NCBI GenBank assembly: GCA_046343015.1
Contig: JBKDOL010000030.1
Coordinates: 87,619-151,618, forward strand
Reading direction: 5' to 3'
Length of the DNA stretch: 64,000 bases
From: Planctomycetota bacterium
GTDB taxonomy: Bacteria; Planctomycetota; Planctomycetia; Pirellulales; Pirellulaceae
The position numbers were made by a program, and so were the translations under genes. The notes beneath the pieces were generated by a model. That model was not told where the DNA came from. It worked only from the letters and a program-made list of their open reading frames with translations, and did no database searches. Below, one piece after another: positions 1 to 64,000 of this stretch; the stretch's first letter is position 1; the number at the start of each line of letters is the position of its first letter.

Positions 1-1
1 C

Positions 2-766
2 GTGTACCGTGTCGGCCAAAGCAGTCGCTGCGTTGTCGATCGCATTGGCTTCATCCGAATCGACGATCACATTGCCACCCAATTGATTCGAAAGGGCGGC
101 CAGCGATTCGATATCGCGTTCGGGGCCAATCGCAAAGCTCGAGAAAGACACCTCGGCATCAGCCAGGTGTGCGACAATCGAGTTGAACTTGCGGTCATTC
201 AACAAACCGCCACGACTCAAGCCGTCGCCGATGTAAATAATGCTTTGATTGCGACCAGCAACCTTGTCTTCAAACAGTTTCTTTGAATTCTCCAGCATGC
301 CCACGAAGTCGGTCGAACCGAGCGGCACGCGATCTTGCAATTGCTTCAGGGCCGCGTCCAAATCAGTCACGCCCGGAGCAACAAAGCTCGGAGTCAACAC
401 AACCGAGTCAATGTCGACAGCGACAACCTTGACGCGATCTTCCGCATTCAAGTTTTGCAGCAGCTGCTGCACCAGCTCCAGCGAATCACGCTTGTACAAG
501 CCGGTTTGGCTGGCGGAAGTGTCGACGTAAATGACGACGTCGCTGGGCAGCGTCCCGCCTTGCTTGAACTGAGGCGTCAAACTCAACGCAAAAGAAGTTT
601 CGCCCGTGGACGCGTCAAACGTCGCCAGACGCGAAGCCCCCTCCGGCGGAAAATCTCCCATTACCGGGAAATCGGTTGCTGCATGGCTCCAGGCGGAAGA
701 AACCGCGACCAGACCTGCAACCGCAACCCCGCGGAACATGGCTCGCAACGAACTGCTTTTGGACAT
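2..766 (-). CDS. VWA (von Willebrand factor A) domain protein with signal peptide; C-terminal part lies beyond the left window edge
   Basis: Absent from the supplied ORF track because it has no stop inside the window. My reverse-strand translation from ATG 766-764 reads MSKSSSLRAMFRGVAVAGLVAVSSAWSHA (signal-like), then VVIYVDTSASQTG (DxSxS MIDAS motif), PLGSTDF and SIIYIGDGLS. A GGAG lies 9 nt upstream of the ATG. Confidence 0.75.
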   Translation of the reverse strand, partial: MSKSSSLRAMFRGVAVAGLVAVSSAWSHAATDFPVMGDFPPEGASRLATFDASTGETSFALSLTPQFKQGGTLPSDVVIYVDTSASQTGLYKRDSLELVQQLLQNLNAEDRVKVVAVDIDSVVLTPSFVAPGVTDLDAALKQLQDRVPLGSTDFVGMLENSKKLFEDKVAGRNQSIIYIGDGLSRGGLLNDRKFNSIVAHLADAEVSFSSFAIGPERDIESLAALSNQLGGNVIVDSDEANAIDNAATALADTVH

Positions 767-1510
767 AGTAGAGAACTCCACTCCGAAGTAATCACACGCG
801 GGTCGCAAGTCCGGAAATCACGCACCCACGCCTTGCCTGTTTTGTTTTTGGACCGAAAAAGTGCAATCTGGTCACTCTGACTATTCTATTTTGGCATTTC
901 AGTCCACGCCACCAAAAATCCCCGAATTTGCCCAGCTTCTAAAACCAATCCTCTCGAAACAAGCCCAGCTCGGGCCGAATCGGGCAGCCGGCTGGGCCCG
1001 GTAACCCCTCAAATCGAACCCGTTTTTCGTCCCAAGCGGCCCGGTTTTGCCCTAATCGCCTGTCGAAACCGAATCCCCTGCGCGAACAAACGCTCGAAAT
1101 CGTGGCCTTCCAACCTGTTCGACGCTTCCACCGCAACCAGTCCAATCCATTCCGTTCCGGCTTTAAATCCCGATCCCCCACCCGCTCCCGAATTGGAACT
1201 GCCGGAGAAACCCGAAGATTCCGCGGAATCGACCCCGCCACAATATTCAGGCCACCACCCAACTAACGAGGTATTCATTGTGGAGGCTGCTCGCCCCCGG
1301 AACCCTCGCTGCCGTTTTGCATCACCGCCTCGAATCCCCGCTCCCGCAAACGATTTTCCACCTGCTTGGGAGTTTGTTTCAGATTCAAACTGCCGATTCG
1401 GCCGTTGCGCAACGAGTGTTCCGTATCAACCGTAAACTAATCAACAGACTCCGGGTAAAAACTGCCGCCGGAAACTTGACCCGCCGCACCCGAGAGAAAC
1501 CACGCCCCAT

Positions 1511-1540
1511 TCACCGAGCATCGCCTCACCGAGCATCGCC
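1511..1540. repeat. tandem direct repeat, 2 x 15 bp (tcaccgagcatcgcc), perfect
   Basis: Read directly: 1511-1525 is identical to 1526-1540. Intergenic. Confidence 0.95.
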
Positions 1541-1580
1541 GTCCGACGCGCTGACTCGCCTTCTACAGCGCTTGGTTCAG

Positions 1581-1619
1581 ATGCCTGCTCGCCAAGCAAT
1601 GCCTGCTCGCCAAGCAATG
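1581..1619. repeat. tandem direct repeat, 2 x 18 bp (atgcctgctcgccaagca) plus the first 3 nt of a third unit
   Basis: Read directly: 1581-1598 is identical to 1599-1616, followed by atg. Confidence 0.95.
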
Positions 1620-1909
1620 GTTGTCGCCAAGCAAGCGTCACGGCTGGCCAACGAGAATTAAGATCAGAGGGCATTGAATGCCGCTTCTGCATGCAGATAG
1701 ACGCATACTCCTGTTTGCGTCCTTTTGTTAGATGCCATTTGCCCCTGGCGAAATAAATCTTAGGAGAGGCGCACCCTGCCGGTCAACTCGCATTCCGCAA
1801 AATTCTCCGCCTCCGCAGCCAAATAATGAGTTCTTCCCTTACCGCCATGGGGATTCTGACTCTTCTTCCCTGCCGTCGAACAAACCGGTTTGAATCCGCC
1901 GGCACCCAA

Positions 1910-2869
1910 CTAGTCCGGCCACACCCGACCAATTGCCTCAACCGGCACCAGGCCGATCACCTCTTTCGACGCTGCGATCGCCTGCTCGATTTTTTCCGCC
2001 AGCAAAACGATCAGTGTCTGGATTCGCTCTCCAAACTTGTTCAACTCTTTCCCCAGTTGCAGCTGGATTCGGGCCTCCTGGGGTTTGTTCTCGACCTGTT
2101 TCAGCATTGAATTCGCGAGCGATTGCAAACTCGCGATTTGGTTATTCGTTGTCCGATACCAGCTGGCCAACTCGGACTTCAACACTTGTTCCTGCAATTC
2201 GAAAACGAATCCAGCTGACCGCTCGGCAGCCGAAACCAGCCAAGCCCCGAACTGCGAGGTTGCTCGCTGCATGCCTCGGGGCGGAGCGACCAGCAGGCAC
2301 GACAATTGGTTGTCGAACGGACCTGCCAATGACCGTGCACCTTGCGGCGCCGGCGGGAAAGGCGATTCGGAAGCGAAATAGGCCCGGGGCAGCCAGCGGT
2401 CGCATGCTGCGTAGTATTCCCAGTACGCTCGGAAATTCCGGTCAAATTCCAGTGCCAACGCCGCCTTGTGGACGCAATCCTGCTGCTCCCACGCTTCGGC
2501 CAATCCGGACATGAACTCCACGACCTGACTCTCAACGGAGGCCAAAAACGCTCGCGAGTTCACGACCAGCCGTTCCATTTCGTTACCGATGCGATTCAGC
2601 GGAACTCCTGGGATTTGCGGCCGCTTCTTTGGATCGCGAAGTCCCCCCTTTGAGCAACTTAAAAAATCGTGCCTCCAGCAGGCACTCAGGTGGATCCCTC
2701 TGGCTGACCGTGGGTTCAGCGACGTCATTAAATCGCCGTCGAAATGGGCCACGAGCGAATCGGCTCTCAGCCAACATTTCCCGGGAGCAGCCGAACGCTG
2801 TTCTGGATTCTCCCCGGTCCCCAAGCACAAACCCCAACCCAAAACCAAAATTTGCAACAATCCGAGCAT
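1910..2869 (-). CDS. hypothetical protein (possible signal peptide), no family recognised
   Basis: The C-terminal two thirds of the 420-aa ORF 1910..3172 have protein-like composition (MERLVVNSRAFLASVESQVVEFMSGLAEAWEQQ...LIVLLAEKIEQAIAASKEV). The first ~100 codons are R/S/P-rich and look non-coding. The internal ATG at 2869 gives a hydrophobic N-terminus, MLGLLQILVLGWGLCLG. Confidence 0.45.
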   Translation of the reverse strand: MLGLLQILVLGWGLCLGTGENPEQRSAAPGKCWLRADSLVAHFDGDLMTSLNPRSARGIHLSACWRHDFLSCSKGGLRDPKKRPQIPGVPLNRIGNEMERLVVNSRAFLASVESQVVEFMSGLAEAWEQQDCVHKAALALEFDRNFRAYWEYYAACDRWLPRAYFASESPFPPAPQGARSLAGPFDNQLSCLLVAPPRGMQRATSQFGAWLVSAAERSAGFVFELQEQVLKSELASWYRTTNNQIASLQSLANSMLKQVENKPQEARIQLQLGKELNKFGERIQTLIVLLAEKIEQAIAASKEVIGLVPVEAIGRVWPD

Positions 2870-3369
2870 TTGCAGACTCCCCCAGTGCGACCGCCAGTCC
2901 CTGCCTTGATATGCGGTATTGGAGCCACGTCCGTTTGGCCTGCGGTCTGTATCGACGGATGGCAAGCTGGGAAAAACGGGAAATGATTTTCGTCTGGTGA
3001 AAAGCAATGAGTTGCCGACGAATGTGCCAAGTCTGCCAAATCTGCCGACCATCGACGGGTTTGAGAGGGGGGGCGGCATTTGGAAAGCGGTTGTCCAGCC
3101 GAGGCTGATTTGGGAAAATCGTGCGTCTTCCGAGCAGCGTGACGTTGGGAGTTTTCCCGGACAGCGCGACATGCATTCCGGAACCTCTGCCTAATTGCAG
3201 GCGAGGCGTCGGGGGGAGCCGACTTGGGCCTACCCCTGGCGGCTCCCCGGCAGTTGTCCGAACTGACATTTTTCGGGTTGCGTAGTGCAAGCGGTCGGTT
3301 CGCTTCCAACCGATGGATTATTGTTTTCCGTTCGTCTATCTCGGTGAGCAAATTCCGAGGGCTCAAAAC

Positions 3370-4638
3370 ATGAAGAACACTGTTTGGCTTTGCACGTTTT
3401 CAGCGTTTTTGGGGGCTGTAATCGCCATCGGTTTATGGCAGCATTTCCTCGCCCCCTCCGTCTCGGCCTCAGCCAATTTCCTCTCTTCCGCTAAGCCGAT
3501 CGCTGCGGTGGAGCCGATCACTTCGGTGGACTTGGGACCGTCGTTCCCGATGCCTCCGGAAGCAGTGGCGAACCAGATGCCGCCTCAGGACTTGGTCCAA
3601 CCGCAAGTCCCAGCAGCTCCGTTGACGCCGGTAGTCCCGGTCGGGGCCAATCCCGAGTACACGCCCGAGGAAGCGGTCAACATTGCCGTTTACGAAAAGG
3701 TCAATCGCAGCGTCGTCAACATCGATACCCAAGCGGTCAAGGTCGACAACTTTTTCATGCTGGCCGTGCCGACTGAGGGAGCTGGCTCTGGATGGGTCCT
3801 CGATCGGGACGGTCATATCGTCACCAACAATCACGTGATCGCCGAGAGCGATTCGATTCAGGTCACGCTTGCCGATGGTTCTGCCTTTCCCGCGCGGCTG
3901 GTCGGCACTGATCCGGCTACCGATATTGCCGTCCTCAAAATCGATGCCCCACCCGAATTGCTCTTTCCGGTTGAATTTGGAGAGTCAGCCAATCTCCGGG
4001 TCGGCCAGCGTGTATTCGCTATCGGCAACCCTTACGGCTTGGAGCGGACCATGACCGTCGGGATTGTCTCCAGCCTGAATCGAACCCTCGCGTCGGGCAA
4101 CAACCAGAAGCTGAAAAACATGATCCAGCTTGATGCCGCCCTGAATCAGGGTAACTCTGGAGGGCCATTGCTCGACAGTCGCGGCCGATTGATTGGCATG
4201 AACACCGCCATCGCCTCGATGACCGGGCAAAACTCCGGAGTCGGGTTTGCCGTCCCGGCGAATGTCATTCGGCGCACGGTTCCGGAACTGTTGCAATTTG
4301 GCAAGGTGGTCCGGGCTTCGCTTGGCATAGAAGCGATCATGGAAATGCGCCGCGGGGTCATGATCGCCAAGACCGAGAAAAACGGGGCCGCCGAGCAGGC
4401 CGGTCTCCGCGGCGGCTATCGCGAAGCCGTGGAGCGTTTCGGAACAATGCAAGTCCGACGACAGTTTTTTGACCGACAAAACGCGGACGTGATTTTGAAG
4501 ATCGACGACAAAGAGGTGAAGTCAGCCGATGACATCAACGACATTGTCGGCGAACGTAAACCGGGGGAGGAGGTCGTAGTGACCATTCTCCGAGCAGGTC
4601 GCGAGGCAGTCTTGCGGGTTCGCTTGGGCAGCGAGTAA
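3370..4638 (+). CDS. htrA: HtrA/DegP-family (S1C) serine protease with C-terminal PDZ-like domain
   Basis: Catalytic triad contexts GHIVTNNHVI (His), TDIAVLKI (Asp) and GNSGGPLLD (Ser). Start moved to ATG 3370, giving the membrane anchor MKNTVWLCTFSAFLGAVIAIGLW. Confidence 0.9.
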   Translation: MKNTVWLCTFSAFLGAVIAIGLWQHFLAPSVSASANFLSSAKPIAAVEPITSVDLGPSFPMPPEAVANQMPPQDLVQPQVPAAPLTPVVPVGANPEYTPEEAVNIAVYEKVNRSVVNIDTQAVKVDNFFMLAVPTEGAGSGWVLDRDGHIVTNNHVIAESDSIQVTLADGSAFPARLVGTDPATDIAVLKIDAPPELLFPVEFGESANLRVGQRVFAIGNPYGLERTMTVGIVSSLNRTLASGNNQKLKNMIQLDAALNQGNSGGPLLDSRGRLIGMNTAIASMTGQNSGVGFAVPANVIRRTVPELLQFGKVVRASLGIEAIMEMRRGVMIAKTEKNGAAEQAGLRGGYREAVERFGTMQVRRQFFDRQNADVILKIDDKEVKSADDINDIVGERKPGEEVVVTILRAGREAVLRVRLGSE

Positions 4639-4694
4639 CCTGATCGAGAGGTCCTTTTTCCGGCGTTTCCGCAGGTCGATTTCTGGAGTCAGCC

Positions 4695-5435
4695 ATGCCC
4701 AAAATTGCAGTGATCCTCGCCGCCGCAGGTGGCAGTTCGCGGTTCAAGGACCAGCACTACAAAAAGCAATTTGCGATTCTCAACGGCAAGGCCGTTTGGT
4801 TGCACTCCGCCGAGAAGTTTCTCAACCGGGATGACGTGAAGCAATTGATTGTCGTCGTTTCTCCCGAAGATCGCGACGACTTTGTCTCCAAATTTGGAGC
4901 CAATCTGGCCGTGATGGGCATCGATTTGGCCACGGGTGGCAAGGAGCGGAGTGACTCCGTGCAGAACGCCCTGTCCAAGGTTCGCGAGGAAATCGACTTG
5001 GTCTGTATCCACGATGCGGCTCGACCCTGTCTGGCGGACACCTGGCTGGATGATGTGATCGCGGTTGCCAGCAAGACCGGAGCAGCGATTCTGGCTACCG
5101 AAGTCACGAGCACGGTCAAGCGATCCCGGGACGGAAAAGTAATTGACGAGACTGTTCCGCGCGAGCATCTGTATCTCGCCCAGACGCCGCAGGTCTTCTC
5201 CCGGTCCCTGTTAGTCAAGGCCTTCGCCGCCAAGGGGAGTTCGCAACCGACCGATGAGGCTCAAATGGTGGAAAAGCTGGGACAGAAGGTCAGCCTCGTT
5301 GCCGGCTCCCCCTTAAACATCAAGATCACGACCAAGAGCGATTTGGCGTTCGCTGCGGCTTGCCTGAAAGCGCTGCCGACACCCCGCTTTGACGCCCCGC
5401 TGCATCCCTTTGCGGACGACAAGCTCTGGCGCTGA
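4695..5435 (+). CDS. ispD: 2-C-methyl-D-erythritol 4-phosphate cytidylyltransferase
   Basis: N-terminal IAVILAAAGGSSRF nucleotide-binding loop and VCIHDAARPC motif. The 246-aa length is typical for IspD. Confidence 0.9.
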   Translation: MPKIAVILAAAGGSSRFKDQHYKKQFAILNGKAVWLHSAEKFLNRDDVKQLIVVVSPEDRDDFVSKFGANLAVMGIDLATGGKERSDSVQNALSKVREEIDLVCIHDAARPCLADTWLDDVIAVASKTGAAILATEVTSTVKRSRDGKVIDETVPREHLYLAQTPQVFSRSLLVKAFAAKGSSQPTDEAQMVEKLGQKVSLVAGSPLNIKITTKSDLAFAAACLKALPTPRFDAPLHPFADDKLWR

Positions 5436-5562
5436 ACTCTCGGCGGGGTGAAATCGAGCCGGTCGGTCCATGTTCGATGGCGGCAGCATCTGCTAAATTG
5501 TTGCGCGAATATTTCGGCCCACTTCGAGCCGAAAATTTGCAGCCATTCAAGGGAGTCGGACG

Positions 5563-6621
5563 ATGGGCGCATTGCCAAAAACAATGCCGGCTTTGCGAAA
5601 ACTGAAGCGGGAACCCGGGCTTGATTTTGTCCCCGCGGTGGAACTCCCCGAATTGGGGCCGCGAGAAGTCCTGGTGCGGACGACGCATGCCGGGATCTGC
5701 GGAACGGACCGACACATTTTTGAATGGGACAAGTGGAGCCAGCAGCGGGTCAAAATCGGGATCACGACGGGGCACGAGTTTTGCGGAATTGTTGAAAAGA
5801 CCGGCTCCGCAGTGACGCGAATCGCCACCGGCGCCCGAGTCAGCGCCGAAGGTCACATTACCTGCGGAACATGTGAACAGTGCCGGACAGGCAATGGCCA
5901 CATTTGCAATGAAGTTCGAATTCTCGGAATCGACACCAACGGCTGCTTCGCCTCTTACCTGGTCGTTCCCGAAGAAAACATCTGGCCGGTACACCCGAAA
6001 ATCAGCGACCAGATTGCGGCCGTCTTCGACCCGCTGGGCAACGCGGTGCACACCGTCATGACGGCTGGCGTCAGCGGCAAGTCAGTGCTGATCACGGGAG
6101 TCGGAATTATTGGCTTGATGGCGGTGACTGTCGCCAAGGCAGCCGGCGCGGGCAGCATCTTTGTCACTGATGTCGACCCCAACCGACTGCGACTCGCCCG
6201 GGAACTCGGCGCGAATGAAGCTTTTGACGGGCGCCAACCCTGGGTCGAAGAGGTTCGCCGCCACTGCGGCGGCAGCGGACCGCAGGTGCTGCTCGAAATG
6301 AGCGGCAATCCGCGGGCGATTCACGACGGCTTCACCGCCCTCCGCAATGGCGGTACCGCTGCCCTGCTCGGTATCCCGTCCGATCAAATCCAGTTTGACT
6401 GGACCAACCACCTGATTTTCAAAGGCGCCACCGTGTTCGGCATCAACGGCCGCCGGATGTTCGAAACGTGGTATCAGATGGAAAATCTGCTCTTGTCCGG
6501 GAAACTGCAACTCGACCCGATCATCACTCATGAAATCGAGATGTCCGACTTCGCTTCCGGTTTTCGAATGATGCAGACCGGAGAGGCGATCAAAGTCGTC
6601 ATGCGAATACCCAAAGCCTGA
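5563..6621 (+). CDS. tdh: L-threonine 3-dehydrogenase (Zn-dependent MDR family)
   Basis: ICGTDRHIFEWDKWSQ, GHEFCGIV and ITGVGIIGLMA (GxGxxG). N-terminal region is collinear with E. coli Tdh as I remember it. GGGAG SD before ATG 5563; kbl follows, as in the classical tdh-kbl pair. Confidence 0.92.
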   Translation: MGALPKTMPALRKLKREPGLDFVPAVELPELGPREVLVRTTHAGICGTDRHIFEWDKWSQQRVKIGITTGHEFCGIVEKTGSAVTRIATGARVSAEGHITCGTCEQCRTGNGHICNEVRILGIDTNGCFASYLVVPEENIWPVHPKISDQIAAVFDPLGNAVHTVMTAGVSGKSVLITGVGIIGLMAVTVAKAAGAGSIFVTDVDPNRLRLARELGANEAFDGRQPWVEEVRRHCGGSGPQVLLEMSGNPRAIHDGFTALRNGGTAALLGIPSDQIQFDWTNHLIFKGATVFGINGRRMFETWYQMENLLLSGKLQLDPIITHEIEMSDFASGFRMMQTGEAIKVVMRIPKA

Positions 6622-6706
6622 GCCTCACTCTCCAGCCATCACTGTGGTCAAGCTCACTGTTTGAGCACGACCTGTCTGAGCCGACTCCCCTTTTTGATGA
6701 ACGACG

Positions 6707-7882
6707 ATGCCGAACGCCAACTTTCAGCAACGCGCCGATGCCCTGATCCGCAACCTTAACGAAACGGGGCAACTCAAGCCTTTTTATGAGGTCGAGTCGC
6801 CGATGCGGCCGGTCGTTCAAGTCCGTGGTCACGGCGAAGTTCTGGTGCTCTGCGCGAACAACTATCTGGGATTGGCTGACCATCCCGAAGTGATTGCCGC
6901 CGGGATCAAGGGGCTTCAGGACTATGGCGCCGGGACGGCGAGCGTTCGTTTCATCTGCGGAACCCTTGCCTGCCACCACGACCTCGAGAGTCGGATTGCG
7001 AAATTTGTTGGCACCGAAGCGGCACTCAGCTACGTCAGTTGCTGGAATGCGAACGAGGCCTTGTTTCAAACCTTGGTCGCTGCCGACGACGCCGTGTTGT
7101 CGGACGAGTTGAATCACGCCAGCATCATTGACGGCATGCGACTGATGGTCAAAGGCGTCAACAAGCAGGTGTATCGCCACAGCGATTTGAACCAGTTGGA
7201 GGAGCAACTCAAGGCGACCCAATCAGCACCTTGCCGGTGGGTGGTCACCGATGGTGTTTTCAGCATGGAGGGGGATGTCTGCCACCTGCCGCAATTGGTG
7301 GAACTGTGTGAGCGTTACCAGGCGCTTTTGATCGTAGATGACTCACACGGGATCGGAGTCCTCGGCAAGACAGGTCGCGGAACGCCTGAGCACTTTGACC
7401 TGTTTGGCAAAATCGACATTTTGACAGGTACCCTCGGCAAGTCACTCGGCGGCGCAGCGGGCGGTTACATCGCAGCCTCGCGCCGGACCATCGAGGTTCT
7501 CGAACAGCGCGGCCGACCGAGTCTCTTTTCCAACGCCTTGCCGGCGACCGTCGCCTACAGTGCAGGCAAGGCGATTGAAGTCGTCGAGCGGCACCCGGAA
7601 ATCGTCCAACGCCTCCATCAAAACGTCCGCCGGTTCCGCGATGGGCTGAAGCAACTTGGCTTTGATTGTCATGAAAGCCCGACTGCGATCATTCCAATCA
7701 TGATCGGAGACGAGGCCGAGGCGATTCGCAAGTCGAAGCGGCTCTTTGAAATGGGGATCATGATCATCGGATTCGGCTTCCCGGTCGTTCCCCGCGGCCA
7801 AGCCCGCTTGCGGCTGCAGGTTTCCGCAGCGCTGAGCGACGAGCATATCCAGCGGGCTCTCGACGCTTTTGCCAAACTTTAA
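6707..7882 (+). CDS. kbl: 2-amino-3-ketobutyrate CoA ligase (glycine C-acetyltransferase)
   Basis: Alpha-oxoamine synthase motifs NHASIIDG, FSMEGDV and TLGKSLGG (PLP lysine). 391 aa, directly downstream of tdh. Confidence 0.92.
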   Translation: MPNANFQQRADALIRNLNETGQLKPFYEVESPMRPVVQVRGHGEVLVLCANNYLGLADHPEVIAAGIKGLQDYGAGTASVRFICGTLACHHDLESRIAKFVGTEAALSYVSCWNANEALFQTLVAADDAVLSDELNHASIIDGMRLMVKGVNKQVYRHSDLNQLEEQLKATQSAPCRWVVTDGVFSMEGDVCHLPQLVELCERYQALLIVDDSHGIGVLGKTGRGTPEHFDLFGKIDILTGTLGKSLGGAAGGYIAASRRTIEVLEQRGRPSLFSNALPATVAYSAGKAIEVVERHPEIVQRLHQNVRRFRDGLKQLGFDCHESPTAIIPIMIGDEAEAIRKSKRLFEMGIMIIGFGFPVVPRGQARLRLQVSAALSDEHIQRALDAFAKL

Positions 7883-7895
7883 GCACCCATCAACC

Positions 7896-8954
7896 ATGAG
7901 CACCGCCCAATTGATTGACTTGCGGAGCGACACCGTGACGCAACCCGATGCCGAAATGCGGCGGGTGATGGCTGCGGCTCCGGTCGGCGATGACGTGATC
8001 GATGTGGACCCAACTGTCGACCGGCTGCAGCGCACGATTGCCGAAGTGCTTGGCCTCGAGGCGGCCATGTTCATGCCCTCGGGTACCATGACCAATCAGG
8101 TCGCCGTTCGCCTGCACTGCCGTCCCGGGGATGAATTTCTCTGCGAAGAGGGCTGTCACATTTACAATTACGAGCAGGGTGCCTTTGCCCAGCTCAGCGG
8201 CACGATTGCCCGGACGGTAATCGGCCGGCGAAGTGTTCTGTCCGTGGAACAACTCCAGGACCTGATTCGGCCCGATAATGAACACGCCGTGCGAACCCGC
8301 CTGCTCTGCCTTGAGAACACCCACAACCGGGGTGGTGGCGTCGTCTTGCCGCTGGAAAATGTGCGCAGCGTCACCGGTTGGGCGAAGGCGAATGGCTTGG
8401 CTTGTCACCTCGACGGCGCGAGGCTGTTCAATGCAGTCGTCGCCACCGGCGTGACCGCCAGCGAATGGGCCAGTCATTTTGATACCGTGTCGGTTTGCTT
8501 CAGCAAGGGCCTCGGGGCGCCGGTGGGGAGTGCGCTGCTCGGCCCTCGCGCCCTGATCAACGAGATGCGGAGACACCGCAAGTTGTTCGGAGGTGGGATG
8601 CGGCAATCGGGTATCATCGCTGCGGGTGCCCTGTATGCGCTGGAGCACAACATTCCCCGACTTCAACAAGATCACGTTCACGCCCAACTGCTGGCCGATG
8701 CGGTGCGGAGCAGCGGCGTGCTGCAACTGGACCCGGAAGTCGTCGACACCAACATTGTGATCTTCCGCGTCGACACCGCTGGCTGGACCGCCGCAGACTT
8801 CTGCCAGGCTGCCAAACAACGCGGCGTCTGGTTGCTCCCCTTTTCGCGACGCCACGTGCGGGCCGTAACTCACCTCCACATCCGGGAAGAGGACGCTCTG
8901 CGGGCGGGCAAAATCGTCGCTGAACTCGCGGCATCCGGCCCCCAAACCAACTGA
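7896..8954 (+). CDS. ltaE: low-specificity L-threonine aldolase
   Basis: N-terminus IDLRSDTVTQP, plus GTMTNQ and CFSKGLGAPVGS (PLP lysine context). Start set to ATG 7896 because the ORF-track start 7869 overlaps the kbl stop. Confidence 0.85.
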   Translation: MSTAQLIDLRSDTVTQPDAEMRRVMAAAPVGDDVIDVDPTVDRLQRTIAEVLGLEAAMFMPSGTMTNQVAVRLHCRPGDEFLCEEGCHIYNYEQGAFAQLSGTIARTVIGRRSVLSVEQLQDLIRPDNEHAVRTRLLCLENTHNRGGGVVLPLENVRSVTGWAKANGLACHLDGARLFNAVVATGVTASEWASHFDTVSVCFSKGLGAPVGSALLGPRALINEMRRHRKLFGGGMRQSGIIAAGALYALEHNIPRLQQDHVHAQLLADAVRSSGVLQLDPEVVDTNIVIFRVDTAGWTAADFCQAAKQRGVWLLPFSRRHVRAVTHLHIREEDALRAGKIVAELAASGPQTN

Positions 8955-8961
8955 ACCAGCG

Positions 8962-9954
8962 ATGCCAACCATTGTCCTCTGCTATCCGACCACCCCGGAC
9001 CAGCGGGCCGCTCTCGAACAGGCCGCACCGGGCTTTCGACTGATCGCCTCCGACCAGGAGCGGATTCGGGAAGACATCTTTGCGGCCGACATTTTTTGCG
9101 GACACGCTCGCGGCGGGCTCCCCTGGGCCGAAATCGTGCGCCGCGGAAAACTGCAGTGGATCCAGTCCAGTGCCGCTGGCCTCGACCACTGCCTCAGCCC
9201 CGAAGTGGTCAAATCCGACATTATCGTCAGCGGATCCTCGGGACTGTTTGCCGATCAGGTCGCCGAGCAGACCTTGGCATTGCTGTTGGGGTTGCTCCGG
9301 AGAATCCCGTTGTTTCATTCGGCACAACTCCGCCGACATCACGAACGGAAACCGACGGATGACTTGCATGGCAAGCGAGTCGGCATTCATGGGCTGGGAG
9401 CCAATGGACTTCGAATCGCGAAACTTCTCAGCGGCTTTGACGTCGAGTTGCTGGGCTGTGATCGCTTTCCCGAGGCCATGTCGCAGCAAGTTGCCTTCTC
9501 GGTCCTGCCAGCCAACCAAAGCCTCGAACTCTATCGGCGCTCGCAAATTGTTATCGCCGCCCTGCCTTTGACTGAAGAGACGCGCGGACTGATTGACGGC
9601 GAACATTTCGCGGCTCTCCCGCGGGGAAGTTACTTTGTCAATGTTGGTCGCGGTCAAACGGCCGTCGAGCCGGCGCTGGGCGAAGCGCTCGCCGCCGGGC
9701 AACTCGCCGGAGCTGGCTTGGACGTGGTCGCCGTCGAACCACTCCCTCCGCAAAGCCCCATCTGGGACTGGCCGAACCTTTTACTGACTCCCCATGTCGG
9801 TGCGCAAGCGGCTCTTCGCTATCAACAAGTGACCGATTTTTTTCTGGAAAATCTCCGCCGCTGGCAAACCGGACGACCACTTCTCAATCTCGTCGACAAA
9901 CAACTAGGCTTTCCTCGCCCCGAGCACCGCTGGTCCAGACCTCAGTCGCGATAA
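8962..9954 (+). CDS. D-isomer-specific 2-hydroxyacid dehydrogenase family protein
   Basis: NAD-binding GKRVGIHGLGANGLRIAKLL and C-terminal LLLTPHVGA (catalytic His context). Confidence 0.85.
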   Translation: MPTIVLCYPTTPDQRAALEQAAPGFRLIASDQERIREDIFAADIFCGHARGGLPWAEIVRRGKLQWIQSSAAGLDHCLSPEVVKSDIIVSGSSGLFADQVAEQTLALLLGLLRRIPLFHSAQLRRHHERKPTDDLHGKRVGIHGLGANGLRIAKLLSGFDVELLGCDRFPEAMSQQVAFSVLPANQSLELYRRSQIVIAALPLTEETRGLIDGEHFAALPRGSYFVNVGRGQTAVEPALGEALAAGQLAGAGLDVVAVEPLPPQSPIWDWPNLLLTPHVGAQAALRYQQVTDFFLENLRRWQTGRPLLNLVDKQLGFPRPEHRWSRPQSR

Positions 9955-10150
9955 ACGCCCCCGCTAGCACTGAAAAAACGGCTTTTTCGTCCCCGAATTG
10001 GTCCCTTCTCCGCGGCCCGCACACTGGACCAATGTCTACCATCCAGTTTAAGATGGACCGCACCGGGACGTGGAGAAAATGGATTGTTTGAGTTCGCTCA
10101 GGAACTAGCCAATTCCCGGCCAGCCTCGCCCTTTCAGCCCCATTAACACC

Positions 10151-11302
10151 GTGAACGAATCATTGGATCGCGTTGAGCAAACCACGACCGGAGAGAAACT
10201 GCAGCCAACGGAGACGGCTGATTCCGAGTTTACCGAGTCTCATTGTGGCGAATTGGTCGCCCGTTACGAGAAACAGTCGCATGAACCGCGACTGAGCTGG
10301 ACGACCCATTTGCGCCTGCTGCGAAAATTGGGGGAAGGCGGTCAGGGGATCGTCTACCTGGCCGAACGTCCCGGTGCCGACAGTTTCACGCTGCCGGTGG
10401 CTTTGAAGTTCTTTTCGCCAGAACGTTACAAGCGGCCGGAAGATTACGACCTCGACATGGTCCGGATTGGCAACGTCGCTGCAATGGTTGCCCGAATCCA
10501 GCACGACAATCTGCTGCTGGTGCAGAATTATCTCGACCGCGAGCGGATCCGCGTGATGATCATGGAATGGGTGGAAGGGTTTGACCTGCGCCGGCTGTTG
10601 ACCCCCAGGATGTTCACAGTGATGCAGGAGCGATTCAGCCAAAAACGTTGGCAGCACCTCAATCAAGTGCTGGTGACGGCGGGCCCGGAGCAGCCTCGCT
10701 TCAAGCCCGGTGTGGCCGTCGCCATCGTCCGCAACTGCCTGAACGCGCTCGGGGCCCTGCATCGCCACGGGATCGTGCACGCCGATATCAAGCCGGCAAA
10801 CATCATGCTCAAAACTTCCGGGCAAGCCAAAATCATTGATATTGGCTCCGCGTTCCAGTTGAGCGACCCGCCCAAGCGTCGCTCGATTACTCCCGCCTAT
10901 GCTGCCGTCGAAGTCCTTCAGGGGGAGCAGACCACGCCGCTCTCGGACCTCGCCAGCCTTGGTTACGTCCTCGTGGAGTTGCTCTCAGGTCAAACCCTGT
11001 TTTCAACCGAACAGGATGCCGGCAAATTGCTTTATGCCAAGCGCGAAATCTTCCGCTTGCTGCCTGAACTTTTGCCGGAAGAAGTTGTCCGCAACGAACT
11101 CCTGATGTCGTTCATTCAGGGCCTCGTCGCCCCCAATCCGGTGGACCGATTCCAATCAGCCGAGTCGGCCGTGGTCGTCGAAGACGGCGCGGCAGCGTTC
11201 CAACGCCAACTGATCAAGGGTGACTTGGCCAGTGAGTATGAAAACGACATCCGCGTCTGGATCGAAGAATTGCTGGAAATGGAAACCAAAGGCGTCCTTT
11301 AA
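10151..11302 (+). CDS. Hanks-type serine/threonine protein kinase
   Basis: LGEGGQGIVYLA (Gly loop), VALKFF (Lys), HRHGIVHADIKPANIML (catalytic loop with HAD instead of HRD), IIDIGSAF (DIG instead of DFG). GTG start. Confidence 0.9.
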   Translation: MNESLDRVEQTTTGEKLQPTETADSEFTESHCGELVARYEKQSHEPRLSWTTHLRLLRKLGEGGQGIVYLAERPGADSFTLPVALKFFSPERYKRPEDYDLDMVRIGNVAAMVARIQHDNLLLVQNYLDRERIRVMIMEWVEGFDLRRLLTPRMFTVMQERFSQKRWQHLNQVLVTAGPEQPRFKPGVAVAIVRNCLNALGALHRHGIVHADIKPANIMLKTSGQAKIIDIGSAFQLSDPPKRRSITPAYAAVEVLQGEQTTPLSDLASLGYVLVELLSGQTLFSTEQDAGKLLYAKREIFRLLPELLPEEVVRNELLMSFIQGLVAPNPVDRFQSAESAVVVEDGAAAFQRQLIKGDLASEYENDIRVWIEELLEMETKGVL

Positions 11303-11412
11303 AGGGCCCGGCTGCCAACTCACGACCTCTGCGGAATCCGTCGCGGTGTCGACCGCCAAAGCCCCGCCCGCCGCCAAACAGGCCAAAGAAAAGTCCTGTC
11401 TTAGCTGCACTT

Positions 11413-11446
11413 GTTGAACAAGCAGAAGCGTCGAACAAGCAGAGGC
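11413..11446. repeat. tandem direct repeat, 2 x 17 bp (gttgaacaagcagaagc / gtcgaacaagcagaggc)
   Basis: Read directly, 15/17 identical. Lies between the convergent kinase and 78-aa ORF. Confidence 0.9.
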
Positions 11447-11490
11447 ATGAAAACGCCGCGTACCAGCCAAGCAGCGACTCCGGCCCAGTA

Positions 11491-11535
11491 CTCGTTTAAG
11501 CAGTGCTCGTTTAAGCAGTGCTCGTTTAAGCCCAG
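11491..11535. repeat. tandem direct repeat, 3 x 15 bp (ctcgtttaagcagtg); the third unit contains the stop codon of the 78-aa CDS
   Basis: Units at 11491-11505 and 11506-11520 are identical; 11521-11535 is ctcgtttaagcccag. The TAA of the minus-strand CDS is at 11528-11526. Confidence 0.95.
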
Positions 11536-11762
11536 TCCAACCCGGTCGCCTTGCGGACGCGCTCTTCGAAATTGCCGAGTAAACCGCCAATCACGTCCCA
11601 CTTGAGCGGCTTGCGGACTTCGATATCGCCTTGCTGGTTAATCCGCACAATGGAAGCCCCGCGCACGCCGGCCGAGCCGAGGTCCGGAGAGTGGAGTTCA
11701 CCATCATTGACGATCTCCGCGAGCTTTGAGCCGGTCATTTCGATAAATTTCATCTGCCCCAT
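11526..11762 (-). CDS. hypothetical small protein (78 aa)
   Basis: Compact ORF with balanced composition (MGQMKFIEMTGSKLAEIVNDGELHSPDLG...RKPLKWDVIGGLLGNFEERVRKATGLDWA). No family recognised. Alternative ATG at 11753. Confidence 0.55.
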   Translation of the reverse strand: MGQMKFIEMTGSKLAEIVNDGELHSPDLGSAGVRGASIVRINQQGDIEVRKPLKWDVIGGLLGNFEERVRKATGLDWA

Positions 11763-12015
11763 TCAATTTTCGCGCTGTTCCGCGGCGCGCCTTTCACTTC
11801 GTGGTGCCGGTCGACCAATCCATCGGCAGCCCGCTTTACGACTTTCGGCAAGCGAAAGACTGCGGTCTCCCGTCCGAGCCTGAATCGGAACTTCCGCCGC
11901 GTGGGCTGGGCGTCCGAAGATCTCGCTCCCGGATTCTAACTTAAATTCCAGTTTAGCTCAGCGACCCTTTTTTCAAACGCTTCAACGGTCAATAATCAAA
12001 AGTTCGGCAAGGTTC

Positions 12016-13089
12016 GTGTGCAGGGACTTTCGTGCTTGGGACAGAACATCGCCGGTTTCATTCCGAATCGCCCTCTCCTCTTTGCTGATTCCCGCCGTGA
12101 ACCAACCGCCCGTCGCTGAAATTCTCGAAGTCTCTCCGGCCGGCGAGCAAATGCGCGTGGATGCCTACTTGGCCCTTCGCTTTCCGGAAATCAGCCGCTC
12201 CCGCTTGCAGGCTGCCATTCGCAGGCAGCAAGTCAAGATTGACGGCGTCATCGCGAAGCCCTCGACGAGGCTCTCGGCGGGACAACGGCTTGATGTCGTG
12301 CTGCCCGAGCCGGAACCGGCCTGCTCTCGTCCGGAAGAGATTCCGCTGGACATTCTGTTCGAAGATGATTGGCTCGTGGCGATCAACAAGCCTCCCGGCA
12401 TGGTGGTCCACCCTGCAAAGGGGCATTGGTCCGGGACGCTGACTGCCGCCCTGGTCCATCATTTTTCCCAGCTCAGCCAGGCGGGTGGGGCGAATCGCCC
12501 AGGAATTGTCCATCGCCTCGACCGCGATACCAGCGGCGTGATCCTGATCGCCAAGCACGACTTGGCACACGTCAAGCTGACCGAGCAGTTCGAGGCGCGG
12601 ACAGTGAAGAAGCAGTACCTGGCGATTGTGACTCCGGCTCCGGATCGCGACCGCGACTTGATCGACAAGCCGATCGGCGTCCACCCCTATCAACGGGAAA
12701 AAATGGCGATTCGCGAGCACCACCCGACCAGCAAGCCAGCCACGACGCAATATGAAGTGGTCTGCCGCTATCGCGGCTTGGCACTCGTCAAGGCATTTCC
12801 CAAAACGGGGCGGACTCACCAAATCCGCTTACACCTGGCCCACATCGGTTGCCCCATTCTGGCTGACAAGCTTTATGGGGGCCGCTCCCGATTCCTGTTG
12901 GGTGAGTTGACCGGCAAAGCCGATGACACCACGGAACTCCTCGCCCGACAAGCCTTGCACGCCGAGCGAATCGAATTCGCCCATCCGGGGACGGGCGAAC
13001 CGATGGCGATCTCGGCCCCTATCCCGCGCGACTTGGAGTTGACGATTGAGATGCTGGCAAGATACCGCCCGGCCGGTGGCAAGCATTAA
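12016..13089 (+). CDS. RluA/RluD-family 23S rRNA pseudouridine synthase
   Basis: S4-like N-terminal segment (RVDAYLALRFPEISRSRLQAAIRRQQVKIDG), catalytic HRLDRDTSGVILIAK and KTGRTHQIRLHLAHIG. Start uncertain: GTG 12016 or in-frame GTG 12097. Confidence 0.88.
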   Translation: MCRDFRAWDRTSPVSFRIALSSLLIPAVNQPPVAEILEVSPAGEQMRVDAYLALRFPEISRSRLQAAIRRQQVKIDGVIAKPSTRLSAGQRLDVVLPEPEPACSRPEEIPLDILFEDDWLVAINKPPGMVVHPAKGHWSGTLTAALVHHFSQLSQAGGANRPGIVHRLDRDTSGVILIAKHDLAHVKLTEQFEARTVKKQYLAIVTPAPDRDRDLIDKPIGVHPYQREKMAIREHHPTSKPATTQYEVVCRYRGLALVKAFPKTGRTHQIRLHLAHIGCPILADKLYGGRSRFLLGELTGKADDTTELLARQALHAERIEFAHPGTGEPMAISAPIPRDLELTIEMLARYRPAGGKH

Positions 13090-13120
13090 CGGCTGTTGCT
13101 CGGTTGGCGACGGTGAACCC

Positions 13121-13162
13121 GCTGGCCAGAATCGTGATCGGGCTGGCCAGAATCGTGAAACC
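13121..13162. repeat. tandem direct repeat, 2 x 21 bp (gctggccagaatcgtgatcgg / ...gaaacc)
   Basis: Read directly; starts 32 bp downstream of the rluD-like stop. Confidence 0.9.
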
Positions 13163-13195
13163 GCGGGCAAGCATCTTCGCCAACCGCCCGCTGCT

Positions 13196-13258
13196 CGCGT
13201 GGGAGGCCCCGCTCCGCGCGTGGGAGGCCCCGCGGCTCGCTTGGGAGACTACGCGCTG
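13196..13258. repeat. tandem direct repeat, 3 x 21 bp (cgcgtgggaggccccgc...), third unit degenerate
   Basis: Read directly: cgcgtgggaggcccc recurs at 13196 and 13217, and cgcttgggagact occurs at 13238. Confidence 0.85.
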
Positions 13259-13399
13259 GGACGAACAAGCACATGGACGATGTAAGGTTGACGAGCGGCG
13301 ACGGCTGCGGGTGGAGGTCCCCGCAGCTGTCCTGCATCCCTTTCCGTCCACTTTCGGGTAACCGCCGACCCTTGCCTGTTCTTTGGGAGTCGTTTGGCT

Positions 13400-13443
13400 C
13401 CCGCACGCAGCCCGCACGCAGCCCGCACACCGCCCGCACGCGA
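13400..13443. repeat. tandem direct repeat, 4 x 11 bp (cccgcacgcag)
   Basis: Units cccgcacgcag, cccgcacgcag, cccgcacaccg, cccgcacgcga. Ends 26 bp from the stop of the convergent 13469..14041 CDS. Confidence 0.9.
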
Positions 13444-13468
13444 TTCGCCCCGGCACTCACTGAAGGCG

Positions 13469-14041
13469 TTACTGCACGACCCGGACGGATTCGATCATCT
13501 GGTTAAACGCCGCGACGTTCTTTTCCATGGTCGCTGCGGGGCCGTAGCACTTGACGTAATAGTTGCCTTCCGGCGTCTCGATAATTGCTGCGAGCATCCG
13601 GTAGTTTTCCTTTTTGGACTTGGGCCCAGCCGGATTTCCCATCGTATCGAGATAGGTCCCCTGCAAGTCAACCAGATGGACTTTCACCTTGTTGAATTCC
13701 TTGACGACAGGCTCGGCCGGCTCCTTGCCGAGTTCAAATTGGCCGTACCAACGCTCGATATTTTGTTCGATGGAACCACCCGAAGCCATCATGGTCACGC
13801 GGCCATTGGCCTCATCCGCTTCCAACTTGGGGATGGCAAATTCAGCTTCAATCATGGTGATCTTCGGCTGGACCTTCTTCCAGCTTCCAGGGGCCTTGAG
13901 CAACAATCCCCCCTCAGCCAAGACCACATCCTGGGTCGCGGCCGCCTGCTCCTTGGCCTCCTCTTGAGCCAGGCCCGCAGCGGGCAGGCAAACAACAGGC
14001 AGGCAAACAGACAACAGCACCAACCAGATGAAACGACTCAT
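13469..14041 (-). CDS. secreted hypothetical protein (190 aa)
   Basis: Signal peptide MSRFIWLVLLSVCLPVVCLPAAGLAQE, then a globular-looking region (KITMIEAEFAIPKLEADEANGRVTMMASGGSIEQNIERWYGQF...). No family recognised. Confidence 0.7.
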   Translation of the reverse strand: MSRFIWLVLLSVCLPVVCLPAAGLAQEEAKEQAAATQDVVLAEGGLLLKAPGSWKKVQPKITMIEAEFAIPKLEADEANGRVTMMASGGSIEQNIERWYGQFELGKEPAEPVVKEFNKVKVHLVDLQGTYLDTMGNPAGPKSKKENYRMLAAIIETPEGNYYVKCYGPAATMEKNVAAFNQMIESVRVVQ

Positions 14042-14336
14042 CGACGCGACTCCTGAAAACGGTTGAACGACTTGATACTCCCCGATATTGTAAGAGCGGA
14101 AAGCCGTTCAACTCAACCGCCGACGCTCGCATGGCCACCAATCGAGCTATCTTGAACGGTGCTGAATGCACGTTCAGGCCCAACTCCGCAACGACTTGCC
14201 TGCTCCCCAATCGCCGGCAACCCCGATGAAGAATCTGATTCGGCGAGCTTGCGGCCAGCCTTTCGGGAAAAGATTCCACGGTAGAATCGGTTCCGCCCAT
14301 TCCTAGCCCGTCACCAGCCTCGAGCCATCCTGAACC

Positions 14337-14915
14337 ATGCCCGCCTGCTATCTTGTTCGCACCGGATTGTTTGATGAACTGAGCTGGTTTCAGATCGCGC
14401 CGGGGATTCGCGTTCCCGAAAATGGTGAAGTGATCTGTCGCACGGCTCGGGGCCTGGAAGTCGGAGTGGCCCTCGCGGCGGGGGACGATTCGCCACATGC
14501 CGAAGCGGTCGGCGAAATTCTTCGTCCCGTAAACGACCAGGATCGCCTGATTATCGAACGACTGGAACGGTTTAAACTCAGGGCGATCGAAAGCTGCGAG
14601 CGCCTGCTGGCCGAACGGCAAATCGCCGCCACGCTCGTCGATGCTGAACACCTCTTTGATGGACAACACTTGTTCTTTTATTTTTGGGGCAACGCATCGG
14701 CAGAACTCGACGCGGTGCTGGACGAACTCGCGGCGATTTACGACCATCGCGTCGGCTTCTCCCGGTTCGCCGCGCGGTTGGCTGAAGGGTGTGGCCCTGG
14801 CTGCGGAACGAAAAACTCCGCCTGTGGTTCCGAGCAGGCAGGAGGTTGCTCCAATTGCGGCAGTGGCGGATGTGGCCTCAAACCTGGCTCCCGCCGATCC
14901 GTGGCCAACCCCTGA
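14337..14915 (+). CDS. PSP1/YaaT-like domain protein with Cys/Gly-rich C-terminal tail
   Basis: Collinear with the B. subtilis YaaT/PSP1 core as I remember it: VICRTARGLEVGV, ILRPVNDQDRL, ESCERLLAERQIAATLVDAEHLFDGQHLFFYF. The tail is CGPGCGTKNSACGSEQAGGCSNCGSGGCG. Confidence 0.6.
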   Translation: MPACYLVRTGLFDELSWFQIAPGIRVPENGEVICRTARGLEVGVALAAGDDSPHAEAVGEILRPVNDQDRLIIERLERFKLRAIESCERLLAERQIAATLVDAEHLFDGQHLFFYFWGNASAELDAVLDELAAIYDHRVGFSRFAARLAEGCGPGCGTKNSACGSEQAGGCSNCGSGGCGLKPGSRRSVANP

Positions 14916-14997
14916 CCATCGCCACTCGTCGGTTCCACTAGCGGCTTGAGCCGCCAGTCCCCAAACGTTCCTCCCCTTCAATCCGACAGTTCCACTC

Positions 14998-15990
14998 ATG
15001 CCAGCCAATCTGACGCCACAGTATCACAAAGCGGAACAGGCTTATCGCCAAGCTTCCACTCCTGAAGAGGAACTCGCATGCTTGCAGGAGATGCTCAAAG
15101 AGATCCCCAAACACAAGGGGACAGACAAGCTGCAGGCTGACCTGAAGCAAAAGATCGCCCGACTCCGCGACGAGGTCGCTGCAGGCAAAAAGAGTGGCGG
15201 TAAGTCAGCTCATCGAATACCTCGCCAAGGGGCTGGTCGCGCCATTCTGCTTGGGGCACCCAATACCGGGAAGAGCCAATTGCTTGCGGCTTTGACGCGG
15301 GCAACCCCGGAGATTGCGCCCTATCCCTACACCACGCGGGAACCTCAAATCGGGATGATGCCGTGGGAAGATGTCTTTGTCCAACTGATCGACACTCCGC
15401 CGATCAGCCGCGATGTCTTCGATCCAACAGTTACCGGACTCATTCGGGGAGCGGACTTGGTTGTGCTGCTGGTGGACCTTGGAAGCGACGATGGAGCCGG
15501 CGAGCTGAATGAACTCTTGGCTCACTTCGCCGATGGGAAGACCCGGTTTGGACGTGAGACGATGCTCGACGAAGAAGACGTGGGCGTGACCTACACACAA
15601 ACCGTCCTGGCGGCGAACAAGACCGACTTGCCGGAAGCCGCAGACCGATTGGAGTTTTTTCGCGAGTTTCTCCCGACCGGTTTTGACCTGTTTCCAATCT
15701 CGGCGCTGACGGGCGCCGGACTTCCAGCCTTGCGCGACCGAGTCTATCGGGCCTGCGATGTGATTCGGGTCTACACCAAACTGCCGACGAAAAAAGAGCC
15801 AGACATGGAAAAACCGTTCACTGTCAAACAAGGCGGAACGCTGATGGAGCTGGCCGAACTAATCCATCGCGACGTCGCCAAAAACCTCAAGTCAGCGCGG
15901 GTCTGGGGTACGGCCATTCACCCCGGAACCACGGTCAAAAGCGACTATGTGCTCCACGACCGAGATATCGTGGAAATCCATTCCGCATAG
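14998..15990 (+). CDS. OBG-class GTPase of the DRG/Rbg type with C-terminal TGS domain
   Basis: G1 GAPNTGKS, G2 YPYTT, G3 position DTPP (Gly replaced by Pro), G4 NKTD. TGS-like end: IRVYTKLPTKKEPDMEKPF...ARVWG...VLHDRDIVEIH. N-terminal helical lead (KLQADLKQKIARLRDE) as in DRG proteins. Confidence 0.85.
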   Translation: MPANLTPQYHKAEQAYRQASTPEEELACLQEMLKEIPKHKGTDKLQADLKQKIARLRDEVAAGKKSGGKSAHRIPRQGAGRAILLGAPNTGKSQLLAALTRATPEIAPYPYTTREPQIGMMPWEDVFVQLIDTPPISRDVFDPTVTGLIRGADLVVLLVDLGSDDGAGELNELLAHFADGKTRFGRETMLDEEDVGVTYTQTVLAANKTDLPEAADRLEFFREFLPTGFDLFPISALTGAGLPALRDRVYRACDVIRVYTKLPTKKEPDMEKPFTVKQGGTLMELAELIHRDVAKNLKSARVWGTAIHPGTTVKSDYVLHDRDIVEIHSA

Positions 15991-16494
15991 GGAATCTCGG
16001 TCTCTCGACAAAGAAATTCGTCCGGAAAGCCTCAGTTTGCACCCCACCCGGCGATTAGCGTGAATCGACGCCCCATAGCAGGCCCGCAACGGCGAAGCCG
16101 AATGAAAACCACTGCCGGGCTCCGCAATTCATTCTTTACCAAATGCCGTTTGTTTACGACAATTCTCCGGGATGCGCTGCTGTCTCCGGGTTCGGTTAAT
16201 TTTGCCCAACCCGAAAAGTCGATGATGCATCCAACCGCCTTGGCAGCCTGTGCGCCTGGGCAGGCTTTTTAATTGGCAGCCCTCCGTCAGGGCTTGCGGA
16301 TGACTCTCAGATGACGAGTCAGTCGGAAAGACCCACCGCATCCCCTGACGGTTCACCGCGGACCCACCACACGCTGACACTACCCTGTCAACGGATGGCC
16401 GCGGTTGCTGCGCCCGCCAGCGAGGCTGACCTGCCCGGCTGGTGCGGAGGTTCTCGATCTGTATGCACTGCTTTTCAGCCTTTGTGAGGAATCG

Positions 16495-19200
16495 ATGTCT
16501 GACGTTCTGAACGCCGCCCAGCACTCCCCGCCCCACGGAAGCTCTCCGGACATCGACCCGATCGAGACGCAAGAGTGGCTGGATTCGCTGCACTATGTCA
16601 TCAACAGCCGCGGCCCCGAGCGGGCCAAGTTTTTGCTCACCCTGCTGGAGGCTCGAGCCCGGCAGGAAGGTGTCGACATCCCCCGCCTGACCAACACACC
16701 CTACATCAACACGATTCCTGTTGAGCAGCAACCTGCGTTTCCGGGAAATCGCGAGATCGAACGCCGGATCAAGAGTGCGGCTCGCTGGAATGCGATGTGC
16801 ATGGTCGCTCGGGCCAACAAAACGACCGACGGCATCGGCGGTCACATCTCCACCTATGCTTCGTCAGCAACGCTTTACGAAGTAGCCTTCAACCACTTTT
16901 TCCGAGGTCGGGGTGAATCGGGGTTTGACGGTGACCTCGTTTATTTCCAAGGTCACGGCTCGCCGGGAATTTATGCTCGAGCCTTCCTCGAGGGTCGCTT
17001 GAGCGAGCAGCACCTGCTCAACTTCCGCCGCGAACTGGCCGAGACACCGGGACTCTCCTCCTACCCGCACCCCTGGTTGATGCCTGATTTCTGGGAATTT
17101 CCCACCGTCTCGATGGGCCTTGGCCCAATCATGGCGATCTACCAGGCGCGGTTCAACGAATACCTCCGCAACCGCGGAATCAAGGACACCAGCCGACAAC
17201 ATGTGTGGGCATTCCTGGGCGACGGGGAATGCGATGAGCCAGAGGCACTTGGCGCGATCACATTGGCCGCTCGCGAACGACTGGACAACCTGACCTTTGT
17301 GATTAACTGCAATCTGCAGCGGCTCGACGGACCGGTCCGCGGCAACGGCAAGATCATTCAGGAACTTGAGGCCCTGTTCCGCGGTGCCGGCTGGAATGTG
17401 ATCAAGGTGATTTGGGGCGATGACTGGGATCCGCTCCTGGAGAAAGACCAAACCGGCCTGCTGATCAAGCGAATGGGCGAGATTGTTGACGGGCAGTACC
17501 AGAAATACGTTGCCATGCCTGGCGCCTACATTCGCGAGCACTTTTTCGGCAAGTACCCTGAGTTGCTCGAACTGGTCAAAAACTACTCCGATGAACGGCT
17601 GTTGAAGCTTCGTCGCGGCGGACACGATCCGGAGAAGGTCTACGCGGCCTTTAAGGCAGCCCTGGAAACCAAGGGCCAGCCGACCGTGATCCTTGCCAAG
17701 ACGATCAAGGGATATGGCATGGGCGAGGGAGGCGAGGGCCGAAACATTGCCCACAACAAGAAGAAGGCGACCGAGCAGGAAATGCTCGACTTCCGCAACC
17801 GCTTCGGCATTCCCCTCTCAGATGAACAAGTAAACAAGATGGAGTTTTACCGCTTCCCCGAAGGATCGGCGGAAAACACCTATCTCAAGGCCCGGCGCGA
17901 ATCGCTGGGTGGTTCTGTCCCCAGTCGCCCCACCAAGCCGCTGTTGATGGACGTTCCTGGCTACGACGAATATCGCAACATCGTCGACCGGGACAATGGC
18001 AAGGAAATCTCGACCACGCAAGGCTTCGTGCGGATCCTCAGCCGGCTCTGCAAAGACAAACTGATCGGCAAGAACGTGGTTCCCATCGTGCCCGATGAGT
18101 CCCGCACCTTCGGCATGGAGGGCATGTTCCGCGAAGTTGGAATTTATGCCAACGCCGGACAACTTTACGAGCCAGTCGATTCGGACCAACTTGCTTATTA
18201 CAAGGAAGCCAAGGACGGGCAACTCCTGGAAGAAGGTATTTCCGAGTGCGGCTCGATCTCCTCGTTCTGCGCCGCGGGATCCGCTTACGCAAGCCACGGC
18301 GTGAACATGATTCCGTTCTACATCTTCTATTCGATGTTCGGTTTCCAGCGGATTGGCGATTCAATCTGGGCGGGCGCCGACCTGCGGGTTAAGGGCTTCC
18401 TGATTGGCGGAACTGCCGGACGCACGACGCTCAATGGCGAAGGCTTGCAACATCAGGATGGAAACAGCCTGCTCTATGCCATGGCCTACCCCACCGTACG
18501 GGCCTACGACCCTGCCTTCCACTATGAGATGGCAGTGGTAATTTTCGACGGCTTAAAGCGGCTTTACACCCAGGGTGAAACGGCAATTTATTACCTGATG
18601 GCAGGAAATGAAAACTACGTCATGCCCGAGATGCCCGCCGGTATCGAAGACCAAATCGTCAAGGGCATGTACAAGTTCCGTTCTGCGGAGGTCTCAGGTG
18701 CAAAGCACCGCGTGCAATTGTTCGGCAGCGGCGCCATCATGAACAGCGTATTGGCCGGACAAAAGATCCTCGCGGACAAATTCAACATTGCCAGCGATGT
18801 CTGGAGCGTGACCAGCTACACCGAACTGCGTCGCGATGCCCAGGAAGTCCGCCGGCTCAACATGCTCAATCCGACGAAGAAGCCGAAGAAGAGCTTTGTC
18901 GAACAACAACTCGAGGGTCACGAGGGGCCAATCATTGCTGCCAGCGACTATGTCCGCGCTGTGACTGAGCAGGTTGCTCCGTGGATGCCCGCCCCCTTCC
19001 TCGCTTTGGGAACGGACGGAATGGGGCGCAGCGAAACGCGCGAATCACTCCGCCGGCATTTCGAGGTGGACGCGGAGTTTGTCGCCCTCGGCGCACTCTG
19101 GCAATTGGCCCAGCAGAAACAGATTGACTTCAAGGTGGTCGAAAAGGCGATCAAGACCCTGGGCATCAACCCGGAAAAAGCCAGCCCACTGTACGCCTGA
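16495..19200 (+). CDS. aceE: pyruvate dehydrogenase E1 component, homodimeric type
   Basis: N-terminus DIDPIETQEWLDSLHYVI resembles E. coli AceE. ThDP region GDGECDEPEALGAITLAARERLDNLTFVINCNLQRLDGPVRGNGK. Start moved to ATG 16495, preceded by GAGGA. Confidence 0.95.
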   Translation: MSDVLNAAQHSPPHGSSPDIDPIETQEWLDSLHYVINSRGPERAKFLLTLLEARARQEGVDIPRLTNTPYINTIPVEQQPAFPGNREIERRIKSAARWNAMCMVARANKTTDGIGGHISTYASSATLYEVAFNHFFRGRGESGFDGDLVYFQGHGSPGIYARAFLEGRLSEQHLLNFRRELAETPGLSSYPHPWLMPDFWEFPTVSMGLGPIMAIYQARFNEYLRNRGIKDTSRQHVWAFLGDGECDEPEALGAITLAARERLDNLTFVINCNLQRLDGPVRGNGKIIQELEALFRGAGWNVIKVIWGDDWDPLLEKDQTGLLIKRMGEIVDGQYQKYVAMPGAYIREHFFGKYPELLELVKNYSDERLLKLRRGGHDPEKVYAAFKAALETKGQPTVILAKTIKGYGMGEGGEGRNIAHNKKKATEQEMLDFRNRFGIPLSDEQVNKMEFYRFPEGSAENTYLKARRESLGGSVPSRPTKPLLMDVPGYDEYRNIVDRDNGKEISTTQGFVRILSRLCKDKLIGKNVVPIVPDESRTFGMEGMFREVGIYANAGQLYEPVDSDQLAYYKEAKDGQLLEEGISECGSISSFCAAGSAYASHGVNMIPFYIFYSMFGFQRIGDSIWAGADLRVKGFLIGGTAGRTTLNGEGLQHQDGNSLLYAMAYPTVRAYDPAFHYEMAVVIFDGLKRLYTQGETAIYYLMAGNENYVMPEMPAGIEDQIVKGMYKFRSAEVSGAKHRVQLFGSGAIMNSVLAGQKILADKFNIASDVWSVTSYTELRRDAQEVRRLNMLNPTKKPKKSFVEQQLEGHEGPIIAASDYVRAVTEQVAPWMPAPFLALGTDGMGRSETRESLRRHFEVDAEFVALGALWQLAQQKQIDFKVVEKAIKTLGINPEKASPLYA

Positions 19201-19329
19201 CCTTTCCTGACTCAAGATGAGCCCCAACGGCCGGAGGGTTTCCTCCGACCGGGGTTGGCCGTTAACTGGCGGCCGGCACTGCGGTCTCCCGTCCGTTTTT
19301 GAACTTTTCACCTTTGCACGACAGACGTT

Positions 19330-20736
19330 ATGGCAATCGAAATCAAGGTTCCAGCCCTCGGCGAGGGCGTCAATTCCGGCGATGTCCTCGAAGTATTCGT
19401 CAAGGTCGGCGATACCCTGCAAATTAACGACAATGTCGTCGAGTTGGAAACGGACAAGGCGACCGTAACGATCCCCGCCACGACCGCCGGCAAAGTGCTG
19501 GAAGTTTTGGTCAAGAACGGAGCGACCGTGAATGTCGGTCAAGCTTTGATTCGAGTCGAAGCCGCAGCCGCGGCAGCTGCACCAGCGGCTGCACCCGCCG
19601 CCCCGGCAACACCACCTGCGCCAAAACCTCCGGCGCCAAAACCTCCAGCGCCGGCACCGGTTGCCCCTGCCCCAGTGGCGGTGACTCCCGCCCCCGTTGC
19701 TCCCGCCCCTGCAGTTGTCGCACCTGCAGTTGTCGCACCTGCAGCTCCCGCCGCAACGGTCCAGCCCGCCGCAGTAACGTCGGCAACCATCCCTGCAGGC
19801 TCCACTCCCACAGGCAGCGAGCTCGGCAACCTCGCCGCTGGCCCAGCCATTCGCCGCTTTGCGCGGGAAGTCGGCGTCGACCTGAGACAAGTTACCGGTT
19901 CCGGCCCCGCTGGACGGATCATCCGCGAAGACATTCTGGCCGTCGTCCGCACAGGTACTGCCCGAACTGCCTCAGCAGCCTCCGCAACCGGTACCGCTGC
20001 CAGCGTGACGCCCGGCGGCTCAAACGATAACTGGGGCCCGGTCCGCCTGGAGAAGCTGACCAAGATTCGAGCTACGATCGCCCAGAAGATGCACGAGTCG
20101 TGGTCAACCGTTCCGCGAGTTACGAATTTTGATGACGCCGACGTCACGGAACTCGAGCAAATCCGCCAGAACAACAAGAAGGATTACGAAGCCAAAGGGA
20201 TCAAGCTGACCACCATGCCTTTCATCATCAAGGCCGTGGCCATGTCGCTGAAATCCCATCCAGTCATCAACGCCTCAATTGACGTCCAAGCCAATCAAAT
20301 CATCTACAAGGACTACGTCAACGTTGGGATCGCGATCGATTCCGAACGCGGCCTGGTCGTCCCCTCTCTCCGGAATGCCGACAAACTGGGAATCCCGGAA
20401 ATTGCCCGCGACCTCAGCGAACTCGCCGAGAGCGTCCGGACCTCCAAGTTTTCCATTGACGACCTCCGCGGTAGCACCTTTACGATCAGCAACCTGGGCG
20501 CGATCGGCGGCACCTACTCAACTCCCATTGTCAACGTCCCCGAGACAGCCATCCTCCTGGTTGGCAGGTCGCGGAAACTGCCGGTCGTCGTCAACGACAC
20601 AATTCAAGTCCGACTGATGATGCCGCTGAGCTTGTCTTACGACCATCGCTTGATCGACGGCGCCGCTGCAGCCCGTTTCCTCAATGACGTGATCGGCTAC
20701 CTGCAGGCCCCGAGCAAATTGCTGCTCGCCCTCTAA
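19330..20736 (+). CDS. aceF: dihydrolipoamide acetyltransferase (E2) of the pyruvate dehydrogenase complex
   Basis: Lipoyl domain ELETDKATVTIPA, an Ala/Pro linker, subunit-binding domain GPAIRRFAREVGVDLRQVTGSGPAGRI, and catalytic SYDHRLIDGA. Confidence 0.93.
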   Translation: MAIEIKVPALGEGVNSGDVLEVFVKVGDTLQINDNVVELETDKATVTIPATTAGKVLEVLVKNGATVNVGQALIRVEAAAAAAAPAAAPAAPATPPAPKPPAPKPPAPAPVAPAPVAVTPAPVAPAPAVVAPAVVAPAAPAATVQPAAVTSATIPAGSTPTGSELGNLAAGPAIRRFAREVGVDLRQVTGSGPAGRIIREDILAVVRTGTARTASAASATGTAASVTPGGSNDNWGPVRLEKLTKIRATIAQKMHESWSTVPRVTNFDDADVTELEQIRQNNKKDYEAKGIKLTTMPFIIKAVAMSLKSHPVINASIDVQANQIIYKDYVNVGIAIDSERGLVVPSLRNADKLGIPEIARDLSELAESVRTSKFSIDDLRGSTFTISNLGAIGGTYSTPIVNVPETAILLVGRSRKLPVVVNDTIQVRLMMPLSLSYDHRLIDGAAAARFLNDVIGYLQAPSKLLLAL

Positions 20737-20793
20737 GACCACCCGGCTCATCGAAACGGGCACGGGTTCGATGCAGGCTTGCAACGGCCGCTA

Positions 20794-20835
20794 GGCACTT
20801 GGGGAAAGGCACTTGGGGAAAGGCACTTGCGGAAA
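20794..20835. repeat. tandem direct repeat, 3 x 14 bp (ggcacttggggaaa)
   Basis: Two perfect units plus ggcacttgcggaaa; starts 58 bp downstream of the aceF stop. Confidence 0.92.
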
Positions 20836-21051
20836 GCAACCGTTGCCTCTGCCGGTTCTCCCCTGCATCTGCAGGTCCGTTGACCGCAGCGGCTTGGGGG
20901 CTTCGGATTTGTGATGCTCAAGTCCCCGTCGGAACGAACTGCTGGAGCCCCCGTTAGCACGACCTACTGGGTGCTAACGAGTAGGCCTGATTTTGCCGAT
21001 ACGCTCCTTCTCCGCCAAACGTTCACATGGTTCGGTACCGAGAGGATACCG

Positions 21052-21079
21052 CGCGGAGTCTGCCCCGCGGAGTCTACCC
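21052..21079. repeat. tandem direct repeat, 2 x 14 bp (cgcggagtctgccc / cgcggagtctaccc)
   Basis: Read directly. Confidence 0.85.
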
Positions 21080-21090
21080 GGCGAGGAGCC

Positions 21091-21120
21091 GGCTCCACCT
21101 GCCGCGGCTCCACCTGGGGC
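21091..21120. repeat. tandem direct repeat, 2 x 15 bp (ggctccacctgccgc / ggctccacctggggc)
   Basis: Read directly. Confidence 0.85.
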
Positions 21121-21214
21121 CTTGCGCCCCGTAGGTATTCCAAGACTCGGAGGGCGGCGCGAGATCGCAGGCAGCGCGAGATAAGTTCTTTGCCGCTTGG
21201 TTGAGTTGCGGCAG

Positions 21215-23248
21215 CTACCGTTTCGGAACGGCCGCGGGCCGATAGGCGGCGAGAATCTCGCGAGCCCAACGCTCGGCCAGTTTGTCCCGCTGCCTTGCAT
21301 CTGACTCGGCTGCGTCATACTGAACAGTGTTTCCGAAACGCAACTCCAGAAGGACTTGGCTCATCTCCCGCACGAATAACCGCTCGTGCTTCAACCCTGC
21401 AGATAAAAATTCTGCATCCGGCTCAATCAATCTGGCCGAATTCCGCACCAGCTGGACCAGCCGAAAATACTCGGGCACCAGTTCCGGGGCCCCCGACTTC
21501 TGCGAGATGCTTCTCCAGATTTGCCGCGTCTTCGGGCTCCGAGGCGGCAGGCTTAAAAGCCACTCCAGCGCCTCGCCGCGACTCTTTGCGTCAGTCCCCT
21601 CCAGCGCCCCCAGAAGGTGCGTCTCGGGGGCGAGAATAGCAGGCAAATGCTGCGCCAACACTTGTTCCGGCAGGGCACTGCTCGACCTGAGTCGATTCAT
21701 CTCAGCGACCATGTTACCGCTGGCGAGCAATTCAGCCTGAGTGGCACCAGAAACAAAAGCCTCTTGCTTGGGCTTCTCGAGCCATGCCAGCTGCTCCCGC
21801 AGCCGACCTGCCAGTGGCCTCGCCGCATCGCTTCCCCGGTCCGTATCCGGCGTTGCCCGCCAAACCAATTGCTCGCTTCGGCCCAAGTGCTGGTCACCCA
21901 TCTGTACCAGGCCGTTTTGCACTGCCAAACGCGGCTCTCCTTCGAGCCAATCCAATCCAAGTGACGTGCCTGCTTCCAGGACGACAAGTTCCCAGTTGGC
22001 TTGATCGTGCTTGATTTGCAACTTTAAATTCGCCGGCAGTCCTTTCAAGCCGACCCGACCGGCAGCCAAGTCGAGAGCGAGCAAACTCTCAGGAACCGAC
22101 GCGTTAACGACTACCGTGGAATCAGAGTCGAGCACGATCTCACCCAACCCACCGAGTCTGGCAGTCGCCCATGAACCGGGTAGCGTTCGCCACTCGAGTC
22201 CATTGGCGGTTTGCGCGGTCGACTTTGGACCAAACCACAAATTTTTTCCCGGCTCACGCAGGGCAATCACACCTTCCAAGGCCAACCATTTACAGTCGAC
22301 AATGTTGCCGCTGAACTGGTGAAAGACCGAGGCGGTGGGGTCGATTTGCCATCCGGGCTGTGACACGTCCTCATCTTCTTGCAGGCTGACCAAGGCCCAG
22401 CCTTCACCGCCCTGAGCCGGACGACTCGCGAGTTCTCTCCCCGTTCCCCCGGACGCCGTTCCCCCGGACGCTCTGGGCGTAACGGCTCGAGCGTTCTCCG
22501 CATTGGCAAGACTCTCTCTGGTCGAGGCAGGCGCGCCTTCCGTTGGGTTCCCTCCGCCCGCGACTGATTGCAGGCTTGGACCGGCTCCCTGCCAAGCCCG
22601 CCAACCGAGGCTGACGAGGGCGAACATCGCGCCGGCAGTTAAAACGGCAGCCCACATTCGGCCACGTCCGCGGCTTGGCCGGGGGCCGGGCTCAAATCGC
22701 TCCGGGAGGACACTCCGCGCCATCTGAATTTTCACAGGCTTCGGGGCGAGTTTACCCGCGGGACCAACAACCGAGTTGGTCGCCGCCGCTTTATGCTGCG
22801 AGCCTCGCTCAACGGGTGATTCGGATTTCGCCGTCCCGGTCCCACTTTTCAGGCTCTCTCCCAAGGCGAACAGGCGCTCGGTCGCCGCCCAAGGCAGCGG
22901 ACCCGCGTCGGCTTGCTCACGGTGTCCCCGAAAGTGCAACATCAGTTCCGCCATCAGCAGGGGCTCTTGCAGTGCCCGGCGTTCCAACCGCTGGGCCTGT
23001 TCACTACCCAAGGTCCCATCGAGGTAGCCGGCGACCAGTTTTGCATCGACCCGGGCATGTTCCCATTCGGGCTGAGACAATCGCGCCCAATCGGATTCCA
23101 GTCGAGCCGCTTGCTGCGACATCAACCGCCAGACTTGTGCACAATTGGCGTTTTGCTTGATCGCCGCGCGGAAATACTCCCGTTCAACGGATTCCATCAT
23201 TCCTGCATCCAATCGGAGCAGGTTGCGCAGGGTCAGCTTGCAGTCCAT
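21215..23248 (-). CDS. putative membrane-anchored anti-sigma factor (677 aa) coupled to the upstream ECF sigma factor
   Basis: Its ATG shares one base with the sigma gene stop (TAATG at 23250-23246). It has a helical cytoplasmic N-domain, one predicted TM segment (MWAAVLTAGAMFALVSLGWRAW) and a large extracytoplasmic part. The call rests on synteny and architecture; no anti-sigma motif was recognised. Confidence 0.65.
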   Translation of the reverse strand: MDCKLTLRNLLRLDAGMMESVEREYFRAAIKQNANCAQVWRLMSQQAARLESDWARLSQPEWEHARVDAKLVAGYLDGTLGSEQAQRLERRALQEPLLMAELMLHFRGHREQADAGPLPWAATERLFALGESLKSGTGTAKSESPVERGSQHKAAATNSVVGPAGKLAPKPVKIQMARSVLPERFEPGPRPSRGRGRMWAAVLTAGAMFALVSLGWRAWQGAGPSLQSVAGGGNPTEGAPASTRESLANAENARAVTPRASGGTASGGTGRELASRPAQGGEGWALVSLQEDEDVSQPGWQIDPTASVFHQFSGNIVDCKWLALEGVIALREPGKNLWFGPKSTAQTANGLEWRTLPGSWATARLGGLGEIVLDSDSTVVVNASVPESLLALDLAAGRVGLKGLPANLKLQIKHDQANWELVVLEAGTSLGLDWLEGEPRLAVQNGLVQMGDQHLGRSEQLVWRATPDTDRGSDAARPLAGRLREQLAWLEKPKQEAFVSGATQAELLASGNMVAEMNRLRSSSALPEQVLAQHLPAILAPETHLLGALEGTDAKSRGEALEWLLSLPPRSPKTRQIWRSISQKSGAPELVPEYFRLVQLVRNSARLIEPDAEFLSAGLKHERLFVREMSQVLLELRFGNTVQYDAAESDARQRDKLAERWAREILAAYRPAAVPKR

Positions 23249-23886
23249 TACTCTTTTCCCATCAACTTTCTCAGGCGTGCATGCGCCCGCGACAACTTGG
23301 GACCGACTGCGTTAATCGACAGTCCCAGCTGTCGTCCAATCTCGCGGTAATCGAGTTGCTCGTGATAATACATTTCCAAAATCCGGCGGTCGGCAGACTT
23401 CATTTGCTCCAGGCATTCCGTCAGTTTGAGTTTGTTTTCCGTGCCGATCAGTTTTGCCAGACTGTCAACCTCAATCGTGATCCCCAAATCGACTTGCATC
23501 GACGAGTCACTGATTCCGATCAACTGTCGCTCCCGCGGCAGTTTCGCCGCGTGACGCCACGCCACTCGGCGAGCAATCACGCAGAGCCAAGTCGACAATT
23601 TGCAATCACCCTTGAATCCACGGAGAGCAGCCAAATCATTTTGCAGCAATCCGAGAAACACATCGGCCAGGACATCCTCGATCAGGCCCTCATCCAATCG
23701 TCCGGTTTTTCGCGGAAGAGCTTTGACAATCTGCGCGTAGACCAACCGCTGGTAACGAACCACCAGTTCATTCCAGGCTTCCGCGTCGCGCCTCAACAAT
23801 TTGCTTATCAGTTCACCATCGGCGAGTTGGGAGTAAGCTCCCAAATCGATTCCGGATTCCGACCCAGCCGTTTGCACTCTGCCCAT
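23248..23886 (-). CDS. ECF-type (sigma-70 family, group 4) RNA polymerase sigma factor
   Basis: Region 2-like segment ELVVRYQRLVYAQIV...DVLADVFLGLL and region 4 HTH LDYREIGRQLGLSINAVGPKLSRAHARL. ATG 23886 is preferred over GTG 23952. Confidence 0.88.
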   Translation of the reverse strand: MGRVQTAGSESGIDLGAYSQLADGELISKLLRRDAEAWNELVVRYQRLVYAQIVKALPRKTGRLDEGLIEDVLADVFLGLLQNDLAALRGFKGDCKLSTWLCVIARRVAWRHAAKLPRERQLIGISDSSMQVDLGITIEVDSLAKLIGTENKLKLTECLEQMKSADRRILEMYYHEQLDYREIGRQLGLSINAVGPKLSRAHARLRKLMGKE

Positions 23887-24131
23887 CCCCGAAAAGAGTC
23901 TTTTTACCGCTTGCAGGGAACCTGCAACTGCAAGCTTCCTGACGACCCGCACGAATTCGATCGGCGGGGGACGGCGTCGAAGTTCGAGAACCCCAACACT
24001 GTCCTGACTCTCTTCATTCTAGAAGCGGCGGCACGAAAACCACCCCCTCCCCCGAAATAGCGTGGAAATACCCGACTAAGGCTCCCGGTTCAAACGAGCA
24101 TAAGGGACAAGCAGAGCACGGAGTTGAGGCC

Positions 24132-24170
24132 TGACTCGCGGGATTGACTCGCGGGATTGACTCGCTTGGA
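24132..24170. repeat. tandem direct repeat, 3 x 13 bp (tgactcgcgggat)
   Basis: Two perfect units plus tgactcgcttgga. Lies in the divergent region between the ECF sigma gene and the AAA+ gene. Confidence 0.9.
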
Positions 24171-24471
24171 ACGGCATTTGGGCCGAACCAACCGATTCCC
24201 GCTGGGTCCACGGCGACGTCGCTCTGCTGGACACCCTTCAGTGACCGGACGATTCCAACCCGTGCAGCGGAAAAAAATCAGTCCCCAGCCCCCGGTGCCG
24301 ACTCAGCCAACGGCATTAAAAAAGCCCGTCAAAACCGGCAAATTCGGCAAGCGGTATTCCAACTGCCCTGTTTTTCATGGAAACATTCCCCCCCAAGATC
24401 GCTCTCAACCGCTTTTCCGTGTTGAGGACCTATTCTTCGCCTGCAGCCACCTAACCCGGGAATTGATCCAG

Positions 24472-25893
24472 ATGCACTCCCCTCAAACAAACTACGCCAG
24501 CTCCGCACAGTCCGAAGACCGATTAAATGATTTGCTCGCTCGGTTGCACAATTTCACCGCGCTCACTCCTCCGACCCAGGCTTCGTCCGGGGTGCAAGGT
24601 GGAATTGGCTTAAATGCCGAAGGTGAGTTCCTGCCGGCAGCGCCGCGCTCCTTGGCAGAGGCAAAGGTATCCGAAGCACTCGTCGAGGATCTGACGCTCA
24701 AGCTGCTTTTGGCAAAGGGAGAGGCCTCGATCCGCCAAATCTCCGACCAGCTCAAGTTGCCCTTCGCCATCTGTGAGCAGTTGGTTTACAAGCTCAAGCA
24801 GGAACAACTTTTGGCCTTTGTCAATCATGCCAAGGCTGGTGACTTTTCCTGCCGACTCTCCGAGACGGGGCGAGACCGCGCTCGGCGGCTCTCTGATATC
24901 TGTTCGTATTTTGGCTCGACTCCCGTAGCGTTTGAGGATTATGTCGAGAGCGTCAAGGCTCAAACGATCGCCAATCAGAATCCGTCCCTCTACGATTTGC
25001 AGCTCGCCTTTTCCGACTTGCAAATCTCCAATGAACTGCTGCTCCGCCTCGGTCCGGCCATCAACAGCGGGCGCGGCATGTTCCTGTTCGGCAATCCAGG
25101 TAATGGCAAAACGAGCATTGCCGAGCGGGTTACCGCCGCTTTCGGTGAGTACATCTGGGTTCCTCGGGCTATCTCAATTGACAAGGACATCATCCGCGTC
25201 TACGACCCGATGAATCATCAGGAAGTGCCCTTCACCAAGGAGAATGCCAGCCCAACCGACCTGCTGTCGGACGACTCGCTCGACCAGCGTTGGGTGCGAA
25301 TCAAACGGCCCACGATTGTCGTCGGCGGTGAGTTGCGGTTAGAGCACCTCGAAATACAACACAATCTGGCGACGGGAACATCCGAGGCTCCCGTTCAAAT
25401 GAAAAGCAACTGCGGAGTCTTGCTGATCGATGACTTCGGTCGCCAAAAGATCTCGGTTGCCGACCTTTTAAATCGCTGGATTGTTCCATTGGATCGTCGC
25501 CATGACTACCTGACCACAACCAGTGGCAAAAAGATTCAGGTGCCGTTTGACCAGCTGGTTATCTTCTCCACCAATCTCGAGCCGCGGGACCTGGTTGACG
25601 ATGCCTTCCTTCGACGGATCCCTTACAAAATCGAAGTCCCCGATCCGAAGCACAGTGAGTTTGTGTCGCTGTTTGAGATCATGTGTGAGCGGATGAACTG
25701 TCCCTGGAACCGGGCGATGGTCGACTACCTGATTGAGACTCACTACCTTCCGGCCCAACGTCCCTTCCGGAACTGCCATCCCCGCGACATTCTTCTGCAA
25801 GTCAAGAACTACAGTGCCTTTATGGGTCTGCCGTTCCAAATGACCAAGCAAAACCTCGACTGGGCTGTCGAAAGCTACTTCTCGGTGATGTAG
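24472..25893 (+). CDS. AAA+ family ATPase with N-terminal winged-helix-like domain
   Basis: Walker A GNPGNGKTS, Walker B VLLIDDFG and DDAFLRRIPYKIEVPDP (arginine/sensor region of classical AAA). N-domain LKLLLAKGEASIRQISDQLKLPFAICEQLVYKLKQEQLL. Start moved to ATG 24472. Confidence 0.85.
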   Translation: MHSPQTNYASSAQSEDRLNDLLARLHNFTALTPPTQASSGVQGGIGLNAEGEFLPAAPRSLAEAKVSEALVEDLTLKLLLAKGEASIRQISDQLKLPFAICEQLVYKLKQEQLLAFVNHAKAGDFSCRLSETGRDRARRLSDICSYFGSTPVAFEDYVESVKAQTIANQNPSLYDLQLAFSDLQISNELLLRLGPAINSGRGMFLFGNPGNGKTSIAERVTAAFGEYIWVPRAISIDKDIIRVYDPMNHQEVPFTKENASPTDLLSDDSLDQRWVRIKRPTIVVGGELRLEHLEIQHNLATGTSEAPVQMKSNCGVLLIDDFGRQKISVADLLNRWIVPLDRRHDYLTTTSGKKIQVPFDQLVIFSTNLEPRDLVDDAFLRRIPYKIEVPDPKHSEFVSLFEIMCERMNCPWNRAMVDYLIETHYLPAQRPFRNCHPRDILLQVKNYSAFMGLPFQMTKQNLDWAVESYFSVM

Positions 25894-25912
25894 CAACGAT
25901 CTAGCAACGCTG
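25891..25912. repeat. tandem direct repeat, 2 x 11 bp (tagcaacgatc / tagcaacgctg) beginning with the AAA+ stop codon
   Basis: The TAG stop at 25891-25893 is the first triplet of unit 1, and a second in-frame-shifted TAG begins unit 2. Confidence 0.85.
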
Positions 25913-26185
25913 TGATGAAGCCCAATTGCGGGTGCTGCAACCTCGAGCCCGCCCTGCCGAAATGCTGGCTGGCAGGCGTCTCATCCCCACCGCAGAGCAG
26001 CTTGGGCCCCCGGAACTGGCTGGTGCGGGGGAAAACGGGCCAATCGTGGCTTCACTCGATGCCCAAGCAGCAGGTTTCTCGGCGCACCCCAACCGCTGCA
26101 AACGCGTCGGCCAGACGGGGGCTCAACATTCTCGCCGCTACCGGCGAACAGAGACTGAGGGCGCGACCGGGCGCTCATCCCCGGC

Positions 26186-27118
26186 TTATCCCAGGAACAG
26201 TTCCCGAGGGAAAGTTCGGAGCATCGACTCCAAAGCATCCTGCCCGACCCCGAACGTGAGGAAGAGCAAGGAAACCGCTCCAATCATCAAACTGGCGACG
26301 AGCACAATGGTCGGGATGATCAAGCTCTTGCCCTGCATGAACCCAAACACGATGCAATAAATCCCAAGCGTCGCCAGACAGGCGATTCCATGCCCCGGGC
26401 TCGCCATGAAGGCAACAATCGAAATGTAAGTCACACATCCCAATCCGAGCACGATCGCAGCGCCGAGGCTGATTGCCTCCGGGCTGATCTCAAAGTAGTT
26501 AATAATCGTGTCCATGAAGAGGATGATGGAAACCCCAAGTCCGACGAAAATCGCCAGACAGACCAATGCCACCGTGGCAATCAGGTAAGATTCCTTGCCC
26601 TCGCCAAAGTCCTGCCCGAAAGACGAGACAGGCATCTCATCGATTTCTTTCTCTGCCTTGGCGAGGATCTTTTCCGCGTCGGTCATATCTGCAGTGGAAT
26701 ACGCATCCTCATCCACAAGCACGGCTGTCTGCAGGCGCTCACCCGTCGCCGCATTGAACCCGCATTGAATGCAGATCACCGCTGTCGGAGACATCTCCGC
26801 AGCGCACATCGGACAGGCCCGGCCACGCGGCTTGGCCTCGACCCCCGCTTCATCCAGCAAATCAAGCAGCGGGTTGAACTTGCGACCTGGGGAACTCCCC
26901 GCCGATCGGCCCGCACCAGCACCGGCGTTCGCCCCGGCTCCTGACTTGGCGACTGCCGGCTTGCCAGCGGATGCAGACTTGCCAGCGGGCGGTTGGGTGG
27001 CAGCCGCCGGAACTTGCATCGGCGACTTGCACTTGGGGCATTTGACTGCCTTCCCGGCAAAATCGTCGCGCACAGCGAAAGTCGACTGGCATTTTCCACA
27101 ACCCACTTTAATCGTCAT
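26186..27118 (-). CDS. double zinc-ribbon membrane protein
   Basis: MTIKVGCGKCQSTFAVRDDFAGKAVKCPKCKSPM (MJ0042-type CxxC...CxxC), a second ribbon CPMCAAEMSPTAVICIQCG, an Ala/Gly/Lys-rich linker, and 4-5 hydrophobic helices at the C-terminus. Start moved to ATG 27118. Confidence 0.75.
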   Translation of the reverse strand: MTIKVGCGKCQSTFAVRDDFAGKAVKCPKCKSPMQVPAAATQPPAGKSASAGKPAVAKSGAGANAGAGAGRSAGSSPGRKFNPLLDLLDEAGVEAKPRGRACPMCAAEMSPTAVICIQCGFNAATGERLQTAVLVDEDAYSTADMTDAEKILAKAEKEIDEMPVSSFGQDFGEGKESYLIATVALVCLAIFVGLGVSIILFMDTIINYFEISPEAISLGAAIVLGLGCVTYISIVAFMASPGHGIACLATLGIYCIVFGFMQGKSLIIPTIVLVASLMIGAVSLLFLTFGVGQDALESMLRTFPRELFLG

Positions 27119-27433
27119 CCGTCTCTTCTTCTTTCTTCGAATGAGATACCGCAACCAAGATCGCAGCGGGACGCTCAACGACCATCAACCAACCGACAAC
27201 ACCAACTCGCCTTGGGAATTATAGGCCCTCGCCCCGCAAAGAAAGCCCGGCCAGGCCGTCGTCCCATGGCTGGGAGCCGCGACCAGCCACCGCCCCTCTT
27301 TTATTGTTCTTGTCGTTGCCCATTCCGCAACCAACTCCACGAGCTTGGCCGAGGTCCAACTCTGCCGCTCGAACGGCACATTCCCTACAGCCGAAACAAC
27401 CACGCCACCGCCGAAGCCCGGCCTGAGGCGGCC

Positions 27434-27463
27434 AGTCCCCAACCGGGAAGTCCCCAACCGCAA
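27434..27463. repeat. tandem direct repeat, 2 x 15 bp (agtccccaaccggga / agtccccaaccgcaa)
   Basis: Read directly; inside the gene-free stretch upstream of groES. Confidence 0.85.
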
Positions 27464-28346
27464 CTCCATGCCCCAGCCGGAGGGTCGCCACATCTTGGCT
27501 TCGGGTCGAGCAATCATCCGCACTCGACTGCTTCGGCGACCGAATTCACTCCTGACCCGCCAGAGCCCACCCCGTCGCCAAACGCAACGCGACACCCGGT
27601 TCTATGAACCAGAAAATGCCCCGGGGCGATTGGCTCGCGCTGCACCAGCCCCGGCGCTCTAGTTGGCAGCCAGCCGTGAAAGCTGCCAAACTGCCATTTT
27701 GACACCATGATCAACCCCACCCCGGCGAGTTCGACCGCGGGGAAGGAACCGGCCCACCCTTCCCACCACCATGCCGCCACCCGTCGGCGAATTCCAAATC
27801 AGTTGGTTGAGGACCCCTGGTAGCTCGGCGAACATTCTCTTTCACGCGGATTTAATTCCAGTTTCGCCGAAAATTTGTCGCCAGATTTTGGGCTGGCGCT
27901 GGTCCAATCGCCCGACTCCCCGAAATGAACCCGGTGAATCTCACTTTTCCTCTGCTTCCGGCGCGCAACTTGCCTCCTAAAGGCACGGCGGGAACCAAAA
28001 GAGGCATTTTTGGCAGTCTGAGGGTCCGCCTACCGCTGGAACCGGGTCAAAAAGGAAATGGTCCTCCGTTTCCTCGACAAGCTCTTTTCCATAAATGCGG
28101 TTTTCCATCCAGGCACATCGCCCCGCAGTCTAGCGCACCTCAAAAGAAACGGGGGCTGGAAGTGTCGGGCAGGTCTGGCTCTCAACGGGAGCTTGCCGAG
28201 CGATCGTCCAGTCCGAACCAAACTGTCAAATATCAAAATCGACGCTTACCAAAACCAATGCGGCCTCGAGCGCGTGGATTCGCTCGTTTGAGGCTGCCTG
28301 AAACAACCAATTTTTCCGGATAGCTACAGAAAAAGGAGTCTTCCCT

Positions 28347-28673
28347 ATGTCGGCGACCGCTACGAAGCGAGCCAAATCGGCCACTAAACTTCAGCCCTTG
28401 GGAGATCGAATTGTCGCCCGCCGCGAGGTTTCAGAGCAAACCACCGCCGGTGGAATCGTGCTGCCTGACTCGGCTCGCGAAAAGCCTTCTCGCGGCGTTG
28501 TGCTCAGCGTTGGTGAAGGCCGGTTGCTCAAGGACGGCACCCGCTCCACTTTGCAGGTGAAGCCTGGCGACAAGATTCTGTTCACGACTTATGGACCGGA
28601 CGAAATCAAGTTGGGAGACGATGAAGTGCTGCTGATGCGCGAAGAAGACGTCCTCGCGATTATCGACGGCTGA
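28347..28673 (+). CDS. groES: co-chaperonin GroES
   Basis: LQPLGDRIVARR...TAGGIVLPDSAREKPSRGVVLSVGEG...GDKILFTTYG. AAGGAG SD. Confidence 0.95.
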   Translation: MSATATKRAKSATKLQPLGDRIVARREVSEQTTAGGIVLPDSAREKPSRGVVLSVGEGRLLKDGTRSTLQVKPGDKILFTTYGPDEIKLGDDEVLLMREEDVLAIIDG

Positions 28674-28837
28674 TCTCACTCGCAACGTTCGAAACAGCTT
28701 AACCGGGACAAGCCGGAAGGGCCTCAGACAACACTTCTGGTCTGACTGAACCTCTGGTTTGACTACCCCTGCGAGGTCCCGGATAAAAAGCGAACCCGAA
28801 CCATTTCGATCTCACACTCCTTACGACAATTTACTGA

Positions 28838-30481
<1,644 letters not shown>

Positions 30482-30573
30482 ATCGATGAGCTCACCGAGG
30501 GACGCCTGACCCGCCTGAGAGGCATTCAGGCGTCAACCGGGTCCAACAGGACCGCTCATCACAAAAGCCTCAA

Positions 30574-30641
30574 GGGCCAATTGGCATTCGGGGCCAATTG
30601 TCATTCAGGGCGAAGTAACATTCAGGGCGAAGTTCGGGCAA
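30574..30641. repeat. mosaic tandem repeat, 4 x 17 bp (gggccaattggcattcg, gggccaattgtcattca, gggcgaagtaacattca, gggcgaagttcgggcaa)
   Basis: Read directly. Lies between the groEL stop and its terminator, and the last unit forms the left arm of the terminator stem. Confidence 0.85.
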
Positions 30642-30659
30642 CCGGCTTCGCCCTTTTTT
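30625..30659 (+). terminator. intrinsic terminator of groESL
   Basis: 8-bp GC-rich stem gggcgaag (30625-30632) / cttcgccc (30646-30653), 13-nt loop, then TTTTTT (30654-30659). Confidence 0.7.
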
Positions 30660-30804
30660 CTTGGCCCCACAGCCGGGGCGATTCTTGGACCAGACCGCCA
30701 CCCCGCTTGCAGTCCTGACTACAATGAAAACTCCCGGGCGAAACACCGGGATTTGGCCCTCAATCAGATTCCCTCCCACCCAGTTAACCGGCGACGATCC
30801 ATCC

Positions 30805-31689
30805 ATGACCACTCCGCTCTCGACTCGCTTCTTTGCCGGCATCATTCTCAGCGCTTTGTTTGTCGCGACTGCTCAGGCTCAAGAGACAGATTTGACAATC
30901 CTCAACAACCGCACGGGAGACAAGCTCGAGTTCCCCCAGCTGGTCGCGCAATTGCAAAGTTCCGATGTGATTTTTCTTGGGGAAAAGCACGATAATGACG
31001 CCGGTCATGCGATGCAGTTGAAGGTCATCGAGGCACTCCATGCGGCCGGCTGCGACCTGGCGATTGGCATGGAACAGTTTGAACGCGATACGCAAGGAGC
31101 GGTCAACGATTACCTCGCGGGCAAAATTACGGAGGAACAGTTTCTCGCAGCTTCCCGCCCCTGGAAGAACTACCCCGAGCACTATCGGGCGATCGTGGAG
31201 TTTGCCAAGGCCAACAAGCTGCCCATTCTGGCGGGTAACCTGCCCCGTAAACTCGCGACCGCCGTCTCCGAGGGCCGAGAGTTGGAACCGCACGAACAAG
31301 TCTTCGCCGCTCGCTCTACCAGCGCCCCGCAAGATCGCTACTGGACCAATTTCCTGCGAACCATGCAGGGTCACATGGGCGCGGACGGTGATGACAAACT
31401 GCTGAAGTTTTACGCCGCCCAGTGCGCCAAAGATGATGCGATGGCCGAGGCGATCACCGATCATCTCGCCTCCAATCGGCATCGCCCGCGGCAAGTGGTT
31501 CAGCTGTGCGGGCATTTTCACTCTGATTACGGCCTAGGCACCGCGGCCCGAGTACAAAGCCGAATGCCGCTGCTTCGCTCCAGCATCGTGACGATGGAAT
31601 CGCCTCCGGCTGAAGACGCGAAAGCCTCTCCGCTGGAGGCCGATCGCGCTCACTTCACGCTGCTGACGCCGGCGAACCCACCCAAGTAA
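30805..31689 (+). CDS. ChaN-family (haem-binding/Tiki superfamily) secreted protein
   Basis: Signal peptide MTTPLSTRFFAGIILSALFVATAQA. DVIFLGEKHDNDAGH, IGMEQFERDTQ and CGHFHSDYGLG are typical of ChaN/PF04187 as I remember it. Start moved to ATG 30805. Confidence 0.78.
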   Translation: MTTPLSTRFFAGIILSALFVATAQAQETDLTILNNRTGDKLEFPQLVAQLQSSDVIFLGEKHDNDAGHAMQLKVIEALHAAGCDLAIGMEQFERDTQGAVNDYLAGKITEEQFLAASRPWKNYPEHYRAIVEFAKANKLPILAGNLPRKLATAVSEGRELEPHEQVFAARSTSAPQDRYWTNFLRTMQGHMGADGDDKLLKFYAAQCAKDDAMAEAITDHLASNRHRPRQVVQLCGHFHSDYGLGTAARVQSRMPLLRSSIVTMESPPAEDAKASPLEADRAHFTLLTPANPPK

Positions 31690-31711
31690 TCCAGCGACCT
31701 CCCGCGGAACT

Positions 31712-33271
31712 TTAGAGCCGTTCCCGGGACCCGTCCGGTGGCAAAGGCTTCCGCTGCGTCTCCTGACGCAATCGGGCCAGCAGTACCGTGTCGATTCGGG
31801 CCCTCACGGTGCGGCGGTCCAACCCCAAACGCTCCGCCGCCCGCTCGTAAGTGCCCAATTGAAAGTAGGCCCAGGTACAGTATTTTCCCAGCAGCGCATC
31901 CGCGCTCAACGAGCAATCACCCGAGCCCTCCAGCCAGCTTGGTTCCCTCACCGGCGCTGCGACCGGGCGGAGAGCCTCTTCGCCGCGAAGCAAGACACCC
32001 CGAACACACTGCTCCAACTCGCGAATATTCCCGGGCCAGCCGTAATGGTCCCCCAACTGTCGGCCAATCCAAGCCAACGCCTGGTCGGCCAAGCGGCCGG
32101 CTCCCTCTGGACCGGTTACCTTGACGGCGATGTACCGGACAAGCGCTGCCAAATCCTCGGGACGCTGCTGAAATTGCTCGGCCAGCGATGGGGTCCGCAC
32201 TTGATCAGCGCAGAGCCGGTAGAACAGGTCTTGCCGAAATCGTCCCTCTTGAATCTCACGCGGCAAGTCACGATTGGTCGCAGCAATCAGCTTGCCTTGA
32301 AAAATCTGCTCGGCGGTATCGCCAATTCGGCTGTAGGTCCGCTGCTGAGTCACTCGCAGCAACTTCACCTGCAGTGAACCATCCAACTCGCCAATTTCAT
32401 CAAGAAACACCGCGCCATGTTCGGGACAGGACTCCAGCCACCCCACGCGATCTGAGACTGCTCCGGTAAATGAACCGCGGCGGTGACCAAACAACTCCGA
32501 CTCAATCAGCGTCGCCGTGAGCGCGGCGAGATTCACCGGCCGAAAACTTTGGCTGGGCGAACCGATAAACTTTTCCTTGCGGCTGTCAAAGGGAATGTAA
32601 AGCGATTGTCCAATGGCTCGCGCGACCAACTCCTTGCCAGTCCCTGTCGGACCGGTAATCAAGGTAGGGATATCGCGCATCCGCGCGTGAAGCCCGTCTC
32701 GGTAAGCCCGCATGTCGTGCGTGAAGATCGACTGCCATACGGCCCCCCTCAAGGCAATGATCGCATTCGATTCGCCCACGATAAAGTCAAAAATGTTCAG
32801 GAACGCCCGATGCACCTGGACCAAACAGGCAAACAAATGCTCTGCCGTCGCCAAGCTCCGTGCTCGCTCCGGCAAAATCCGCCCCAGTTCCTCGTAGTCA
32901 CCGCGAAAGTCCCGCCAGATTTCAGCGATGACCCGCTGCTCTTCCAACTCGCTCACCGAGTGTGCTGCGATGTGGCGGTAGAGCAGCACATAGGCGACCA
33001 GGTCGCCATAGCGAGCCAGTTCACTTTGAGTCAGTTCCCCCCCTGCCGCCACATGCCCGGCGACTTGGCGGACGGCGGCCTCGGCTCGCAGGCCGATTTT
33101 CTCCAAATTGGGACGCTCTCCGGCACGCTGCTCGCCCCGCCGACTCCAGGCCGACGCGTCCGCTACGAACTCACGCCCCAGCAGTTGTCGCTCGCGGTCC
33201 ATCCGCTGCACGGAAAACGGATTGCTGAAGGCCAAATCCGCCAATGCCGCCAATTCCTTCCGCCAAACCAT
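31712..33271 (-). CDS. sigma-54-dependent transcriptional activator (bacterial enhancer-binding protein) with an unrecognised N-terminal sensory domain
   Basis: Walker A TGPTGTGKELVA, Walker B GAVFLDEIGEL, sigma-54 contact loop ESELFGHRRGSFTGA (GAFTGA variant), RQDLFYRL, and C-terminal HTH ERAAERLGLDRRTVRARI. No receiver, PAS or GAF motif seen in the first ~190 aa. Confidence 0.9.
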   Translation of the reverse strand: MVWRKELAALADLAFSNPFSVQRMDRERQLLGREFVADASAWSRRGEQRAGERPNLEKIGLRAEAAVRQVAGHVAAGGELTQSELARYGDLVAYVLLYRHIAAHSVSELEEQRVIAEIWRDFRGDYEELGRILPERARSLATAEHLFACLVQVHRAFLNIFDFIVGESNAIIALRGAVWQSIFTHDMRAYRDGLHARMRDIPTLITGPTGTGKELVARAIGQSLYIPFDSRKEKFIGSPSQSFRPVNLAALTATLIESELFGHRRGSFTGAVSDRVGWLESCPEHGAVFLDEIGELDGSLQVKLLRVTQQRTYSRIGDTAEQIFQGKLIAATNRDLPREIQEGRFRQDLFYRLCADQVRTPSLAEQFQQRPEDLAALVRYIAVKVTGPEGAGRLADQALAWIGRQLGDHYGWPGNIRELEQCVRGVLLRGEEALRPVAAPVREPSWLEGSGDCSLSADALLGKYCTWAYFQLGTYERAAERLGLDRRTVRARIDTVLLARLRQETQRKPLPPDGSRERL

Positions 33272-33284
33272 ACGTCACCAGAAA

Positions 33285-33323
33285 AGTACATCTCAAGGAC
33301 ATTGATTGCATCAAATGTACATC
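33285..33323. promoter_or_regulatory. candidate upstream activator sites: aGTACATC (33285-33292) and tGTACATC (33316-33323), 31 bp apart
   Basis: Directly repeated 7-mer with a palindromic GTAC core, ~95-130 bp upstream of the sigma-54 promoter. That is the usual distance for enhancer-binding protein sites. Confidence 0.35.
33302..33314. promoter_or_regulatory. palindrome TTGAT-tgc-ATCAA (T-N11-A, LysR-box-like)
   Basis: Perfect 5+5 inverted repeat with a 3-nt spacer. The same TTGAT-N3-ATCAA core occurs at 37245-37257 upstream of the LysR gene. Confidence 0.35.
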
Positions 33324-33417
33324 ACAGCCACTCGATTTCATCGGCAATTGGCGTCTGCCTGTTAAAAATTCTCGTCTTTTTTGCAGTATTTGCCAGGCTC
33401 TCTGGCCACCCGGACTT

Positions 33418-33433
33418 TGGCATTTGAGTTGCT
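33418..33433 (+). promoter_or_regulatory. sigma-54 (-24/-12) promoter TGGCAT-ttgag-TTGCT
   Basis: Matches the TGGCAC-N5-TTGCW consensus with correct GG/GC spacing. It lies 50 bp upstream of ATG 33483 and is divergent from a sigma-54 activator gene. Confidence 0.65.
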
Positions 33434-33482
33434 TTGTTGGGTAAGACCAGCTTTGAATCCGTTCGCAATCCGGAGTTGAACC

Positions 33483-36029
33483 ATGAACAACGAATCACAA
33501 CCCTGGGAACCGGTGGCTTCGAATGCCGCCGACCCGGGTCGCACGCCCCTCTCACCTCCGGGAGCAGAGCAAGCCCCCGAATCGACGACACCTTCGAGAC
33601 AAATGGGGTGGCTGGACCGATTACTCGACCCGGAAACACTGCAACGAATGATGGCCTGCGGAGGTGGCCTGTTGATCCTGGGGTTCATCGTATGGCTCTG
33701 GTCCTGCGGTGTCTTCGAAAACCCGCGCGTTTTGGCGGTCGCCGTGGGGAGTGTTAACCTCGTTCTGATCGGCGTCGGGATCATGCTCGTCCGCTCCACC
33801 CGATACCAACTGACCGGCCAGGGCCTGGCGTTGCTCGGCAGCCTCGCCCTGCCACTCAACCTCTGGCTGTATCACGCCCAAGGGTTAATCGTGATTTCGG
33901 CCGGCGGGCACCTCTGGGTTCCGGCGCTCGCTTGTTGTTTGATTTACGCCGCCGTGGCTCGCAGTCTGCGCAACCCCCGCTTTGTCTACGCGCTCGTGGC
34001 GGGAGTTATCCTCACTGGCCTGCTGTTTCTGGCCGACCGCCAAGTCAACCGTTTCTGGGAAGTACTCCCGGTCGCTACATTGCTGGCCACGATTGGCTCG
34101 GTGTGCGCTGTGGCTGCCAACTTTTTCCCGACGGCTGGAGATTTTTCTCGCGACCGCTTCGGCAAGGCCTTTCTTCGAGCCGGGCAAATCACGCTCACAT
34201 CGGGCTTAACCTTGCTGGCAGGTGGTCAACTGCTCGCGCTGCTTGCCGAAAGAATTCCCTTTACTGATTTCCTTCCCGTCCCCACTGACCTGCTCGCAAG
34301 CGGTGTGCAGAAGTGGTGGGCCAGCGGGTTGACTCTCGGCGCTCTCGCCGTGCACGTTCTGCTCGGTCTTGGCCGCACCAGCCTGTTTAATCGAACCTCC
34401 AGTATCGCCTTGGCTGGTTGGACGATCGGCAACATCCTGCTCGCCCTCGACATTTCTCTCACCTTGCAGGCCTTCATCATCGGGCTGAGCCTATTGGTCG
34501 TAGCGATGAATGTCGCCCGCTTGGCTCGTCGAGATTGGGAGACCGCTGAGCCCGAGACCCGTTTCCCGCCGCTGGGTCAATGGATGGGCTCACTGTCCAG
34601 CGCCGGTCTGGCTCTCTGGAGTGTTTGCCATTTCGCCTGGGCCATTTCCGGGGACCTTAACCACCTCGGGCAGGTCGAGTGGACCGTTTGGACGACGATT
34701 CAGTTTGCGCTCGCGGGATTGGCTTGCTGGACCAGTGACCGCCTCTGGTGGTCGCGTTCAGTGCGTCTCCAGACCTTGGTCCCGATCTATCTCGGTTCCT
34801 TCGCGCTGTCGCTTGCGGCCGTGACGCTCATTGCCACTGCCGGTTTGACAACGCTCCCCCTCGCCCTGCTCGGTCCAGCCCTGATGGGGTTGGCCATCAC
34901 CATCGCCGGCTTTTGGCTGGCTGCGGAGACTGGCCCAAGTTGGCGCCATGCTGCTCTGGGTTGCGTGACCGCCGTGATCGCTTTGGCAGTGCTCAACGTA
35001 GCCACAGCGCCCCGCCTTTTCTCCGAAAACCAGTTGCATTGGATCCTGATCGGACTGCTGAACGCCGCCATCTGCGGCTGGCTGTCAGTCTCGCAGCGAA
35101 GCGCGACAGCGAGCATTGGCTTTGCTCTCTTGCTTTCGTTCTCGACGGCAGAAGCTATCTCACTGACCAGCTTGAGCTTTGACTACTCCCTGCTCGTTGC
35201 ACTCAGCGGTTTGGGTTTGACCAGCCGCTTGATCAGCCGCTTTTCGCGTCTGCATCCAGACGGAAATCTTCCGGAGGGACTGGGAGGAAATCTGCTTGGA
35301 GTTTGCGGTGGGCTGGGGAGCGTGCTCCTCGCGTTGTCTGAATTGGCCAGCGGCGAAGCGACTTTGGGACTGCTCGGTTTTCTTGCCCTGCAGGCCATCC
35401 TCAGCGGCTTGCTCAGCCTTTTGACCCGTTCGGAAGGACTGGCCATGACCTTCCGGCCAATCGCCTACAGTTGCATCGTCCTTGCCGGAATCGTCCTGTT
35501 CCAGGTGGCTGATTTGAACCCTGCCCAAAAAGTCGAGTTGCTGGCCGCGTCTATCGGCCTGCTGATTCTCGCCCTCAGCCACTGGGGTTTGTATCGCGAA
35601 CAAATCGCGGCCAAAACCGATGAAGCCGTGACTCTGGGACTCTGGCTGGGCTCGGTGACAGCAGTGATTCCATTGCTGGCGGGCTTGTTTGTGTACCGCA
35701 GCGGAGTCGTTGAGGACCCGGCTTGGCTCTGGGGACATGAACTGGGAGTTCTGCTGGCCGGCTTGTCGATGTTCGGCATCGGTTCGCTGCTGCAAACGCG
35801 GGCGACGACCCTTGTCGGGGGAACGACGCTGCTCCTCTACGTAGCCAGCCTGCTGTTCCTCGTGCCTTGGCCGGACCAACTGCAGAGCACATCGGTTTTG
35901 ATGATGATTCTCGGCGGGCTCTTCTTTCTGGTCGCGATTTTGCTCAGCGCTTATCGCGAACGGCTGGTGCAGATCCCCGAGAAGATGAAAACTGGCGAGG
36001 GAATCTATCAGGTATTAAAGTGGCGATAA
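33483..36029 (+). CDS. large polytopic integral membrane protein (848 aa, more than 20 hydrophobic helices), function unknown
   Basis: Pro/Ser-rich cytoplasmic N-terminus, then an almost continuous series of L/A/G/V-rich helices to the C-terminus. No catalytic motif recognised. Confidence 0.8.
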   Translation: MNNESQPWEPVASNAADPGRTPLSPPGAEQAPESTTPSRQMGWLDRLLDPETLQRMMACGGGLLILGFIVWLWSCGVFENPRVLAVAVGSVNLVLIGVGIMLVRSTRYQLTGQGLALLGSLALPLNLWLYHAQGLIVISAGGHLWVPALACCLIYAAVARSLRNPRFVYALVAGVILTGLLFLADRQVNRFWEVLPVATLLATIGSVCAVAANFFPTAGDFSRDRFGKAFLRAGQITLTSGLTLLAGGQLLALLAERIPFTDFLPVPTDLLASGVQKWWASGLTLGALAVHVLLGLGRTSLFNRTSSIALAGWTIGNILLALDISLTLQAFIIGLSLLVVAMNVARLARRDWETAEPETRFPPLGQWMGSLSSAGLALWSVCHFAWAISGDLNHLGQVEWTVWTTIQFALAGLACWTSDRLWWSRSVRLQTLVPIYLGSFALSLAAVTLIATAGLTTLPLALLGPALMGLAITIAGFWLAAETGPSWRHAALGCVTAVIALAVLNVATAPRLFSENQLHWILIGLLNAAICGWLSVSQRSATASIGFALLLSFSTAEAISLTSLSFDYSLLVALSGLGLTSRLISRFSRLHPDGNLPEGLGGNLLGVCGGLGSVLLALSELASGEATLGLLGFLALQAILSGLLSLLTRSEGLAMTFRPIAYSCIVLAGIVLFQVADLNPAQKVELLAASIGLLILALSHWGLYREQIAAKTDEAVTLGLWLGSVTAVIPLLAGLFVYRSGVVEDPAWLWGHELGVLLAGLSMFGIGSLLQTRATTLVGGTTLLLYVASLLFLVPWPDQLQSTSVLMMILGGLFFLVAILLSAYRERLVQIPEKMKTGEGIYQVLKWR

Positions 36030-36088
36030 GCACACCAGGTCAGCAGAAACAAACTGCTCAGTTGGTCTACTGCCAAGCTGGTTTCTCA

Positions 36089-36123
36089 CTGCGAGCCCTC
36101 ACCCGGCTCGCAGTTCTTTTTTT
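36089..36123 (+). terminator. intrinsic terminator of the membrane-protein gene
   Basis: 9-bp stem ctgcgagcc (36089-36097) / ggctcgcag (36105-36113), 7-nt loop, followed by ttcttttttt. Confidence 0.72.
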
Positions 36124-36130
36124 GGCTGGC

Positions 36131-37198
36131 TTACTTCAAACTCAGGTCAGGTTTGAATTGTTCTTTCTGTTGCTCGAGGATCCTGTTCCACAACTCTCGA
36201 GCTTCCGGCCGGAGATCGGGAAGGTTTCGACCGTAGAGTCGTCGTGAGATGAGCCGCACGGTTTCGGGCGGAAAGTCGTCCTCCGAGAGTTTGCGAGCAG
36301 CTTTCATGACCTTTTCCCGGTCGCTTCGTTTAAATTCCACCAGGAAGTTATCCAAACTCTGCTTGGTGACAATCCCCACCCCCGTCCCGGCCAAGGCAAA
36401 GCGCAAGACCGCTTCGACACTGTCGACTTCAACGGCAATTTCAGGAGCAAGTCCGACGTCTCGATGGTACCATTCCTCGATCAGTCGCCTTTGTAGAGAA
36501 CCCGGTTCAGTCAAAACCAAAGGCACGCCGACGAGGTCCGTTGCCCTTAAAGGGCGTCGGGTCGAGAGGCCTTCCCAGTGCTTTCGCCAGTCGGGGAAAT
36601 ACGATGGTTTGGTAACCGCCAGAAAGCGATCCTGATAAAGTTCCTCGACGTACAACTCGACTCGGGCATACTCGAAAATGGTCACCGGGTCCTCAGTTAC
36701 CAAGGCGAAATCGAATTGTCCCGCCGCGACTCCTTCGATTCGCATCTTGCTCGGTGGCGCCGACAATCGGACGCGGGGATGTTGTGGTTGCCTCAAATAG
36801 GCTTCCACCGCCTTGCCAACCAGACCGACCGCTTGCGCCTGGTCGCAGGCCACCGAAAGCACGGGAGGAGCTTTGCTCGTCTCCGCAATGAATCGCTCGG
36901 CCTGCTCGTAGCGTCGCAATAAGTCCGCCACGACCCCCAACACGCGCTGGCCTTCGGCCGTGACCAGCCATTTTTTCCCCTTCAAAAGCAGCCAGGGCTG
37001 CCCGCCCAAACTGGTCGCTTTGTCGCGCAAGGCGGAGATTCGCCGCGACATGCTCGGTTGGGTAATCCCCAAAATTCTTCCCGCCTCAGCCGCATCACCG
37101 TCATGCTCCGCGATCAAGACAAAGGTCTGGAGCAATTCCACTGGGAGGTTTAACCCTCCCAAAAAGGAGGTCTCAAGATCGCCACTCGTTTTTGCCAT
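36131..37198 (-). CDS. LysR-family transcriptional regulator (with ~60-aa C-terminal extension)
   Basis: N-terminal HTH LQTFVLIAEHDGDAAEAGRILGITQPSMSRRISALR followed by a substrate-binding-type domain. 355 aa. Confidence 0.9.
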   Translation of the reverse strand: MAKTSGDLETSFLGGLNLPVELLQTFVLIAEHDGDAAEAGRILGITQPSMSRRISALRDKATSLGGQPWLLLKGKKWLVTAEGQRVLGVVADLLRRYEQAERFIAETSKAPPVLSVACDQAQAVGLVGKAVEAYLRQPQHPRVRLSAPPSKMRIEGVAAGQFDFALVTEDPVTIFEYARVELYVEELYQDRFLAVTKPSYFPDWRKHWEGLSTRRPLRATDLVGVPLVLTEPGSLQRRLIEEWYHRDVGLAPEIAVEVDSVEAVLRFALAGTGVGIVTKQSLDNFLVEFKRSDREKVMKAARKLSEDDFPPETVRLISRRLYGRNLPDLRPEARELWNRILEQQKEQFKPDLSLK

Positions 37199-37242
37199 GC
37201 TGCTTACCTTTCGAATTCCCAGTCCGTTAGCATGCTTGGCGA

Positions 37243-37259
37243 GTTTGATTTAATCAAAC
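37243..37259. promoter_or_regulatory. perfect 17-bp palindrome GTTTGATT-T-AATCAAAC (T-N11-A LysR box) 45 bp upstream of the LysR gene
   Basis: Read directly. Its position and T-N11-A architecture fit an autoregulatory LysR-family operator. Confidence 0.45.
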
Positions 37260-37548
37260 CTTGCGCTTTCCGCATTTTGGCCCGATGTCGATTCCCTCCC
37301 CTCCCGGGAGCAATTCCCGAGGGGATTGCTTGCAGAAAACGGCAAGTTTGCCCGCAGCCAGCCAGCAGGTGCCAACGAAAAATTTATCGCCCTGTTCCCC
37401 CCGTTTAGTCCAAGATTTGTCCCGCCCACGTCCCACTTCAGTCGCCTTTACCGGGCAGAGAGCGACAAAAAAGGATTGGGCCGAACGCCCGTTTAGTCAA
37501 AGCGAGCCCGGTGCGCTCCCTGCCGCATTGGCCGAGACCGGACCGCTG

Positions 37549-37622
37549 GGAAAAAACAAGGCCGCCGTCTTCGGCAGCTGCTCAGGGAAAATTCCGCTGA
37601 GAACTGCCGCTGACGGCGGCCT
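37549..37622 (-). terminator. intrinsic terminator downstream of the VirD4/TraG-like gene
   Basis: On the minus strand there is a long hairpin with an 11-bp closing stem (aggccgccgtc 37559-37569 / gacggcggcct 37612-37622) plus inner pairs ggcag/ctgcc and ctcag/ctgag. It is followed by TTGTTTTTTCCC. Confidence 0.55.
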
Positions 37623-37679
37623 GAAAAGGACTTGCTCTCGATTCACCTGCTGTCGACCGGTTGCAGGCGATTCCGTGAG

Positions 37680-39959
37680 CTAGAACGGAACGTTGCTTTC
37701 ACCCTCCCCCGACAAATCGTCTGCGGCCTGGCTGGAGCCACGCGTCCCCTTTCTCCCCTCGTCCCCCGACTTCTTCCGCGACGCTCGGGGTCCGTCCTTC
37801 GGCTCGCCCTTTGCTTCATCCTTCGACTTGCCGTTGCGACGGCGCGATTTGGACGCGTCCAGCTTTTTGCTGAACCGCAAATAGGCAATCATCACCTCCG
37901 GATCGAATTCCGGATGCTCTTTCATGGTGTAGTAGTACTCCGCCACGTTCGACTTGATCTCGATCAATTCCGAGACCAGCCGGAGCAATCCCCGAAGGCG
38001 CTCCCGATTCTCCGTGAGATAAGCATCCCACCACGACTTGACCCAGGAGAAAGCTGATTCGTAACCGAGTTGATCGAGGCCCTGCCGGATCCCACGGATC
38101 AAGTCTTCGTCCGACCAGTCCCTGACGTCGTCCGCCGTAAAGTGGAACGGAAACTTCAGCTGCACCGGCGGCTTTTTCCTCTGTGGTTCCCGAGTCGACC
38201 GCTTGCCGGCTCGCCGATACCGATTCGGCAAGCGCCGCTCGCGGAGGCGCTCCGTGCCGGTGATCGTTCGCGCCGCAGCCAGCACCTGGCGATATTCGGG
38301 GACCTCGTAAGAGAACTGCAGGTAAGCCTGAAATACGACCTCTCCCAACAGGAACGTCGCCGGTCGCCCAAGCAGAAAATGGCCGTACTCAGGCGAGCGA
38401 ATATCCGTGGGGGAAAGGAGCGGTAGGGTCAGGTACTGGTTGGCATGCCCGGAACCCCCCGACTGCCGCACCAACTGCTGTCCGCTGGCGCGAGAGAAGT
38501 ATTCGGCATCCTCCTGACTGCAGCCAGGCAGGACAATCTGATTGCCAAATGCTTCCAGAACCGCTGGCCCCGAGTGCGGAAACGCCTGATAGAGCGCGGC
38601 GATCGACTGGCAACCGGCAACCACGGCAATTTTGCGGGATCGGAGCGTCAACAACCGCTCAACCGAGAACACCGGTCCCAGCGAGGGGAGGTCATCGACA
38701 AAAATGGTCGCCGGCACGGCCGATTCTCCCAGTCGCTGCGCCGTTGCGATCAGCTTGTCGACAATACATCGCATCAACATCTGAACCAGTGGCAACGCCG
38801 TCTCGAGCGTCGCCTCGTCGACTTCAATCTGCAGGCAGACCGGCTGCTCAAATAATTCATCCAGCTGCAGCTCGTCGCGCGACATTACCCGTTGAATGCT
38901 CTCTTGCTGGAAAGCAACAAACGCCCCGACGATCGTGGCCTCGGTGGTGTCGGCATTCCACGAACCACCCCCGAGAAAGTCAGCCATCTTGCGGGCGTGA
39001 GCGTTGTCCAGTTGCTCCAGTCCCTGCACCATCGCCTTCCGGGATTGGCTGTAAAAGCGGAACATTTCGGGAAAATTCCGATATCCCCCCTCAAACAGCG
39101 CGAGCAATCCCGTGCGGAACATCTGAGTCCAAAACTCCGAGTCGCCGGAACGGGGATTGCGACTGGATTCAGCAAGGCGGCGAATAATGTCGGGAGCTTC
39201 GTTTTTCGAAGCCGTGCGCAGCGGATTGAAACCGACGCTGCGCCAGTCATCTGCAAAGTTCACCACCAGACACCGCTTCCCCACCCGCTCGCAAGCGGTC
39301 GCAATCGGCCCATAATCCGAGGACTTGAGCGACACTGAAATCACGGTCTGCGACCGGTCGCAGAGCGCCGAATAACGGGTCAAATCGATAAACCGGGTAT
39401 TCTTTCCGCCGCCCGATTTTCCCACGACCACCGCGTGCGTCGAGCGCTCTCGCGACTGCCAAACCAGCGATAAACCGTAATGCGGCTCGCGCTGCATGAC
39501 CGGTTGCCCCTCGATCCGCAACAGCGGCACAGTCGCCGGCAATTCCAACGAGCCGGACTCAAAGTCCTGCAAATAACGCTGGAGATCACCCAAGACCGGA
39601 TGCCTCGCCCCGGAGACATATTCAAAAGGACTTTGCGGAGGCCGGTCGGTTCCCTGGTCGGAGCGCAGCATGTCGCAACTGGTCGGGTCGTAAATCCAAC
39701 CCAAGTCCTGACTTTTGCGCGGCGAAGCCGGCAACTCGCCGCTCTGCGACTCGCTCCCCGACTCCGCCAATTCCTCGGCACTGGACCTGGGCAGCGGATC
39801 GGTTTGCCCCTTTCCATCGCCAGCCGAGTTCCGCCCGCTCCCCGCCGCCTCGTCTTTGTCCGGCGTTTGCGACCGGTCGTCACCGCGGTGATGACCAGCC
39901 TTGTCTCCCGGCCCATCATCCTCCGGGCCCTGCTCATCCCACCAACCAATTTCACTCAT
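37680..39959 (-). CDS. VirD4/TraG/TraD-type (type IV coupling protein-like) P-loop ATPase lacking transmembrane segments
   Basis: Walker A-like HAVVVGKSGGGKNTRF, Walker B-like PATIFVDDLPSLG, and KIAVVAGCQSIAALYQAF (QSxxQL signature of TraG/VirD4/TrwB). First ~150 aa are D/E/G/S-rich with no hydrophobic helix. There is an extra helical C-domain and a K/R/S/G-rich tail. Confidence 0.78.
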   Translation of the reverse strand: MSEIGWWDEQGPEDDGPGDKAGHHRGDDRSQTPDKDEAAGSGRNSAGDGKGQTDPLPRSSAEELAESGSESQSGELPASPRKSQDLGWIYDPTSCDMLRSDQGTDRPPQSPFEYVSGARHPVLGDLQRYLQDFESGSLELPATVPLLRIEGQPVMQREPHYGLSLVWQSRERSTHAVVVGKSGGGKNTRFIDLTRYSALCDRSQTVISVSLKSSDYGPIATACERVGKRCLVVNFADDWRSVGFNPLRTASKNEAPDIIRRLAESSRNPRSGDSEFWTQMFRTGLLALFEGGYRNFPEMFRFYSQSRKAMVQGLEQLDNAHARKMADFLGGGSWNADTTEATIVGAFVAFQQESIQRVMSRDELQLDELFEQPVCLQIEVDEATLETALPLVQMLMRCIVDKLIATAQRLGESAVPATIFVDDLPSLGPVFSVERLLTLRSRKIAVVAGCQSIAALYQAFPHSGPAVLEAFGNQIVLPGCSQEDAEYFSRASGQQLVRQSGGSGHANQYLTLPLLSPTDIRSPEYGHFLLGRPATFLLGEVVFQAYLQFSYEVPEYRQVLAAARTITGTERLRERRLPNRYRRAGKRSTREPQRKKPPVQLKFPFHFTADDVRDWSDEDLIRGIRQGLDQLGYESAFSWVKSWWDAYLTENRERLRGLLRLVSELIEIKSNVAEYYYTMKEHPEFDPEVMIAYLRFSKKLDASKSRRRNGKSKDEAKGEPKDGPRASRKKSGDEGRKGTRGSSQAADDLSGEGESNVPF

Positions 39960-41300
39960 GCTGTCACCCCTTCCTCAATCCAAACTCCAAACCATCCAAC
40001 CGCTATCGCGAAACCACTTCCCTATGGTCACAACACCTTCTAAACTTTGTTTTTTGGTTTTCATGCTTTTTACGCATGGTCGAGCGCGGACTGCAATCAA
40101 TCGGGATAACTGCCTATGCGTTCACTGGCCCACTCACGGCCATCAGAAAATCATTTCTCCGACTGAGCCCCCCACGCCCCGCTTTTCCGGCACAGCCAAC
40201 CAAGCCGTCGCCGAAAATCCAGCTCAGACAATCCCAACTCGAATTCCGCCAATCCCTTGCTCACTCAGACCGAGAAAGTCCCGCGGGGTTCGCGGCCACC
40301 TCACGCAGGCCCCGACCCTCAACTCGACGCCGTGCTCCCCCGCAGTCAGTCCGTGACTTTGGAAACGATCCCCTAAAACAAAACTGGTTTGGATAGTCTC
40401 TGGATCGCGGCAAAGAACTCACATCGCCACCGTCCTGCAAACTGCCCTCCCGGCTGAAAGCTTCCTCGACTCATGTTTTGATCAAGCTATCAATCAAAAG
40501 CGGGAAGTCCAGCCCCTCAGTCCGCTCCCCGGCGACAATGGCGGAGCTACCGCCGATCTCGCCTCACCGGGCTCGATCAGCTGGTTTTCCCGCACTCTTC
40601 CGAATTTTCTGGCTCATTCTTCCTTCATGCAAAAAACGCATGCTTTCGGAAAACGCTGCAAATGGCGCGTTTTAAGGCAGGGGCCGATTCGCCGCCAATG
40701 TAAGCTTTTTTTTCGGACCGCTGCGGACAATTCGCCTCGGGGGGCTGTGGAAAACCCGTTGATCGCACTGCGCTAAAATTCCGCTTGCCAATCGATGGGC
40801 CCCGAAGCCACCCTGAACGGCGCCCTGGCAATCCCATCCTGCTGAGATCCGATCTTTTCGCCTTCTGCTTCGCCTTGTGAAGAAAACGGCTCCGACTCTC
40901 GCTTGCAGGTCGCCCCACTGTCCAGCCATGGTGAAAACCACCAACCCAAAACCATAGCTTCTCTGAGTTTCTTTTCCCCCGCGATGGTCGATATTTTGGG
41001 ATAAGCGGTTCGGCAAGAGCCGCCGTCTTTGAAACAGCGCAAGAGCTCGGGGTGATAGTCTCGGTCACCTCGAGCTCTTTCCGTTCGCGAATCGCCGATC
41101 ACCTACTCGGCGACGCACTGTTTATCAGTCAGACGCTCTGTTCATCAGTCAATCGCCGGCCCACCCGCCACCGCAAAGCCAGCCCCCCCACTCTGGGCGG
41201 TAGTCCTGAAATGCGTCCAGCTGCTCACCAAGTTGCTTCTGGCAGAGTGGTTGGCCAGCCAAGTTTTCGCTTCTGGTGCGCACGGGTTACCGCTGCCGGC

Positions 41301-41972
41301 TTAACCGTGCTCTAACACCCATTGGACTGCCTGCCGATTGAGTTCAGCAGCATTCCTGACCCCCAATTTTTTCTTGATGTTCTCCCGATGCGAATCAATC
41401 GTATGCGGACTGAGGAACAACTGGTTGGCAATGGCACTGGTCGTCATGCCGGAACCGATCAAGCGAAAAATCTCCATCTCGCGATTGGTCAACAGTTCGG
41501 CTGGACTGGAACCAAATGTTCGGCGGCGGACAACTCGGGCCAGCATCCGTTGCTTCATTGCTTCACTGAGATAGCAATCGCCACGCATGACGACGCGGAT
41601 CGCTTCAATCAGTTTTTCATTTGACTCCTGCTTGTTCAAATAACCATTGGCCCCGGCCCGCACGGCGCGCTCTGCATACAGTGACTCTTCGAAACCGCTG
41701 ACTACCAACATCTTGACCTGCGGGAACTTGGCAGCGAGTTGCTCGATCAGCTCGAGGCCATGGCTGGCCTTCAAGGCAATATCGACAATCACCAGATCCG
41801 GCCGCGTCGCTTCAACCTTTTCCAGGGCCTGAACCACGTTCTCGGCTTCTCCGCAAACTTCCAGATCAGACTCTGCTGAAATCCGCAAGTTGAGTCCGTC
41901 GCGAACGATCGGGTGATCATCGACAATCAGAATCCGTAGCCTCGTTTTTAGTTCTGACATAACGTTACTCAA
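41301..41972 (-). CDS. NarL/FixJ-family response regulator (REC + LuxR-type HTH)
   Basis: LRILIVDDHPIVRDGL, DLVIVDIALK (phospho-Asp context), and HTH LTNREMEIFRLIGSGMTTSAIANQLFLSPHTIDSHRENIKKKLG. Confidence 0.93.
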   Translation of the reverse strand: MSNVMSELKTRLRILIVDDHPIVRDGLNLRISAESDLEVCGEAENVVQALEKVEATRPDLVIVDIALKASHGLELIEQLAAKFPQVKMLVVSGFEESLYAERAVRAGANGYLNKQESNEKLIEAIRVVMRGDCYLSEAMKQRMLARVVRRRTFGSSPAELLTNREMEIFRLIGSGMTTSAIANQLFLSPHTIDSHRENIKKKLGVRNAAELNRQAVQWVLEHG

Positions 41973-44763
41973 TCACTCCCCCCGGAATTCGACAGCGGAG
42001 AATCGTTCCGTTGCCTAAGCTCGAAACCAACTCCAGTTGGCCGCCCAACAAGTTTGCCCGGTAGTTCATCATCTTCAGCCCCATTCCGCGGGGGCGCCGC
42101 TCGCTCTGAAAGTCATCCTTTAACGCCCCCCTCCCCAAAATCGATTCAAGTCGCGATGTATCCGCCTCACGGCGTTCCAATCGAGAGGAACCGGTCGGCA
42201 TTCCTGCCGTAGCATTTCGCCGAACCTCCATTCCCACGCCATTGTCGCGAATCTCCAGTTCGATCCCATCGGCCAAGGACCGCAATGAGACTCGCAGATG
42301 ACTCGCCTTGCCATGCCTTAAGGCATTATTCACGGCCTCCTGAGCAATTCGATACAGATGCGTGGCGACTGAGTTGTTGGCGACCGGAACCGTAGTGGGA
42401 CAACTGAATTCACACCGAACCCCCGTCTCCTGATTCAATTGATTGATCAATTCCGCCAAGGCGGAAACCAGCCCTTCGGCGTCAATCTGGACGGGCATGA
42501 TCCCATGCGACAGGGCTCGAACCTGTCGATTCGCTTCCCCCAAGCCTAAAGATAAACGTGCGAGGGTCTGCTGAATTCGCTGCCAGTCCTGCTCGTTCAG
42601 TTGCCAGACATTCCCTTCCTGTCCAACCACCTCTTGAGCCTGCGCTAACACCTTCTCCAGCGTGGACGCATACAACCCCAAACCGGTCAATTGCTGCTGG
42701 GTCCCGTCGTGCAATTCTTGACCGATTCTTCGCTGCTCGTCAGCCGCCACCTCCAACACATGCTGCTGAAGTTCACGCAATTCGGAGATGTCGCGCATGA
42801 TCCCCGTAAAACCGTGACGGCCGTTGGCACTGACCGAGATATCGACCGGGAAGATCGTGCCATCCTTCCGCCTCGCGAAGACCTCCCGACTGCTCCCCAC
42901 GAGTCTGGCTTCGCCGGTGTCCCGATACCGTTTGAGAAAGCCGTCATGGGTGTCCTGCGAGAGCGGCGAAAGCAGCGCGACGTTCCGCCCCAACAGTTCC
43001 TCGGGGGCATAACCGAACATCTTCTCGGTCGCCGGATTCACCGAGACAATTACCCCTGAATTGTCAATCGTGACGATCGAATTGAAGGCGTTATCAAAAA
43101 TTGCCCGCAAGCGATCTTCGCGGTCCCGCAGGGCAAGCTCTGCCTGCTTTCTTTCGGTGACATCGCGGACAATCGCCACGTACTGCCGATAGTTGCCCGA
43201 ATCGTTGGTCAGCGGCGTGAGGAAGACTTCACCCAGAAATGATGAACCGTTCTTCCGGTAGTACATCAACTCAGCCCCACAGGACAGCCCTTGCTCCAGG
43301 CGGGCGATCATCTCCTCAACATTTTGATTTGTTTGTTCACCAAAGAAAATCGAGCCTGGAGCACCCAGCAACTCGTCCTGCCGATACCCGGTCATTCGAC
43401 AGAGGGCTTCATTTACGAATTCAAACCTCGGACCGTTGCCGTCAAACGGCCCACCGGCAATTGCAACTCCCTCGCCTAAATTCGAGATCGCGCGGTGCAG
43501 CAGCAGAAGTTCACGATTTTGCGCCGATACCCGTCGCTCCAAGTCGACCTGACTTTCCTTCAACCGATCCGTCAGCTCCTTGAGTTCGCTGAAGTCCTCA
43601 GCAAACACGACGACTCCCCCAACTTCCCCAGTCGGTTCCTGCCAGGGACGCAGCTCACCGCGTACCCAGATCGACTTTCCGTCTCGACAGGTCCAGCGGT
43701 CGCTGTCGAAAGTGACAACCTCCCCCGCCAAGGCCCGCTCCAGCTTGGCTCGCCATTGGAGCGGGTCTTGGGAAAAGCAGGTGTGACACAGCTCACTCTG
43801 CTTCAAACCCACGACACTTTGCTCGCCGGGAACGAAATCGGCTCGCCAGCGGTGACTGACCGCCAGATACCGAAAATCAGCATCAAACATCGCGAGTGCC
43901 ACCGGGGCGTTTTCGACAAATACTCGCAAGAGCCGCGCGCTCTCCTCTCGCAACAGTTCTGCTTGCTTCCGCTCGGTGACATCGAGATTGACACCGACAA
44001 TCCGCTCCGGCCTCCCCTGCCCATCGCGATAAAGCCGCCCGAGCCCCCAGAGCCAGCGCGTCCCCAGTTGCGGGTGCTGGATCTGATATTCCTGCCGCCA
44101 TTCATCTCGCTCGTCTGACTGGATCAGGCTCTGCAAACTTTCCTGAATTCGCTCCCGGTCAGCCGGATGCAGGCGTTCGACCCAGGCACTGACGGTCAGC
44201 GGTTCGGTCTCACTGAATCCGTACAATTGCCGATAGCCTTCCCCCGCTTCATAGTGATCGCCATCGCTGATTACCCAGCACCAGTTCATGGCCCCCGAAG
44301 AGCGGAGTGCCAATTCCAACTGCTCCTCCCTTTCCATGAGCAGTTTTCGATCGGCTTCAGCAGCCGAATCATCCAGCACAATCGCCAGCAACAGCTCCGC
44401 TGTTCCCTCCGCGCCACGCACCGTGCTACCGGTAAAGCGAACCGAGACGACGCTGCCATCTTTCCGCAAGTATCGCTTGCGAGTCTCATAATTGTGCAGC
44501 TCTCCGGCGACTAACTGGCAATATCGCTCCCGCTCCACACTCCGCTCAGCCGGATGGCACAACTCCTCAATCGCCATCCCCCGCAATTCAACTTCGCTGT
44601 AGCCGACAATTCTCTGGAACATCAGGTTGGCAAACAGCGGCCGCCGGCTGCGCGCATCGCAGAGGACCAACCCCGGTCCCGCCTGCGCGAACCATTTTTG
44701 AAAATCAGCCTGGTCGCCGATCAACGACTCCAGTTCGCGGGACGTTTCTGTTCCTTGATTCAT
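41965..44763 (-). CDS. multi-PAS sensor histidine kinase (HisKA_3 / NarX-type dimerisation domain)
   Basis: Several PAS/PAC segments, with two DVTERKQAEL junctions. H-box EQRRIGQELHDGTQQQL, N-box IAQEAVNNALRHG, and G-boxes IRDNGVGM ... GMGLKMMNYRANLLGG separated by a ~45-aa insert. 8-nt overlap with the response regulator gene. Confidence 0.9.
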   Translation of the reverse strand: MNQGTETSRELESLIGDQADFQKWFAQAGPGLVLCDARSRRPLFANLMFQRIVGYSEVELRGMAIEELCHPAERSVERERYCQLVAGELHNYETRKRYLRKDGSVVSVRFTGSTVRGAEGTAELLLAIVLDDSAAEADRKLLMEREEQLELALRSSGAMNWCWVISDGDHYEAGEGYRQLYGFSETEPLTVSAWVERLHPADRERIQESLQSLIQSDERDEWRQEYQIQHPQLGTRWLWGLGRLYRDGQGRPERIVGVNLDVTERKQAELLREESARLLRVFVENAPVALAMFDADFRYLAVSHRWRADFVPGEQSVVGLKQSELCHTCFSQDPLQWRAKLERALAGEVVTFDSDRWTCRDGKSIWVRGELRPWQEPTGEVGGVVVFAEDFSELKELTDRLKESQVDLERRVSAQNRELLLLHRAISNLGEGVAIAGGPFDGNGPRFEFVNEALCRMTGYRQDELLGAPGSIFFGEQTNQNVEEMIARLEQGLSCGAELMYYRKNGSSFLGEVFLTPLTNDSGNYRQYVAIVRDVTERKQAELALRDREDRLRAIFDNAFNSIVTIDNSGVIVSVNPATEKMFGYAPEELLGRNVALLSPLSQDTHDGFLKRYRDTGEARLVGSSREVFARRKDGTIFPVDISVSANGRHGFTGIMRDISELRELQQHVLEVAADEQRRIGQELHDGTQQQLTGLGLYASTLEKVLAQAQEVVGQEGNVWQLNEQDWQRIQQTLARLSLGLGEANRQVRALSHGIMPVQIDAEGLVSALAELINQLNQETGVRCEFSCPTTVPVANNSVATHLYRIAQEAVNNALRHGKASHLRVSLRSLADGIELEIRDNGVGMEVRRNATAGMPTGSSRLERREADTSRLESILGRGALKDDFQSERRPRGMGLKMMNYRANLLGGQLELVSSLGNGTILRCRIPGGVIE

Positions 44764-44780
44764 CCCCTCACCCTGCTTCG

Positions 44781-45608
44781 CTAAATCGTCGGAGCCATGC
44801 GGGGACCGACTCGCTTCCCGCTTTGCTCAAAGAAGGTCCGCGGATTGTCCCAGACTACTTTCTGGATTAACTGGTCTGAATGCCCCCGCCTCCTCAGTTC
44901 AAAGATGAAGTCGGGAACGGCAGTTGGCCGCGAAGGCCCCCAGTCCCCCGCCGAATTGACGCAAATCCGCTCGGGCCCATACAGCTCAACCATGTCAGCC
45001 GCCCGAGCTGGGGTGCACTTGGTCACCGGGTACAACGTCATCCCGGCCCAATACCCCCGGTCCAGCACTTCCCGAATCGTGTGCTCTTCGCAGTGGTCTA
45101 CCAGAACGCGCTGCGGAACCAGTCGCGACTCCGACTCCAGCATGTCCAGAATCATGCGAGTCCCTTGGTACTTGTCCTCGAGATGAGGCGTGTGAATCAG
45201 CACCAATTGCTGCAATCGAGCAGCCAGGTCGAGGTGCTCCAGAAAGACGATCGCCTCATTTTTGGTGTTCTTGTTCAAGCCGATTTCGCCGATTCCGAGC
45301 ACGCCGGGGCGATCGATGAACTCGGGGATCATGGCCAAGACCTCGCGCGAGAGACTGACGTTTTCGGCTTCCTTGGCGTTGATGCACAACCAGCAAAAAT
45401 GCTGAATCCCAAACAAGGCCGCCCGCCGCGGCTCGACTTCCGTCAGCTGCCGAAAATAGTCCCGAAAGCCGTCGACGCTGCCCCGGTCAAATCCAGCCCA
45501 AAAGGCCGGCTCGCTAATCGCCCGGCAACCCATCCGCGAGAGATTTTCATAATCGTCCGTGGTCCGCGAAACCATGTGCAAATGCGGATCAATAAAGTCC
45601 ATGCTCAA
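44781..45608 (-). CDS. TatD-related metal-dependent hydrolase (TIM-barrel)
   Basis: FIDPHLHM (HxH metal site), IGEIGLNKNT and LVLIHTPH. 18 bp upstream of the kinase gene on the same strand. Confidence 0.78.
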   Translation of the reverse strand: MSMDFIDPHLHMVSRTTDDYENLSRMGCRAISEPAFWAGFDRGSVDGFRDYFRQLTEVEPRRAALFGIQHFCWLCINAKEAENVSLSREVLAMIPEFIDRPGVLGIGEIGLNKNTKNEAIVFLEHLDLAARLQQLVLIHTPHLEDKYQGTRMILDMLESESRLVPQRVLVDHCEEHTIREVLDRGYWAGMTLYPVTKCTPARAADMVELYGPERICVNSAGDWGPSRPTAVPDFIFELRRRGHSDQLIQKVVWDNPRTFFEQSGKRVGPRMAPTI

Positions 45609-45688
45609 CGTGCCTCACTCTGCAAAACCAGCGACCTAACCGAACTGCGAACCGACTTCCAGCCAGACCCAAGTCCCCTCAAGACCGC

Positions 45689-45949
45689 CTAAATTCCAAA
45701 CTCGCTTCGCCATGACGAATCGTAAGGCCGGGAAAATACCAGCTGAACTTGCTCGGCGCGCGTGCCCGACTCCGGAGGCTCTGGGCTTAAGCATTCCAAC
45801 GCAGCATTTAATTGATGCCGGCGTCGATCGCCCGGCTCAGCGGAGGGACTTCGCTCAAGCCGATCCAAAATCGCCGCCAACTGCAATATCCGCGACCTGG
45901 CCTCCAGAAATTCCCGGTCAAGAACCCGGTAACTGGTTGTCTCACTCAT
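45689..45949 (-). CDS. hypothetical small protein (86 aa), first gene of the TatD/kinase/regulator operon
   Basis: MSETTSYRVLDREFLEARSRILQLAAILDRLERS... ATG 45949 has an AGGAG 9 nt upstream and is preferred over the GTG at 45970. Confidence 0.55.
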   Translation of the reverse strand: MSETTSYRVLDREFLEARSRILQLAAILDRLERSPSAEPGDRRRHQLNAALECLSPEPPESGTRAEQVQLVFSRPYDSSWRSEFGI

Positions 45950-46200
45950 GACTGTCCACTCCTGACGCACGATTTACTAGTCTCGACGAAATTCTATCCC
46001 GTTGCCCCGAGATTCCGCCTGTCGCCCTTCGCGATCAATTTCAGATCCAGCCTCACCCTTCCGACCCACCCTGTCCGCGGGGACAAAACAATTGCCGGAG
46101 AAGTTGTGGCGGCGCAAACCTGTGGTTGTCACCGCAAGGCGATTGCTTGCCCAACAGCATCACTCCACTATTTTAATGCGCGGAAGCTCGCGGTCATACG

Positions 46201-46310
46201 CCATGAGCCCAACTCCCATGAGCCCAACTCCCAGGTGCCCAACTACCAAGGGGCCCAACTACCAGGTGCCCAACTCCCAGGTGCCCAACTCCCAGGTGCC
46301 CAACTCCCAA
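46201..46310. repeat. tandem array, 7 units of 15-16 bp (ccatgagcccaactc x2, ccaggtgcccaacta, ccaaggggcccaacta, ccaggtgcccaactc x3)
   Basis: Read directly. Lies in the 700-bp divergent intergenic region between 45949 (-) and 46651 (+). Confidence 0.93.
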
Positions 46311-46650
46311 GCGCATCGCGCCCCGAAGCAAAAGTGCGCGTTCCGAATTCCTGTCCCCACTGCCGCTGAATGCCACTCGGATGCTTCCCACCCCTGGAAC
46401 CCGCAGTCACCAGCGCTGCACCTGAGGGCAGTCAGCTTTCCGATTCGGTAAAACCGTTCTTTTTGGACGCCTGTTGCCCCGCTTCCCCGCGATCAACCAC
46501 TCTTCCGGTCCAGAGCCATCCACCCAGCGAACCGAATGGGCTACAATTGGTAGATTCCCACCTCCCGCCCACTCCTGTCGCGGAACGAACGGCACGATTC
46601 GTTTCCTCGCTTTCTGAGTGGGCACCGCATCTTTCAGCATTTGACAGTTA

Positions 46651-47328
46651 ATGGCCCGAACAATTGCAATTGGCGACATTCATGGGTGCGATTTCGCGCT
46701 GGCAGCTCTGCTGACTGCTGTCGCTCCCAACCGACAGGATACCGTCATCACCTTGGGGGACTTGGTCGACCGAGGTCCGAACACCTTCGGCGTGATCGAA
46801 ATCCTCCTCGACCTGATGAATCGCTGCCAGCTGGTGCCGCTGATCGGCAACCATGAAATCATGATGTTCAGCGCGCTCGAGAACCGGCGTCAAATGGACT
46901 TCTGGCTGCAACATGGCGGCGTGGCCACCTTAGCCAGCTACGGAAACAACCCTGCCAACATCCCCGCGGCCCACCGTTCCTTTCTCGGGCACTGTCTCCG
47001 CCACCACGAGACGGAGACACACCTCTTCGTCCATGCCAACTACGACTGGCAACTGCCGCTCGAAGAACAACCTGACCAGATTCTGTTCTGGCAGCACATT
47101 TACGATGATGTTCCCCCGCCGCATGCCTCGGGGAAAACGGCGGTGATCGGTCACACCCCACAGTATGAAGGACGAGTCCGAAACCTGGGACATGCCGTCC
47201 TCATCGACACCTATTGCTACGGCAACCAGTGGCTGACCGCTCTCGACGTCGAGACCCGCCAGATATGGCAGGCGAACAATCGCGGCGAAATCCGCGAAGG
47301 CGAATTCCCCAGCCGGGAATTTCGCTAA
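46651..47328 (+). CDS. PPP-family serine/threonine phosphatase (metallophosphoesterase)
   Basis: GDIHGC, GDLVDRGP and GNHEIMM motifs in canonical order. Confidence 0.88.
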   Translation: MARTIAIGDIHGCDFALAALLTAVAPNRQDTVITLGDLVDRGPNTFGVIEILLDLMNRCQLVPLIGNHEIMMFSALENRRQMDFWLQHGGVATLASYGNNPANIPAAHRSFLGHCLRHHETETHLFVHANYDWQLPLEEQPDQILFWQHIYDDVPPPHASGKTAVIGHTPQYEGRVRNLGHAVLIDTYCYGNQWLTALDVETRQIWQANNRGEIREGEFPSREFR

Positions 47329-47340
47329 CCTCCACCCAAC

Positions 47341-48687
47341 TCAGCCCGCTTTTCTGCGCACGACTGGCTCGGGCACCGCCGCCCCGTGCGGAGGAGCTCC
47401 CTCGACGCTGCGGATCACGCCCCAACTCCGCTCGTCACGCTCAAACTCGACCTCGTCGCTCAGCGGCTGCAGCCGTTTGCGACCAATCAAATCGACCCGC
47501 CCCGATCGGTCGACTCGGTAAACCAAATCGCTCCACCGCACGCGACTCTGCCACCTTGCGCCGACGTCAGCAGCGATCATCACTGCGGCATTGATCGGCC
47601 ATGCCCAACAATCCCAGCGTCTCGCGATTCGATTGAACCGCGAGTCCTCGGCATACTGTTTTCCCAGCTGCCCGCGCACGATCCCCGCCATCACATTCAA
47701 ACAATAAATCAGGACCGCTCCTGCCAACCAACCCCAGCGAATCCCGTCCGCACCAGCCAGCGATCCGAGCCCGCCGACCAGCAACCCCCAGAAGCCGAGC
47801 TGCAAGGCGACTGAAGCGACCCAGACCCAGCGACTGACAAGTGGCTTGCTCCCCTGAAACGAACGCCACCAGCGAACGAGCGTGCGGCGCAATCCTCGCG
47901 AATCGGTCTCGACCTGCCGCACGCCCACGCTTCGCGGCTCAAAGACAACGCGCTCACCGTTCAGGCACAGAGCCTGCTGCGCGGACCACCTTTCCGAGAA
48001 GGCCGTGGCCCATACCTGGGGCAAACCGACAGCCTCCAGCCGATCGACCCGCACCGCCCAGCTTCCCCACAACCCAGGCGCGTACTTCGCCCCGAACCAA
48101 CTCGCCAGCGAGTTGCTGATCGAACATTGCAGGTTGCTGTAGAACGACTCTTTTCTAGGTACCGACCAGACTGCTCCAGTGACCGCCGCCACTCCCGAGT
48201 CGTACAGCCGTCCGCAGAGCCAGCGCAACCACTGTCGCCGCACCAGCAAGTCGCTATCGAGAAAGGCGACCACTCGGGCGTTGCCTGGCAAATGCCGCAA
48301 AGCCGTGCGGAGCTGATGAACTTTCTGGCTGCAATGCTCTGCCGGCCCGGAGAAAATCAGCCCGATTCGCGTCAAGCGATGCTCCTGCATCAGATTGCGA
48401 ATCACCCGCACAGCGGTATCCTGTTCGTTTTCAACGACGAACAACACTTCGAAATTGGGATGTTCCTGTTCCAACAGCGCCTGGCAATGTCGGCGAAATC
48501 CCGGCCCCGCTCCGCGGCATGGAACGACCACGACGGCTTTCAGCTCCGGTGGGAGATCCGTCGGCAACTGGTCACGCCTGCGTCGGGCAAACCGCCGCGA
48601 TTCAATCACGTTGATCAAGTTCAGTCCCGCTGCAGCCAGGGACATGCCACCCAAGACCGGCAGGAGCCAATTGAGAATTTCAATCAT
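47341..48687 (-). CDS. membrane glycosyltransferase, GT2/GT21 (ceramide glucosyltransferase-like) family
   Basis: VVVPCRGAGPGF...HPNFEVLFVVENEQD...CSQKVHQL...VAFLDSDLLV...RTLVRWWRS ((Q/R)xxRW-like), flanked by TM helices. Start moved to ATG 48687 (MIEILNWLLPVLGGMSLAAAG). Confidence 0.78.
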   Translation of the reverse strand: MIEILNWLLPVLGGMSLAAAGLNLINVIESRRFARRRRDQLPTDLPPELKAVVVVPCRGAGPGFRRHCQALLEQEHPNFEVLFVVENEQDTAVRVIRNLMQEHRLTRIGLIFSGPAEHCSQKVHQLRTALRHLPGNARVVAFLDSDLLVRRQWLRWLCGRLYDSGVAAVTGAVWSVPRKESFYSNLQCSISNSLASWFGAKYAPGLWGSWAVRVDRLEAVGLPQVWATAFSERWSAQQALCLNGERVVFEPRSVGVRQVETDSRGLRRTLVRWWRSFQGSKPLVSRWVWVASVALQLGFWGLLVGGLGSLAGADGIRWGWLAGAVLIYCLNVMAGIVRGQLGKQYAEDSRFNRIARRWDCWAWPINAAVMIAADVGARWQSRVRWSDLVYRVDRSGRVDLIGRKRLQPLSDEVEFERDERSWGVIRSVEGAPPHGAAVPEPVVRRKAG

Positions 48688-49162
48688 GCCTGCAACTAAA
48701 CTTTCCTCACTGACTTGGTCGAACAAACCTGAGGGGCAATTTGGTTGAAGCGTAATGATTACTCCAACCCTGCCAACATCGAATCGAATTGGCCGGTAGA
48801 TTGAGAAATTTGCGGTCGTTCCCCCGATTTTGTCCAGCTTAAAACATGAGCAGTTTCGTCTTGGCAACCGATCGGCCATTTGTTAACTTACCCGCCGCCA
48901 AGACACTGCTGGCAGTTTGACTGATGGCTGATGCTGTCACTTGAAACCATCGCGGCATTCAGGCAGGAAGCCTGCAACCGACCGCTCTAAGACCACAGTA
49001 CCCGCGGTGAGACCGCTGCTGCCGATCCCCTCAGGTTCGGCGGGGAGCAGCCAACCCCGGAAATCGAGGCGACAACAGATTGAGGCGATGAAATCAGCGG
49101 TGAGTTGCCGTCCAGGTTACCCGAGAACTTAACTCGTATGGCAACCGGGCCCAGGCCGCAAA

Positions 49163-49198
49163 TCGAAAATGCTGGTCTGGTCGAAAATGCTGGTCTGG
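49163..49198. repeat. tandem direct repeat, 2 x 18 bp (tcgaaaatgctggtctgg), perfect
   Basis: Read directly; 65 bp upstream of rimI. Confidence 0.95.
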
Positions 49199-49262
49199 CA
49201 TGATCGACCCGGTTGATTCATCGCTTTTGACTCGACGACAAGTTAGCAAAGGATGCCACTGA

Positions 49263-49778
49263 ATGCCGTCAGGAAACGAACTGCTTAACGGAGCCCACAT
49301 CCGCTGGATGATTCGCCGCGACATGCCAGAGGTGCTGAACATCGAGGCCCAGAGCTTTGAGTTCCCCTGGTCGGAGGACGACTTTATCCGATGTCTCCGT
49401 CAACGAAACTGCATCGGAATGGTGGCTGAATGCGATGAGCAAGTTGTCGGGTTCATGATTTATGAGTTGAACCGCAACGTACTCCACGTGCTGAATTTTG
49501 CTGTCCGGTCGGACTTCCGCCGCCGCGGTCTCGGCACCCAGATGCTCGACAAACTCGTCGGCAAACTCTCCCAGCAAAGACGCACGCGAATCGACTTGGA
49601 GGTCCGCGAGTCGAATCTGGCCGCCCAGTTGTTTTTCCGCCGTTCCGGCTTTCGGGCAATCACCGTATTGCGGGACTTCTACGAAGATACCACTGAATCG
49701 GCCTATGTCATGAGCTACGCTCTCGACACCGAAGAAGTCCAGGAACCGGTCAATCGCATCAGCCGCATGGCGGGCTGA
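49263..49778 (+). CDS. rimI: GNAT acetyltransferase, RimI-like (ribosomal-protein-alanine N-acetyltransferase)
   Basis: IRRDMPEVLNIEAQSFEFPWSEDDF and acetyl-CoA motif RRRGLGTQMLDKL. The symbol is assigned from overall RimI-like layout only. Confidence 0.75.
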   Translation: MPSGNELLNGAHIRWMIRRDMPEVLNIEAQSFEFPWSEDDFIRCLRQRNCIGMVAECDEQVVGFMIYELNRNVLHVLNFAVRSDFRRRGLGTQMLDKLVGKLSQQRRTRIDLEVRESNLAAQLFFRRSGFRAITVLRDFYEDTTESAYVMSYALDTEEVQEPVNRISRMAG

Positions 49779-49844
49779 GTCTTTGCCACCTGTCGAGAGG
49801 CAGGCGCTGGGACAGGGCGGAGTTGGAACAGACTGAGAGGCCGG

Positions 49845-51074
49845 CTAACCTTTCAAGTTTGCCCGCAATCCCCCCGCACGCGCGATCAGGGAACGTTCGA
49901 CAGCGGCTTCCGAAAATCCTGTTGCCAACAGGGTCACGACTGGTTCGCCGCGGGCGATCACGTTGCCCATGGGTGGAATATCGGCGAGCCGTCCGGCCGC
50001 TCGCTCTCTTCGCAGCCACTCGCTCTGAGTCCGGTCGATCATCAGCGGCCGATCTTCCGGCCAAAACAAAACTGCTTTGCCGAATACAGTTGCGTTGCTC
50101 GAGCCGCTCGCTTCACAAGTTGCAGAGCTTCCGATCGACCCGGAGCAGAAAGGAGAAGTGGCGGCGCGCGCGACAGGCCAACCTGCCCCCTCTGCGAACT
50201 CGGTCGCTTGCAGTCCAACCAAACTGCCGCGCGGTGTTGCCATTTCCCACAACTCCCCGCTGGCCGTGATCCGCGGATTGATTTCGATCGGGCAAAGTTC
50301 ATCGCCGATCGCCATCAGATCGATACCGATGACGCCACGGCCACCGAGTTCCACCAGCCCTCGGCCAATCGTCTCCAACTGGTCGGCCTGACTGGCTGAA
50401 ATCGGCAAGGGGCCGATGGCTCCACAGTACTGATAATCCTTTGCCCCGAACTCGCGGCGACCGCAGAGCTGCCGAAAAAAGCCCAAGCAGCTTGCCTGTC
50501 CCCTGGTCAGGAAAAATAGCGCACTGGAGGCCAACCCGCGTTTCAGCTCCTGGAGAAATTCCGAACCGGCAGCGTTCCCCTCCTGAGCAATCCAATCGGC
50601 TACTGCTTTTGAATCGAGTAGCCGGACGCCCTGACCGCCAGAGCTGTCAGCGCGTTTCAGGAGCCATTGCTTTGCCGGATCCTGAGGTGGCGGTTCCTTC
50701 GATCGCTCGCCTCGACCGGCGGAACGATGCTGTGGCACGCGAATCCCCGCAGCGGCAAAAACAGCAGTCCATCGCTCGGGATCGCGCAGGGCGGCACAGG
50801 ACTCGGCGGAAAGATTCCACAACGGCGCCCGCTCGCGCAATGCGGCGACGAGGTTGGGCTGCGTTTCAAATCCCCCGCCAATCAGGATCGCGTCAGGGCG
50901 CAAGCCTTCGGCCGCTTCAGGAATCTCCGCCCAGCCTCCAACGCGGACGACTTCACCGGCTTCGGTCGCGTCGACATCGGCAAAAAAGTCGATCCCTGCC
51001 GACTGCATTCCCGTCCGCTGCGCACTTTGCAGGAGCCATCTCACAGACGGCCCCACGACGACCAATCGATTCAA
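49845..51074 (-). CDS. ATP-grasp superfamily protein (of the kind linked to H4MPT/C1 gene clusters)
   Basis: LLKRADSSGGQGVRLL, GVIGIDLM and IEINPRITAS are ATP-grasp-like. TTG start. Divergent from fae. Confidence 0.72.
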   Translation of the reverse strand: MNRLVVVGPSVRWLLQSAQRTGMQSAGIDFFADVDATEAGEVVRVGGWAEIPEAAEGLRPDAILIGGGFETQPNLVAALRERAPLWNLSAESCAALRDPERWTAVFAAAGIRVPQHRSAGRGERSKEPPPQDPAKQWLLKRADSSGGQGVRLLDSKAVADWIAQEGNAAGSEFLQELKRGLASSALFFLTRGQASCLGFFRQLCGRREFGAKDYQYCGAIGPLPISASQADQLETIGRGLVELGGRGVIGIDLMAIGDELCPIEINPRITASGELWEMATPRGSLVGLQATEFAEGAGWPVARAATSPFCSGSIGSSATCEASGSSNATVFGKAVLFWPEDRPLMIDRTQSEWLRRERAAGRLADIPPMGNVIARGEPVVTLLATGFSEAAVERSLIARAGGLRANLKG

Positions 51075-51110
51075 GCCTATCTCCCATCTGGTTGGCAGCC
51101 CGCCCTTGGT

Positions 51111-51125
51111 CTGCTAATTTAGCAG
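51111..51125. promoter_or_regulatory. palindrome CTGCTA-att-TAGCAG in the ATP-grasp/fae divergent region
   Basis: Perfect 6+6 inverted repeat, 47 bp upstream of the fae ATG. Confidence 0.3.
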
Positions 51126-51171
51126 CCTCACTCAACCGTTGTTTTCACCATTATTGAATCAGGAGATTTCC

Positions 51172-51669
51172 ATGTCGATGTTCATCGGCGAAGCCCTCGC
51201 GGGAGACGGAAACGAAATCGCTCATATCGACTTGCTAATCGGGAGCAAGTCCGGGCCCGTCGGCACGGCTTTTGCCAACGCCTTGGCCACCCAAAGCGAA
51301 GGACACACCAACCTGCTGGCCGTTTTGACCCCCAATCTCGCTGTCAAGCCAGCTACCGTGATGATCACCAAGGTCACCATCAAGGGGATGAAGCAGGCGG
51401 TTCAGATGTTCGGCCCGGCTCAGGCAGCCGTTGCCAAAGCGGTCGCCGACAGTGTCTCCGACGGGGTCATCCCGAAGAACCAGACCGAAGACCTCGTCAT
51501 CGTCTGCGGTGTGTTCATTCACCCCGCCGCCAGCGATGACAAGAAGATCTATCAGTACAATTACGACGCCACCAAGGCCGCCATCGTCAATGCGATGGGC
51601 AACAAGCCTTCCGTTGATGAAATGATCGCCGGCAAGGAAAAGGCAGTCCATCCGTTCCGCGGTTTCTAA
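51172..51669 (+). CDS. fae: formaldehyde-activating enzyme (5,6,7,8-tetrahydromethanopterin hydro-lyase)
   Basis: IGEALAGDGNEIAHIDLLIG, VQMFGPAQ, CGVFIH, YNYDATK and HPF are collinear with Methylobacterium Fae as I remember it. AGGAG SD before ATG 51172. Confidence 0.93.
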   Translation: MSMFIGEALAGDGNEIAHIDLLIGSKSGPVGTAFANALATQSEGHTNLLAVLTPNLAVKPATVMITKVTIKGMKQAVQMFGPAQAAVAKAVADSVSDGVIPKNQTEDLVIVCGVFIHPAASDDKKIYQYNYDATKAAIVNAMGNKPSVDEMIAGKEKAVHPFRGF

Positions 51670-51948
51670 GCATCCGCCGCCTCTGGCTTGGAGTTCCGAA
51701 GTCCGCTCGAGTTGGGCGATTCTTCTCGCATGAATTCTTCAGCCTGGAGCTGAAATGGAAAAACTTGGCTGGTTGTGGCCCCACGGTCGCAGCCAGCCTT
51801 TTTCATTCCCCACGCGGGGCTTCGGTTCTTCGGGAATCGGATCTCCCCGAGCGGAGCGGCCAGGCCCCCTCGCTGCACTTTTCGAACGGCCCGATCGCAA
51901 CCCCTTCCCCGTCATTCCTTCACACCTCCAGAGTGATTGCGCAAGCCC

Positions 51949-52824
51949 ATGAGCAAGCCTAAAGTATTGCTGCAACTGGATGTTGACCCGCAGGCCAGTT
52001 CCTTCGATGCCTTTGTCGCGATTGACGCTGGTGTCGAACATCTTCTGCAGTATCCCAACGTCAATCGGGAAAATGTCATTTCGCTTGTCCACGGAGCCAT
52101 CTTTACCCGGGGACCTGCCGACCTCAAAAACACCGCTCTGTTTTTCGGTGGCTCTGAAGCGAGCGCCGCAGAAAGCCTCTACCACATTGCCCGCCAGAGC
52201 TTCTTCGGGCCCTTGCGCGTCTCGGTGATGTGCGACCCGAACGGAGCGAATACAACCGCCGCCGCTGCGGTCCTCTCGATCGAGAAGCACCTGCCCCTGG
52301 CCGGAGTGAACCTCTGCGTGCTCGGTGGAACCGGACCGGTCGGTTCGCGCGTGGCCCGTATCGCCGCCAGCCAGGGGGCCGTGGTCCGCATCTGCTCGCG
52401 GTCGCTCGAGCGGGCCCGATCGACCGCCGAGGCGATTCTTGCGGCTTACCCCCAAGCCCGCGTCGAGTCCTTCGAATTCCTCGCGGAGGCCGATGTCGCC
52501 CGAGCCGCCGCTGGCTTCGATGTCCTTGTCGCCGCTGGTGCTGCCGGAGCCACCTTCACTCTCCCCGACTGGCTGGACCACGTCCCAGGCATCAAAGTTG
52601 CCATCGATTTGAATGCGGTCCCACCGGTCGGGTTGCTCGGGATCGAACCTCGCGATGAGGGCGCGATCCGCTCGGGTCTGATCTGCTATGGCGCCCTCGG
52701 TGTTGGCGGCCTGAAGATGAAAATCCACAAGGCTTGCCTCAAGCAGCTGTTCGAATCCAATGAACGCTGCTTTAACACTGCCGAAATCTTTGAGTTCGGC
52801 CGGTATCTCGTCAACAACGCCTGA
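51949..52824 (+). CDS. NAD(P)-dependent methylene-tetrahydromethanopterin dehydrogenase (MtdA/MtdB/MtdC family)
   Basis: FFGPLRVSVMCDPNGANTTAAAAV, VLGGTGPVGSRVA, YGALGVGGLKMKIHKACLKQLFES are collinear with M. extorquens MtdA as I remember it. ATG 51949. Confidence 0.9.
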   Translation: MSKPKVLLQLDVDPQASSFDAFVAIDAGVEHLLQYPNVNRENVISLVHGAIFTRGPADLKNTALFFGGSEASAAESLYHIARQSFFGPLRVSVMCDPNGANTTAAAAVLSIEKHLPLAGVNLCVLGGTGPVGSRVARIAASQGAVVRICSRSLERARSTAEAILAAYPQARVESFEFLAEADVARAAAGFDVLVAAGAAGATFTLPDWLDHVPGIKVAIDLNAVPPVGLLGIEPRDEGAIRSGLICYGALGVGGLKMKIHKACLKQLFESNERCFNTAEIFEFGRYLVNNA

Positions 52825-53046
52825 TCGAGCAGCGGAAAAACGGTCAGCCCGCGATTTTCCCCGCCTCTTCGCCCCATCCTCCCGTTCGGATTGGGGAAAC
52901 GCCCCCGGCATCCCCCTGCCCCGCCGACAGGTCTTGGGGGGAACTCCGCCCCAGCCGCGCCCGGGCCTGGGAGATCGGCGTTAAACTGAGAACCTGTCTT
53001 GCGCAGGCAATTCCTCTCTTCTCGGGTTTTCCTCAGGGCTACCAAC

Positions 53047-54801
53047 ATGCTCACTCGCCGTTCGCTGCTCGCCACCTTGGCTACCGCCGGTATCGGAACG
53101 CCGACTTTTCACCGCGCTCTGGTTCATGTCGCCGCAGGCCAAGCGCAAATCACGCCTGAGATGATCGCGCAAGCCTCGTGGATCAGCGGTATTACGCTGA
53201 CGCCGGATGAGCAGCAGAAGATTGCCCAAAAAGCGCAACTCAACTCCATCGCGCTCGATCAATTGCGCAAGTTTCCGCTGGACCACACGTTTCCACCAGC
53301 GACCCAGTTTCAAACGTGGGCCGCACCAGGAACGCCGCCCGCCACGCCGACCCGCGACGCGCACTATGCCAACCCAGCGGCACTCAATCGCCCCGCCTCG
53401 GATGAAGATCTCTGCTTCCTCCCCGTCTCGGAATTGTCCGAGCTGGTCAGGACGCGACAAATCACCAGCGTGGAATTGACGGAGCGTTACCTCGGTCGGC
53501 TGAAAAAGTACGATCCGCTGCTGCGCTGTGTCGTCAACCTGACCGAGGAACTCGCTCTTCGCCAAGCCACTCAAGCTGATCGCGAGATCGCCGCCGGGCA
53601 ATATCGCGGACCGCTCCATGGAATCCCCTGGGGCGCGAAAGACCTGATCGCCATTCCTGATTATCCAACCACTTGGGGGATTCCCGTGCATCGCGATCGC
53701 GTCCTCAATGAAACCGCCACGATTGCCGCCCGGTTGCAGTCCGCGGGAGCCGTGCTGATCGCGAAATTGTCGCTCGGAGCCATCGCGATGGGAGACCAAT
53801 GGTTCGGACAGATGACTCGCAATCCGTGGAATCCACGGAATGGGTCGAGTGGTTCGAGTGCTGGCTCTGCGGCCGCGACTGCCGCCGGTTGTGCCGGCTT
53901 TGCAATCGGCACCGAAACCTTGGGCAGCATCCTCTCTCCATCGATTCGCTGCGGCACCACCGGACTGCGACCGACTTTCGGCAGAGTCAGTCGACAGGGG
54001 TGCATGCCCCTCGCCTGGTCCATGGACAAAGTCGGACCGATCTGCCGCAGCGTGGAAGATTGCGCCGTCGTTTTCGGGGCGATTCATGGTGCCGATGGGC
54101 ACGATCCGACGGCCGTCGACCGCCCCTTCCACTGGCCTGCTCAGGTTGATTTGAGACACATCCGGATTGGAGTGCTCCGCCGTGATAATCAGGACGAACT
54201 CCGCGAAGAAGAGCGGATTCTCAAGGACCTCGGATGCCAACTCGTCCCCATCGAGCTGCCTAAAGACTATCCCCTGCGGGCCCTGACACAGGCGATTGAC
54301 ATCGAAGCCGCCGAGATCTTTCAAGACCTGCTCTTCGCCGGGAAAACGGAACACTGGAACGACTGGACCGATATTTTCCGCGCGGCCCACTACGTCTCCG
54401 CGATCGACTACCTCAAATTGATGCGGGTCCGCCGCAAGCTGATGGCGGAAATGGAAAACCTGATGAAACAGGTTGACGTCCTGTTCAACTGCAATGACCT
54501 TCTGCACACCAACCTCAGCGGACACCCCTCGATTGTCCTGCCGTGGAAAATTGCCCAGCGGTCGGAGTCCCAACGGCCCGTTCCCGCAACGTTCACGGGG
54601 CATCTCTTTGACGAAGCGAGACTTTGCGCCGTCGCTCACGCCTTTCAACTTCAAGTCCAAGGCCACCTCCAGCGCCCACCTCTCGACGCGTTTCTGGCCC
54701 AATTCGAAGCCGGTACGCTGGACGCCAAACCGGAGTCCGCAGCTCCGGCTGACGGTGGAACCGCTCCCACCCCGGCCGCCCCGGGGAAACAGGGCGGCTA
54801 A
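53047..54801 (+). CDS. amidase-signature family amidase with twin-arginine (Tat) signal peptide
   Basis: MLTRRSLLATLATAGIGTPTF (Tat motif), GAKDLIAI (catalytic Lys context) and NGSSGSSAGSAAATAAG (Gly/Ser-rich AS signature). Confidence 0.88.
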   Translation: MLTRRSLLATLATAGIGTPTFHRALVHVAAGQAQITPEMIAQASWISGITLTPDEQQKIAQKAQLNSIALDQLRKFPLDHTFPPATQFQTWAAPGTPPATPTRDAHYANPAALNRPASDEDLCFLPVSELSELVRTRQITSVELTERYLGRLKKYDPLLRCVVNLTEELALRQATQADREIAAGQYRGPLHGIPWGAKDLIAIPDYPTTWGIPVHRDRVLNETATIAARLQSAGAVLIAKLSLGAIAMGDQWFGQMTRNPWNPRNGSSGSSAGSAAATAAGCAGFAIGTETLGSILSPSIRCGTTGLRPTFGRVSRQGCMPLAWSMDKVGPICRSVEDCAVVFGAIHGADGHDPTAVDRPFHWPAQVDLRHIRIGVLRRDNQDELREEERILKDLGCQLVPIELPKDYPLRALTQAIDIEAAEIFQDLLFAGKTEHWNDWTDIFRAAHYVSAIDYLKLMRVRRKLMAEMENLMKQVDVLFNCNDLLHTNLSGHPSIVLPWKIAQRSESQRPVPATFTGHLFDEARLCAVAHAFQLQVQGHLQRPPLDAFLAQFEAGTLDAKPESAAPADGGTAPTPAAPGKQGG

Positions 54802-55027
54802 GCCGCTCGCGAGCCTTCGCCAGCCCGCCCCTGCTTGAGCCTGAGCAACCTGCGCCAGCGAGCGTTCGGCTGCCACAACCTGGCATAGTAAGGCAATTAA
54901 TTTTCCGCTAACATCGATCGCGCGGAAACGCGGCTGGCCTGCACACGGACCCTAGACTCTGCCGGGCCCCTCCCATCCGCGGCCTGCCGTTCATCGCACG
55001 CTCGAACCAAAGTCCGACTGGCGGTGT

Positions 55028-55053
55028 AGCTTTGCCGTGCAGCTTTGCCGTGC
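55028..55053. repeat. tandem direct repeat, 2 x 13 bp (agctttgccgtgc), perfect
   Basis: Read directly; 69 bp upstream of the dehydrogenase ATG at 55122. Confidence 0.93.
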
Positions 55054-55121
55054 AGGCGGCCCTGATTCCAGCTGGGCTCGGCGGGCTCTCCCCAACAATC
55101 AGTCACTCGAGATCGAACCCC

Positions 55122-56285
55122 ATGACATCGACGACCGCCACCACTCCCGAAGCAACCTTTCAACTCGACCCGGCGTTCAACTTCGGCGACGACTTTGGTC
55201 CCGAGAAGATCGTCTACATTTACGAGCCGCGTTGTGGCTTGCGCGGGATTGTTGTGATCGACAACAGCAGCATCGGCCCGGCGATCGGAGGTATCCGGAT
55301 GACTCCGACCGTAAACACGCAGGAAGTTTTCCGCCTCGCACGAGCGATGACGTGGAAAAACGCCCTGGCCGGGATTCCCCACGGCGGTGGCAAGTCGGGG
55401 ATCATCGCGGACCCCAGAACCCTCACTCCCGAGCGAAAAGAGACGCTGATTCGGCAGTTCGCCCGCGGAATCGAAGCCTTGAACCAGTACATTCCGGGCC
55501 CCGACATGGGCACGGACGAGACGGCCATGGCCTGGGTGCGGGACGAGATCCGTCGCTCGGTCGGGCTCAGTTCCGTGCTGGGTGGAATTCCCCTCGACCA
55601 GGTCGGAGCCACCGGTTTTGGACTCGCTGTCTGCGCGGAAGTCGCCCAGCATTTTGCCGGTATCAACCTTCAGGGTGCCAAAGTCAGCATTCAGGGGTTT
55701 GGCAACGTCGGTCGCCACGCCGCCTCGTATCTCTCTCATCCCAAGCGCGGGGCGGTGGTCGTCGCAGCCACGGACCTCCCCGGTACCGTCTACAACCCGG
55801 ATGGGCTGGACGTGGAGAAGTTGGTCAGCTTGGTCAAAGCAGGCCGGCCGATAACGGAGTACAACGAAAAGGGCACCAAGATACTGCCCCGCGATGAGTT
55901 CGTTAAAATTCCCGTCGATATCTTTGTACCGGCCGCCCAGGCCGACGTGATCACCGAAGCGAACGCCCCGCTGCTGAACTGCAAGCTGATGCTCCAGGGA
56001 GCCAACATCCCCTGCACGGATGTCGCTGAAAAAATCCTCCACGAACGGGGCGTCATTTGCGTCCCCGACTTCGTTGCCAATGCTGGCGGCGTGATTTGCG
56101 GCAGCGTTGAATACCACGGCGGCACCAAGTCGACCGCCTTCCAGGAAATTGAGGAAAAACTCAAGGAAAACACCTCTGCGGTGCTCGAGCACGCCCGGCG
56201 AACCAAGGCCACTCCTCGCGCCGCCGCACTCGATTTGGCCAAAGAACGCGTCCGCGAGGCGATGAGCTATCGGCGGGCCAACTAG
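55122..56285 (+). CDS. Glu/Leu/Phe/Val dehydrogenase family protein (glutamate dehydrogenase-like)
   Basis: GGIRMTPTV, HGGGKSGI (catalytic Lys) and IQGFGNVG (Rossmann). Start moved to ATG 55122. Confidence 0.88.
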   Translation: MTSTTATTPEATFQLDPAFNFGDDFGPEKIVYIYEPRCGLRGIVVIDNSSIGPAIGGIRMTPTVNTQEVFRLARAMTWKNALAGIPHGGGKSGIIADPRTLTPERKETLIRQFARGIEALNQYIPGPDMGTDETAMAWVRDEIRRSVGLSSVLGGIPLDQVGATGFGLAVCAEVAQHFAGINLQGAKVSIQGFGNVGRHAASYLSHPKRGAVVVAATDLPGTVYNPDGLDVEKLVSLVKAGRPITEYNEKGTKILPRDEFVKIPVDIFVPAAQADVITEANAPLLNCKLMLQGANIPCTDVAEKILHERGVICVPDFVANAGGVICGSVEYHGGTKSTAFQEIEEKLKENTSAVLEHARRTKATPRAAALDLAKERVREAMSYRRAN

Positions 56286-56564
56286 CGCGGCTCGCAACCG
56301 GCAATTGACGGGTATCGTCGGGAGTGAGCAGCCGTCCCCTCCCGCCAGAAAAGCCTCGTCACTGCGGTCTTTTCCGGGAGCCGAGCGGCCTTACTTCGCG
56401 ACCTTATGTCAGATTCCGGCCCGTACACGCGGTCGATAGGAAGCTGAGATGCTGTAGCGACTCGTCGGCAGTCTGCTGGCAATCCCTTACTGCCGGTTCA
56501 TCTTGAGTTGGTTCCTTGCCCCATTCGGCAAAGCAGCCAACTGACGAGAGTCCTGACCGCAAAT

Positions 56565-57242
56565 TTACAAGAGGCGACTCAGGTCGAGTTCACGCAGCGT
56601 CCCTACGGCAAAGTCCGGGCGATGGACTTTCAGGTCCTCCAATGGCGTCGATCCGGTCGCCACGGCGACCACTCGCGCACCAATCGCCCGAGCACAGCTA
56701 ATATCAGCCGGAGTGTCTCCAATGACCACCACCTGCTCGGGCTGAAAATCGGGGCCGAGGCTGGCCAAGGCAGCTTGCCGCGCATCTCGCGCAACATCAT
56801 CCCGCCGCAGATGATGATCCCCGTACCCGCCATAATCAAAGTAGTGGGCGACGTCGTAGGCGGCCAGCTTCAGCCCCGCAGCCTCCCTCGAATTACCCGT
56901 CAACAGGCCGAGCGAGAACCGCGCGTCCCCGCGCATCTCCTGCAGTAACTCCGGCACCCCGGGAAGGAGACTGCCCCGATTAGTCCGCAGACTCTCCGCC
57001 AGCTGCACGTGATAATGCCTTCGGAAGTCGTGGAAATGGCGGTCAAATGGCAAGTCCAGCCGCGCAAACAAGTCCTGCACGATCGCAAAATCAGTCCGCC
57101 CGTGGTACTCCAGTTCGGGATACTCCGTAACGCCAAACAATCGCTGCACGGTCACCCGCAGGGCGTGGATTCCCGCGCCCCCGGTTAACATCAGCGTCCC
57201 GTCGATATCCCAAAGCACCGTCAACTTCTTGTCGGTCGCCAT
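56565..57242 (-). CDS. HAD-superfamily hydrolase (phosphoglycolate phosphatase-like)
   Basis: Motif I WDIDGTL, motif II LLTGNS, motif III/IV VVIGDTPADISCA. Confidence 0.85.
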   Translation of the reverse strand: MATDKKLTVLWDIDGTLMLTGGAGIHALRVTVQRLFGVTEYPELEYHGRTDFAIVQDLFARLDLPFDRHFHDFRRHYHVQLAESLRTNRGSLLPGVPELLQEMRGDARFSLGLLTGNSREAAGLKLAAYDVAHYFDYGGYGDHHLRRDDVARDARQAALASLGPDFQPEQVVVIGDTPADISCARAIGARVVAVATGSTPLEDLKVHRPDFAVGTLRELDLSRLL

Positions 57243-57307
57243 CTCACGTTCTCTCCCATGTGCGTCCAGTGCCCCGACTCGAACGATTCAATCACCAACT
57301 CGTTACC

Positions 57308-57352
57308 AGTCAAACCAACCTGAGTCAGGCCAACCCGAGTCAAGCCAACCTG
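57308..57352. repeat. tandem direct repeat, 3 x 15 bp (agtcaaaccaacctg / agtcaggccaacccg / agtcaagccaacctg)
   Basis: Read directly; upstream of the HAD hydrolase gene. Confidence 0.88.
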
Positions 57353-57453
57353 GAGACTGCCCCGGGAACCACCCTCCGCAGCCCCTCAGGCGTAGACTAC
57401 TTCGCCGCCCCTCACTGCTCCGGACCGGATGACCCTATCAGCCTGCCCGACCC

Positions 57454-57491
57454 AAAAAAAAGCGGTCGTTTCAATTTCTGAAACGACCGCT
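57454..57491 (-). terminator. intrinsic terminator of hppA
   Basis: Perfect 13-bp stem (agcggtcgtttca 57461-57473 / tgaaacgaccgct 57479-57491) with a 5-nt loop. On the minus strand it is followed by eight T (57461-57454). Confidence 0.85.
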
Positions 57492-57518
57492 TCCAATTTT
57501 AGCAAGTTCCGTCTCCCC

Positions 57519-57584
57519 CGCAGCGAGCATCGCTTCACAACGCAGCGAGCATCGCTTCACAACGCGGCGAGCATCGCTTGGCGG
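57519..57584. repeat. tandem direct repeat, 3 x 22 bp (cgcagcgagcatcgcttcacaa), third unit diverged
   Basis: 57519-57540 is identical to 57541-57562; 57563-57584 is cgcggcgagcatcgcttggcgg. Lies between the hppA stop (57604) and its terminator. Confidence 0.93.
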
Positions 57585-57603
57585 CGGGAAGACCAGACGC
57601 GAA

Positions 57604-60153
57604 TTACTTGCGACCCCGACCGCCGATCCGCATTCCGTAGAACGAGCGCCAGATAAAGAAATTCGCAATCAGGAACAAGACGCCGGCAATCACCGCGTTC
57701 AGCGAGACACCATACTTCTCGGCAAACTCCCCAGCAAACGACTGCTTGCCCATGCTGACCGCAAGTTCGACGGCCAACAGACCGAACAACGTGGTGAATT
57801 TGATCACCGGGTTCAATGCAACCGAAGAGGTATCCTTGAACGGGTCGCCGACGGTATCACCCACCACAGTCGCGGCGTGAAGGTCCGTTCCCTTTTGTTT
57901 CAACTCAACTTCGACAACCTTCTTGGCATTATCCCAGGCGCCACCGGCATTCGCCATGAAAATCGCTTGGTACAACCCGAAAATCGCAATCGAAATCAGG
58001 TAGCCGATAAAGAAATAAGGGTCGACGAAAGCAAACGCCAGCGAGACGAAAAACACGCTGAGGAAGATATTAAACATGCCCGCTTGAGCATACTTCGTGC
58101 AGATCTCCACGACCTTCTTACTGTCTTCCACCGAGGCCTTGGTGACCCCTTCCAGCTTGATGTTACCCTTGATGAACTCGACCGCCCGATAGGCACCCGT
58201 GGTCACCGCTTGGATCGAAGCACCGGTAAACCAGTAAATAATCGCACCGCCGGAAACCAAACCGAGCATGAACGGAGCGTTGAGTAAAGACAAACTTTGT
58301 ATCGCCGCCTGGTTGGTCAATTGCTCGGTGAGGTTCATGATGATCGCGAAGATCATCGTCGTCGCACCCACCACGGCCGTGCCAATCAAAACTGGCTTCG
58401 CGGTCGCCTTGAAAGTGTTGCCGGCACCATCATTTTCTTCGAGGAAGTGCTTCGCCTTCTCGAACTCGACATCGAATCCGAATTCGCGGCGGACTTCTTC
58501 CTTGATGTTCGGGACGCTTTCAATCAGCGACAACTCGTAAACCGACTGGGCGTTGTCCGTCACCGGACCGTACGAGTCGACGGCAATCGTCACTGGTCCC
58601 ATGCCCAGAAAACCGAACGCCACCAGACCGAATGCAAACACCGGCGGTGCGAGCATCACCGGGTCCAAACCCTGCCCCGGCATCGAGAAGTAGTAAGCGA
58701 GTGCCATCAAACCGACAATGCTCATCCCCAGCCAGTAGCAGGAGAAATTACCAGCCACCAGACCGGAAAGAATGTTCAGCGACGCGCCACCCTCCTTCGA
58801 AGAGGAAACGACCTCCTCGACGTGGGCAGATTCGGTCGAAGTGAAGATTTTGACCAGCTCAGGAATAATCGCACCCGCCAACGTGCCGCACGAGATAATC
58901 GACGACAGCTTCCACCAAAGCGTCTCATTGCCGGCGAGCGGACCGCCGCTCGCCATCGGGCCAATCGTCACGTAGGAGACCACGTAGGTCAGGGCAATCG
59001 AAACAATCGAAGTAATCCAGACCAAACGGGTCAAAGGACCTTCAAAGTTCATTTTGTCAGCGTTTTCACTGCTTGCCTTGGTCATCGCCTCGTTGATGAA
59101 GTAGCTCGCTGCCGAAGCAACCACCATCATCACCCGCATCACGAAAATCCAAACCAGCAATTGAATCTGCAGTGTTTGGTAACCTTCGCCGGCCACCGCC
59201 TGATTGATCGCGAGCAGGATGAAGGTAATCAGGGCGACTCCGGTCACGCCGTAAGTCTCAAAACCGTCCGCACTCGGCCCCACCGAGTCGCCGGCGTTAT
59301 CTCCGGTGCAGTCCGCAATCACACCCGGGTTTCGGGCGTCGTCTTCCTTGATCTTGAAGACGATCTTCATCAAGTCCGAACCGATATCGGCAATCTTGGT
59401 GAAAATACCACCGGCGATTCTCAACGCCGCCGCACCCAAACTCTCACCAATCGCAAATCCGATAAAGCATGGGCCCGCGTAGCTGCCGGGGACAAACAGC
59501 AGAATGCAGAGCATGATCAGCAACTCGACGCTAATCAACATCATCCCGATGCTCATACCGGCCTTCAGCGGAATGGCGTAGCAGGGATAGGGCTTGCCTC
59601 GCAAACTGGCAAACGCGGTCCGAGAGTTGGCGAAGGTGTTAACCCGAATACCGAACCAGGCAACCAGGTAGCTGCCGGCGATCCCGATCAGGGAGAAAAT
59701 CAAAATCACGATCACCAGATTTAGAGGGAATCCGCTGGTTTCAGCATGCGTCACCGGGTCTTTGTACGTGGCCAACTTGCCGAAATACACGGCCACAACT
59801 GTTGCGATAAACAACCACAGGATCAAGATAAACTTCCCCTGCGTCACCAGGTATGTCTTGCAGGTTTCGTAAATCAGGTCAGAGATTTCAAGCATCGAGC
59901 GATGCACCGGCAACGCCTTCAGCTGGCTGTAAATCCACAATCCAAAGCCGAGCCCCAGAATGCTGACCACCACCCCAATCAGGAGCAGGGTGTAACCCGT
60001 CATTCCAAAAGCAATCACCTGCTTGCTCAAATCGGGAATGATCAGGTCCGCTTCACCCGCAAAGACCCCTCCGGGAAGGGCTAAAACCCCAACTATCGCC
60101 AACAGCAGGGAAGACAGCGAACGCCAAGAAACAGCAAATGGTTTTCCGCACAT
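57604..60153 (-). CDS. hppA: membrane-bound proton-translocating pyrophosphatase (K+-independent signature)
   Basis: IADCTGDNAGDSVGPSADGFETY, GGAWDNAKK and VGDTVGDPFKDTSS. The diagnostic GNTFKATAK has Lys at the A/K position, as in K+-independent enzymes. ATG 60153 is preferred over the TTG at 60201. Confidence 0.92.
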   Translation of the reverse strand: MCGKPFAVSWRSLSSLLLAIVGVLALPGGVFAGEADLIIPDLSKQVIAFGMTGYTLLLIGVVVSILGLGFGLWIYSQLKALPVHRSMLEISDLIYETCKTYLVTQGKFILILWLFIATVVAVYFGKLATYKDPVTHAETSGFPLNLVIVILIFSLIGIAGSYLVAWFGIRVNTFANSRTAFASLRGKPYPCYAIPLKAGMSIGMMLISVELLIMLCILLFVPGSYAGPCFIGFAIGESLGAAALRIAGGIFTKIADIGSDLMKIVFKIKEDDARNPGVIADCTGDNAGDSVGPSADGFETYGVTGVALITFILLAINQAVAGEGYQTLQIQLLVWIFVMRVMMVVASAASYFINEAMTKASSENADKMNFEGPLTRLVWITSIVSIALTYVVSYVTIGPMASGGPLAGNETLWWKLSSIISCGTLAGAIIPELVKIFTSTESAHVEEVVSSSKEGGASLNILSGLVAGNFSCYWLGMSIVGLMALAYYFSMPGQGLDPVMLAPPVFAFGLVAFGFLGMGPVTIAVDSYGPVTDNAQSVYELSLIESVPNIKEEVRREFGFDVEFEKAKHFLEENDGAGNTFKATAKPVLIGTAVVGATTMIFAIIMNLTEQLTNQAAIQSLSLLNAPFMLGLVSGGAIIYWFTGASIQAVTTGAYRAVEFIKGNIKLEGVTKASVEDSKKVVEICTKYAQAGMFNIFLSVFFVSLAFAFVDPYFFIGYLISIAIFGLYQAIFMANAGGAWDNAKKVVEVELKQKGTDLHAATVVGDTVGDPFKDTSSVALNPVIKFTTLFGLLAVELAVSMGKQSFAGEFAEKYGVSLNAVIAGVLFLIANFFIWRSFYGMRIGGRGRK

Positions 60154-60769
60154 AGGATTCAATCGATTGTTCTCAAAACTTACCGGTGAACAGCAAGACA
60201 ACAGTGTCCAGATTGCTTCGAAGTCCGCAAGGTCTCTAATGGTAAACTAACGCCCGTTATTGCGGCAATTCCAGCGACATTACGCCATACATCCATCACG
60301 ACCTGCTCGGTCGTGCTCTGGCACCCACGCTTGGCTGCGGCCCATTCCGACGCCCGGCAACTCACCCCCAGCCTCGCCCGCAACCAACGATTTGCACGTT
60401 TTTCAGGGGAAAGTGGCAATATTACCTTACTGGGCCGGCTATCACTCGACGTGGTCATGACGCTCCCAAACGTTCGGTGCCAACCCGCATCTCACCACCC
60501 CAAACGCAGACCGAAACCAAACGATGCGCCAAAAAGACGCATCATTTGGCTGGCCTTAGTGCACTCGGGCCCGACTCGTCCCGCCGCTCCCGTTCGTGGC
60601 GCTGGCTGGCTAGGTCTTGGCTTTCCTTTTAAAGCTCCCCAATCCACCGCGGTCAACAGGTCTAAACCCTCAATTTTTTTGACTTGTGAGGACAGCGATT
60701 CGAAGGGAGTCGGCGGTCGGGATGGGGATGGCGGTGAATTGTCTATCGCGGTGCCCGCCGAGCGAAAGT

Positions 60770-60799
60770 CTGTTCCGTTTTTGCCTGTTCCGTTTTTGC
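60770..60799. repeat. tandem direct repeat, 2 x 15 bp (ctgttccgtttttgc), perfect
   Basis: Read directly; in the hppA/queA divergent region. Confidence 0.95.
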
Positions 60800-60991
60800 T
60801 CGCCTTTTGCCAGCCTTTGCGATGTCCGAAAGCAATCCGCCTTGCTCTCAGGGACCTGCCCGTCTCGTCCCCGCCAGACTTTGTTAGACTCACTGCAGAT
60901 TGATTCATCGAGGAACTCCATTGCTGCTCGGCAGAGTCCTTTGCGACTCTTTCCTCGCCAGCCGCCTTTTGCCAAGCCCCCACTGCCCTGA

Positions 60992-62071
60992 ATGACCCAG
61001 CACACGCCGACTCCTTCCGATGACCTCGATTCGATTCAGGCTTACGACTATGACCTGCCTAAGGAGCTGATCGCCCAGCACCCCTCCAGTCGTCGCGAGG
61101 ATGCCCGATTGATGGTCGTCGACCGAGGCCGCGGCGAAATCAACCATGCTCACATTCGCGACCTTCCGGAGGTTCTTCGCGCCGGCGACTTACTCGTCCT
61201 GAACGACACCAAAGTGATTCCGGCCCAGCTCACAGGCCGACGTGATTCTTCGGGTGGTCGCTGGGATGGGCTGTTCCTGCAAGCCGATGAGCAAGGCATC
61301 TGGAAGCTTTTGGCCAAGACCCGAGGCAAAATCCAACCGGGAGAAACCGTCTCCCTTACCGACCGGGACGGCGTACCACGCGTACGACTCACGTTGCTCG
61401 CGCGGCTCTCGGGTGGCGCCTGGGCTGCTCGGCCCGACTCTTCCGACTCCGCTTTCCAGATACTGGAACAAGTCGGCCGCGTGCCCCTTCCTCATTACAT
61501 CCGCGACGGCCAGATGATGGACTCGGACGTCAAGGATTATCAAACCGTTTTCGCCAAGCATCCCGGCAGTGTCGCAGCCCCGACCGCGGGACTGCACTTC
61601 ACCAAGCCGCTGGTCGACCGCTTGGTCAATGCCGAAGTCTCACTCACCCGAGTCACGCTGCATGTCGGCATCGGCACCTTTCGCCCGGTCAGCGTCGAGC
61701 GGCTGAACGAGCACGAGATGCATTCCGAATGGGGGCAGTTAGATGAACGCGCGGTGACCGAAATCGAAAAATGCCGGGAGCGTCGGGGCCGGGTGCTCGC
61801 GGTCGGTACGACTTCCGTGCGCGTGCTGGAGACAGCCGCCCGGCATCAGCCGCTGGCTCCGTGGCAAGGCCTGACCGACCTGTTTATCCGCCCCGGCTTC
61901 GAATTCCGCTGCATCGATGGACTGCTGACCAATTTCCATCTCCCCAAAAGCACGCTGCTGGTGCTCGTCAGAACGTTTGGTGGCCAAGAACTGATTCGTG
62001 AAGCCTATCGCCAGGCGGTCGCCGAAAAATATCGCTTCTTCTCCTACGGCGATGCGATGCTGATCGTCTAA
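60992..62071 (+). CDS. queA: S-adenosylmethionine:tRNA ribosyltransferase-isomerase
   Basis: YDYDLPKELIAQHP, VAAPTAGLHFT, VGTTSVRVLE and FFSYGDAMLI. Confidence 0.95.
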   Translation: MTQHTPTPSDDLDSIQAYDYDLPKELIAQHPSSRREDARLMVVDRGRGEINHAHIRDLPEVLRAGDLLVLNDTKVIPAQLTGRRDSSGGRWDGLFLQADEQGIWKLLAKTRGKIQPGETVSLTDRDGVPRVRLTLLARLSGGAWAARPDSSDSAFQILEQVGRVPLPHYIRDGQMMDSDVKDYQTVFAKHPGSVAAPTAGLHFTKPLVDRLVNAEVSLTRVTLHVGIGTFRPVSVERLNEHEMHSEWGQLDERAVTEIEKCRERRGRVLAVGTTSVRVLETAARHQPLAPWQGLTDLFIRPGFEFRCIDGLLTNFHLPKSTLLVLVRTFGGQELIREAYRQAVAEKYRFFSYGDAMLIV

Positions 62072-62116
62072 GACCCGGGAAATCAGGGCCCGCTTATCGC
62101 TGCGGGCAGTACACCG

Positions 62117-63556
62117 CTACTCCTCGAGTTGCGCTTTGCCCCGCAGGATATGGTGATAATGCTGGGCAAAGCGATGTGCTTCGTCCCGGACATATTGCAG
62201 CAAGCGCAAACCAAACGAGTGGCGGGTCAATTTGATCGGCTCGCTCTTGCCCGGAAGGAAAATCTCTTCCTCGCGTTTGGCCAGCGACAACAAGACTGGC
62301 GGGGTGATCCCCTGCGTCTCAAACGCAGCCACCGCGGCCGACAGTTGCCCCTTCCCGCCATCAATCAGCAGAATATCGGGGAACACGTCTCCCTCATCCG
62401 ACTTCCGTCGAAACCGCCGCGCCACGACTTCGTGAATGCTCCGAAAGTCGTCGATCCCCGTGACGCTTTCGATCTTGTAGCGGCGATAGCCCGGCTTGAA
62501 GGGCAAGCCGTCAATGAACTGAACCAGGCTTGCGACCGTCTGAGTCCCTCCCAAATGGGCAATATCGACTCCTTCGATCGTCCGGGGCGTTTCCTTCAGC
62601 CCCAGCACCTTCCGCAGCCCCGCCAACCCCCGTTTGGGATCGACATAAAAAACTTCCGGCTGGGCATGGGTGTCCAATTCGCCACGCCGATCGAGACTTT
62701 CCAGCATCTGGATTTCATCCCGAATCCGCGCCGCCTGTTCAAAGTTCAAGGCCTTGGCGAACTCGTTCATCTCCTCGCGCATTTTGGCCAGCAACCGCTG
62801 CTTATTCCCTTCCAGAAACATCTGCAGACGGCGGATGTCTTTGCGGTATTCTTCACGCGTGATTCGAAAGTTACACGGCGCGCTGCACTGTTTGATGCTT
62901 GCGAGCAGGCAAGGACGAAACCAGCGCCACCGCTGGTCCCCCGCCTCGATATCCAGCTCACAAGTGCGAAACTTGAAAATGCGCTGCAGCACCTGCAGGG
63001 CGCCGCGGACGCTGCCCGCACTCGGAAAGGGCCCATACAGCTTCACCCCCGTCGGCTGCGGGGTACGGGTAATCTCGACCCGCGGAAAATCCTCACCCGT
63101 CGTAATCTGCAAGTACGGAAAGGTCTTATCGTCCTTGAGGTCCTTGTTGTGCCTCGGCTGAATGTCCTTGACCAGCCGCGCTTCGACGAGCAGCGCATCG
63201 ACTTCGCTCTCGCACTCGAGGTAATCGACGTCGGCAATCTCCCCAACCCAATGGGCCGTCCGCATCTCAATCGCAGCCGCTTTGTGAAAGTAACTGCTCG
63301 CCCGGTTGCGGAGGTTCTTCGCCTTGCCGACGTAAATCACCTGCCCCGTGTCATCCTTCATCAGATAGACCCCGGGGATTTGCGGGAAACTTCGCACCTT
63401 CAACGATGGCGCCTCGCGCCCAATCACGACCGCCGGGTCCAGCGGTCCCTCTTCGGCCAGCTCAGGCAACTCGCTCAACGCGGGCTCCGCCGACTCCGTT
63501 TCCTGCTCCGCAGCCGGGTCCTCGTCGTCCGCTTGCCATTCGTCCATCGCCGCCAT
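62117..63556 (-). CDS. uvrC: excinuclease ABC subunit C, short form without the C-terminal (HhH)2 domain
   Basis: GIY-YIG domain GVYLMKDDTGQVIYVGKAKNLRNRASSYF, UVR motif FEQAARIRDEIQMLE, and an RNase H-like endonuclease domain ending RDEAHRFAQHYH. The stop follows 12 codons later and only 45 bp remain before queA. Confidence 0.88.
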   Translation of the reverse strand: MAAMDEWQADDEDPAAEQETESAEPALSELPELAEEGPLDPAVVIGREAPSLKVRSFPQIPGVYLMKDDTGQVIYVGKAKNLRNRASSYFHKAAAIEMRTAHWVGEIADVDYLECESEVDALLVEARLVKDIQPRHNKDLKDDKTFPYLQITTGEDFPRVEITRTPQPTGVKLYGPFPSAGSVRGALQVLQRIFKFRTCELDIEAGDQRWRWFRPCLLASIKQCSAPCNFRITREEYRKDIRRLQMFLEGNKQRLLAKMREEMNEFAKALNFEQAARIRDEIQMLESLDRRGELDTHAQPEVFYVDPKRGLAGLRKVLGLKETPRTIEGVDIAHLGGTQTVASLVQFIDGLPFKPGYRRYKIESVTGIDDFRSIHEVVARRFRRKSDEGDVFPDILLIDGGKGQLSAAVAAFETQGITPPVLLSLAKREEEIFLPGKSEPIKLTRHSFGLRLLQYVRDEAHRFAQHYHHILRGKAQLEE

Positions 63557-63676
63557 TTCATTTCCCGGCTGTTCGCTTCCGCTCCGACACGTCGCCTACT
63601 ATCCGACTATGCACCATCCTTGGGCCGACCAGGGTTCGCCGCTCAAGCTGGCCGAAAGAGTCCTCTCTCTGGAGGC

Positions 63677-64000
63677 CTACTCGACCGCCGTTGCGAAATT
63701 CTTCAGGTCGCTCACAAAACCGTCAAGCCGCCGACTAAGCTCCCCTCGACTCTGCTCCAGTTCAGCTCCGCTCGCTGGCGGGGCGAACGTAAACAGATAG
63801 AACTTGACCTTCGGTTCCGTGCCCGATGGACGGGCGGCAATGTAATTTCCCGGAACCTCCGTCTCGAGAAAAATCAGGTTGTCCTTGGGGCCGCTCAACG
63901 GCCGCGAAGCTCCTCCCGCTTCACCCTGCAGACCGTTGAGATAATCGCGCCATCGGCTGACCCGCAGCCCGCCCAATGTCGCGGGGGGAGCTGTCCGGAA
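63677..64000 (-). CDS. phosphoglucomutase/phosphomannomutase family protein, C-terminal domain only (N-terminus beyond the right window edge)
   Basis: AARPSGTEPKVKFY is the conserved C-terminal-domain motif. The frame is open to position 64000. Confidence 0.8.
   Translation of the reverse strand, partial: FRTAPPATLGGLRVSRWRDYLNGLQGEAGGASRPLSGPKDNLIFLETEVPGNYIAARPSGTEPKVKFYLFTFAPPASGAELEQSRGELSRRLDGFVSDLKNFATAVE

Follow-up and report, generated by a model that had tools for sequence, protein, structure and literature searches.

Variable-number tandem repeats (VNTRs, or minisatellites) underlie MLVA typing of bacteria, with examples in Burkholderia pseudomallei/mallei, Yersinia pestis, Xanthomonas and Mycobacterium tuberculosis (the ETR and QUB loci), and slipped-strand mispairing is the accepted mechanism of their variation. 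The contingency loci of Neisseria, Haemophilus and Campylobacter are phase-variable repeats of 1-8 bp. New tandem duplications of unique sequence, ~5-100 bp long, arise in yeast rad27/FEN1 mutants, in E. coli polA 5'-nuclease mutants and in plant paired-nick repair, and short direct repeats usually lie at the flanks of rad27-type duplications. REP/BIME elements, MITEs, mycobacterial MIRUs and cyanobacterial STRR heptamers are related families scattered genome-wide, REP being palindromic; CRISPR repeats are separated by spacers. A survey of prokaryotic satellites reported at most ~23 per Mb in any bacterium (4.06 per Mb in Rhodopirellula baltica) and up to 89 per Mb in Methanosarcina, where they were ascribed to local DNA duplication errors (PMC6749651).

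Here we describe a 64,000-nucleotide stretch of chromosomal DNA (the window) from an uncultured freshwater planctomycete of the Pirellulaceae, with ~330 arrays per Mb detected by Tandem Repeats Finder (TRF); we found no paper describing such a density in Planctomycetes. The feature is of a known kind, the VNTR, at an unusual density, and reveals no new kind of genetic element. We propose, with a probability of about 0.75, that the arrays are locus-specific bacterial minisatellites generated by elevated duplication and slippage and filtered by selection, an apparently neutral mutational by-product rather than regulatory elements.

Abundance and size of the arrays

TRF detected 21 arrays with a score of at least 50 in the window, compared to 0-2 (mean ~0.3) in 30 dinucleotide-preserving shuffles of it, which confirms the claim of an earlier note on this DNA that short tandem duplications are pervasive; at a score of at least 30 the window held 45 arrays and the shuffles ~13 on average. 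The arrays are abutting direct repeats with periods of 11-22 bp and 2-7 copies, most of them of low copy number (2-3), and occupy ~1.4% of the window. Exact duplications with a period of at least 11 bp number 14 against ~0.1 expected; their excess is limited to periods of 11-22 bp, with the mode at 15 bp (7 of the 14), as had been noted before. Exact duplications of 7-10 bp show no excess in the window; the part of this result that sets the lower size limit, at 8-10 bp, is drawn from a small sample (p ~0.04, our estimate). The held-out 9.56 kb past the window end, read from same-species contigs, contain four arrays (0.42/kb).

All 24 loci of the earlier note are present: 19 are arrays scoring at least 50, with coordinates agreeing within a few bases, and 25891 scores 39. 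Four, however, lack two full or perfect copies, 11413 consisting of two 17-bp copies with 15/17 identity and 13983, 21091 and 27434 of exact matches of 11-13 bp at a 15-bp lag. The description of most copies as perfect holds for five arrays with 100% matches, but TRF matches descend to 76%. Three loci (3494, 41112 and 28084) were absent from that note. The loci are listed below, unstranded where no strand is given; L labels denote same-species contigs or assemblies.

1511-1540: 15 bp x2.0, perfect; intergenic, 3' of the 1910-2869(-) gene
1581-1634: 18 bp x3.1; intergenic; 17-bp insertion (~one 18-bp unit) in L111 and L112
3494-3530, + strand: 18 bp x2.1, in frame; N-terminal part of the HtrA-like protease CDS
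11413-11446: 17 bp x2; intergenic, 3' of the Ser/Thr kinase gene
11486-11531: 15 bp x3.1; intergenic
13113-13175: 21 bp x3.0, 76% matches; convergent spacer of the pseudouridine synthase and 190-aa genes
13187-13247: 21 bp x2.9; same convergent spacer
13400-13441: 11 bp x3.8; same convergent spacer; shorter by two units (22 bp) in L084 and L085
13983-14016, - strand: weak, 12-bp exact match at 15-bp lag; N-terminal region of the 190-aa CDS
19607-19652, + strand: 15 bp x3.1, in frame; Ala/Pro linker of PDH E2 (APKPP repeat)
19704-19744, + strand: 15 bp x2.7, in frame; E2 linker (VVAPA); a unit shorter in protein P0001 (463 vs 468 aa)
20793-20836: 14 bp x3.1; convergent spacer after E2; one unit more in L083, four more in L086
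21047-21083: 14 bp x2.6; convergent spacer after E2
21091-21116: weak, 11-bp exact match at 15-bp lag (1.7 copies)
22441-22471, - strand: 15 bp x2.1, perfect, in frame; 677-aa hypothetical CDS
24132-24165: 13 bp x2.6, perfect; divergent spacer of the ECF sigma and 473-aa genes; one unit fewer in L084
25887-25909: 11 bp x2.1, score 39; overlaps the stop codon of the 473-aa gene
27434-27461: weak, 15 bp x1.9; spacer 5' of groES
28084-28115: two degenerate 16-bp units ~230-260 bp upstream of groES; three units more (+48 bp, five copies) in nine other contigs
30573-30628, + strand: 17 bp x3.3; between the groEL stop codon and its intrinsic terminator (T-run at 30654)
41112-41151: 20 bp x2.0; three or four units more in L097, L090 and L098; N runs interrupt the SPAdes scaffolds at this array
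46201-46311: 15/16 bp x~7, the largest array; divergent spacer; nine or more length alleles in ~20 contigs
49163-49198: 18 bp x2.0, perfect, no flanking microhomology; divergent spacer
49846-49869, - strand: TTTGCCCGCAAT, single-copy here, tandemly duplicated in L107 (+12 bp, in frame); C-terminal tail of the ATP-grasp gene
55024-55055: 13 bp x2.5; spacer of the amidase and glutamate dehydrogenase genes
57308-57352: 15 bp x3.0; 5' of the HAD hydrolase gene; a unit shorter in L108 and L109
57519-57579, - strand: 22 bp x2.8; between the membrane pyrophosphatase stop codon (57604) and terminator (~57461-57500); L193 and L194 have scaffold gaps within it
60770-60799: 15 bp x2.0, perfect, no microhomology; divergent spacer of the pyrophosphatase and queA genes

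Location of the arrays relative to genes

By TRF, the 14 kb of intergenic sequence contain 17 arrays (1.21/kb) and the 50 kb of coding sequence four (0.08/kb). The periods of the coding arrays (18, 15, 15 and 15 bp) are all multiples of 3; intergenic periods include 11, 13, 14, 17, 20 and 22 bp. Convergent (13090-13468, 20737-21214), divergent (24132, 46201, 49163, 60770) and tandem spacers (1511, 30573, 55024, 57308) host arrays alike, thus no one transcriptional role suits all of them.

The arrays termed intergenic might lie in unannotated genes or decaying pseudogenes, with periods of 15, 18 and 21 bp stemming from peptide repeats. Long ORFs do run across arrays (1278-1661, 11156-11590, 13019-13456, 45812-46369 and 60313-60903), two strains have an 85-aa ORF call that covers part of the 46201 region, and 9 of 17 intergenic TRF periods are multiples of 3. 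The other eight are not, however, and the enrichment (9/17 by TRF, 10/22 in a wider count, with 1/3 expected) is non-significant (binomial p ~0.16, our estimate). The fact that the overlapping ORFs carry no coding signal in a codon-usage scan and are uncalled in public annotations, that their host spacers are missing or shortened in sister species and that chance long ORFs are common at 59% G+C makes this origin very unlikely.

In our own terminator scan, only 2 of ~22 intergenic arrays (those of groEL and the pyrophosphatase) had a stop codon on one side and a strong terminator on the other, and a general association with terminators was dropped. The last units of the 30573 array run into the 5' arm of the groEL terminator stem. 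Since these two arrays sit exactly between the stop codon and the strong terminator of highly expressed genes, an effect at the RNA level may exist at some loci.

Copy-number variation among strains

The population sample comprised 34 independent contigs or assemblies of the same species, 98.9-100% identical. Among these, 10 loci vary, and ~20 of the ~28 distinct indel alleles (~70%) are changes in array copy number, almost all by whole units (+14, +56, -13, -22, +48, +60 and +80 bp are represented); three of the alleles at 46207, within the 46201 array (-25, -84 and +14 bp), depart from multiples of the unit. In a 21-kb block, 4 of about 15 arrays are length-variable, compared to 67 segregating sites in 21,310 columns, so that the variability per array is ~85x that per nucleotide. 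The in-frame E2 array is also variable, and copy number differs even between strains 99.8-99.9% identical. The recurrence of the repeats in the 34 assemblies, together with the fact that most indel alleles are copy-number changes, implies that they are genuine VNTRs, with head-to-tail units within ~10-100 bp, whole-unit variation within the species and locus-specific sequence. Comparison of near relatives, which the earlier note had recommended, thus revealed the whole-unit polymorphism sought.

Alternatively, the repeats would have been introduced into a metagenome-assembled genome (MAG) by errors of assembly or consensus calling. The organism appears to be uncultured and known from MAGs, SPAdes leaves N runs exactly at four arrays, and some allele differences are of sizes that an assembler could produce. 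The same arrays and units, however, recur across many different samples that were assembled independently (MEGAHIT, SPAdes, JGI and Logan), most arrays span 30-60 bp, far under read and k-mer length, and those in genes preserve the reading frame; as far as the assemblies show, artefacts are excluded as the source, and we regard this explanation as hardly credible. For some length alleles, collapse in short-read assembly is nevertheless a possible source, given that array sizes come close to k=141 and that four arrays coincide with breaks in SPAdes scaffolds.

Comparison with sister species and other lineages

Three sister species, recruited by a protein search, retain the gene order and carry 0.05-0.26 arrays/kb compared to 0.51/kb in the same block here, at other positions and with unrelated units. 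The convergent spacers measure 379 and 478 bp here versus 284/71/53 and ~347/237/13 bp in the three sisters. These repeat-rich spacers are unalignable with those of the sisters, which are too diverged for ancestral states to be inferred, and polarising repeat births in this way was given up. Closer relatives were sought in a metagenome scan with E2, which gave none above about 60-73% amino-acid identity, and in a GTDB genome scan, where AceE reached at most 77%. Exact duplications of at least 11 bp fall stepwise from 219/Mb in the window to 42/Mb in other Pirellulales, 17/Mb in other Planctomycetota and 7/Mb in non-planctomycetes; a 50-kb segment from the E. coli aceEF region contains none. 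The excess of this species over its sisters is several-fold.

The earlier note had offered, as an alternative to a mutational process, selection for iterated sites in UTRs and promoters. Such sites would bind transcription factors or RNA-binding proteins, with copy number tuning expression, and several features are in line with this: arrays occupy divergent promoter spacers (24132, 46201, 49163, 60770), those at 30573 and 57519 lie between stop codon and terminator, the 30573 unit contains the palindrome GCCAATTGGC, the 46201 array is hyper-allelic and five units share CGAGCA. Seven arrays, however, are in convergent 3'/3' spacers, which are shorter in the sister species, down to 13-71 bp, and the units are unrelated from locus to locus. 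Neither unit nor position is conserved in the three syntenic sisters, on which ground, together with the convergent placement, iterons and transcription-factor site arrays were rejected. In the promoter spacer of the ECF sigma and 473-aa genes, conserved blocks align with the sisters and the 24132 array falls outside them, in a non-conserved gap. The commonest period, 15 bp, is out of helical phase, and copy number drifts between strains 99.8-99.9% identical. Selection for iterated sites is thus unsupported as the origin of the arrays, and we consider it unlikely.

Unit sequences

No dispersed repeat or inverted-repeat family was found among the units in the window, which bears out the earlier view that they are unrelated and not REP- or MITE-like; nor are they CRISPR-like, as the copies adjoin directly. 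Rfam matches at the gathering score and tRNAs were both zero in the window. The only k-mer enriched among 26 units is the CGAGCA common to five of them (family-wise p ~0.04); the CCAAC core to which attention had been drawn, present in three, is unremarkable by the same measure. Local alignment of the 1511 and 57519 units, reported to share a core, matches 14/15 positions apart from one 7-bp gap, but the likeness is marginal (score 29, null 99th percentile 26), and the idea of a shared motif was abandoned. The sharing of CGAGCA and the 1511/57519 likeness hint at a sequence preference, which a purely random process does not predict. Compared to random intergenic segments, the folding of doubled-unit DNA gave a summed P = 0.048, with only the 30573 unit, whose palindrome is 10 bp long, individually notable; with hairpin potential this marginal, hairpin-promoted slippage was rejected as a general cause.

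The arrays could also be footprints of mobile DNA, either target-site duplications left by excision or decayed MITE/REP-like elements. While the clean two-copy loci without microhomology (1511, 49163, 60770) resemble target-site duplications, the window has no dispersed family, terminal inverted repeats or transposase, lengths are spread over 11-22 bp with no single fixed value, and many arrays have 3-7 copies that change by single units. There is therefore only a very slim chance that the arrays arose in this manner.

Proposed origin of the minisatellites

For the minisatellite interpretation, we propose a founding step in which tandem duplication of short segments (11-22 bp, mode 15), at a raised rate, would create two copies, followed by replication slippage, which would add or remove whole units. 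Slippage, presumably slipped-strand mispairing in replication, is deduced from its outcomes. The active, lineage-specific mutational process suggested in the earlier note is backed by the whole-unit polymorphism, the stepwise fall in density across lineages, the presence of arrays in all spacer types and the in-frame-only periods in genes. Its microhomology-mediated variant is unsupported as the primary event, because flanking microhomology is 0-1 bp both at the clean two-copy loci (1511, 49163, 60770, 22441) and at 49857 in L107, the one case seen of a difference between strains of one versus two copies. The founding duplications would reflect a process that does not need microhomology and favours a certain length, for which mis-ligation of unprocessed lagging-strand flaps and fill-in with joining of staggered nicks or breaks are candidates. 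Arrays would persist where they are not selected against, in dispensable spacers of any orientation and in the 3' UTR between stop codon and terminator, and in genes would survive only in frame and in tolerant segments (the E2 Ala/Pro linker, N- and C-terminal tails, hypothetical proteins). They would thereby add to the growth and fast turnover of intergenic spacers in this species.

A stronger version, possible though doubtful, is that the lineage has a distinctive, size-constrained, microhomology-independent process that duplicates unique sequence of 11-22 bp (mode 15) at a rate far above that of other bacteria, continually seeding minisatellites and acting as one of the chief causes by which its long intergenic spacers grow and turn over. 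If so, the arrays would be the signature of an unusual replication or repair property, for instance in lagging-strand flap processing, staggered-nick fill-in or an end-joining polymerase.

If the whole genome is as dense, its 6-8 Mb would contain on the order of 2,000 arrays, which would place this organism among the bacteria richest in tandem repeats so far described. It would offer a natural experiment on the origin of short tandem duplications in bacteria and on their influence on intergenic DNA. The arrays could provide multi-locus VNTR markers for tracking strains of this uncultured, widespread freshwater planctomycete in metagenomes, with 46201, 41112, 20793 and 28084 as candidates. They also carry a practical warning, as short-read assemblers break or collapse at them and spurious ORFs are called over them.

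Comparison with known repeat systems

REP/BIME, MITE, MIRU, STRR and CRISPR repeats are, like the present arrays, short repeated DNA concentrated intergenically. The arrays resemble contingency loci in being hypermutable tandem repeats that gain and lose units by slippage (here deduced), possibly in promoters. Unlike contingency loci, they have units of 11-22 bp, never cause a frameshift in genes, are not associated with surface or virulence genes and are often in convergent spacers. A phase-variable contingency locus (SSR) was rejected on the unit length, the in-frame state of all genic arrays and the lack of a 7-10 bp excess.

Flap and staggered-nick duplications would, by analogy, supply the founding step needed here, although only 0-1 bp of microhomology flanks the clean two-copy loci, unlike in rad27-type duplications. 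Methanosarcina satellites are similarly abundant short-unit tandem repeats (10-30 nt), but they are archaeal, their units are A+T-rich and many belong to sequence families or are microsatellite-derived, whereas the units found here are locus-unique. The likeness to MLVA VNTRs lies in locus-specific head-to-tail units of ~10-25 bp, mostly intergenic or in frame, with whole-unit variation among strains; the present arrays differ in having mostly 2-3 copies and a narrow period spectrum peaking at 15 bp. Compared to the surveyed bacteria (PMC6749651), whose satellites were counted by different criteria, the window stands apart with ~330 TRF arrays or 219 exact duplications per Mb.

Number and size of the tandem duplications

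Tandem Repeats Finder (TRF) returned 45 rows scoring ≥30 and 21 arrays scoring ≥50 in the window, against 5-24 and 0-2 (mean ~0.3), respectively, in 30 dinucleotide-preserving shuffles of it, which confirms the claim of an earlier note, made by a model from the sequence alone, that tandem duplications are dense here. Nineteen of the 24 loci listed in that note coincide in position with arrays scoring ≥50; the one at 25891 scores only 39, and those at 11413, 13983, 21091 and 27434 are visible but comprise fewer than two full or perfect copies. Absent from its list are the arrays (named by their start in the window) at 3494 (18 bp, coding) and 41112 (20 bp), as well as two degenerate 16-bp copies at 28084.

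Exact tandem duplications were also tallied per period, independently of TRF. Periods of 7, 8, 9 and 10 bp showed no excess (5, 1, 0 and 0 seen; 4.4, 1.0, 0.3 and 0.07 expected), while 14 loci were found at 11-22 bp, where ~0.1 is expected, and none above 22 bp. The 15-bp period accounts for 7 of these 14 loci, hence the 15-bp mode proposed earlier is borne out by a count made without TRF and is not an artefact of its score threshold. The lower size limit of the excess rests on few loci (p ~0.04 by our own estimate).

Genomic setting and positions of the arrays

The genes of the window are ordinary chromosomal ones according to NCBIfam and Pfam (HtrA, the pyruvate dehydrogenase components AceE/E2, GroES/EL, a PAS histidine kinase, a membrane pyrophosphatase, UvrC, QueA and H4MPT-pathway proteins), and the closest AceE relatives among one-per-species genomes come from Pirellulaceae MAGs with at most 77% amino-acid identity. 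G+C ranges from 0.56 to 0.62, and 15 of the 16 4-kb bins have negative GC skew. The codon-usage gene map, consistent with public gene calls on same-species contigs, gives 78% coding sequence; no Rfam family and no tRNA was found in the window.

Side features of the window
3313-4638: HtrA-like protease, called at either 441 or 422 aa depending on the strain (see contigs L196 and L197); the difference would reflect the choice of start codon or else variation close to the in-frame 18-bp repeat at 3494
37680-41300: lone TraG/VirD4-like type IV coupling-protein gene (Pfam T4SS-DNA_transf, TrwB_AAD_bind), no further T4SS genes nearby; 5' of it, 1.34 kb devoid of gene calls, with several weak terminator-like sites
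49845-52824: H4MPT-linked C1-transfer gene cluster (ATP-grasp_3, Fae, Mpt_N/methylene-H4MPT dehydrogenase-like); a strong bidirectional terminator lies in its region, at 51763-51799

Of the 21 arrays, 17 fall within the 14 kb of intergenic sequence, a density of 1.21/kb that covers 5.8% of intergenic bases; the other four fall within the 50 kb of coding sequence, a density of 0.08/kb. Inside genes the period is always 15 or 18 bp, and the arrays occupy tolerant segments: the Ala/Pro linker of E2, the N-terminus of HtrA and a hypothetical protein of 677 aa. Between genes, the periods include 11, 13, 14, 17, 20 and 22 bp. The arrays are spread over convergent, divergent and tandem spacers, so that no one transcriptional role fits them.

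Arrays by type of spacer
Convergent: 13090-13468 (three arrays); 20737-21214 (three arrays); 25887
Divergent: 24132; 27434/28084; 46201; 49163; 60770
Tandem: 1511/1581; 11413/11486; 30573; 41112; 55024; 57308/57519

Two arrays, 30573 (groEL) and 57519 (pyrophosphatase), are probably transcribed, since each is bracketed precisely by a stop codon and a strong intrinsic terminator. Downstream of groEL (30573-30660), the last 17-bp units run into the 5' arm of the terminator hairpin (GGGCGAAG...CTTCGCCC TTTTTT), as though part of the stem had been copied in the duplication.

Copy-number variation within the species

Exact-protein look-up retrieved 34 same-species contigs (NCBI MAGs and ENA, JGI and Logan assemblies), derived from different samples by different assemblers and 98.9-100% identical to the window, and all 34 reproduce the arrays. 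GCA_046318195.1, GCA_046344855.1 and GCA_046338655.1 belong to this species, and assemblies numbered ERZ42..., ERZ272... and JGI 33000... are among the sources. Copy-number polymorphism among closely related strains, which the earlier note had named as a check, was found: ~20 of the ~28 distinct indel alleles relative to the window are array copy-number changes, almost all by whole units. The arrays are genuine variable-number tandem repeats (VNTRs).

Array indel alleles, with the window as reference
1581: +17 bp (about one 18-bp unit)
13400: -22 bp (2 x 11)
20793: +14 and +56 bp
24132: -13 bp
28084: +48 bp (3 x 16), in nine contigs
41112: +60 and +80 bp
46201: at least nine alleles
49857: +12 bp, in frame
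57308: -15 bp

Three alleles of 46201 (-25, -84 and +14 bp) do not correspond to whole units, perhaps as a result of the alignment. The other indels are six of 1 bp (three within arrays), one of 3 bp and one 28-bp deletion; the latter (5714-5741, JGI contig L114) causes a frameshift inside a zinc alcohol-dehydrogenase-like gene and represents an assembly error or else a pseudogenised allele. A protein cluster sharing 99% identity with E2 is short of exactly one 'VVAPA' unit of the 19704 array. In a 21-kb block compared among six sequences, four of ~15 arrays vary in length and 67 of 21,310 sites differ. An array is therefore ~85-fold more variable than a single nucleotide position, an approximate value that takes no account of phylogeny.

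Short-read assemblies break at the repeats: seven SPAdes scaffolds (L091, L092, L095, L103, L109, L193 and L194) carry N runs at arrays, positioned exactly at 28091, 41096-41136, 46219 and 57335 and within the 57519-57579 array. Some alleles may be collapsed where array length nears the assembler k-mer. Gene calling fails across the repeats, e.g. the pyrophosphatase gene is uncalled in L194.

Sister species and the density gradient

An E2 protein search yielded three sister species (81-88% identity), on whose contigs gene order is kept. Over the same block the window has 0.51 arrays per kb and the sister species 0.05-0.26, at other positions and with units unrelated to those of the window. The spacer between the pseudouridine synthase and 190-aa genes measures 379 bp in the window versus 284, 71 and 53 bp in the sister species, and that between the E2 and 677-aa genes 478 bp versus ~347, 237 and 13 bp, with no alignment at all between window and sister species in the latter. 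Within the divergent spacer of the ECF sigma and 473-aa genes several blocks are conserved in all four species, and the 24132 array sits in a non-conserved stretch between them. Because the sister species differ in array position, units and spacers, the arrays are young and lineage-specific rather than conserved regulatory elements. The DNA that bears them is dispensable. The earlier note offered selection for iterated sites as one of two readings; it is left unsupported by the lack of array conservation in the three sister species, while the other reading, a mutational process, gains support from the whole-unit strain variation and from the gradient of density across lineages.

Exact duplications of ≥11 bp
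Window: 219/Mb
Sister-species loci: ~50/Mb
Pirellulales (640 kb of aceE neighbourhoods): 42/Mb, with a hump at 13-15 bp
Other Planctomycetota: 17/Mb
Non-planctomycetes: 7/Mb
E. coli, 50 kb around aceEF: none

Same-species contigs supply a held-out 9.56 kb past the window's right end, which contains four arrays scoring ≥50 (0.42/kb), thus the trait reaches beyond the window. Among cultured relatives, Roseiconus nitratireducens (six arrays in 22 kb) and Rhodopirellula baltica are rich in repeats. Repeat polymorphism extends past the species as well, since within sister species A a perfect 14-bp x6.6 array (L185:906-997) is unreported in L184, a contig with an identical E2 protein.

Two further observations concern these contigs. 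A small ORF of 75-78 aa (11526-11753, minus strand), lying between the kinase and pseudouridine synthase genes and abutting the 11486 array, is called in all strains and in three of three sister species (75-113 aa), and may be a real conserved small gene. In sister species B (L188, 14655-18552) groES-groEL is inverted and directly follows the 523-aa gene, the two hypothetical genes that separate them in the window being missing, which indicates a local rearrangement.

Origin of the arrays

Whole-unit gain and loss, and the larger number of alleles in longer arrays, are seen as slipped-strand mispairing predicts, and we propose that copy number changes by this mechanism. As to the founding step, flanking homology at four clean two-copy loci (1511, 49163, 60770 and 22441) is 0-1 bp, about chance level, and likewise at the lone strain difference between one and two copies (TTTGCCCGCAAT at 49857, in contig L107). 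Together with the narrow size spectrum, this suggests that the founding duplication has a preferred length and needs no microhomology. The partial copies of 7-11 bp that close other arrays may represent either microhomology or units that have decayed. Candidates for this founding event, in which one copy becomes two, are flap mis-ligation and staggered-nick fill-in, processes of other systems. The capacity of the units to form hairpins was considered as a cause and is at most marginal (P = 0.048).

As to the sequence cores said to be shared among units, those at 1511 and 57519 are similar, the 15-bp unit of the former equalling the 22-bp unit of the latter minus 7 bp (14/15 identical), but no motif is convincing: significance is borderline here and for the CGAGCA/TGCTCG hexamer found in 5 of 26 units (1511, 1581, 11486, 13187 and 57519).

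Comparison with known repeat classes

In a survey of prokaryotic satellites (PMC6749651) no bacterium exceeds ~23/Mb, and Rhodopirellula baltica has 4.06/Mb; these values, obtained under stricter criteria, are not directly comparable with the window densities. No paper describing such array density in Planctomycetes was found in the literature. The window arrays agree with bacterial VNTRs or minisatellites in the definitions tested, and differ from contingency SSRs, iterons, REP/MITE elements, CRISPR arrays and known RNAs as these are defined. The feature is thus of a known kind, VNTRs arising by duplication and slippage and tolerated in junk-like spacers; what stands out is the unusually high density and the distinctive period spectrum in this Pirellulaceae species. 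The main interest lies in the signature of a size-constrained, apparently microhomology-independent duplication, and also in the excess of arrays that this species has even over its sister species.

Follow-up and report, generated by a model that had tools for sequence, protein, structure and literature searches.

Organization of the locus

The window (the whole stretch of 64,000 nucleotides that was analysed) contains a predicted sigma-54 enhancer-binding protein (bEBP) gene divergent from a gene coding for a large integral membrane protein, which is in turn convergent with a gene encoding a LysR-family regulator. The intergenic region between the bEBP and membrane genes harbors a candidate upstream activator sequence, two homopolymeric A/T tracts and a -24/-12 promoter element, while a palindrome is found upstream of the LysR gene (Table 1).

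Table 1. Positions, in window coordinates, of the genes, protein regions and candidate regulatory elements
Feature	Position	Strand	Basis or remark
bEBP gene, 519 aa	31712..33271	minus	Sigma54_activat (Pfam); N-terminal all-α domain, AAA+, putative C-terminal HTH
Putative C-terminal HTH, aa 475-493, YERAAERLGLDRRTVRARI	31793..31849	minus	presumed DNA-binding; inferred
AAA+ sigma-54 interaction domain, aa 197-440	31952..32683	minus	profile and structure-chain matches
Walker B FLDEIGEL, aa 289-296	32384-32407	minus	read in bEBP translation
GSFTGA loop, aa 266-271	32459-32476	minus	read in bEBP translation
Walker A GPTGTGKE, aa 207-214	32630-32653	minus	read in bEBP translation
bEBP N-terminal domain, aa 1-195	32687..33271	minus	presumed regulatory or sensor domain; conserved in 27 orthologues
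Candidate upstream activator sequence, four TGTACAT-like units	33284..33326		orthologue consensus and phasing
TTGAT-tgc-ATCAA	33302..33314		formed where array unit 2 (…CATTGAT) meets unit 3 (TGCATCAA)
A5 and T6 tracts between activator sites and promoter	33353..33381		possible intrinsic bend or architectural-protein site
-24/-12 promoter TGGCAT-TTGAG-TTGCT	33418..33433	plus	only maximum-score site in window
Integral membrane protein gene, 848 aa	33483..36029	plus	26 predicted TM helices, N-in/C-in
Intrinsic terminator, 10-bp stem then T run	36088..36124	plus	3′ of membrane gene
LysR-family regulator gene, 355 aa	36131..37198	minus	HTH_1 and LysR_substrate; convergent with membrane gene
Perfect 17-bp palindrome GTTTGATTTAATCAAAC, T-N11-A type	37243..37259		45 bp upstream of LysR start at 37198

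The sigma-54 activator

Judged from its sequence, the product of the gene at 31712-33271 is a sigma-54 enhancer-binding protein. A Pfam profile search returned the Sigma54_activat domain (PF00158; Bitscore: 156.9 against a cut-off of 20.2; e-value: 5e-46), and the AAA+ region is homologous to PDB chains of NifA, ZraR, NtrC, FleQ and PspF (e-value: about 1e-40). The loop that contacts sigma-54 reads GAFTGA in the orthologue consensus and GSFTGA in the protein encoded here, which retains both the F and the T described as critical in the literature, while the orthologue alignment furthermore contains an insertion of approximately 14 aa between Walker A and this loop. The putative C-terminal HTH assignment is consistent with a nearly invariant DRRTVK core in the orthologue alignment and with a phmmer alignment to the ZraR chain 1ojl, which extends through query residue 493, corresponding to chain residue 302 of 304; the C-terminal segment shows no match to Pfam HTH_8.

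The N-terminal domain carries a series of motifs (CNPF, AWSR, ERPN, YVLxYRH, HLFACLxQVRRAF and VWQSIFTHD) conserved across the 27 bEBP orthologues, and its AF2 model is entirely helical (pLDDT 86.3; pTM 0.83). No match to this domain was found in Pfam or NCBIfam, nor by Foldseek comparison against the PDB (best e-value: 0.5), and none of these searches identified a receiver, GAF, PAS or other known sensor domain in the bEBP. NCBIfam equivalog scores for the protein all fall far under their cut-offs. No promoter was identified for the bEBP gene itself, the sole sigma-70-like match overlapping its start codon.

The -24/-12 promoter and candidate upstream activator array

The original prediction placed a consensus -24/-12 promoter, the only good match of its kind, 50 bp upstream of the membrane gene. 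Both the uniqueness and the spacing were confirmed. A weighted scan of both strands returned position 33418 as the sole maximum-score sigma-54 site in the 64 kb, while a pattern search of the window yielded a single exact occurrence, both one-mismatch matches breaking the -12 GC. The GG dinucleotide is located at 33419-33420 and the GC at 33431-33432, giving the exact 10-bp separation of the TGGCAC-N5-TTGCW context, with the element ending 50 bp before the ATG of the membrane gene at 33483, and transcription is predicted to start at about 33443-33445, some 11-13 bp beyond the GC.

A lack of conservation of this promoter at orthologous loci had been set beforehand as a refuting outcome, and the promoter withstood this test. 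The pattern TGGCAY-N5-nTGCW is present upstream of the membrane gene in 46/46 bEBP-membrane gene pairs (45 genomes and the species of the window), scoring 20-22 of a possible 22 in 45 pairs and 18 in L071, and seven more Pirellulaceae loci carry it (score: 21-22) next to a membrane gene with no adjacent bEBP gene. In the genus alignment TGGCAT and TGC are invariant while the flanks vary. Orthologues of the membrane gene in the Gemmataceae and Tepidisphaerales lack the element upstream. Neither the window nor the fetched loci include rpoN. Within the Pirellulales rpoN is known from R. baltica (RB6491; PMC2754498), and complementation of a Salmonella rpoN mutant by the rpoN of Planctomyces limnophilus is among the work cited in PMC3906078.

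The candidate upstream activator sequence is situated 15-52 bp upstream of the bEBP start, and it precedes the -24 element by about 95-135 bp. Its units start at 33286 (GTACAT), 33297 (GGACAT), 33306 (TTGCAT) and 33317 (GTACAT), with intervals of 11, 9 and 11 bp between successive starts. The third unit is a weak match, and the 11-9-11 spacing is off a strict 11-bp register. Across orthologues, the array reads c.TGTaCATtg-AATGTACATC in consensus, repeats every 11 bp and precedes the promoter by about 95-130 bp; in 28 of the 46 loci its proximal unit begins at -94/-95 or between -104 and -108 from TGGCA. The genus alignment shows no variation in the outer and proximal units, even in sister species in which the surrounding intergenic sequence has diverged. 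The two GTACATC sites, 31 bp apart, that had been proposed as enhancers are present and conserved at an enhancer-like distance, and prove to be the outer units of this array, although their coordinates had been placed one position off through inclusion of an extra 5′ base (33286-33292 and 33317-33323). The heptamer occurs five times in the window against 1.83 expected, with two of the five in this intergenic region.

The A5 and T6 tracts between the array and the promoter may represent a bend or an architectural-protein site. Several Pirellulaceae orthologues possess a T5-7 tract about 43 bp before TGGCA, and others have IHF-like YAA-N4-TTGAT elements.

Conservation of the gene pair

A bEBP orthologue is divergent from and adjacent to an orthologue of the membrane gene in 45 of the 80 other planctomycete genomes, and the paired bEBP proteins share 45-55% amino acid identity over their full length, including the N-terminal domain. 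The three-gene arrangement put forward in the original prediction is retained as regards the bEBP-membrane pair, but not as regards the LysR gene, which adjoins it in this genus only. When approached from the bEBP side, two of three sampled orthologues face a protein of 889-966 aa without a Pfam match. One bEBP orthologue does not adjoin the membrane gene and the promoter also occurs without an adjacent bEBP gene, and adjacency is therefore common, not obligatory. Comparison of the loci revealed no other conserved neighbour beyond this pair.

The core of the original prediction, an activator, a -24/-12 promoter, a polytopic membrane gene and enhancer sites, is strongly supported by conservation in dozens of species. 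As such, we consider it likely that the locus represents a two-gene sigma-54 cassette of which the gene pair, promoter and activator sites are conserved across the Pirellulales.

The membrane protein

The description of the 848-aa product as consisting almost entirely of TM helices was borne out by the prediction of 26 such helices. The loops are at most 18 aa in length, with a K/R count of 19 in the even loops against three in the odd loops, and the AF2 model has a pLDDT of 74.5. Helix bundles at the N-terminus (aa 48-250) and C-terminus (aa 680-848) are conserved, while the middle is variable, and the invariant polar residues N126, Y130, Q133, H143, D185, E685 and H752 are situated at helix ends predicted to face the periplasm. 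The family counts 677 clusters, and each named member encountered belongs to the Planctomycetota. No match to the protein was found in Pfam, NCBIfam, PADLOC or the PDB sequences, the profile search against the PDB giving e-values of at least 6, and Foldseek identified no PDB fold match (best e-value: 0.038; TM <0.3). With low confidence, we would guess that the protein is either an inducible transporter facing the envelope or a factor in envelope maintenance.

The DUF2157 family (PF09925) comprises predicted membrane proteins of no known function. Two distant members of the present family match it weakly over the N-terminal TM bundle (e-value: 0.007-0.0095), at 16 bits against a gathering threshold of 32.4 bits, while neither the window protein nor any of 24 aligned members shows a match even at e-values up to 1, and the assignment was rejected.

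Proposed mechanism and comparison with known systems

Building on the gene identities, the motifs and the conserved pair, promoter and sites, we infer that the bEBP would bind, by means of its C-terminal HTH, to helically phased TGTACAT repeats about 95-135 bp upstream of the -24/-12 promoter, with adjacent units forming a putative 7-3-7 dyad, TGTACAT-N3-ATGTACA. The all-α N-terminal domain may perceive a signal, upon which the AAA+ domain would oligomerise, contact sigma-54 by way of its GAFTGA-type loop, here GSFTGA, and open the closed complex by ATP hydrolysis. Looping of the DNA is probably assisted by the A/T-tract region between the sites and the promoter. The resulting transcript of the 26-TM protein gene is expected to be monocistronic, given the terminator that follows it. 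Since the array is located so close upstream of the bEBP start codon, the bound activator probably also regulates its own gene.

The cassette is of a well-known regulatory kind, while its membrane protein and the bEBP N-terminal domain match no Pfam family or PDB fold. With the NtrC/NifA/ZraR-type activators (glnAp2, nifH, zraP) it shares the Sigma54_activat domain, the Walker A and B motifs, the GAFTGA-type loop and a putative C-terminal HTH, together with dyad or tandem sites that precede a GG-N10-GC promoter by about 100 bp and an A/T-rich region between them. The NtrC site is TGCACCA-N3-TGGTGCA, which the 7-3-7 dyad geometry of the array resembles. The bEBP differs, however, in the 14-aa insertion and in its N-terminal ~190 aa, which are all-α rather than a receiver, GAF, PAS, V4R or CARF domain, and it would recognise a novel sequence, TGTACAT, and act on a novel target gene.

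The pspF-pspABCDE system likewise has a bEBP gene divergent from its sigma-54 target, sites in the common intergenic region that overlap the upstream region of the bEBP gene itself and make autoregulation plausible, and a membrane-related target. PspF, however, has no regulatory domain at its N-terminus and is governed in trans by PspA, whereas the bEBP described here has an N-terminal domain of 195 aa and a single target with 26 TM helices, and the locus encodes no PspA/IM30 homologue. An identification of the bEBP as PspF was rejected (equivalog score: 145 against a cut-off of 443; N-terminal domain present and target not of the pspA type). The best AAA+ similarity is to RtcR, the CARF-AAA+-HTH activator of rtcBA (NCBIfam e-value: 7e-59; PADLOC RtcR_PspF2 e-value: 2e-62), but it is limited to aa 197-429, and the N-terminal model is all-helical, unlike the Rossmann-like CARF domain. 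RtcR was therefore also rejected, as the score of 200 against a cut-off of 650 derives from the AAA+ domain only and neither rtcA nor rtcB is found nearby.

The LysR gene and alternative interpretations

The LysR protein was assigned on the LysR_substrate domain (Bitscore: 79.9 against a cut-off of 28) and a borderline HTH_1 match (Bitscore: 26.4 against 26.6). As in LysR-type systems with a T-N11-A box, a perfect dyad lies upstream of its gene; unlike in these, there is no divergent target and the box is conserved within the genus only, being imperfect in sister species (GGTTGATTTATTCAAAC and GTCTGATTTGATCAAAC). The LysR gene and a type IV coupling protein (T4CP) gene adjoin the membrane gene in this genus only, and the LysR cluster amounts to only seven close loci. 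The original prediction had included the LysR gene in a self-contained module, which does not hold: an orthologue with 63% identity retains the order T4CP->LysR-><-ChaN with neither bEBP nor membrane gene between, and lacks the palindrome upstream. As far as gene order and sequence indicate, the LysR gene and its palindrome are a separate unit, and the LysR gene is associated with the T4CP-like gene upstream, with a terminator between the two. LysR is probably autoregulated, and 37243-37259 is a plausible genus-specific autoregulatory box.

The mechanism proposed above may be weighed against three other interpretations. The original prediction had envisaged dual control, with LysR binding a common TTGAT-N3-ATCAA operator both at its own promoter and in the activator-site region, alongside bEBP/sigma-54. 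Two copies of this 10-specified-base palindrome (TTGATNNNATCAA) do occur in the window where they had been reported, both in this cluster, against 0.05 expected (1/100 shuffles reached two), both fit the LysR-type T-N11-A form, and LysR remains adjacent in genus-level relatives. The match was found post hoc, however, and neither copy is fully conserved even within the genus. That at 33302-33314 is explained by the tails of two adjoining TGTACAT array units, which together form it, CATTG and CATCA tails both being common in orthologue arrays, and it is missing in the four closest relatives (L087, L089, L090 and L092), which still have LysR next door; its candidacy as a separate operator was rejected. 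Furthermore, LysR is convergent rather than divergent with the membrane gene, with a terminator between them, and none of the other 80 genomes has LysR beside that gene. Given the genus-only linkage and this lack of conservation, dual control is unsupported and appears highly improbable. Still harder to credit is a fortuitous -24/-12 match, whereby a housekeeping- or ECF-sigma promoter would drive the membrane gene and the bEBP would regulate something else. Orthologues such as those of the Gemmataceae clearly work without a sigma-54 promoter, but a near-consensus element occupies the equivalent position in 52 independent genomes, is invariant between variable flanks, co-occurs with the bEBP gene and phased upstream sites, and outscores every other site in the window.

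A further interpretation takes the membrane protein to be both the target and a sensory or feedback partner of the bEBP, in a Psp-like or sequestration circuit in which the N-terminal domain would dock on the cytoplasmic face of the membrane protein, such that membrane state or occupancy gates the activator. The absence from the bEBP of a receiver, GAF, PAS or other known sensor domain, and the tight pairing of two genes with nothing else conserved nearby, are consistent with this. In lineages lacking the bEBP, a Ser/Thr kinase gene precedes the membrane gene on the same strand at 28-191 bp in five of 28 loci, and an ECF-sigma/WD40 fusion does so in one locus, which points to repeated coupling to signalling. 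Ser/Thr kinases are, however, very numerous in planctomycete genomes and some adjacency is expected by chance, while the membrane family occurs without the bEBP in many lineages. Also against such docking, the cytoplasmic loops of the membrane protein are very short, at most 15 aa, and its N-terminal tail is poorly conserved. We therefore regard a feedback partnership as rather unlikely. Equally unlikely is the broader suggestion that the bEBP and 26-TM protein constitute a planctomycete-specific circuit sensing and responding to membrane or envelope state. If true, the 26-TM protein would act as sigma-54-dependent effector and would also supply the input to the all-α N-terminal domain of the bEBP, a domain not described before, in a Psp-like logic assembled from unrelated parts, with other planctomycete orders wiring the membrane protein to Ser/Thr kinases or ECF-type sigma factors.

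Divergent activator and membrane protein genes

A sigma-54 enhancer-binding protein (bEBP) and a large membrane protein are encoded divergently in the window, and we consider it likely that they constitute a conserved two-gene sigma-54 cassette of the Pirellulales, comprising a dedicated bEBP, phased TGTACAT sites, a consensus -24/-12 promoter and a single target with 26 transmembrane (TM) helices. The original prediction of a sigma-54 activator with an intact AAA+ domain and a novel N-terminal domain was borne out on both points. The Walker A, Walker B and GSFTGA loop motifs are all readable in the translated product, and a conserved helix-turn-helix-like segment follows the AAA+ domain at the C-terminus, as seen in an orthologue alignment and by comparison with solved bEBPs. 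Residues 1-195 match no known domain and are confidently modelled as an all-helical domain (pLDDT: 86; pTM: 0.83), for which a Foldseek search against the PDB identified no matching fold (best e-value: 0.5). Assignment of the activator to RtcR, PspF, NtrC, NifA or similar proteins was rejected, with all equivalog scores falling far below their cut-offs and the N-terminal domain being neither a CARF nor a receiver domain. The only sigma-70 promoter match for the activator gene overlaps its start codon and was discarded.

Features of the activator and membrane protein gene region
Feature	Position	Strand	Description
Activator gene	31712-33271	-	519 aa; Sigma54_activat AAA+ domain (Pfam; e-value: 5e-46)
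Array units	starts 33286, 33297, 33306, 33317		Spacings of 11, 9 and 11 bp
TTGAT-tgc-ATCAA	33302-33314		Within the array
Sigma-54 promoter	33418-33433	+	TGGCAT-N5-TTGCT; 50 bp between its end and the ATG at 33483
Membrane protein gene	33483-36029	+	848 aa; no Pfam, NCBIfam or PADLOC match
Intrinsic terminator	36088-36114		After the membrane protein gene
LysR-family regulator gene	36131-37198	-	Convergent with the membrane protein gene
Perfect 17-bp palindrome	37243-37259		GTTTGATTTAATCAAAC; 45 bp upstream of the LysR start
Intrinsic terminator	37578-37561	-	After the T4CP gene
Type IV coupling protein (T4CP) gene	37680-39959	-	VirD4/TraG-like

The haem-binding protein ChaN and GroES/GroEL are encoded upstream of the activator gene. 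The terminators after the membrane protein and T4CP genes indicate three separate transcription units. An Rfam scan of positions 30000-42000 identified no RNA family. The rest of the window, which derives from a MAG population of the Planctomycetota (Pirellulales-like), carries ordinary housekeeping sequence of the chromosome, without rpoN.

Promoter and activator sites

The -24/-12 element had been proposed as the only good intergenic sigma-54 match, and the scans agree: the exact pattern occurs once in the window, both single-mismatch matches lose the -12 GC, and 33418 is the sole maximum-scoring site in a weighted scan of both strands of the 64 kb. Furthermore, in all 46 activator-membrane protein gene pairs (45 genome loci and the species of the window) the highest-scoring sigma-54 match falls in the region separating the two genes, oriented towards the membrane protein gene. 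The orthologous promoters read TGGCAY-N5-nTGCW(TTA), with scores of 20-22 out of 22 in 45 pairs; the remaining pair, in the fetched locus L071, scores 18. In alignments of the closest relatives (72-74% and 55% membrane protein identity), invariant TGGCAT and TGC stand between variable flanks. No RpoN box was found in the window or in 1.17 Mb of fetched loci. Rhodopirellula baltica has an annotated rpoN gene that is expressed (RB6491; PMC2754498), and Planctomyces limnophilus rpoN complemented a Salmonella mutant, according to the citation of Leary et al. (1998) in PMC3906078. In most Pirellulaceae orthologues (e.g. L009, L013 and L022), a Shine-Dalgarno-like motif with strong conservation, (T)TTCTGGGGAGAA(A), is found ~8-12 nt before the ATG of the membrane protein gene, and its TTTCT…AGAAA flanks could pair around GGGG; the window counterpart at 33470-33476 has CCGGAG only.

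Two GTACATC sequences had also been proposed as enhancer sites, with coordinates carrying one extra 5′ base. Both (33286-33292 and 33317-33323) are real and conserved, and form the two ends of a larger array; GTACATC occurs five times in the window, against 1.8 expected. Across the orthologues the array has the consensus c.TGTaCATtg-AATGTACATC, with two to four TGTACAT units at an 11-bp period, and the arrangement of units in the window is retained in the sister species. As TGTACA is self-complementary, neighbouring units also form the 7-3-7 dyad TGTACAT-N3-ATGTACA. In 28 of the 46 loci, the first base of the proximal unit is at position -94/-95 or between -104 and -108 relative to the T of TGGCA, positions that are in helical register. 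The distance from the array to the activator start codon is 15-52 bp, making autoregulation of the activator through it plausible. In many orthologues, the middle of the stretch separating the sites from the promoter contains A/T tracts or IHF-like elements, at about -40 to -55 from TGGCA, in the form of IHF-like YAA-N4-TTGAT or T5-7 tracts (L053: TAACTCTTTGATTG; L050, L052 and L056: CCTAAGTCnTTT…GAAAC; window: 33353-33381), which suggests a conserved DNA-bending element.

Relationship of the LysR regulator to the gene pair

The LysR regulator was originally included in the system, with dual control of the membrane protein gene through an operator palindrome shared between two promoters. In its favour, the core TTGATNNNATCAA does occur twice in the window, where 0.05 occurrences are expected. 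However, the activator-side copy is composed of the tail of array unit 2 (…CATTGAT) and unit 3 (TGCATCAA), with the unit tails CATTG and CATCA both common in orthologues, and it is missing in all four closest relatives, where the LysR gene still adjoins. In these relatives the LysR-side palindrome is imperfect (GGTTGATTTATTCAAAC and GTCTGATTTGATCAAAC), and it is missing upstream of a LysR orthologue with 63% identity. The contig of this orthologue (L095, 1-4822) shares LysR (63%), T4CP (60%) and ChaN (77%) with window positions 30661-39959, and carries the T4CP and LysR genes followed by a ChaN gene adjacent to and convergent with LysR, with neither activator nor membrane protein gene between them. 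The activator-membrane protein pair of the window lineage sits exactly at this ChaN/LysR junction, implying that the cassette was inserted in one lineage or lost in the other, and that it behaves independently of LysR. Synteny and the non-conservation of the activator-side palindrome led us to reject LysR as a component of the module, and dual control by LysR and the activator is not supported. Judged by gene order, the LysR gene travels with the T4CP gene, and its palindrome fits a T-N11-A autoregulatory box.

A metagenome scan with the LysR protein returned near-identical relatives only. LysR homologues with 43-48% identity (L096-L099) are encoded divergently from a small gene of 145 aa, after which come NUDIX genes; TCAD9 and TPR-S domains occur in L096 and L097, DUF4062/AAA_22 in L098 and L099, and a giant TIR-NB-ARC gene downstream in L096. 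This neighbourhood is conflict- or defence-island-like. In contrast, the LysR gene of the window follows an orphan VirD4-like T4CP gene.

Conservation of the pair and lineages without the activator

Eighty loci from other species were compared by tblastn. An activator orthologue is located immediately upstream of, and divergent from, the membrane protein gene in 45 of the 80, with 45-55% identity over its full length, N-terminal domain included, while none of the 80 contains a LysR or T4CP match. All-against-all ORF clustering grouped the membrane protein in 87 loci, the bEBP in 52 and LysR in seven, the latter from this genus only, and found no other conserved neighbour. Of the proposed three-gene arrangement, the activator and membrane protein genes are conserved together, with LysR adjoining them in this genus only. 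When three activator orthologues were sampled in turn, those of Posidoniimonas corsicana and a JGI contig each faced a protein of 889-966 aa without a Pfam match; the third did not.

In seven further Pirellulaceae loci the promoter scores 21-22 but no activator gene adjoins it, and several of them retain TGTACA sites; the activator of these loci is presumably encoded at another position in the genome. Both activator and promoter are absent from the orthologues labelled Gemmataceae, Tepidisphaerales, Phycisphaerales and Planctomyces sp. SH-PL62. In five of 28 activator-less loci (L055, L066, L075, L079 and L083), which contain neither bEBP nor sigma-54 promoter, the membrane protein gene is preceded on the same strand, at a distance of 28-191 bp, by a gene for a Ser/Thr kinase, one of the kinases having a zf-HC2 N-terminus, and in L068 an ECF-sigma/WD40 fusion takes the place of the kinase. 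This adjacency suggests repeated coupling to signalling proteins, although kinases are abundant in the phylum and the figure is uncorrected for their density. The membrane proteins of four of the five kinase-linked loci carry N-terminal extensions of 150-200 aa; that of L055 (846 aa) has none. Soluble N-terminal extensions of ~100-130 aa are also found in Lacipirellulaceae-type genomes (Aeoliella, Posidoniimonas; L030-L033, L040, L024/L025, L067 and L100), where members reach 927-1004 aa and 415-490 bp separate the conserved TM core from the sigma-54 promoter upstream of it. The extensions in the kinase-linked lineages and Posidoniimonas contain no Pfam domain, FHA included.

The membrane protein family

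The protein had been described as consisting almost entirely of TM helices, in keeping with its AF2 model (pLDDT: 74.5), in which loops of at most 18 aa connect 26 long hydrophobic helices. Even-numbered loops contain 19 K/R residues versus three in odd-numbered loops, indicating an N-in/C-in topology. Conservation peaks in the first ~7 helices (aa 48-250) and the last ~5 (aa 680-848), and within the variable middle, residues ~276-430 and ~516-660 show a weak internal duplication (hhalign probability: 76%; e-value: 2e-5; 142 columns). Invariant polar residues (N126, Y130, Q133, H143, D185, E685 and H752) are located at predicted periplasmic helix ends, a cluster which, on the model, hints at a possible envelope-facing site. 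Searches of Pfam (e-values up to 1; 24 members), NCBIfam, PADLOC, PDB profiles and Foldseek returned nothing identifying the protein as a known transporter, GT-C enzyme, exosortase or DUF. Sub-threshold DUF2157 matches were observed in two distant members, and weak zinc-ribbon matches in the N-terminal extensions of some. Family members are typically ~850 aa and form 677 clusters at 50% identity among 1.84 billion representatives, and the named members seen belong to the Planctomycetota without exception.

Proposed mechanism and significance

Sigma-54 is present in planctomycetes, along with several bEBPs, and to our knowledge few sigma-54 regulons have been experimentally defined in them. We suggest that the bEBP, which carries a new type of input domain, would bind the phased TGTACAT sites ~100-130 bp upstream and, once bound, would activate the -24/-12 promoter and expression of the single 26-TM protein. 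The mechanism is an ordinary one, resembling that of the NtrC, NifA and PspF systems. The testable features that define a bEBP and a sigma-54 promoter are present, while the activator lacks those of RtcR, PspF and every named equivalog. With a dedicated bEBP, a defined motif, a consensus promoter and a single target, the locus represents a clean, testable planctomycete sigma-54 regulon, conserved in cultured strains such as those of Aeoliella, Mariniblastus, Botrimarina and Posidoniimonas, from which LysR and its 'shared operator' should be dropped. It also draws attention to two uncharacterised modules, the ~190-aa all-alpha bEBP input domain and the 26-TM family with its periplasm-facing polar cluster, neither of which has a Pfam family or structural relative.

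Additional features of the window

A 20-bp tandem repeat, GACGCACTGTTCATCAGTCA, is located at 41112-41151 (and at 17630-17749 of L004), in a gene-poor stretch of 1.3 kb that separates the T4CP gene from a LuxR-type response regulator gene, with two copies in the window and six in a sister MAG. Among six same-species assemblies, five have downstream gene coordinates that differ by multiples of 20 bp, and in the sixth, L001, where TRF detected no repeat, the difference is 99 bp. The repeat is a strain-variable VNTR. Furthermore, an ECF-type sigma gene (Sigma70_r4_2; 23248-23952) and a gene for a 677-aa protein without a Pfam match follow one another on the reverse strand at 21215-23952, divergent from a gene for a 578-aa protein, likewise without a Pfam match (24157-25893, forward strand). 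This locus, a few kb upstream of groES/EL, may represent another unit of a regulator and an unknown protein.

Follow-up and report, generated by a model that had tools for sequence, protein, structure and literature searches.

What is a gene for a conjugation-type coupling protein doing in a stretch of planctomycete DNA in which searches detected no other conjugation gene? The gene in question (37680..39959, minus strand, with the stop codon at 37680-37682) lies in a 64-kb window, by which we mean the whole stretch of DNA analyzed here. It encodes a soluble, coupling-protein-like ATPase of 759 aa that is 99% identical over an equal length to a protein (P0001) from an NCBI metagenome-assembled genome (MAG). 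When tested against the VirD4/TraG/TrwB superfamily (Pfam codes PF02534, PF10412, and PF12696), the protein scored above the gathering cut-off for all three of the models that had been suggested for checking it, namely, T4SS-DNA_transf (42.9 bits; cut-off, 20.1), TrwB_AAD_bind (36.2 bits; cut-off, 20.5), and TraG-D_C (28.7 bits; cut-off, 22). Its top NCBIfam match is likewise a conjugation family, conju_CD1115 (NF045973), though at 64.6 bits it falls far under the equivalog cut-off of 250.

The three signature motifs on which the initial annotation was based are all present in this open reading frame: GKSGGGKN at residues 180-187, FVDDLPSLG at residues 420-428, and CQSIAALYQAF at residues 450-460. 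The first is the Walker A motif (39399..39422, minus strand), which aligns with GATGTGKS of TrwB, and the second belongs to the Walker B region IFVDDLPSLG (residues 419-428; 38676..38705, minus strand), which aligns with FIDELASL. Beyond the Walker B region, the motifs R440-x-R442-K and Q451-S are aligned to gRKAG and AGLQS of TrwB. Across 17 sequences, G180, G183, G185, K186, F420, D422, R440, R442, and Q451 are invariant. All these motifs lie in a nucleotide-binding domain (NBD) spanning residues 166-560 (38280..39464, minus strand; supported by Pfam, Foldseek, and profile alignment), into which the all-alpha domain characteristic of TrwB is inserted, with the core of the AlphaFold2 model at pLDDT values above 90. 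The shared fold is that of TrwB from R388 (PDB codes 1E9R, 1E9S, and 1GKI), to which the sequence identity is about 18%; a family profile aligned with TrwB at an E value of 2e-9, with the Walker A, Walker B, R-x-R-K, and Q-S motifs in register. A Foldseek search with the AlphaFold model also recovered TrwB as the best match (E value of 2e-17; TM score of 0.75, normalized to TrwB, over about 480 columns), followed by Cagbeta and then DotL.

FtsK/SpoIIIE and HerA are related ring-forming P-loop pumps, and it could be argued that the protein belongs to another such family (HerA, FtsK, or VirB4) and merely resembles coupling proteins, since the same search also returned HerA and VirB4-type chains. 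However, these matches are weaker by about ten orders of magnitude (E values of ~1e-7 versus ~1e-17 for TrwB) and have TM scores of only 0.3 to 0.45; there is no match to the Pfam FtsK or HerA families, coupling-protein families being the only ones found at E values of ≤1; and the TrwB all-alpha domain is present. This alternative is already contradicted, and we regard it as extremely improbable. The protein is thus a member of the VirD4/TraG/TrwB coupling-protein family.

What surrounds the motor is less conventional. The protein has no transmembrane (TM) segment, its highest mean Kyte-Doolittle hydropathy over 19 residues being 1.31, within the ATPase core; hence, it lacks the N-terminal TM helices of TrwB, as had been noticed from the sequence. 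In their place, it was thought to have an acidic, disordered tail of about 150 residues. Residues 1-87 (39699..39959, minus strand) are indeed disordered (pLDDT below 50) and acidic, with a net charge of -11 over residues 1-90; this tail is gapped in relatives, clade specific, and missing from those with 40 to 45% identity. Residues 88-165 (39465..39698, minus strand), in contrast, constitute a folded, family-conserved soluble N-domain of 78 residues with beta strands (pLDDT of ~72 to 92), which occupies the place of the TM helices of canonical coupling proteins. The N-domain is 78 to 41% identical across P0002 to P0016 and bears the motif DPTS.EMLRS..G.D.P...PF.YVSG.RHP..., an HMM of which is positive for the window clade.

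On the other side of the motor lies a basic, partly disordered linker (residues 561-602; 38154..38279, minus strand) with a pLDDT below 50 at residues 584-598 and, over residues 561-600, a net charge of +11 and 35% K/R. It leads to the extra helical domain already recognized in the initial annotation, a mildly acidic five-helix C-domain (residues 603-712; 37824..38153, minus strand) with an invariant Trp-Trp pair, the stand-alone model of which attains a pLDDT of 93.6. The predicted K/R/S/G-rich tail is also there, disordered (pLDDT below 50) and occupying residues 713-759 (37683..37823, minus strand); it ends in an acidic stretch followed by ...GESNVPF, the last residues being SNVPF. Conservation follows these domains, with the NBD at 86 to 49% identity across relatives, the N-domain at 78 to 41%, and the tails drifting.

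Several parallels are suggested by known systems. Compared with TrwB, the 759-aa protein has the N-domain and acidic tail instead of the membrane anchor, has an added linker, C-domain, and ...VPF tail, and has neither a relaxase nor a type IV secretion system (T4SS) encoded alongside it. A TM-less coupling protein has a precedent in TraJ of pIP501 (PMC7434980) and its pRE25 counterpart (“T4CP lacking TMD”); TraJ-type proteins are also the closest annotated plasmid homologs, at 22 to 24% identity over residues ~160 to 520. The hydropathy maximum of the pRE25 homolog is 1.16, and a 143-aa TM protein with a hydropathy of 3.15 is encoded directly upstream of it. TraJ, however, lies in a T4SS operon right after its small membrane partner TraI, neither of which the present gene has; no open reading frame with a TM-grade segment was found in either of its intergenic flanks. 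TraJ is also without the N-domain and the C-domain.

The C terminus invites a different comparison, with the extensions of F-plasmid TraD, VirD4, and DotL and with the tip of SSB (DDDIPF): here too the tail is disordered and combines acidic residues with a terminal Phe, although, next to the SSB tip, ...GESNVPF is the less acidic of the two. TraD docks on TraM through its terminal Phe. A ...PF terminus occurs in 12 of the 124 representatives of the family described below against an expectation of about 0.25, and some members end exactly in ...DDIPF. The SSB C terminus is a known protein-docking hexapeptide (PMC5872125), and the C-terminal domains of coupling proteins are rich in Asp and Glu, the acidic tail of DotL helping to receive effector proteins (PMC7434980). 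As a working analogy for the overall layout, we use FtsK, whose motor likewise carries a flexible linker plus a small targeting domain at the C terminus, although the C-domain here does not have a winged-helix fold and its charge is mildly acidic, not basic.

The genomic setting indicates how the gene came to be where it is. The absence of conjugation genes reported for the 64 kb stood up: Pfam searches of 30 other open reading frames in the window (all but about ten smaller ones) found no relaxase, VirB4, integrase, or transposase, and tblastn of the window with TrwC, canonical coupling protein, insertion sequence, and ParA queries from related loci returned no match. The gene order TatD/ATPase gene/LysR/.../ChaN recurs in two relatives, L001 (55% identity) and L004 (64% identity), where the flank likewise keeps the Fae, ATP-grasp, GNAT, GT2, and Metallophos genes; although further genes have entered on either side, the ATPase gene and the LysR gene have stayed adjacent. 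Orthologs of 751 to 808 aa are all intact and at the same locus, no frameshifted relative was found among 26 loci, and the codon usage and GC3 of the gene are within the range of those of the window's genes. These comparisons suggest that it is a vertically inherited chromosomal gene residing among housekeeping genes.

It was first thought that the gene might be all that is left of an integrated conjugative element (ICE), and a decaying remnant without a current function might be favored by the orphan position of a conjugation-type gene and by the presence of distant relatives in mobile elements. This reading is not supported, because the position is conserved in relatives with 64% and 55% identity, codon usage is native, and the motifs are invariant. 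Against decay also speak the intact 759-aa frame with its invariant catalytic residues, the intact orthologs at the same locus, the domain-wise conservation, and the strong terminator and conserved upstream motifs described below, so that we consider a remnant very unlikely. Nor, to judge from the 26 loci, is the gene a strain-specific fragment with frameshifted relatives. The other initial suggestion, a domesticated translocase, fits better than an ICE remnant but is incomplete, given a large family with distant members that occur alongside relaxases.

The gene appears to be a transcription unit of its own. The terminator attributed to it (37549-37622) was recovered as an intrinsic terminator at 37550..37622 on the minus strand, with a hairpin at 37559-37622 (dG of -51.7 kcal/mol; z score of -7.5) followed by UUGUUUUUU, with a U-tract at 37550-37558. 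The 1.3-kb intergenic region upstream had been described as visibly less GC-rich, but its GC content of 0.565 versus 0.604 in the ATPase gene is an ordinary intergenic dip, and the region carries conserved, operator-like palindromes and is not foreign. These palindromes, CATGC-N7-GCATG (of the T-N11-A type), occur about 103 nucleotides (40062..40078) and about 670 nucleotides (40626..40642) upstream of the ATG, no strand being assigned to either. They are the only two exact copies in the 64 kb, against a naive expectation of ~0.06, and the same palindrome is found upstream of the orthologs in L001, L004, and L010. The evidence is restricted to exact copies, as versions with one mismatch are not enriched in the 64 kb (4 versus 2.7 expected). 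A sigma-70 promoter scan found none, and the only non-coding-RNA candidate in the flanks, a sub-threshold CRISPR-DR30 match (E value of 0.17) overlapping the LysR start, was rejected as due to chance.

The downstream neighbor, as in L001 and L004, is the LysR-type regulator gene (36131..37198, minus strand; Pfam LysR_substrate and HTH_1), the product of which is the candidate regulator that would act via these palindromes. The link consists of adjacency in three loci and of a motif no more specific than the generic T-N11-A type. The LysR gene itself has no such palindrome in front of it.

Beyond the window, the 759-aa protein belongs to a large and previously undescribed family that has been seen almost solely in Planctomycetota bins; a literature search found no description of a coupling-protein-like family with this C-domain. 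The family comprises at least ~120 clusters at 50% identity, and two MAGs have two copies each. Most members are lone genes with unrelated neighbors. An all-versus-all BLAST of the neighbors in 29 loci yielded no conserved operon partner beyond LysR in the closest clade; DUF1501 was dismissed as a partner, its recurrence being due to its abundance in planctomycetes. The rooting of a neighbor-joining tree of the family is unreliable because canonical coupling proteins could be matched to the core profile over an insufficient number of columns.

The C-domain is the most distinctive feature of this family. Its HMM matches the 759-aa protein at an E value of 3e-42; the domain is present on 107 of the 124 ATPase-bearing representatives and was also seen in 174 other proteins. 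Like the N-domain, it has no Pfam match at E values of ≤10 (a lone LisH match at 0.12 among the searches for either domain is meaningless), and Foldseek comparisons of its fold gave best E values of only 3.4 against the PDB and 0.78 against BFVD. It gave no tblastn match in PLSDB or INPHARED, and its sequences diverge too far from one another for pattern scanning. The other architectures include ClpX-like ATPases, STAND-TPR, DUF4062-STAND, and giant kinase proteins; seven representatives combine N-terminal TM-like segments with the C-domain, and at L009 a gene adjoining a family member encodes tandem copies. Five proteins are single-chain fusions of a ClpX-like module, a coupling-protein module, and the C-domain. 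The ClpX-like modules retain the IGF-like ClpP-docking tripeptide, and such fusions would point to protein substrates as much as to DNA. As the C-domain of the window clade is merely 17 to 29% identical to the common form, it may have other partners. Small stand-alone C-domain proteins were rejected as a class, many of those inspected being C-terminal fragments of family members on short contigs or portions of ClpX-like genes that carry frameshifts on long-read contigs; a 147-aa stand-alone protein at L031 may be genuine.

Taking these findings together, we propose, at about an even chance, that the 759-aa protein is a ring ATPase of the TrwB/VirD4 class, soluble and active, that arose by exaptation from mobile elements of planctomycetes and has become chromosomal, with its own transcription unit. 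An origin in mobile elements is favored by the family member found among relaxases in Tautonia sociabilis, by the seven representatives with TM-like segments, and by the TraJ-type plasmid homologs. In the window protein, the TM anchor is replaced by the small soluble N-domain, and the basic linker, C-domain, and ...VPF tail are appended. The protein may assemble as a hexamer; this is an assumption, because TrwB without its TM domain does not form a hexamer on its own (PMC7434980). Such a ring might work in the cytoplasm instead of at a type IV secretion channel and drive the ATP-dependent threading or remodeling of a polymer, with DNA or a protein-DNA complex the most likely candidate. We postulate that the C-domain docks onto other proteins and in this way sets the place and target of the motor, a role read only from its combinations with ClpX-like unfoldases, STAND NTPases, and kinases. 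By analogy with the SSB and TraD tips, the acidic ...PF tip could recruit a further partner, and expression might be conditional via the palindromes, probably through the adjacent LysR protein.

One alternative is that the protein is a working conjugative coupling protein acting in trans, recruited by a partner to a membrane channel like the TM-less TraJ of pIP501 and serving either relaxase-bearing mobilizable elements or an unrecognized planctomycete mating pore encoded elsewhere. Its fold and motifs are those of a coupling protein, its nearest annotated relatives are of the TraJ type, and coupling proteins typically dock their substrates at acidic C-terminal tails (PMC7434980). Moreover, distant family members do occur in mobile elements with relaxases, as in Tautonia sociabilis, where one shares its surroundings with two TrwC relaxases and two canonical coupling proteins, and planctomycete chromosomes often have a MOB_F relaxase and a coupling protein with no complete mating-pore system (10.1101/2024.01.22.576637). 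We nevertheless consider this rather unlikely, given that neither a relaxase nor a T4SS nor a small membrane partner turned up nearby in the 64 kb, that the gene keeps to one chromosomal site among housekeeping genes in different species, that family members are mostly lone genes, and that the CD1115 score is so low.

Equally doubtful to us is a role in conflicts with mobile elements or phages, wherein a soluble mimic of a coupling protein would capture incoming relaxase-DNA or other invaders and the C-domain would link it to sensors of the STAND, TIR, or kinase type and to proteolysis by ClpX-like proteins with ClpP. This has a basis in the neighborhoods of relatives with 40 to 45% identity: these are neighbored by TIR-TPR and TCAD9 genes; by TIR-STAND, WD40, and IS66 genes; and by a Pkinase-AAA_16 gene together with a gene for a protein with two C-domains. 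Further, one ClpX-like fusion member adjoins a PIN/MazE pair and another an ISL3 transposase. The occurrence of two copies in each of two MAGs, the sharing of the C-domain with STAND-TPR, DUF4062-STAND, and kinase proteins, and the retained ClpP-docking tripeptide are also consistent with it. However, planctomycete genomes are rich in kinase, STAND, and TPR genes, and some of this adjacency may be due to chance; no nuclease or effector is consistently linked, no neighbor is universally conserved, none of the defense families in PADLOC-DB 2.0 matched the protein at E values of ≤1, and the viral contigs of IMG/VR yielded no relatives. The window clade, syntenic and vertically inherited, is also unlike typical defense genes.

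A bolder version of our proposal of a soluble, exapted ring ATPase can be entertained, though we think it a long shot. The family could be a planctomycete-specific cytoplasmic machine in which a ring derived from coupling proteins now opposes conjugation, or has been diverted from it, and, in some members, is fused to a ClpX ring with ClpP-docking loops, such that, for example, relaxase-DNA or invader molecules are handed to an unfoldase/protease. The helical adaptor would then wire this machine to STAND, TIR-like, and kinase sensors, the copy in the window being a fixed, LysR-controlled version.

Coupling proteins have been studied almost solely as gatekeepers of conjugation and effector secretion, and their membrane anchor is held to be essential for function and ring assembly. 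Most members of the present family are anchor-less products of lone genes, defined by a new domain. If active, they would represent a second life of the TrwB-type motor outside secretion systems. The fusions with ClpX homologs join a coupling-protein motor to a protein unfoldase, which bears on how folded substrates, relaxases among them, are unfolded for transfer, and the C-domain is a new, confidently folding module connecting ATPase motors with STAND and kinase signaling, in a phylum, the Planctomycetota, the cell biology and gene transfer of which are little studied.

The 759-aa protein encoded on the minus strand at 37680-39959 contains the three coupling-protein motifs recognized in the initial annotation and passes the curated Pfam thresholds for T4SS-DNA_transf (42.9 bits), TrwB_AAD_bind (36.2 bits), and TraG-D_C (28.7 bits), all over residues ~174-521. 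Its sole NCBIfam match is the VirD4-like CD1115 model (64.6 bits versus a cut-off of 250), NCBI names for family proteins are generic only, and a single-sequence search of PDB sequences gave no meaningful match. With 17 relatives as input, AlphaFold2 modelled the protein at a mean pLDDT of 77.7, exceeding 85 across most of residues ~90-583 and ~600-712, and in a Foldseek comparison with the PDB the model's top match is indeed TrwB (E 2e-17; TM 0.75 normalised to TrwB; ~480 aligned columns), followed by Cagbeta (E ~6e-16) and DotL (3.5e-8), with HerA and VirB4-type chains appearing only at E ~1e-7. The family profile likewise matches the TrwB sequence (E 2e-9), with Walker A, Walker B (FIDDlpSL in the profile versus FIDELASL in TrwB), the R-x-R-K segment, and the Q-S motif in register, and the residues of these motifs are invariant in 17/17 relatives. 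Given this fold match and the in-register, invariant motifs, the protein is a coupling-protein-class ATPase that appears catalytically competent.

The view that it is a soluble protein is borne out, as hydropathy stays below TM grade in every 19-residue window (peaking at 1.31, within the ATPase core), and the same is true of the relatives P0001-P0018. Residues 1-87, 584-598, and 713-759 are disordered in the model, and a net charge of -11 over residues 1-90 fits the acidic, disordered N-tail described previously; residues 561-600 carry a net charge of +11. The N-terminus itself, MSEIGWWDE (residues 1-9; 39933-39959), is aromatic and acidic, and MSE(I/L)G(W/F)... is kept in orthologues of 54-74% identity although the surrounding tail is disordered; on this conservation, residues 1-9 may constitute a short linear motif.

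On one side, the gene adjoins a LysR regulator gene (36131-37198), beyond which lie, in order, an 848-aa membrane protein, a sigma-54 activator, ChaN, and Cpn60. On the other, past a 1.3-kb intergenic region, come a LuxR-type response regulator, a PAS histidine kinase, TatD, and a metallophosphoesterase, and then a GT2 glycosyltransferase, GNAT, ATP-grasp, and Fae, with H+-PPase, PDH E1/E2, an HtrA-like protease, an aminotransferase, an RluD-like pseudouridine synthase, and UvrC farther from the gene. The Fae and ATP-grasp genes (49845-51669), which belong to tetrahydromethanopterin-linked C1 metabolism and are joined by Mpt_N in the related loci L001 and L004, form a cluster that is syntenic in all three and is typical planctomycete housekeeping. 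The reported absence of conjugation and mobility genes holds: none of the 30 other ORFs scanned in the 64-kb window encodes a relaxase, VirB4, integrase, or transposase, and tblastn searches of the window with TrwC, canonical coupling proteins, IS transposases, PcfJ, DUF6573, ParA, and a ClpX-like protein, all drawn from related loci, found nothing. In GC content, GC3, and codon usage, the gene falls inside the range of the window's genes, and the upstream DNA, initially described as visibly less GC-rich, is ordinary (intergenic GC, 0.565). The gene does have its own terminator, a 64-nt hairpin (dG -51.7 kcal/mol; z -7.5) followed by UUGUUUUUU, ~60-130 nt beyond the stop codon. An Rfam CRISPR-DR30 match overlapping the LysR start codon (37148-37217; E 0.17) is sub-threshold (25.7 bits versus a gathering score of 50) and was taken as chance.

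Identity to the protein across relatives ranges from 99% down to 26%, and the gene occupies the same position in L004 (64% identity) and L001 (55%), where the order is Mpt_N/Fae/ATP-grasp/GNAT/GT2/Metallophos/TatD/gene/LysR/.../ChaN. Relative to these loci, the window adds the PAS-rich histidine kinase and LuxR-type response regulator (41301-44763) between TatD and the gene; being missing in L001 and L004, this pair was either gained in the window's lineage or lost in theirs. Additional genes also lie between LysR and ChaN, and adjacency of the gene to LysR is retained in all three loci despite the extra genes on both sides. Regional identity is 86-49% in the nucleotide-binding domain, 78-41% in the N-domain (residues 88-165), 73-17% in the C-domain (residues 603-712), and near-random in the tails. 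By these comparisons, the gene is vertically inherited and under purifying selection.

When the DNA upstream of the gene is aligned among the window, L004, and L001, conserved islands appear, one of which is the palindrome CATGC-N7-GCATG. LysR-type regulators generically recognize a T-N11-A box, with which this palindrome agrees. Two exact copies (40062-40078 and 40626-40642), both in the intergenic region upstream of the gene, occur in the 64 kb, versus a naive expectation of ~0.06; allowing one mismatch gave no enrichment in the window. The palindrome lies ~145 nt upstream of the L001 and L010 orthologues and farther upstream in L004, and we infer that LysR may control the gene through these sites. 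Other islands shared with L001 and L004, on the minus-strand reading, are ACGGGTTTTCCACAG followed by TCCGAAAAAAAA (40700-40760) and CGCATGAAAACAAAAAAACA (~40040-40062), directly after the proximal palindrome.

Scanning GTDB species genomes with a sequence pattern recovered 19 loci, two copies each being present in 2 MAGs. All but one are from Planctomycetota bins, which represent the Gemmataceae, Pirellulaceae, Planctomycetaceae, and, through the cultured Tautonia sociabilis, the Isosphaeraceae; the exception is a "Chitinophaga" contig, which is probably misbinned. With one representative counted per 50%-identity cluster, an exhaustive profile search matched 8442 proteins at E <= 1e-3, of which 295 reached E <= 1e-30. 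Among the best 150 of these, 124 carry the coupling-protein ATPase, 107 of the 124 with the C-domain, whereas 26 have 2-5 C-domain repeats without the ATPase. Five fuse a ClpX-like module, seven that cluster together and also have the C-domain possess N-terminal TM-like segments, and one group bears an uncharacterised ~300-aa N-extension. Literature searches turned up no publication on this family.

As a separate model, the C-domain folds confidently into five helices (pLDDT 93.6); it has no match in Pfam, and comparisons with the PDB and BFVD gave no structural analogue. Its profile matched 174 proteins, many of those read being fragments of family members. Others come after ClpX-like AAA+ genes on contigs resembling mobile elements. 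Such genes, broken up by frameshifts on long-read contigs (L029, 8674-10549; L030, 8771-10282; L033, 6916-8525), bear one to three C-domain copies and no coupling-protein ATPase; of these contigs, L029 and L030 have the look of mobile elements, with ParA, TrwC, TrwB, DUF6573, PcfJ, and IS3 genes. Five proteins (P0177, P0189, P0196, P0246, and P0258; e.g., L035, 101-3196, and L036, 789-3755) combine ClpX-like, coupling-protein, and C-domain modules in a single chain. Their N-module is a true ClpX homologue (E 7e-46 to E. coli ClpX) missing the zinc-binding domain; loops read by eye keep the IGF-like ClpP-docking tripeptide, with the GYVG pore loop left in P0177 only. C-domain repeats also terminate STAND (AAA_16)-TPR, DUF4062-STAND, and giant (1900-2200-aa) Ser/Thr-kinase proteins (P0198, P0247, P0266, and P0286). 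In L009, a 476-aa protein of unknown function with two tandem C-domains (3807-5237) is encoded directly upstream of the family member P0018 and preceded on the same strand by a 1148-aa kinase-AAA_16 gene. The 147-aa P0033 (L031, 8001-8444; a 15-kb short-read contig) may be a genuine stand-alone C-domain protein; the 360-aa and 418-aa unknowns downstream of it show no homology to the genes that follow the family member P0009 in L002. Directly downstream of the C-domain protein P0110, bAvd and a reverse transcriptase make up a diversity-generating retroelement whose target genes encode FGE-sulfatase domains (L034, 1562-4899). A docking or adaptor role would best fit the C-domain because it is common to unrelated ATPases and signalling proteins and occurs in tandem in a neighbouring gene.

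The protein ends in ...GESNVPF, and a ...PF terminus occurs in 12 of the 124 ATPase-bearing representatives (roughly 0.25 expected), several reading ...DDIPF or ...DDVPF. This tip is similar to SSB-Ct, the hexapeptide DDDIPF through which SSB docks (PMC5872125), as well as to the acidic tails at the C-termini of coupling proteins.

The family also has links to mobile elements. The T. sociabilis GM2012 member (L027; NZ_RYZH01000015.1:99348-121111), 23% identical and with the C-domain, is flanked on one side by a TrwC relaxase and a canonical coupling protein and on the other by a coupling protein and a TrwC relaxase, with DUF6573 and PD-(D/E)XK nuclease genes close by. The locus has the look of a mobile-element hotspot, and it also contains a weak DUF932 match below threshold and, just upstream of the member, a 131-aa ORF with a TM-like segment. 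The arrangement agrees with the MOB_F relaxases and T4CPs often found in planctomycete chromosomes without a complete mating-pore system (preprint 10.1101/2024.01.22.576637). Among annotated plasmid proteins, the nearest homologues come from Firmicutes and are named "VirD4-like, CD1115 family". That of pRE25 is encoded by gene ten in the Inc18 transfer operon and has no TM segment; a 143-aa TM protein precedes it. The two are therefore the TraJ and TraI by which the "T4CP lacking TMD" subfamily is defined (review PMC7434980). One possibility is that the window protein similarly serves, in trans, elements elsewhere in the genome; however, the small TM partner found beside the pRE25 homologue has no counterpart beside the window gene, and we consider this rather unlikely. 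The proposal that the gene is the last remnant of a conjugative element fares far worse: the family gene is a single long ORF, complete or nearly so, in 26/26 loci where it clustered, in the same place in L004 and L001, and decay is highly improbable. Beside the TrwB match, membership of a different pump family is less credible still.

A part in conflict or defence is a comparably doubtful alternative. Among the family loci compared, no neighbour is conserved outside the syntenic clade, and members occur with TIR-TPR and TCAD9; with TIR-STAND, WD40, IS66, and a kinase-FGE-sulfatase protein; with the kinase-AAA_16 and two-C-domain proteins; and with PSCyt/DUF1501, ADH, and AspRS. The ClpX fusions are lone genes adjoining PIN/MazE or an ISL3 transposase. 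PADLOC defence models found nothing in the window protein. Kinase-FGE-sulfatase genes likewise lie next to family members in L005-L008. The most probable reading, which we hold with moderate confidence, is that the protein is a soluble, conditionally expressed ring motor of the TrwB type, exapted from planctomycete mobile elements, which the C-domain and the acidic ...PF tip would bring to its substrate, either DNA or protein, or to its partners.
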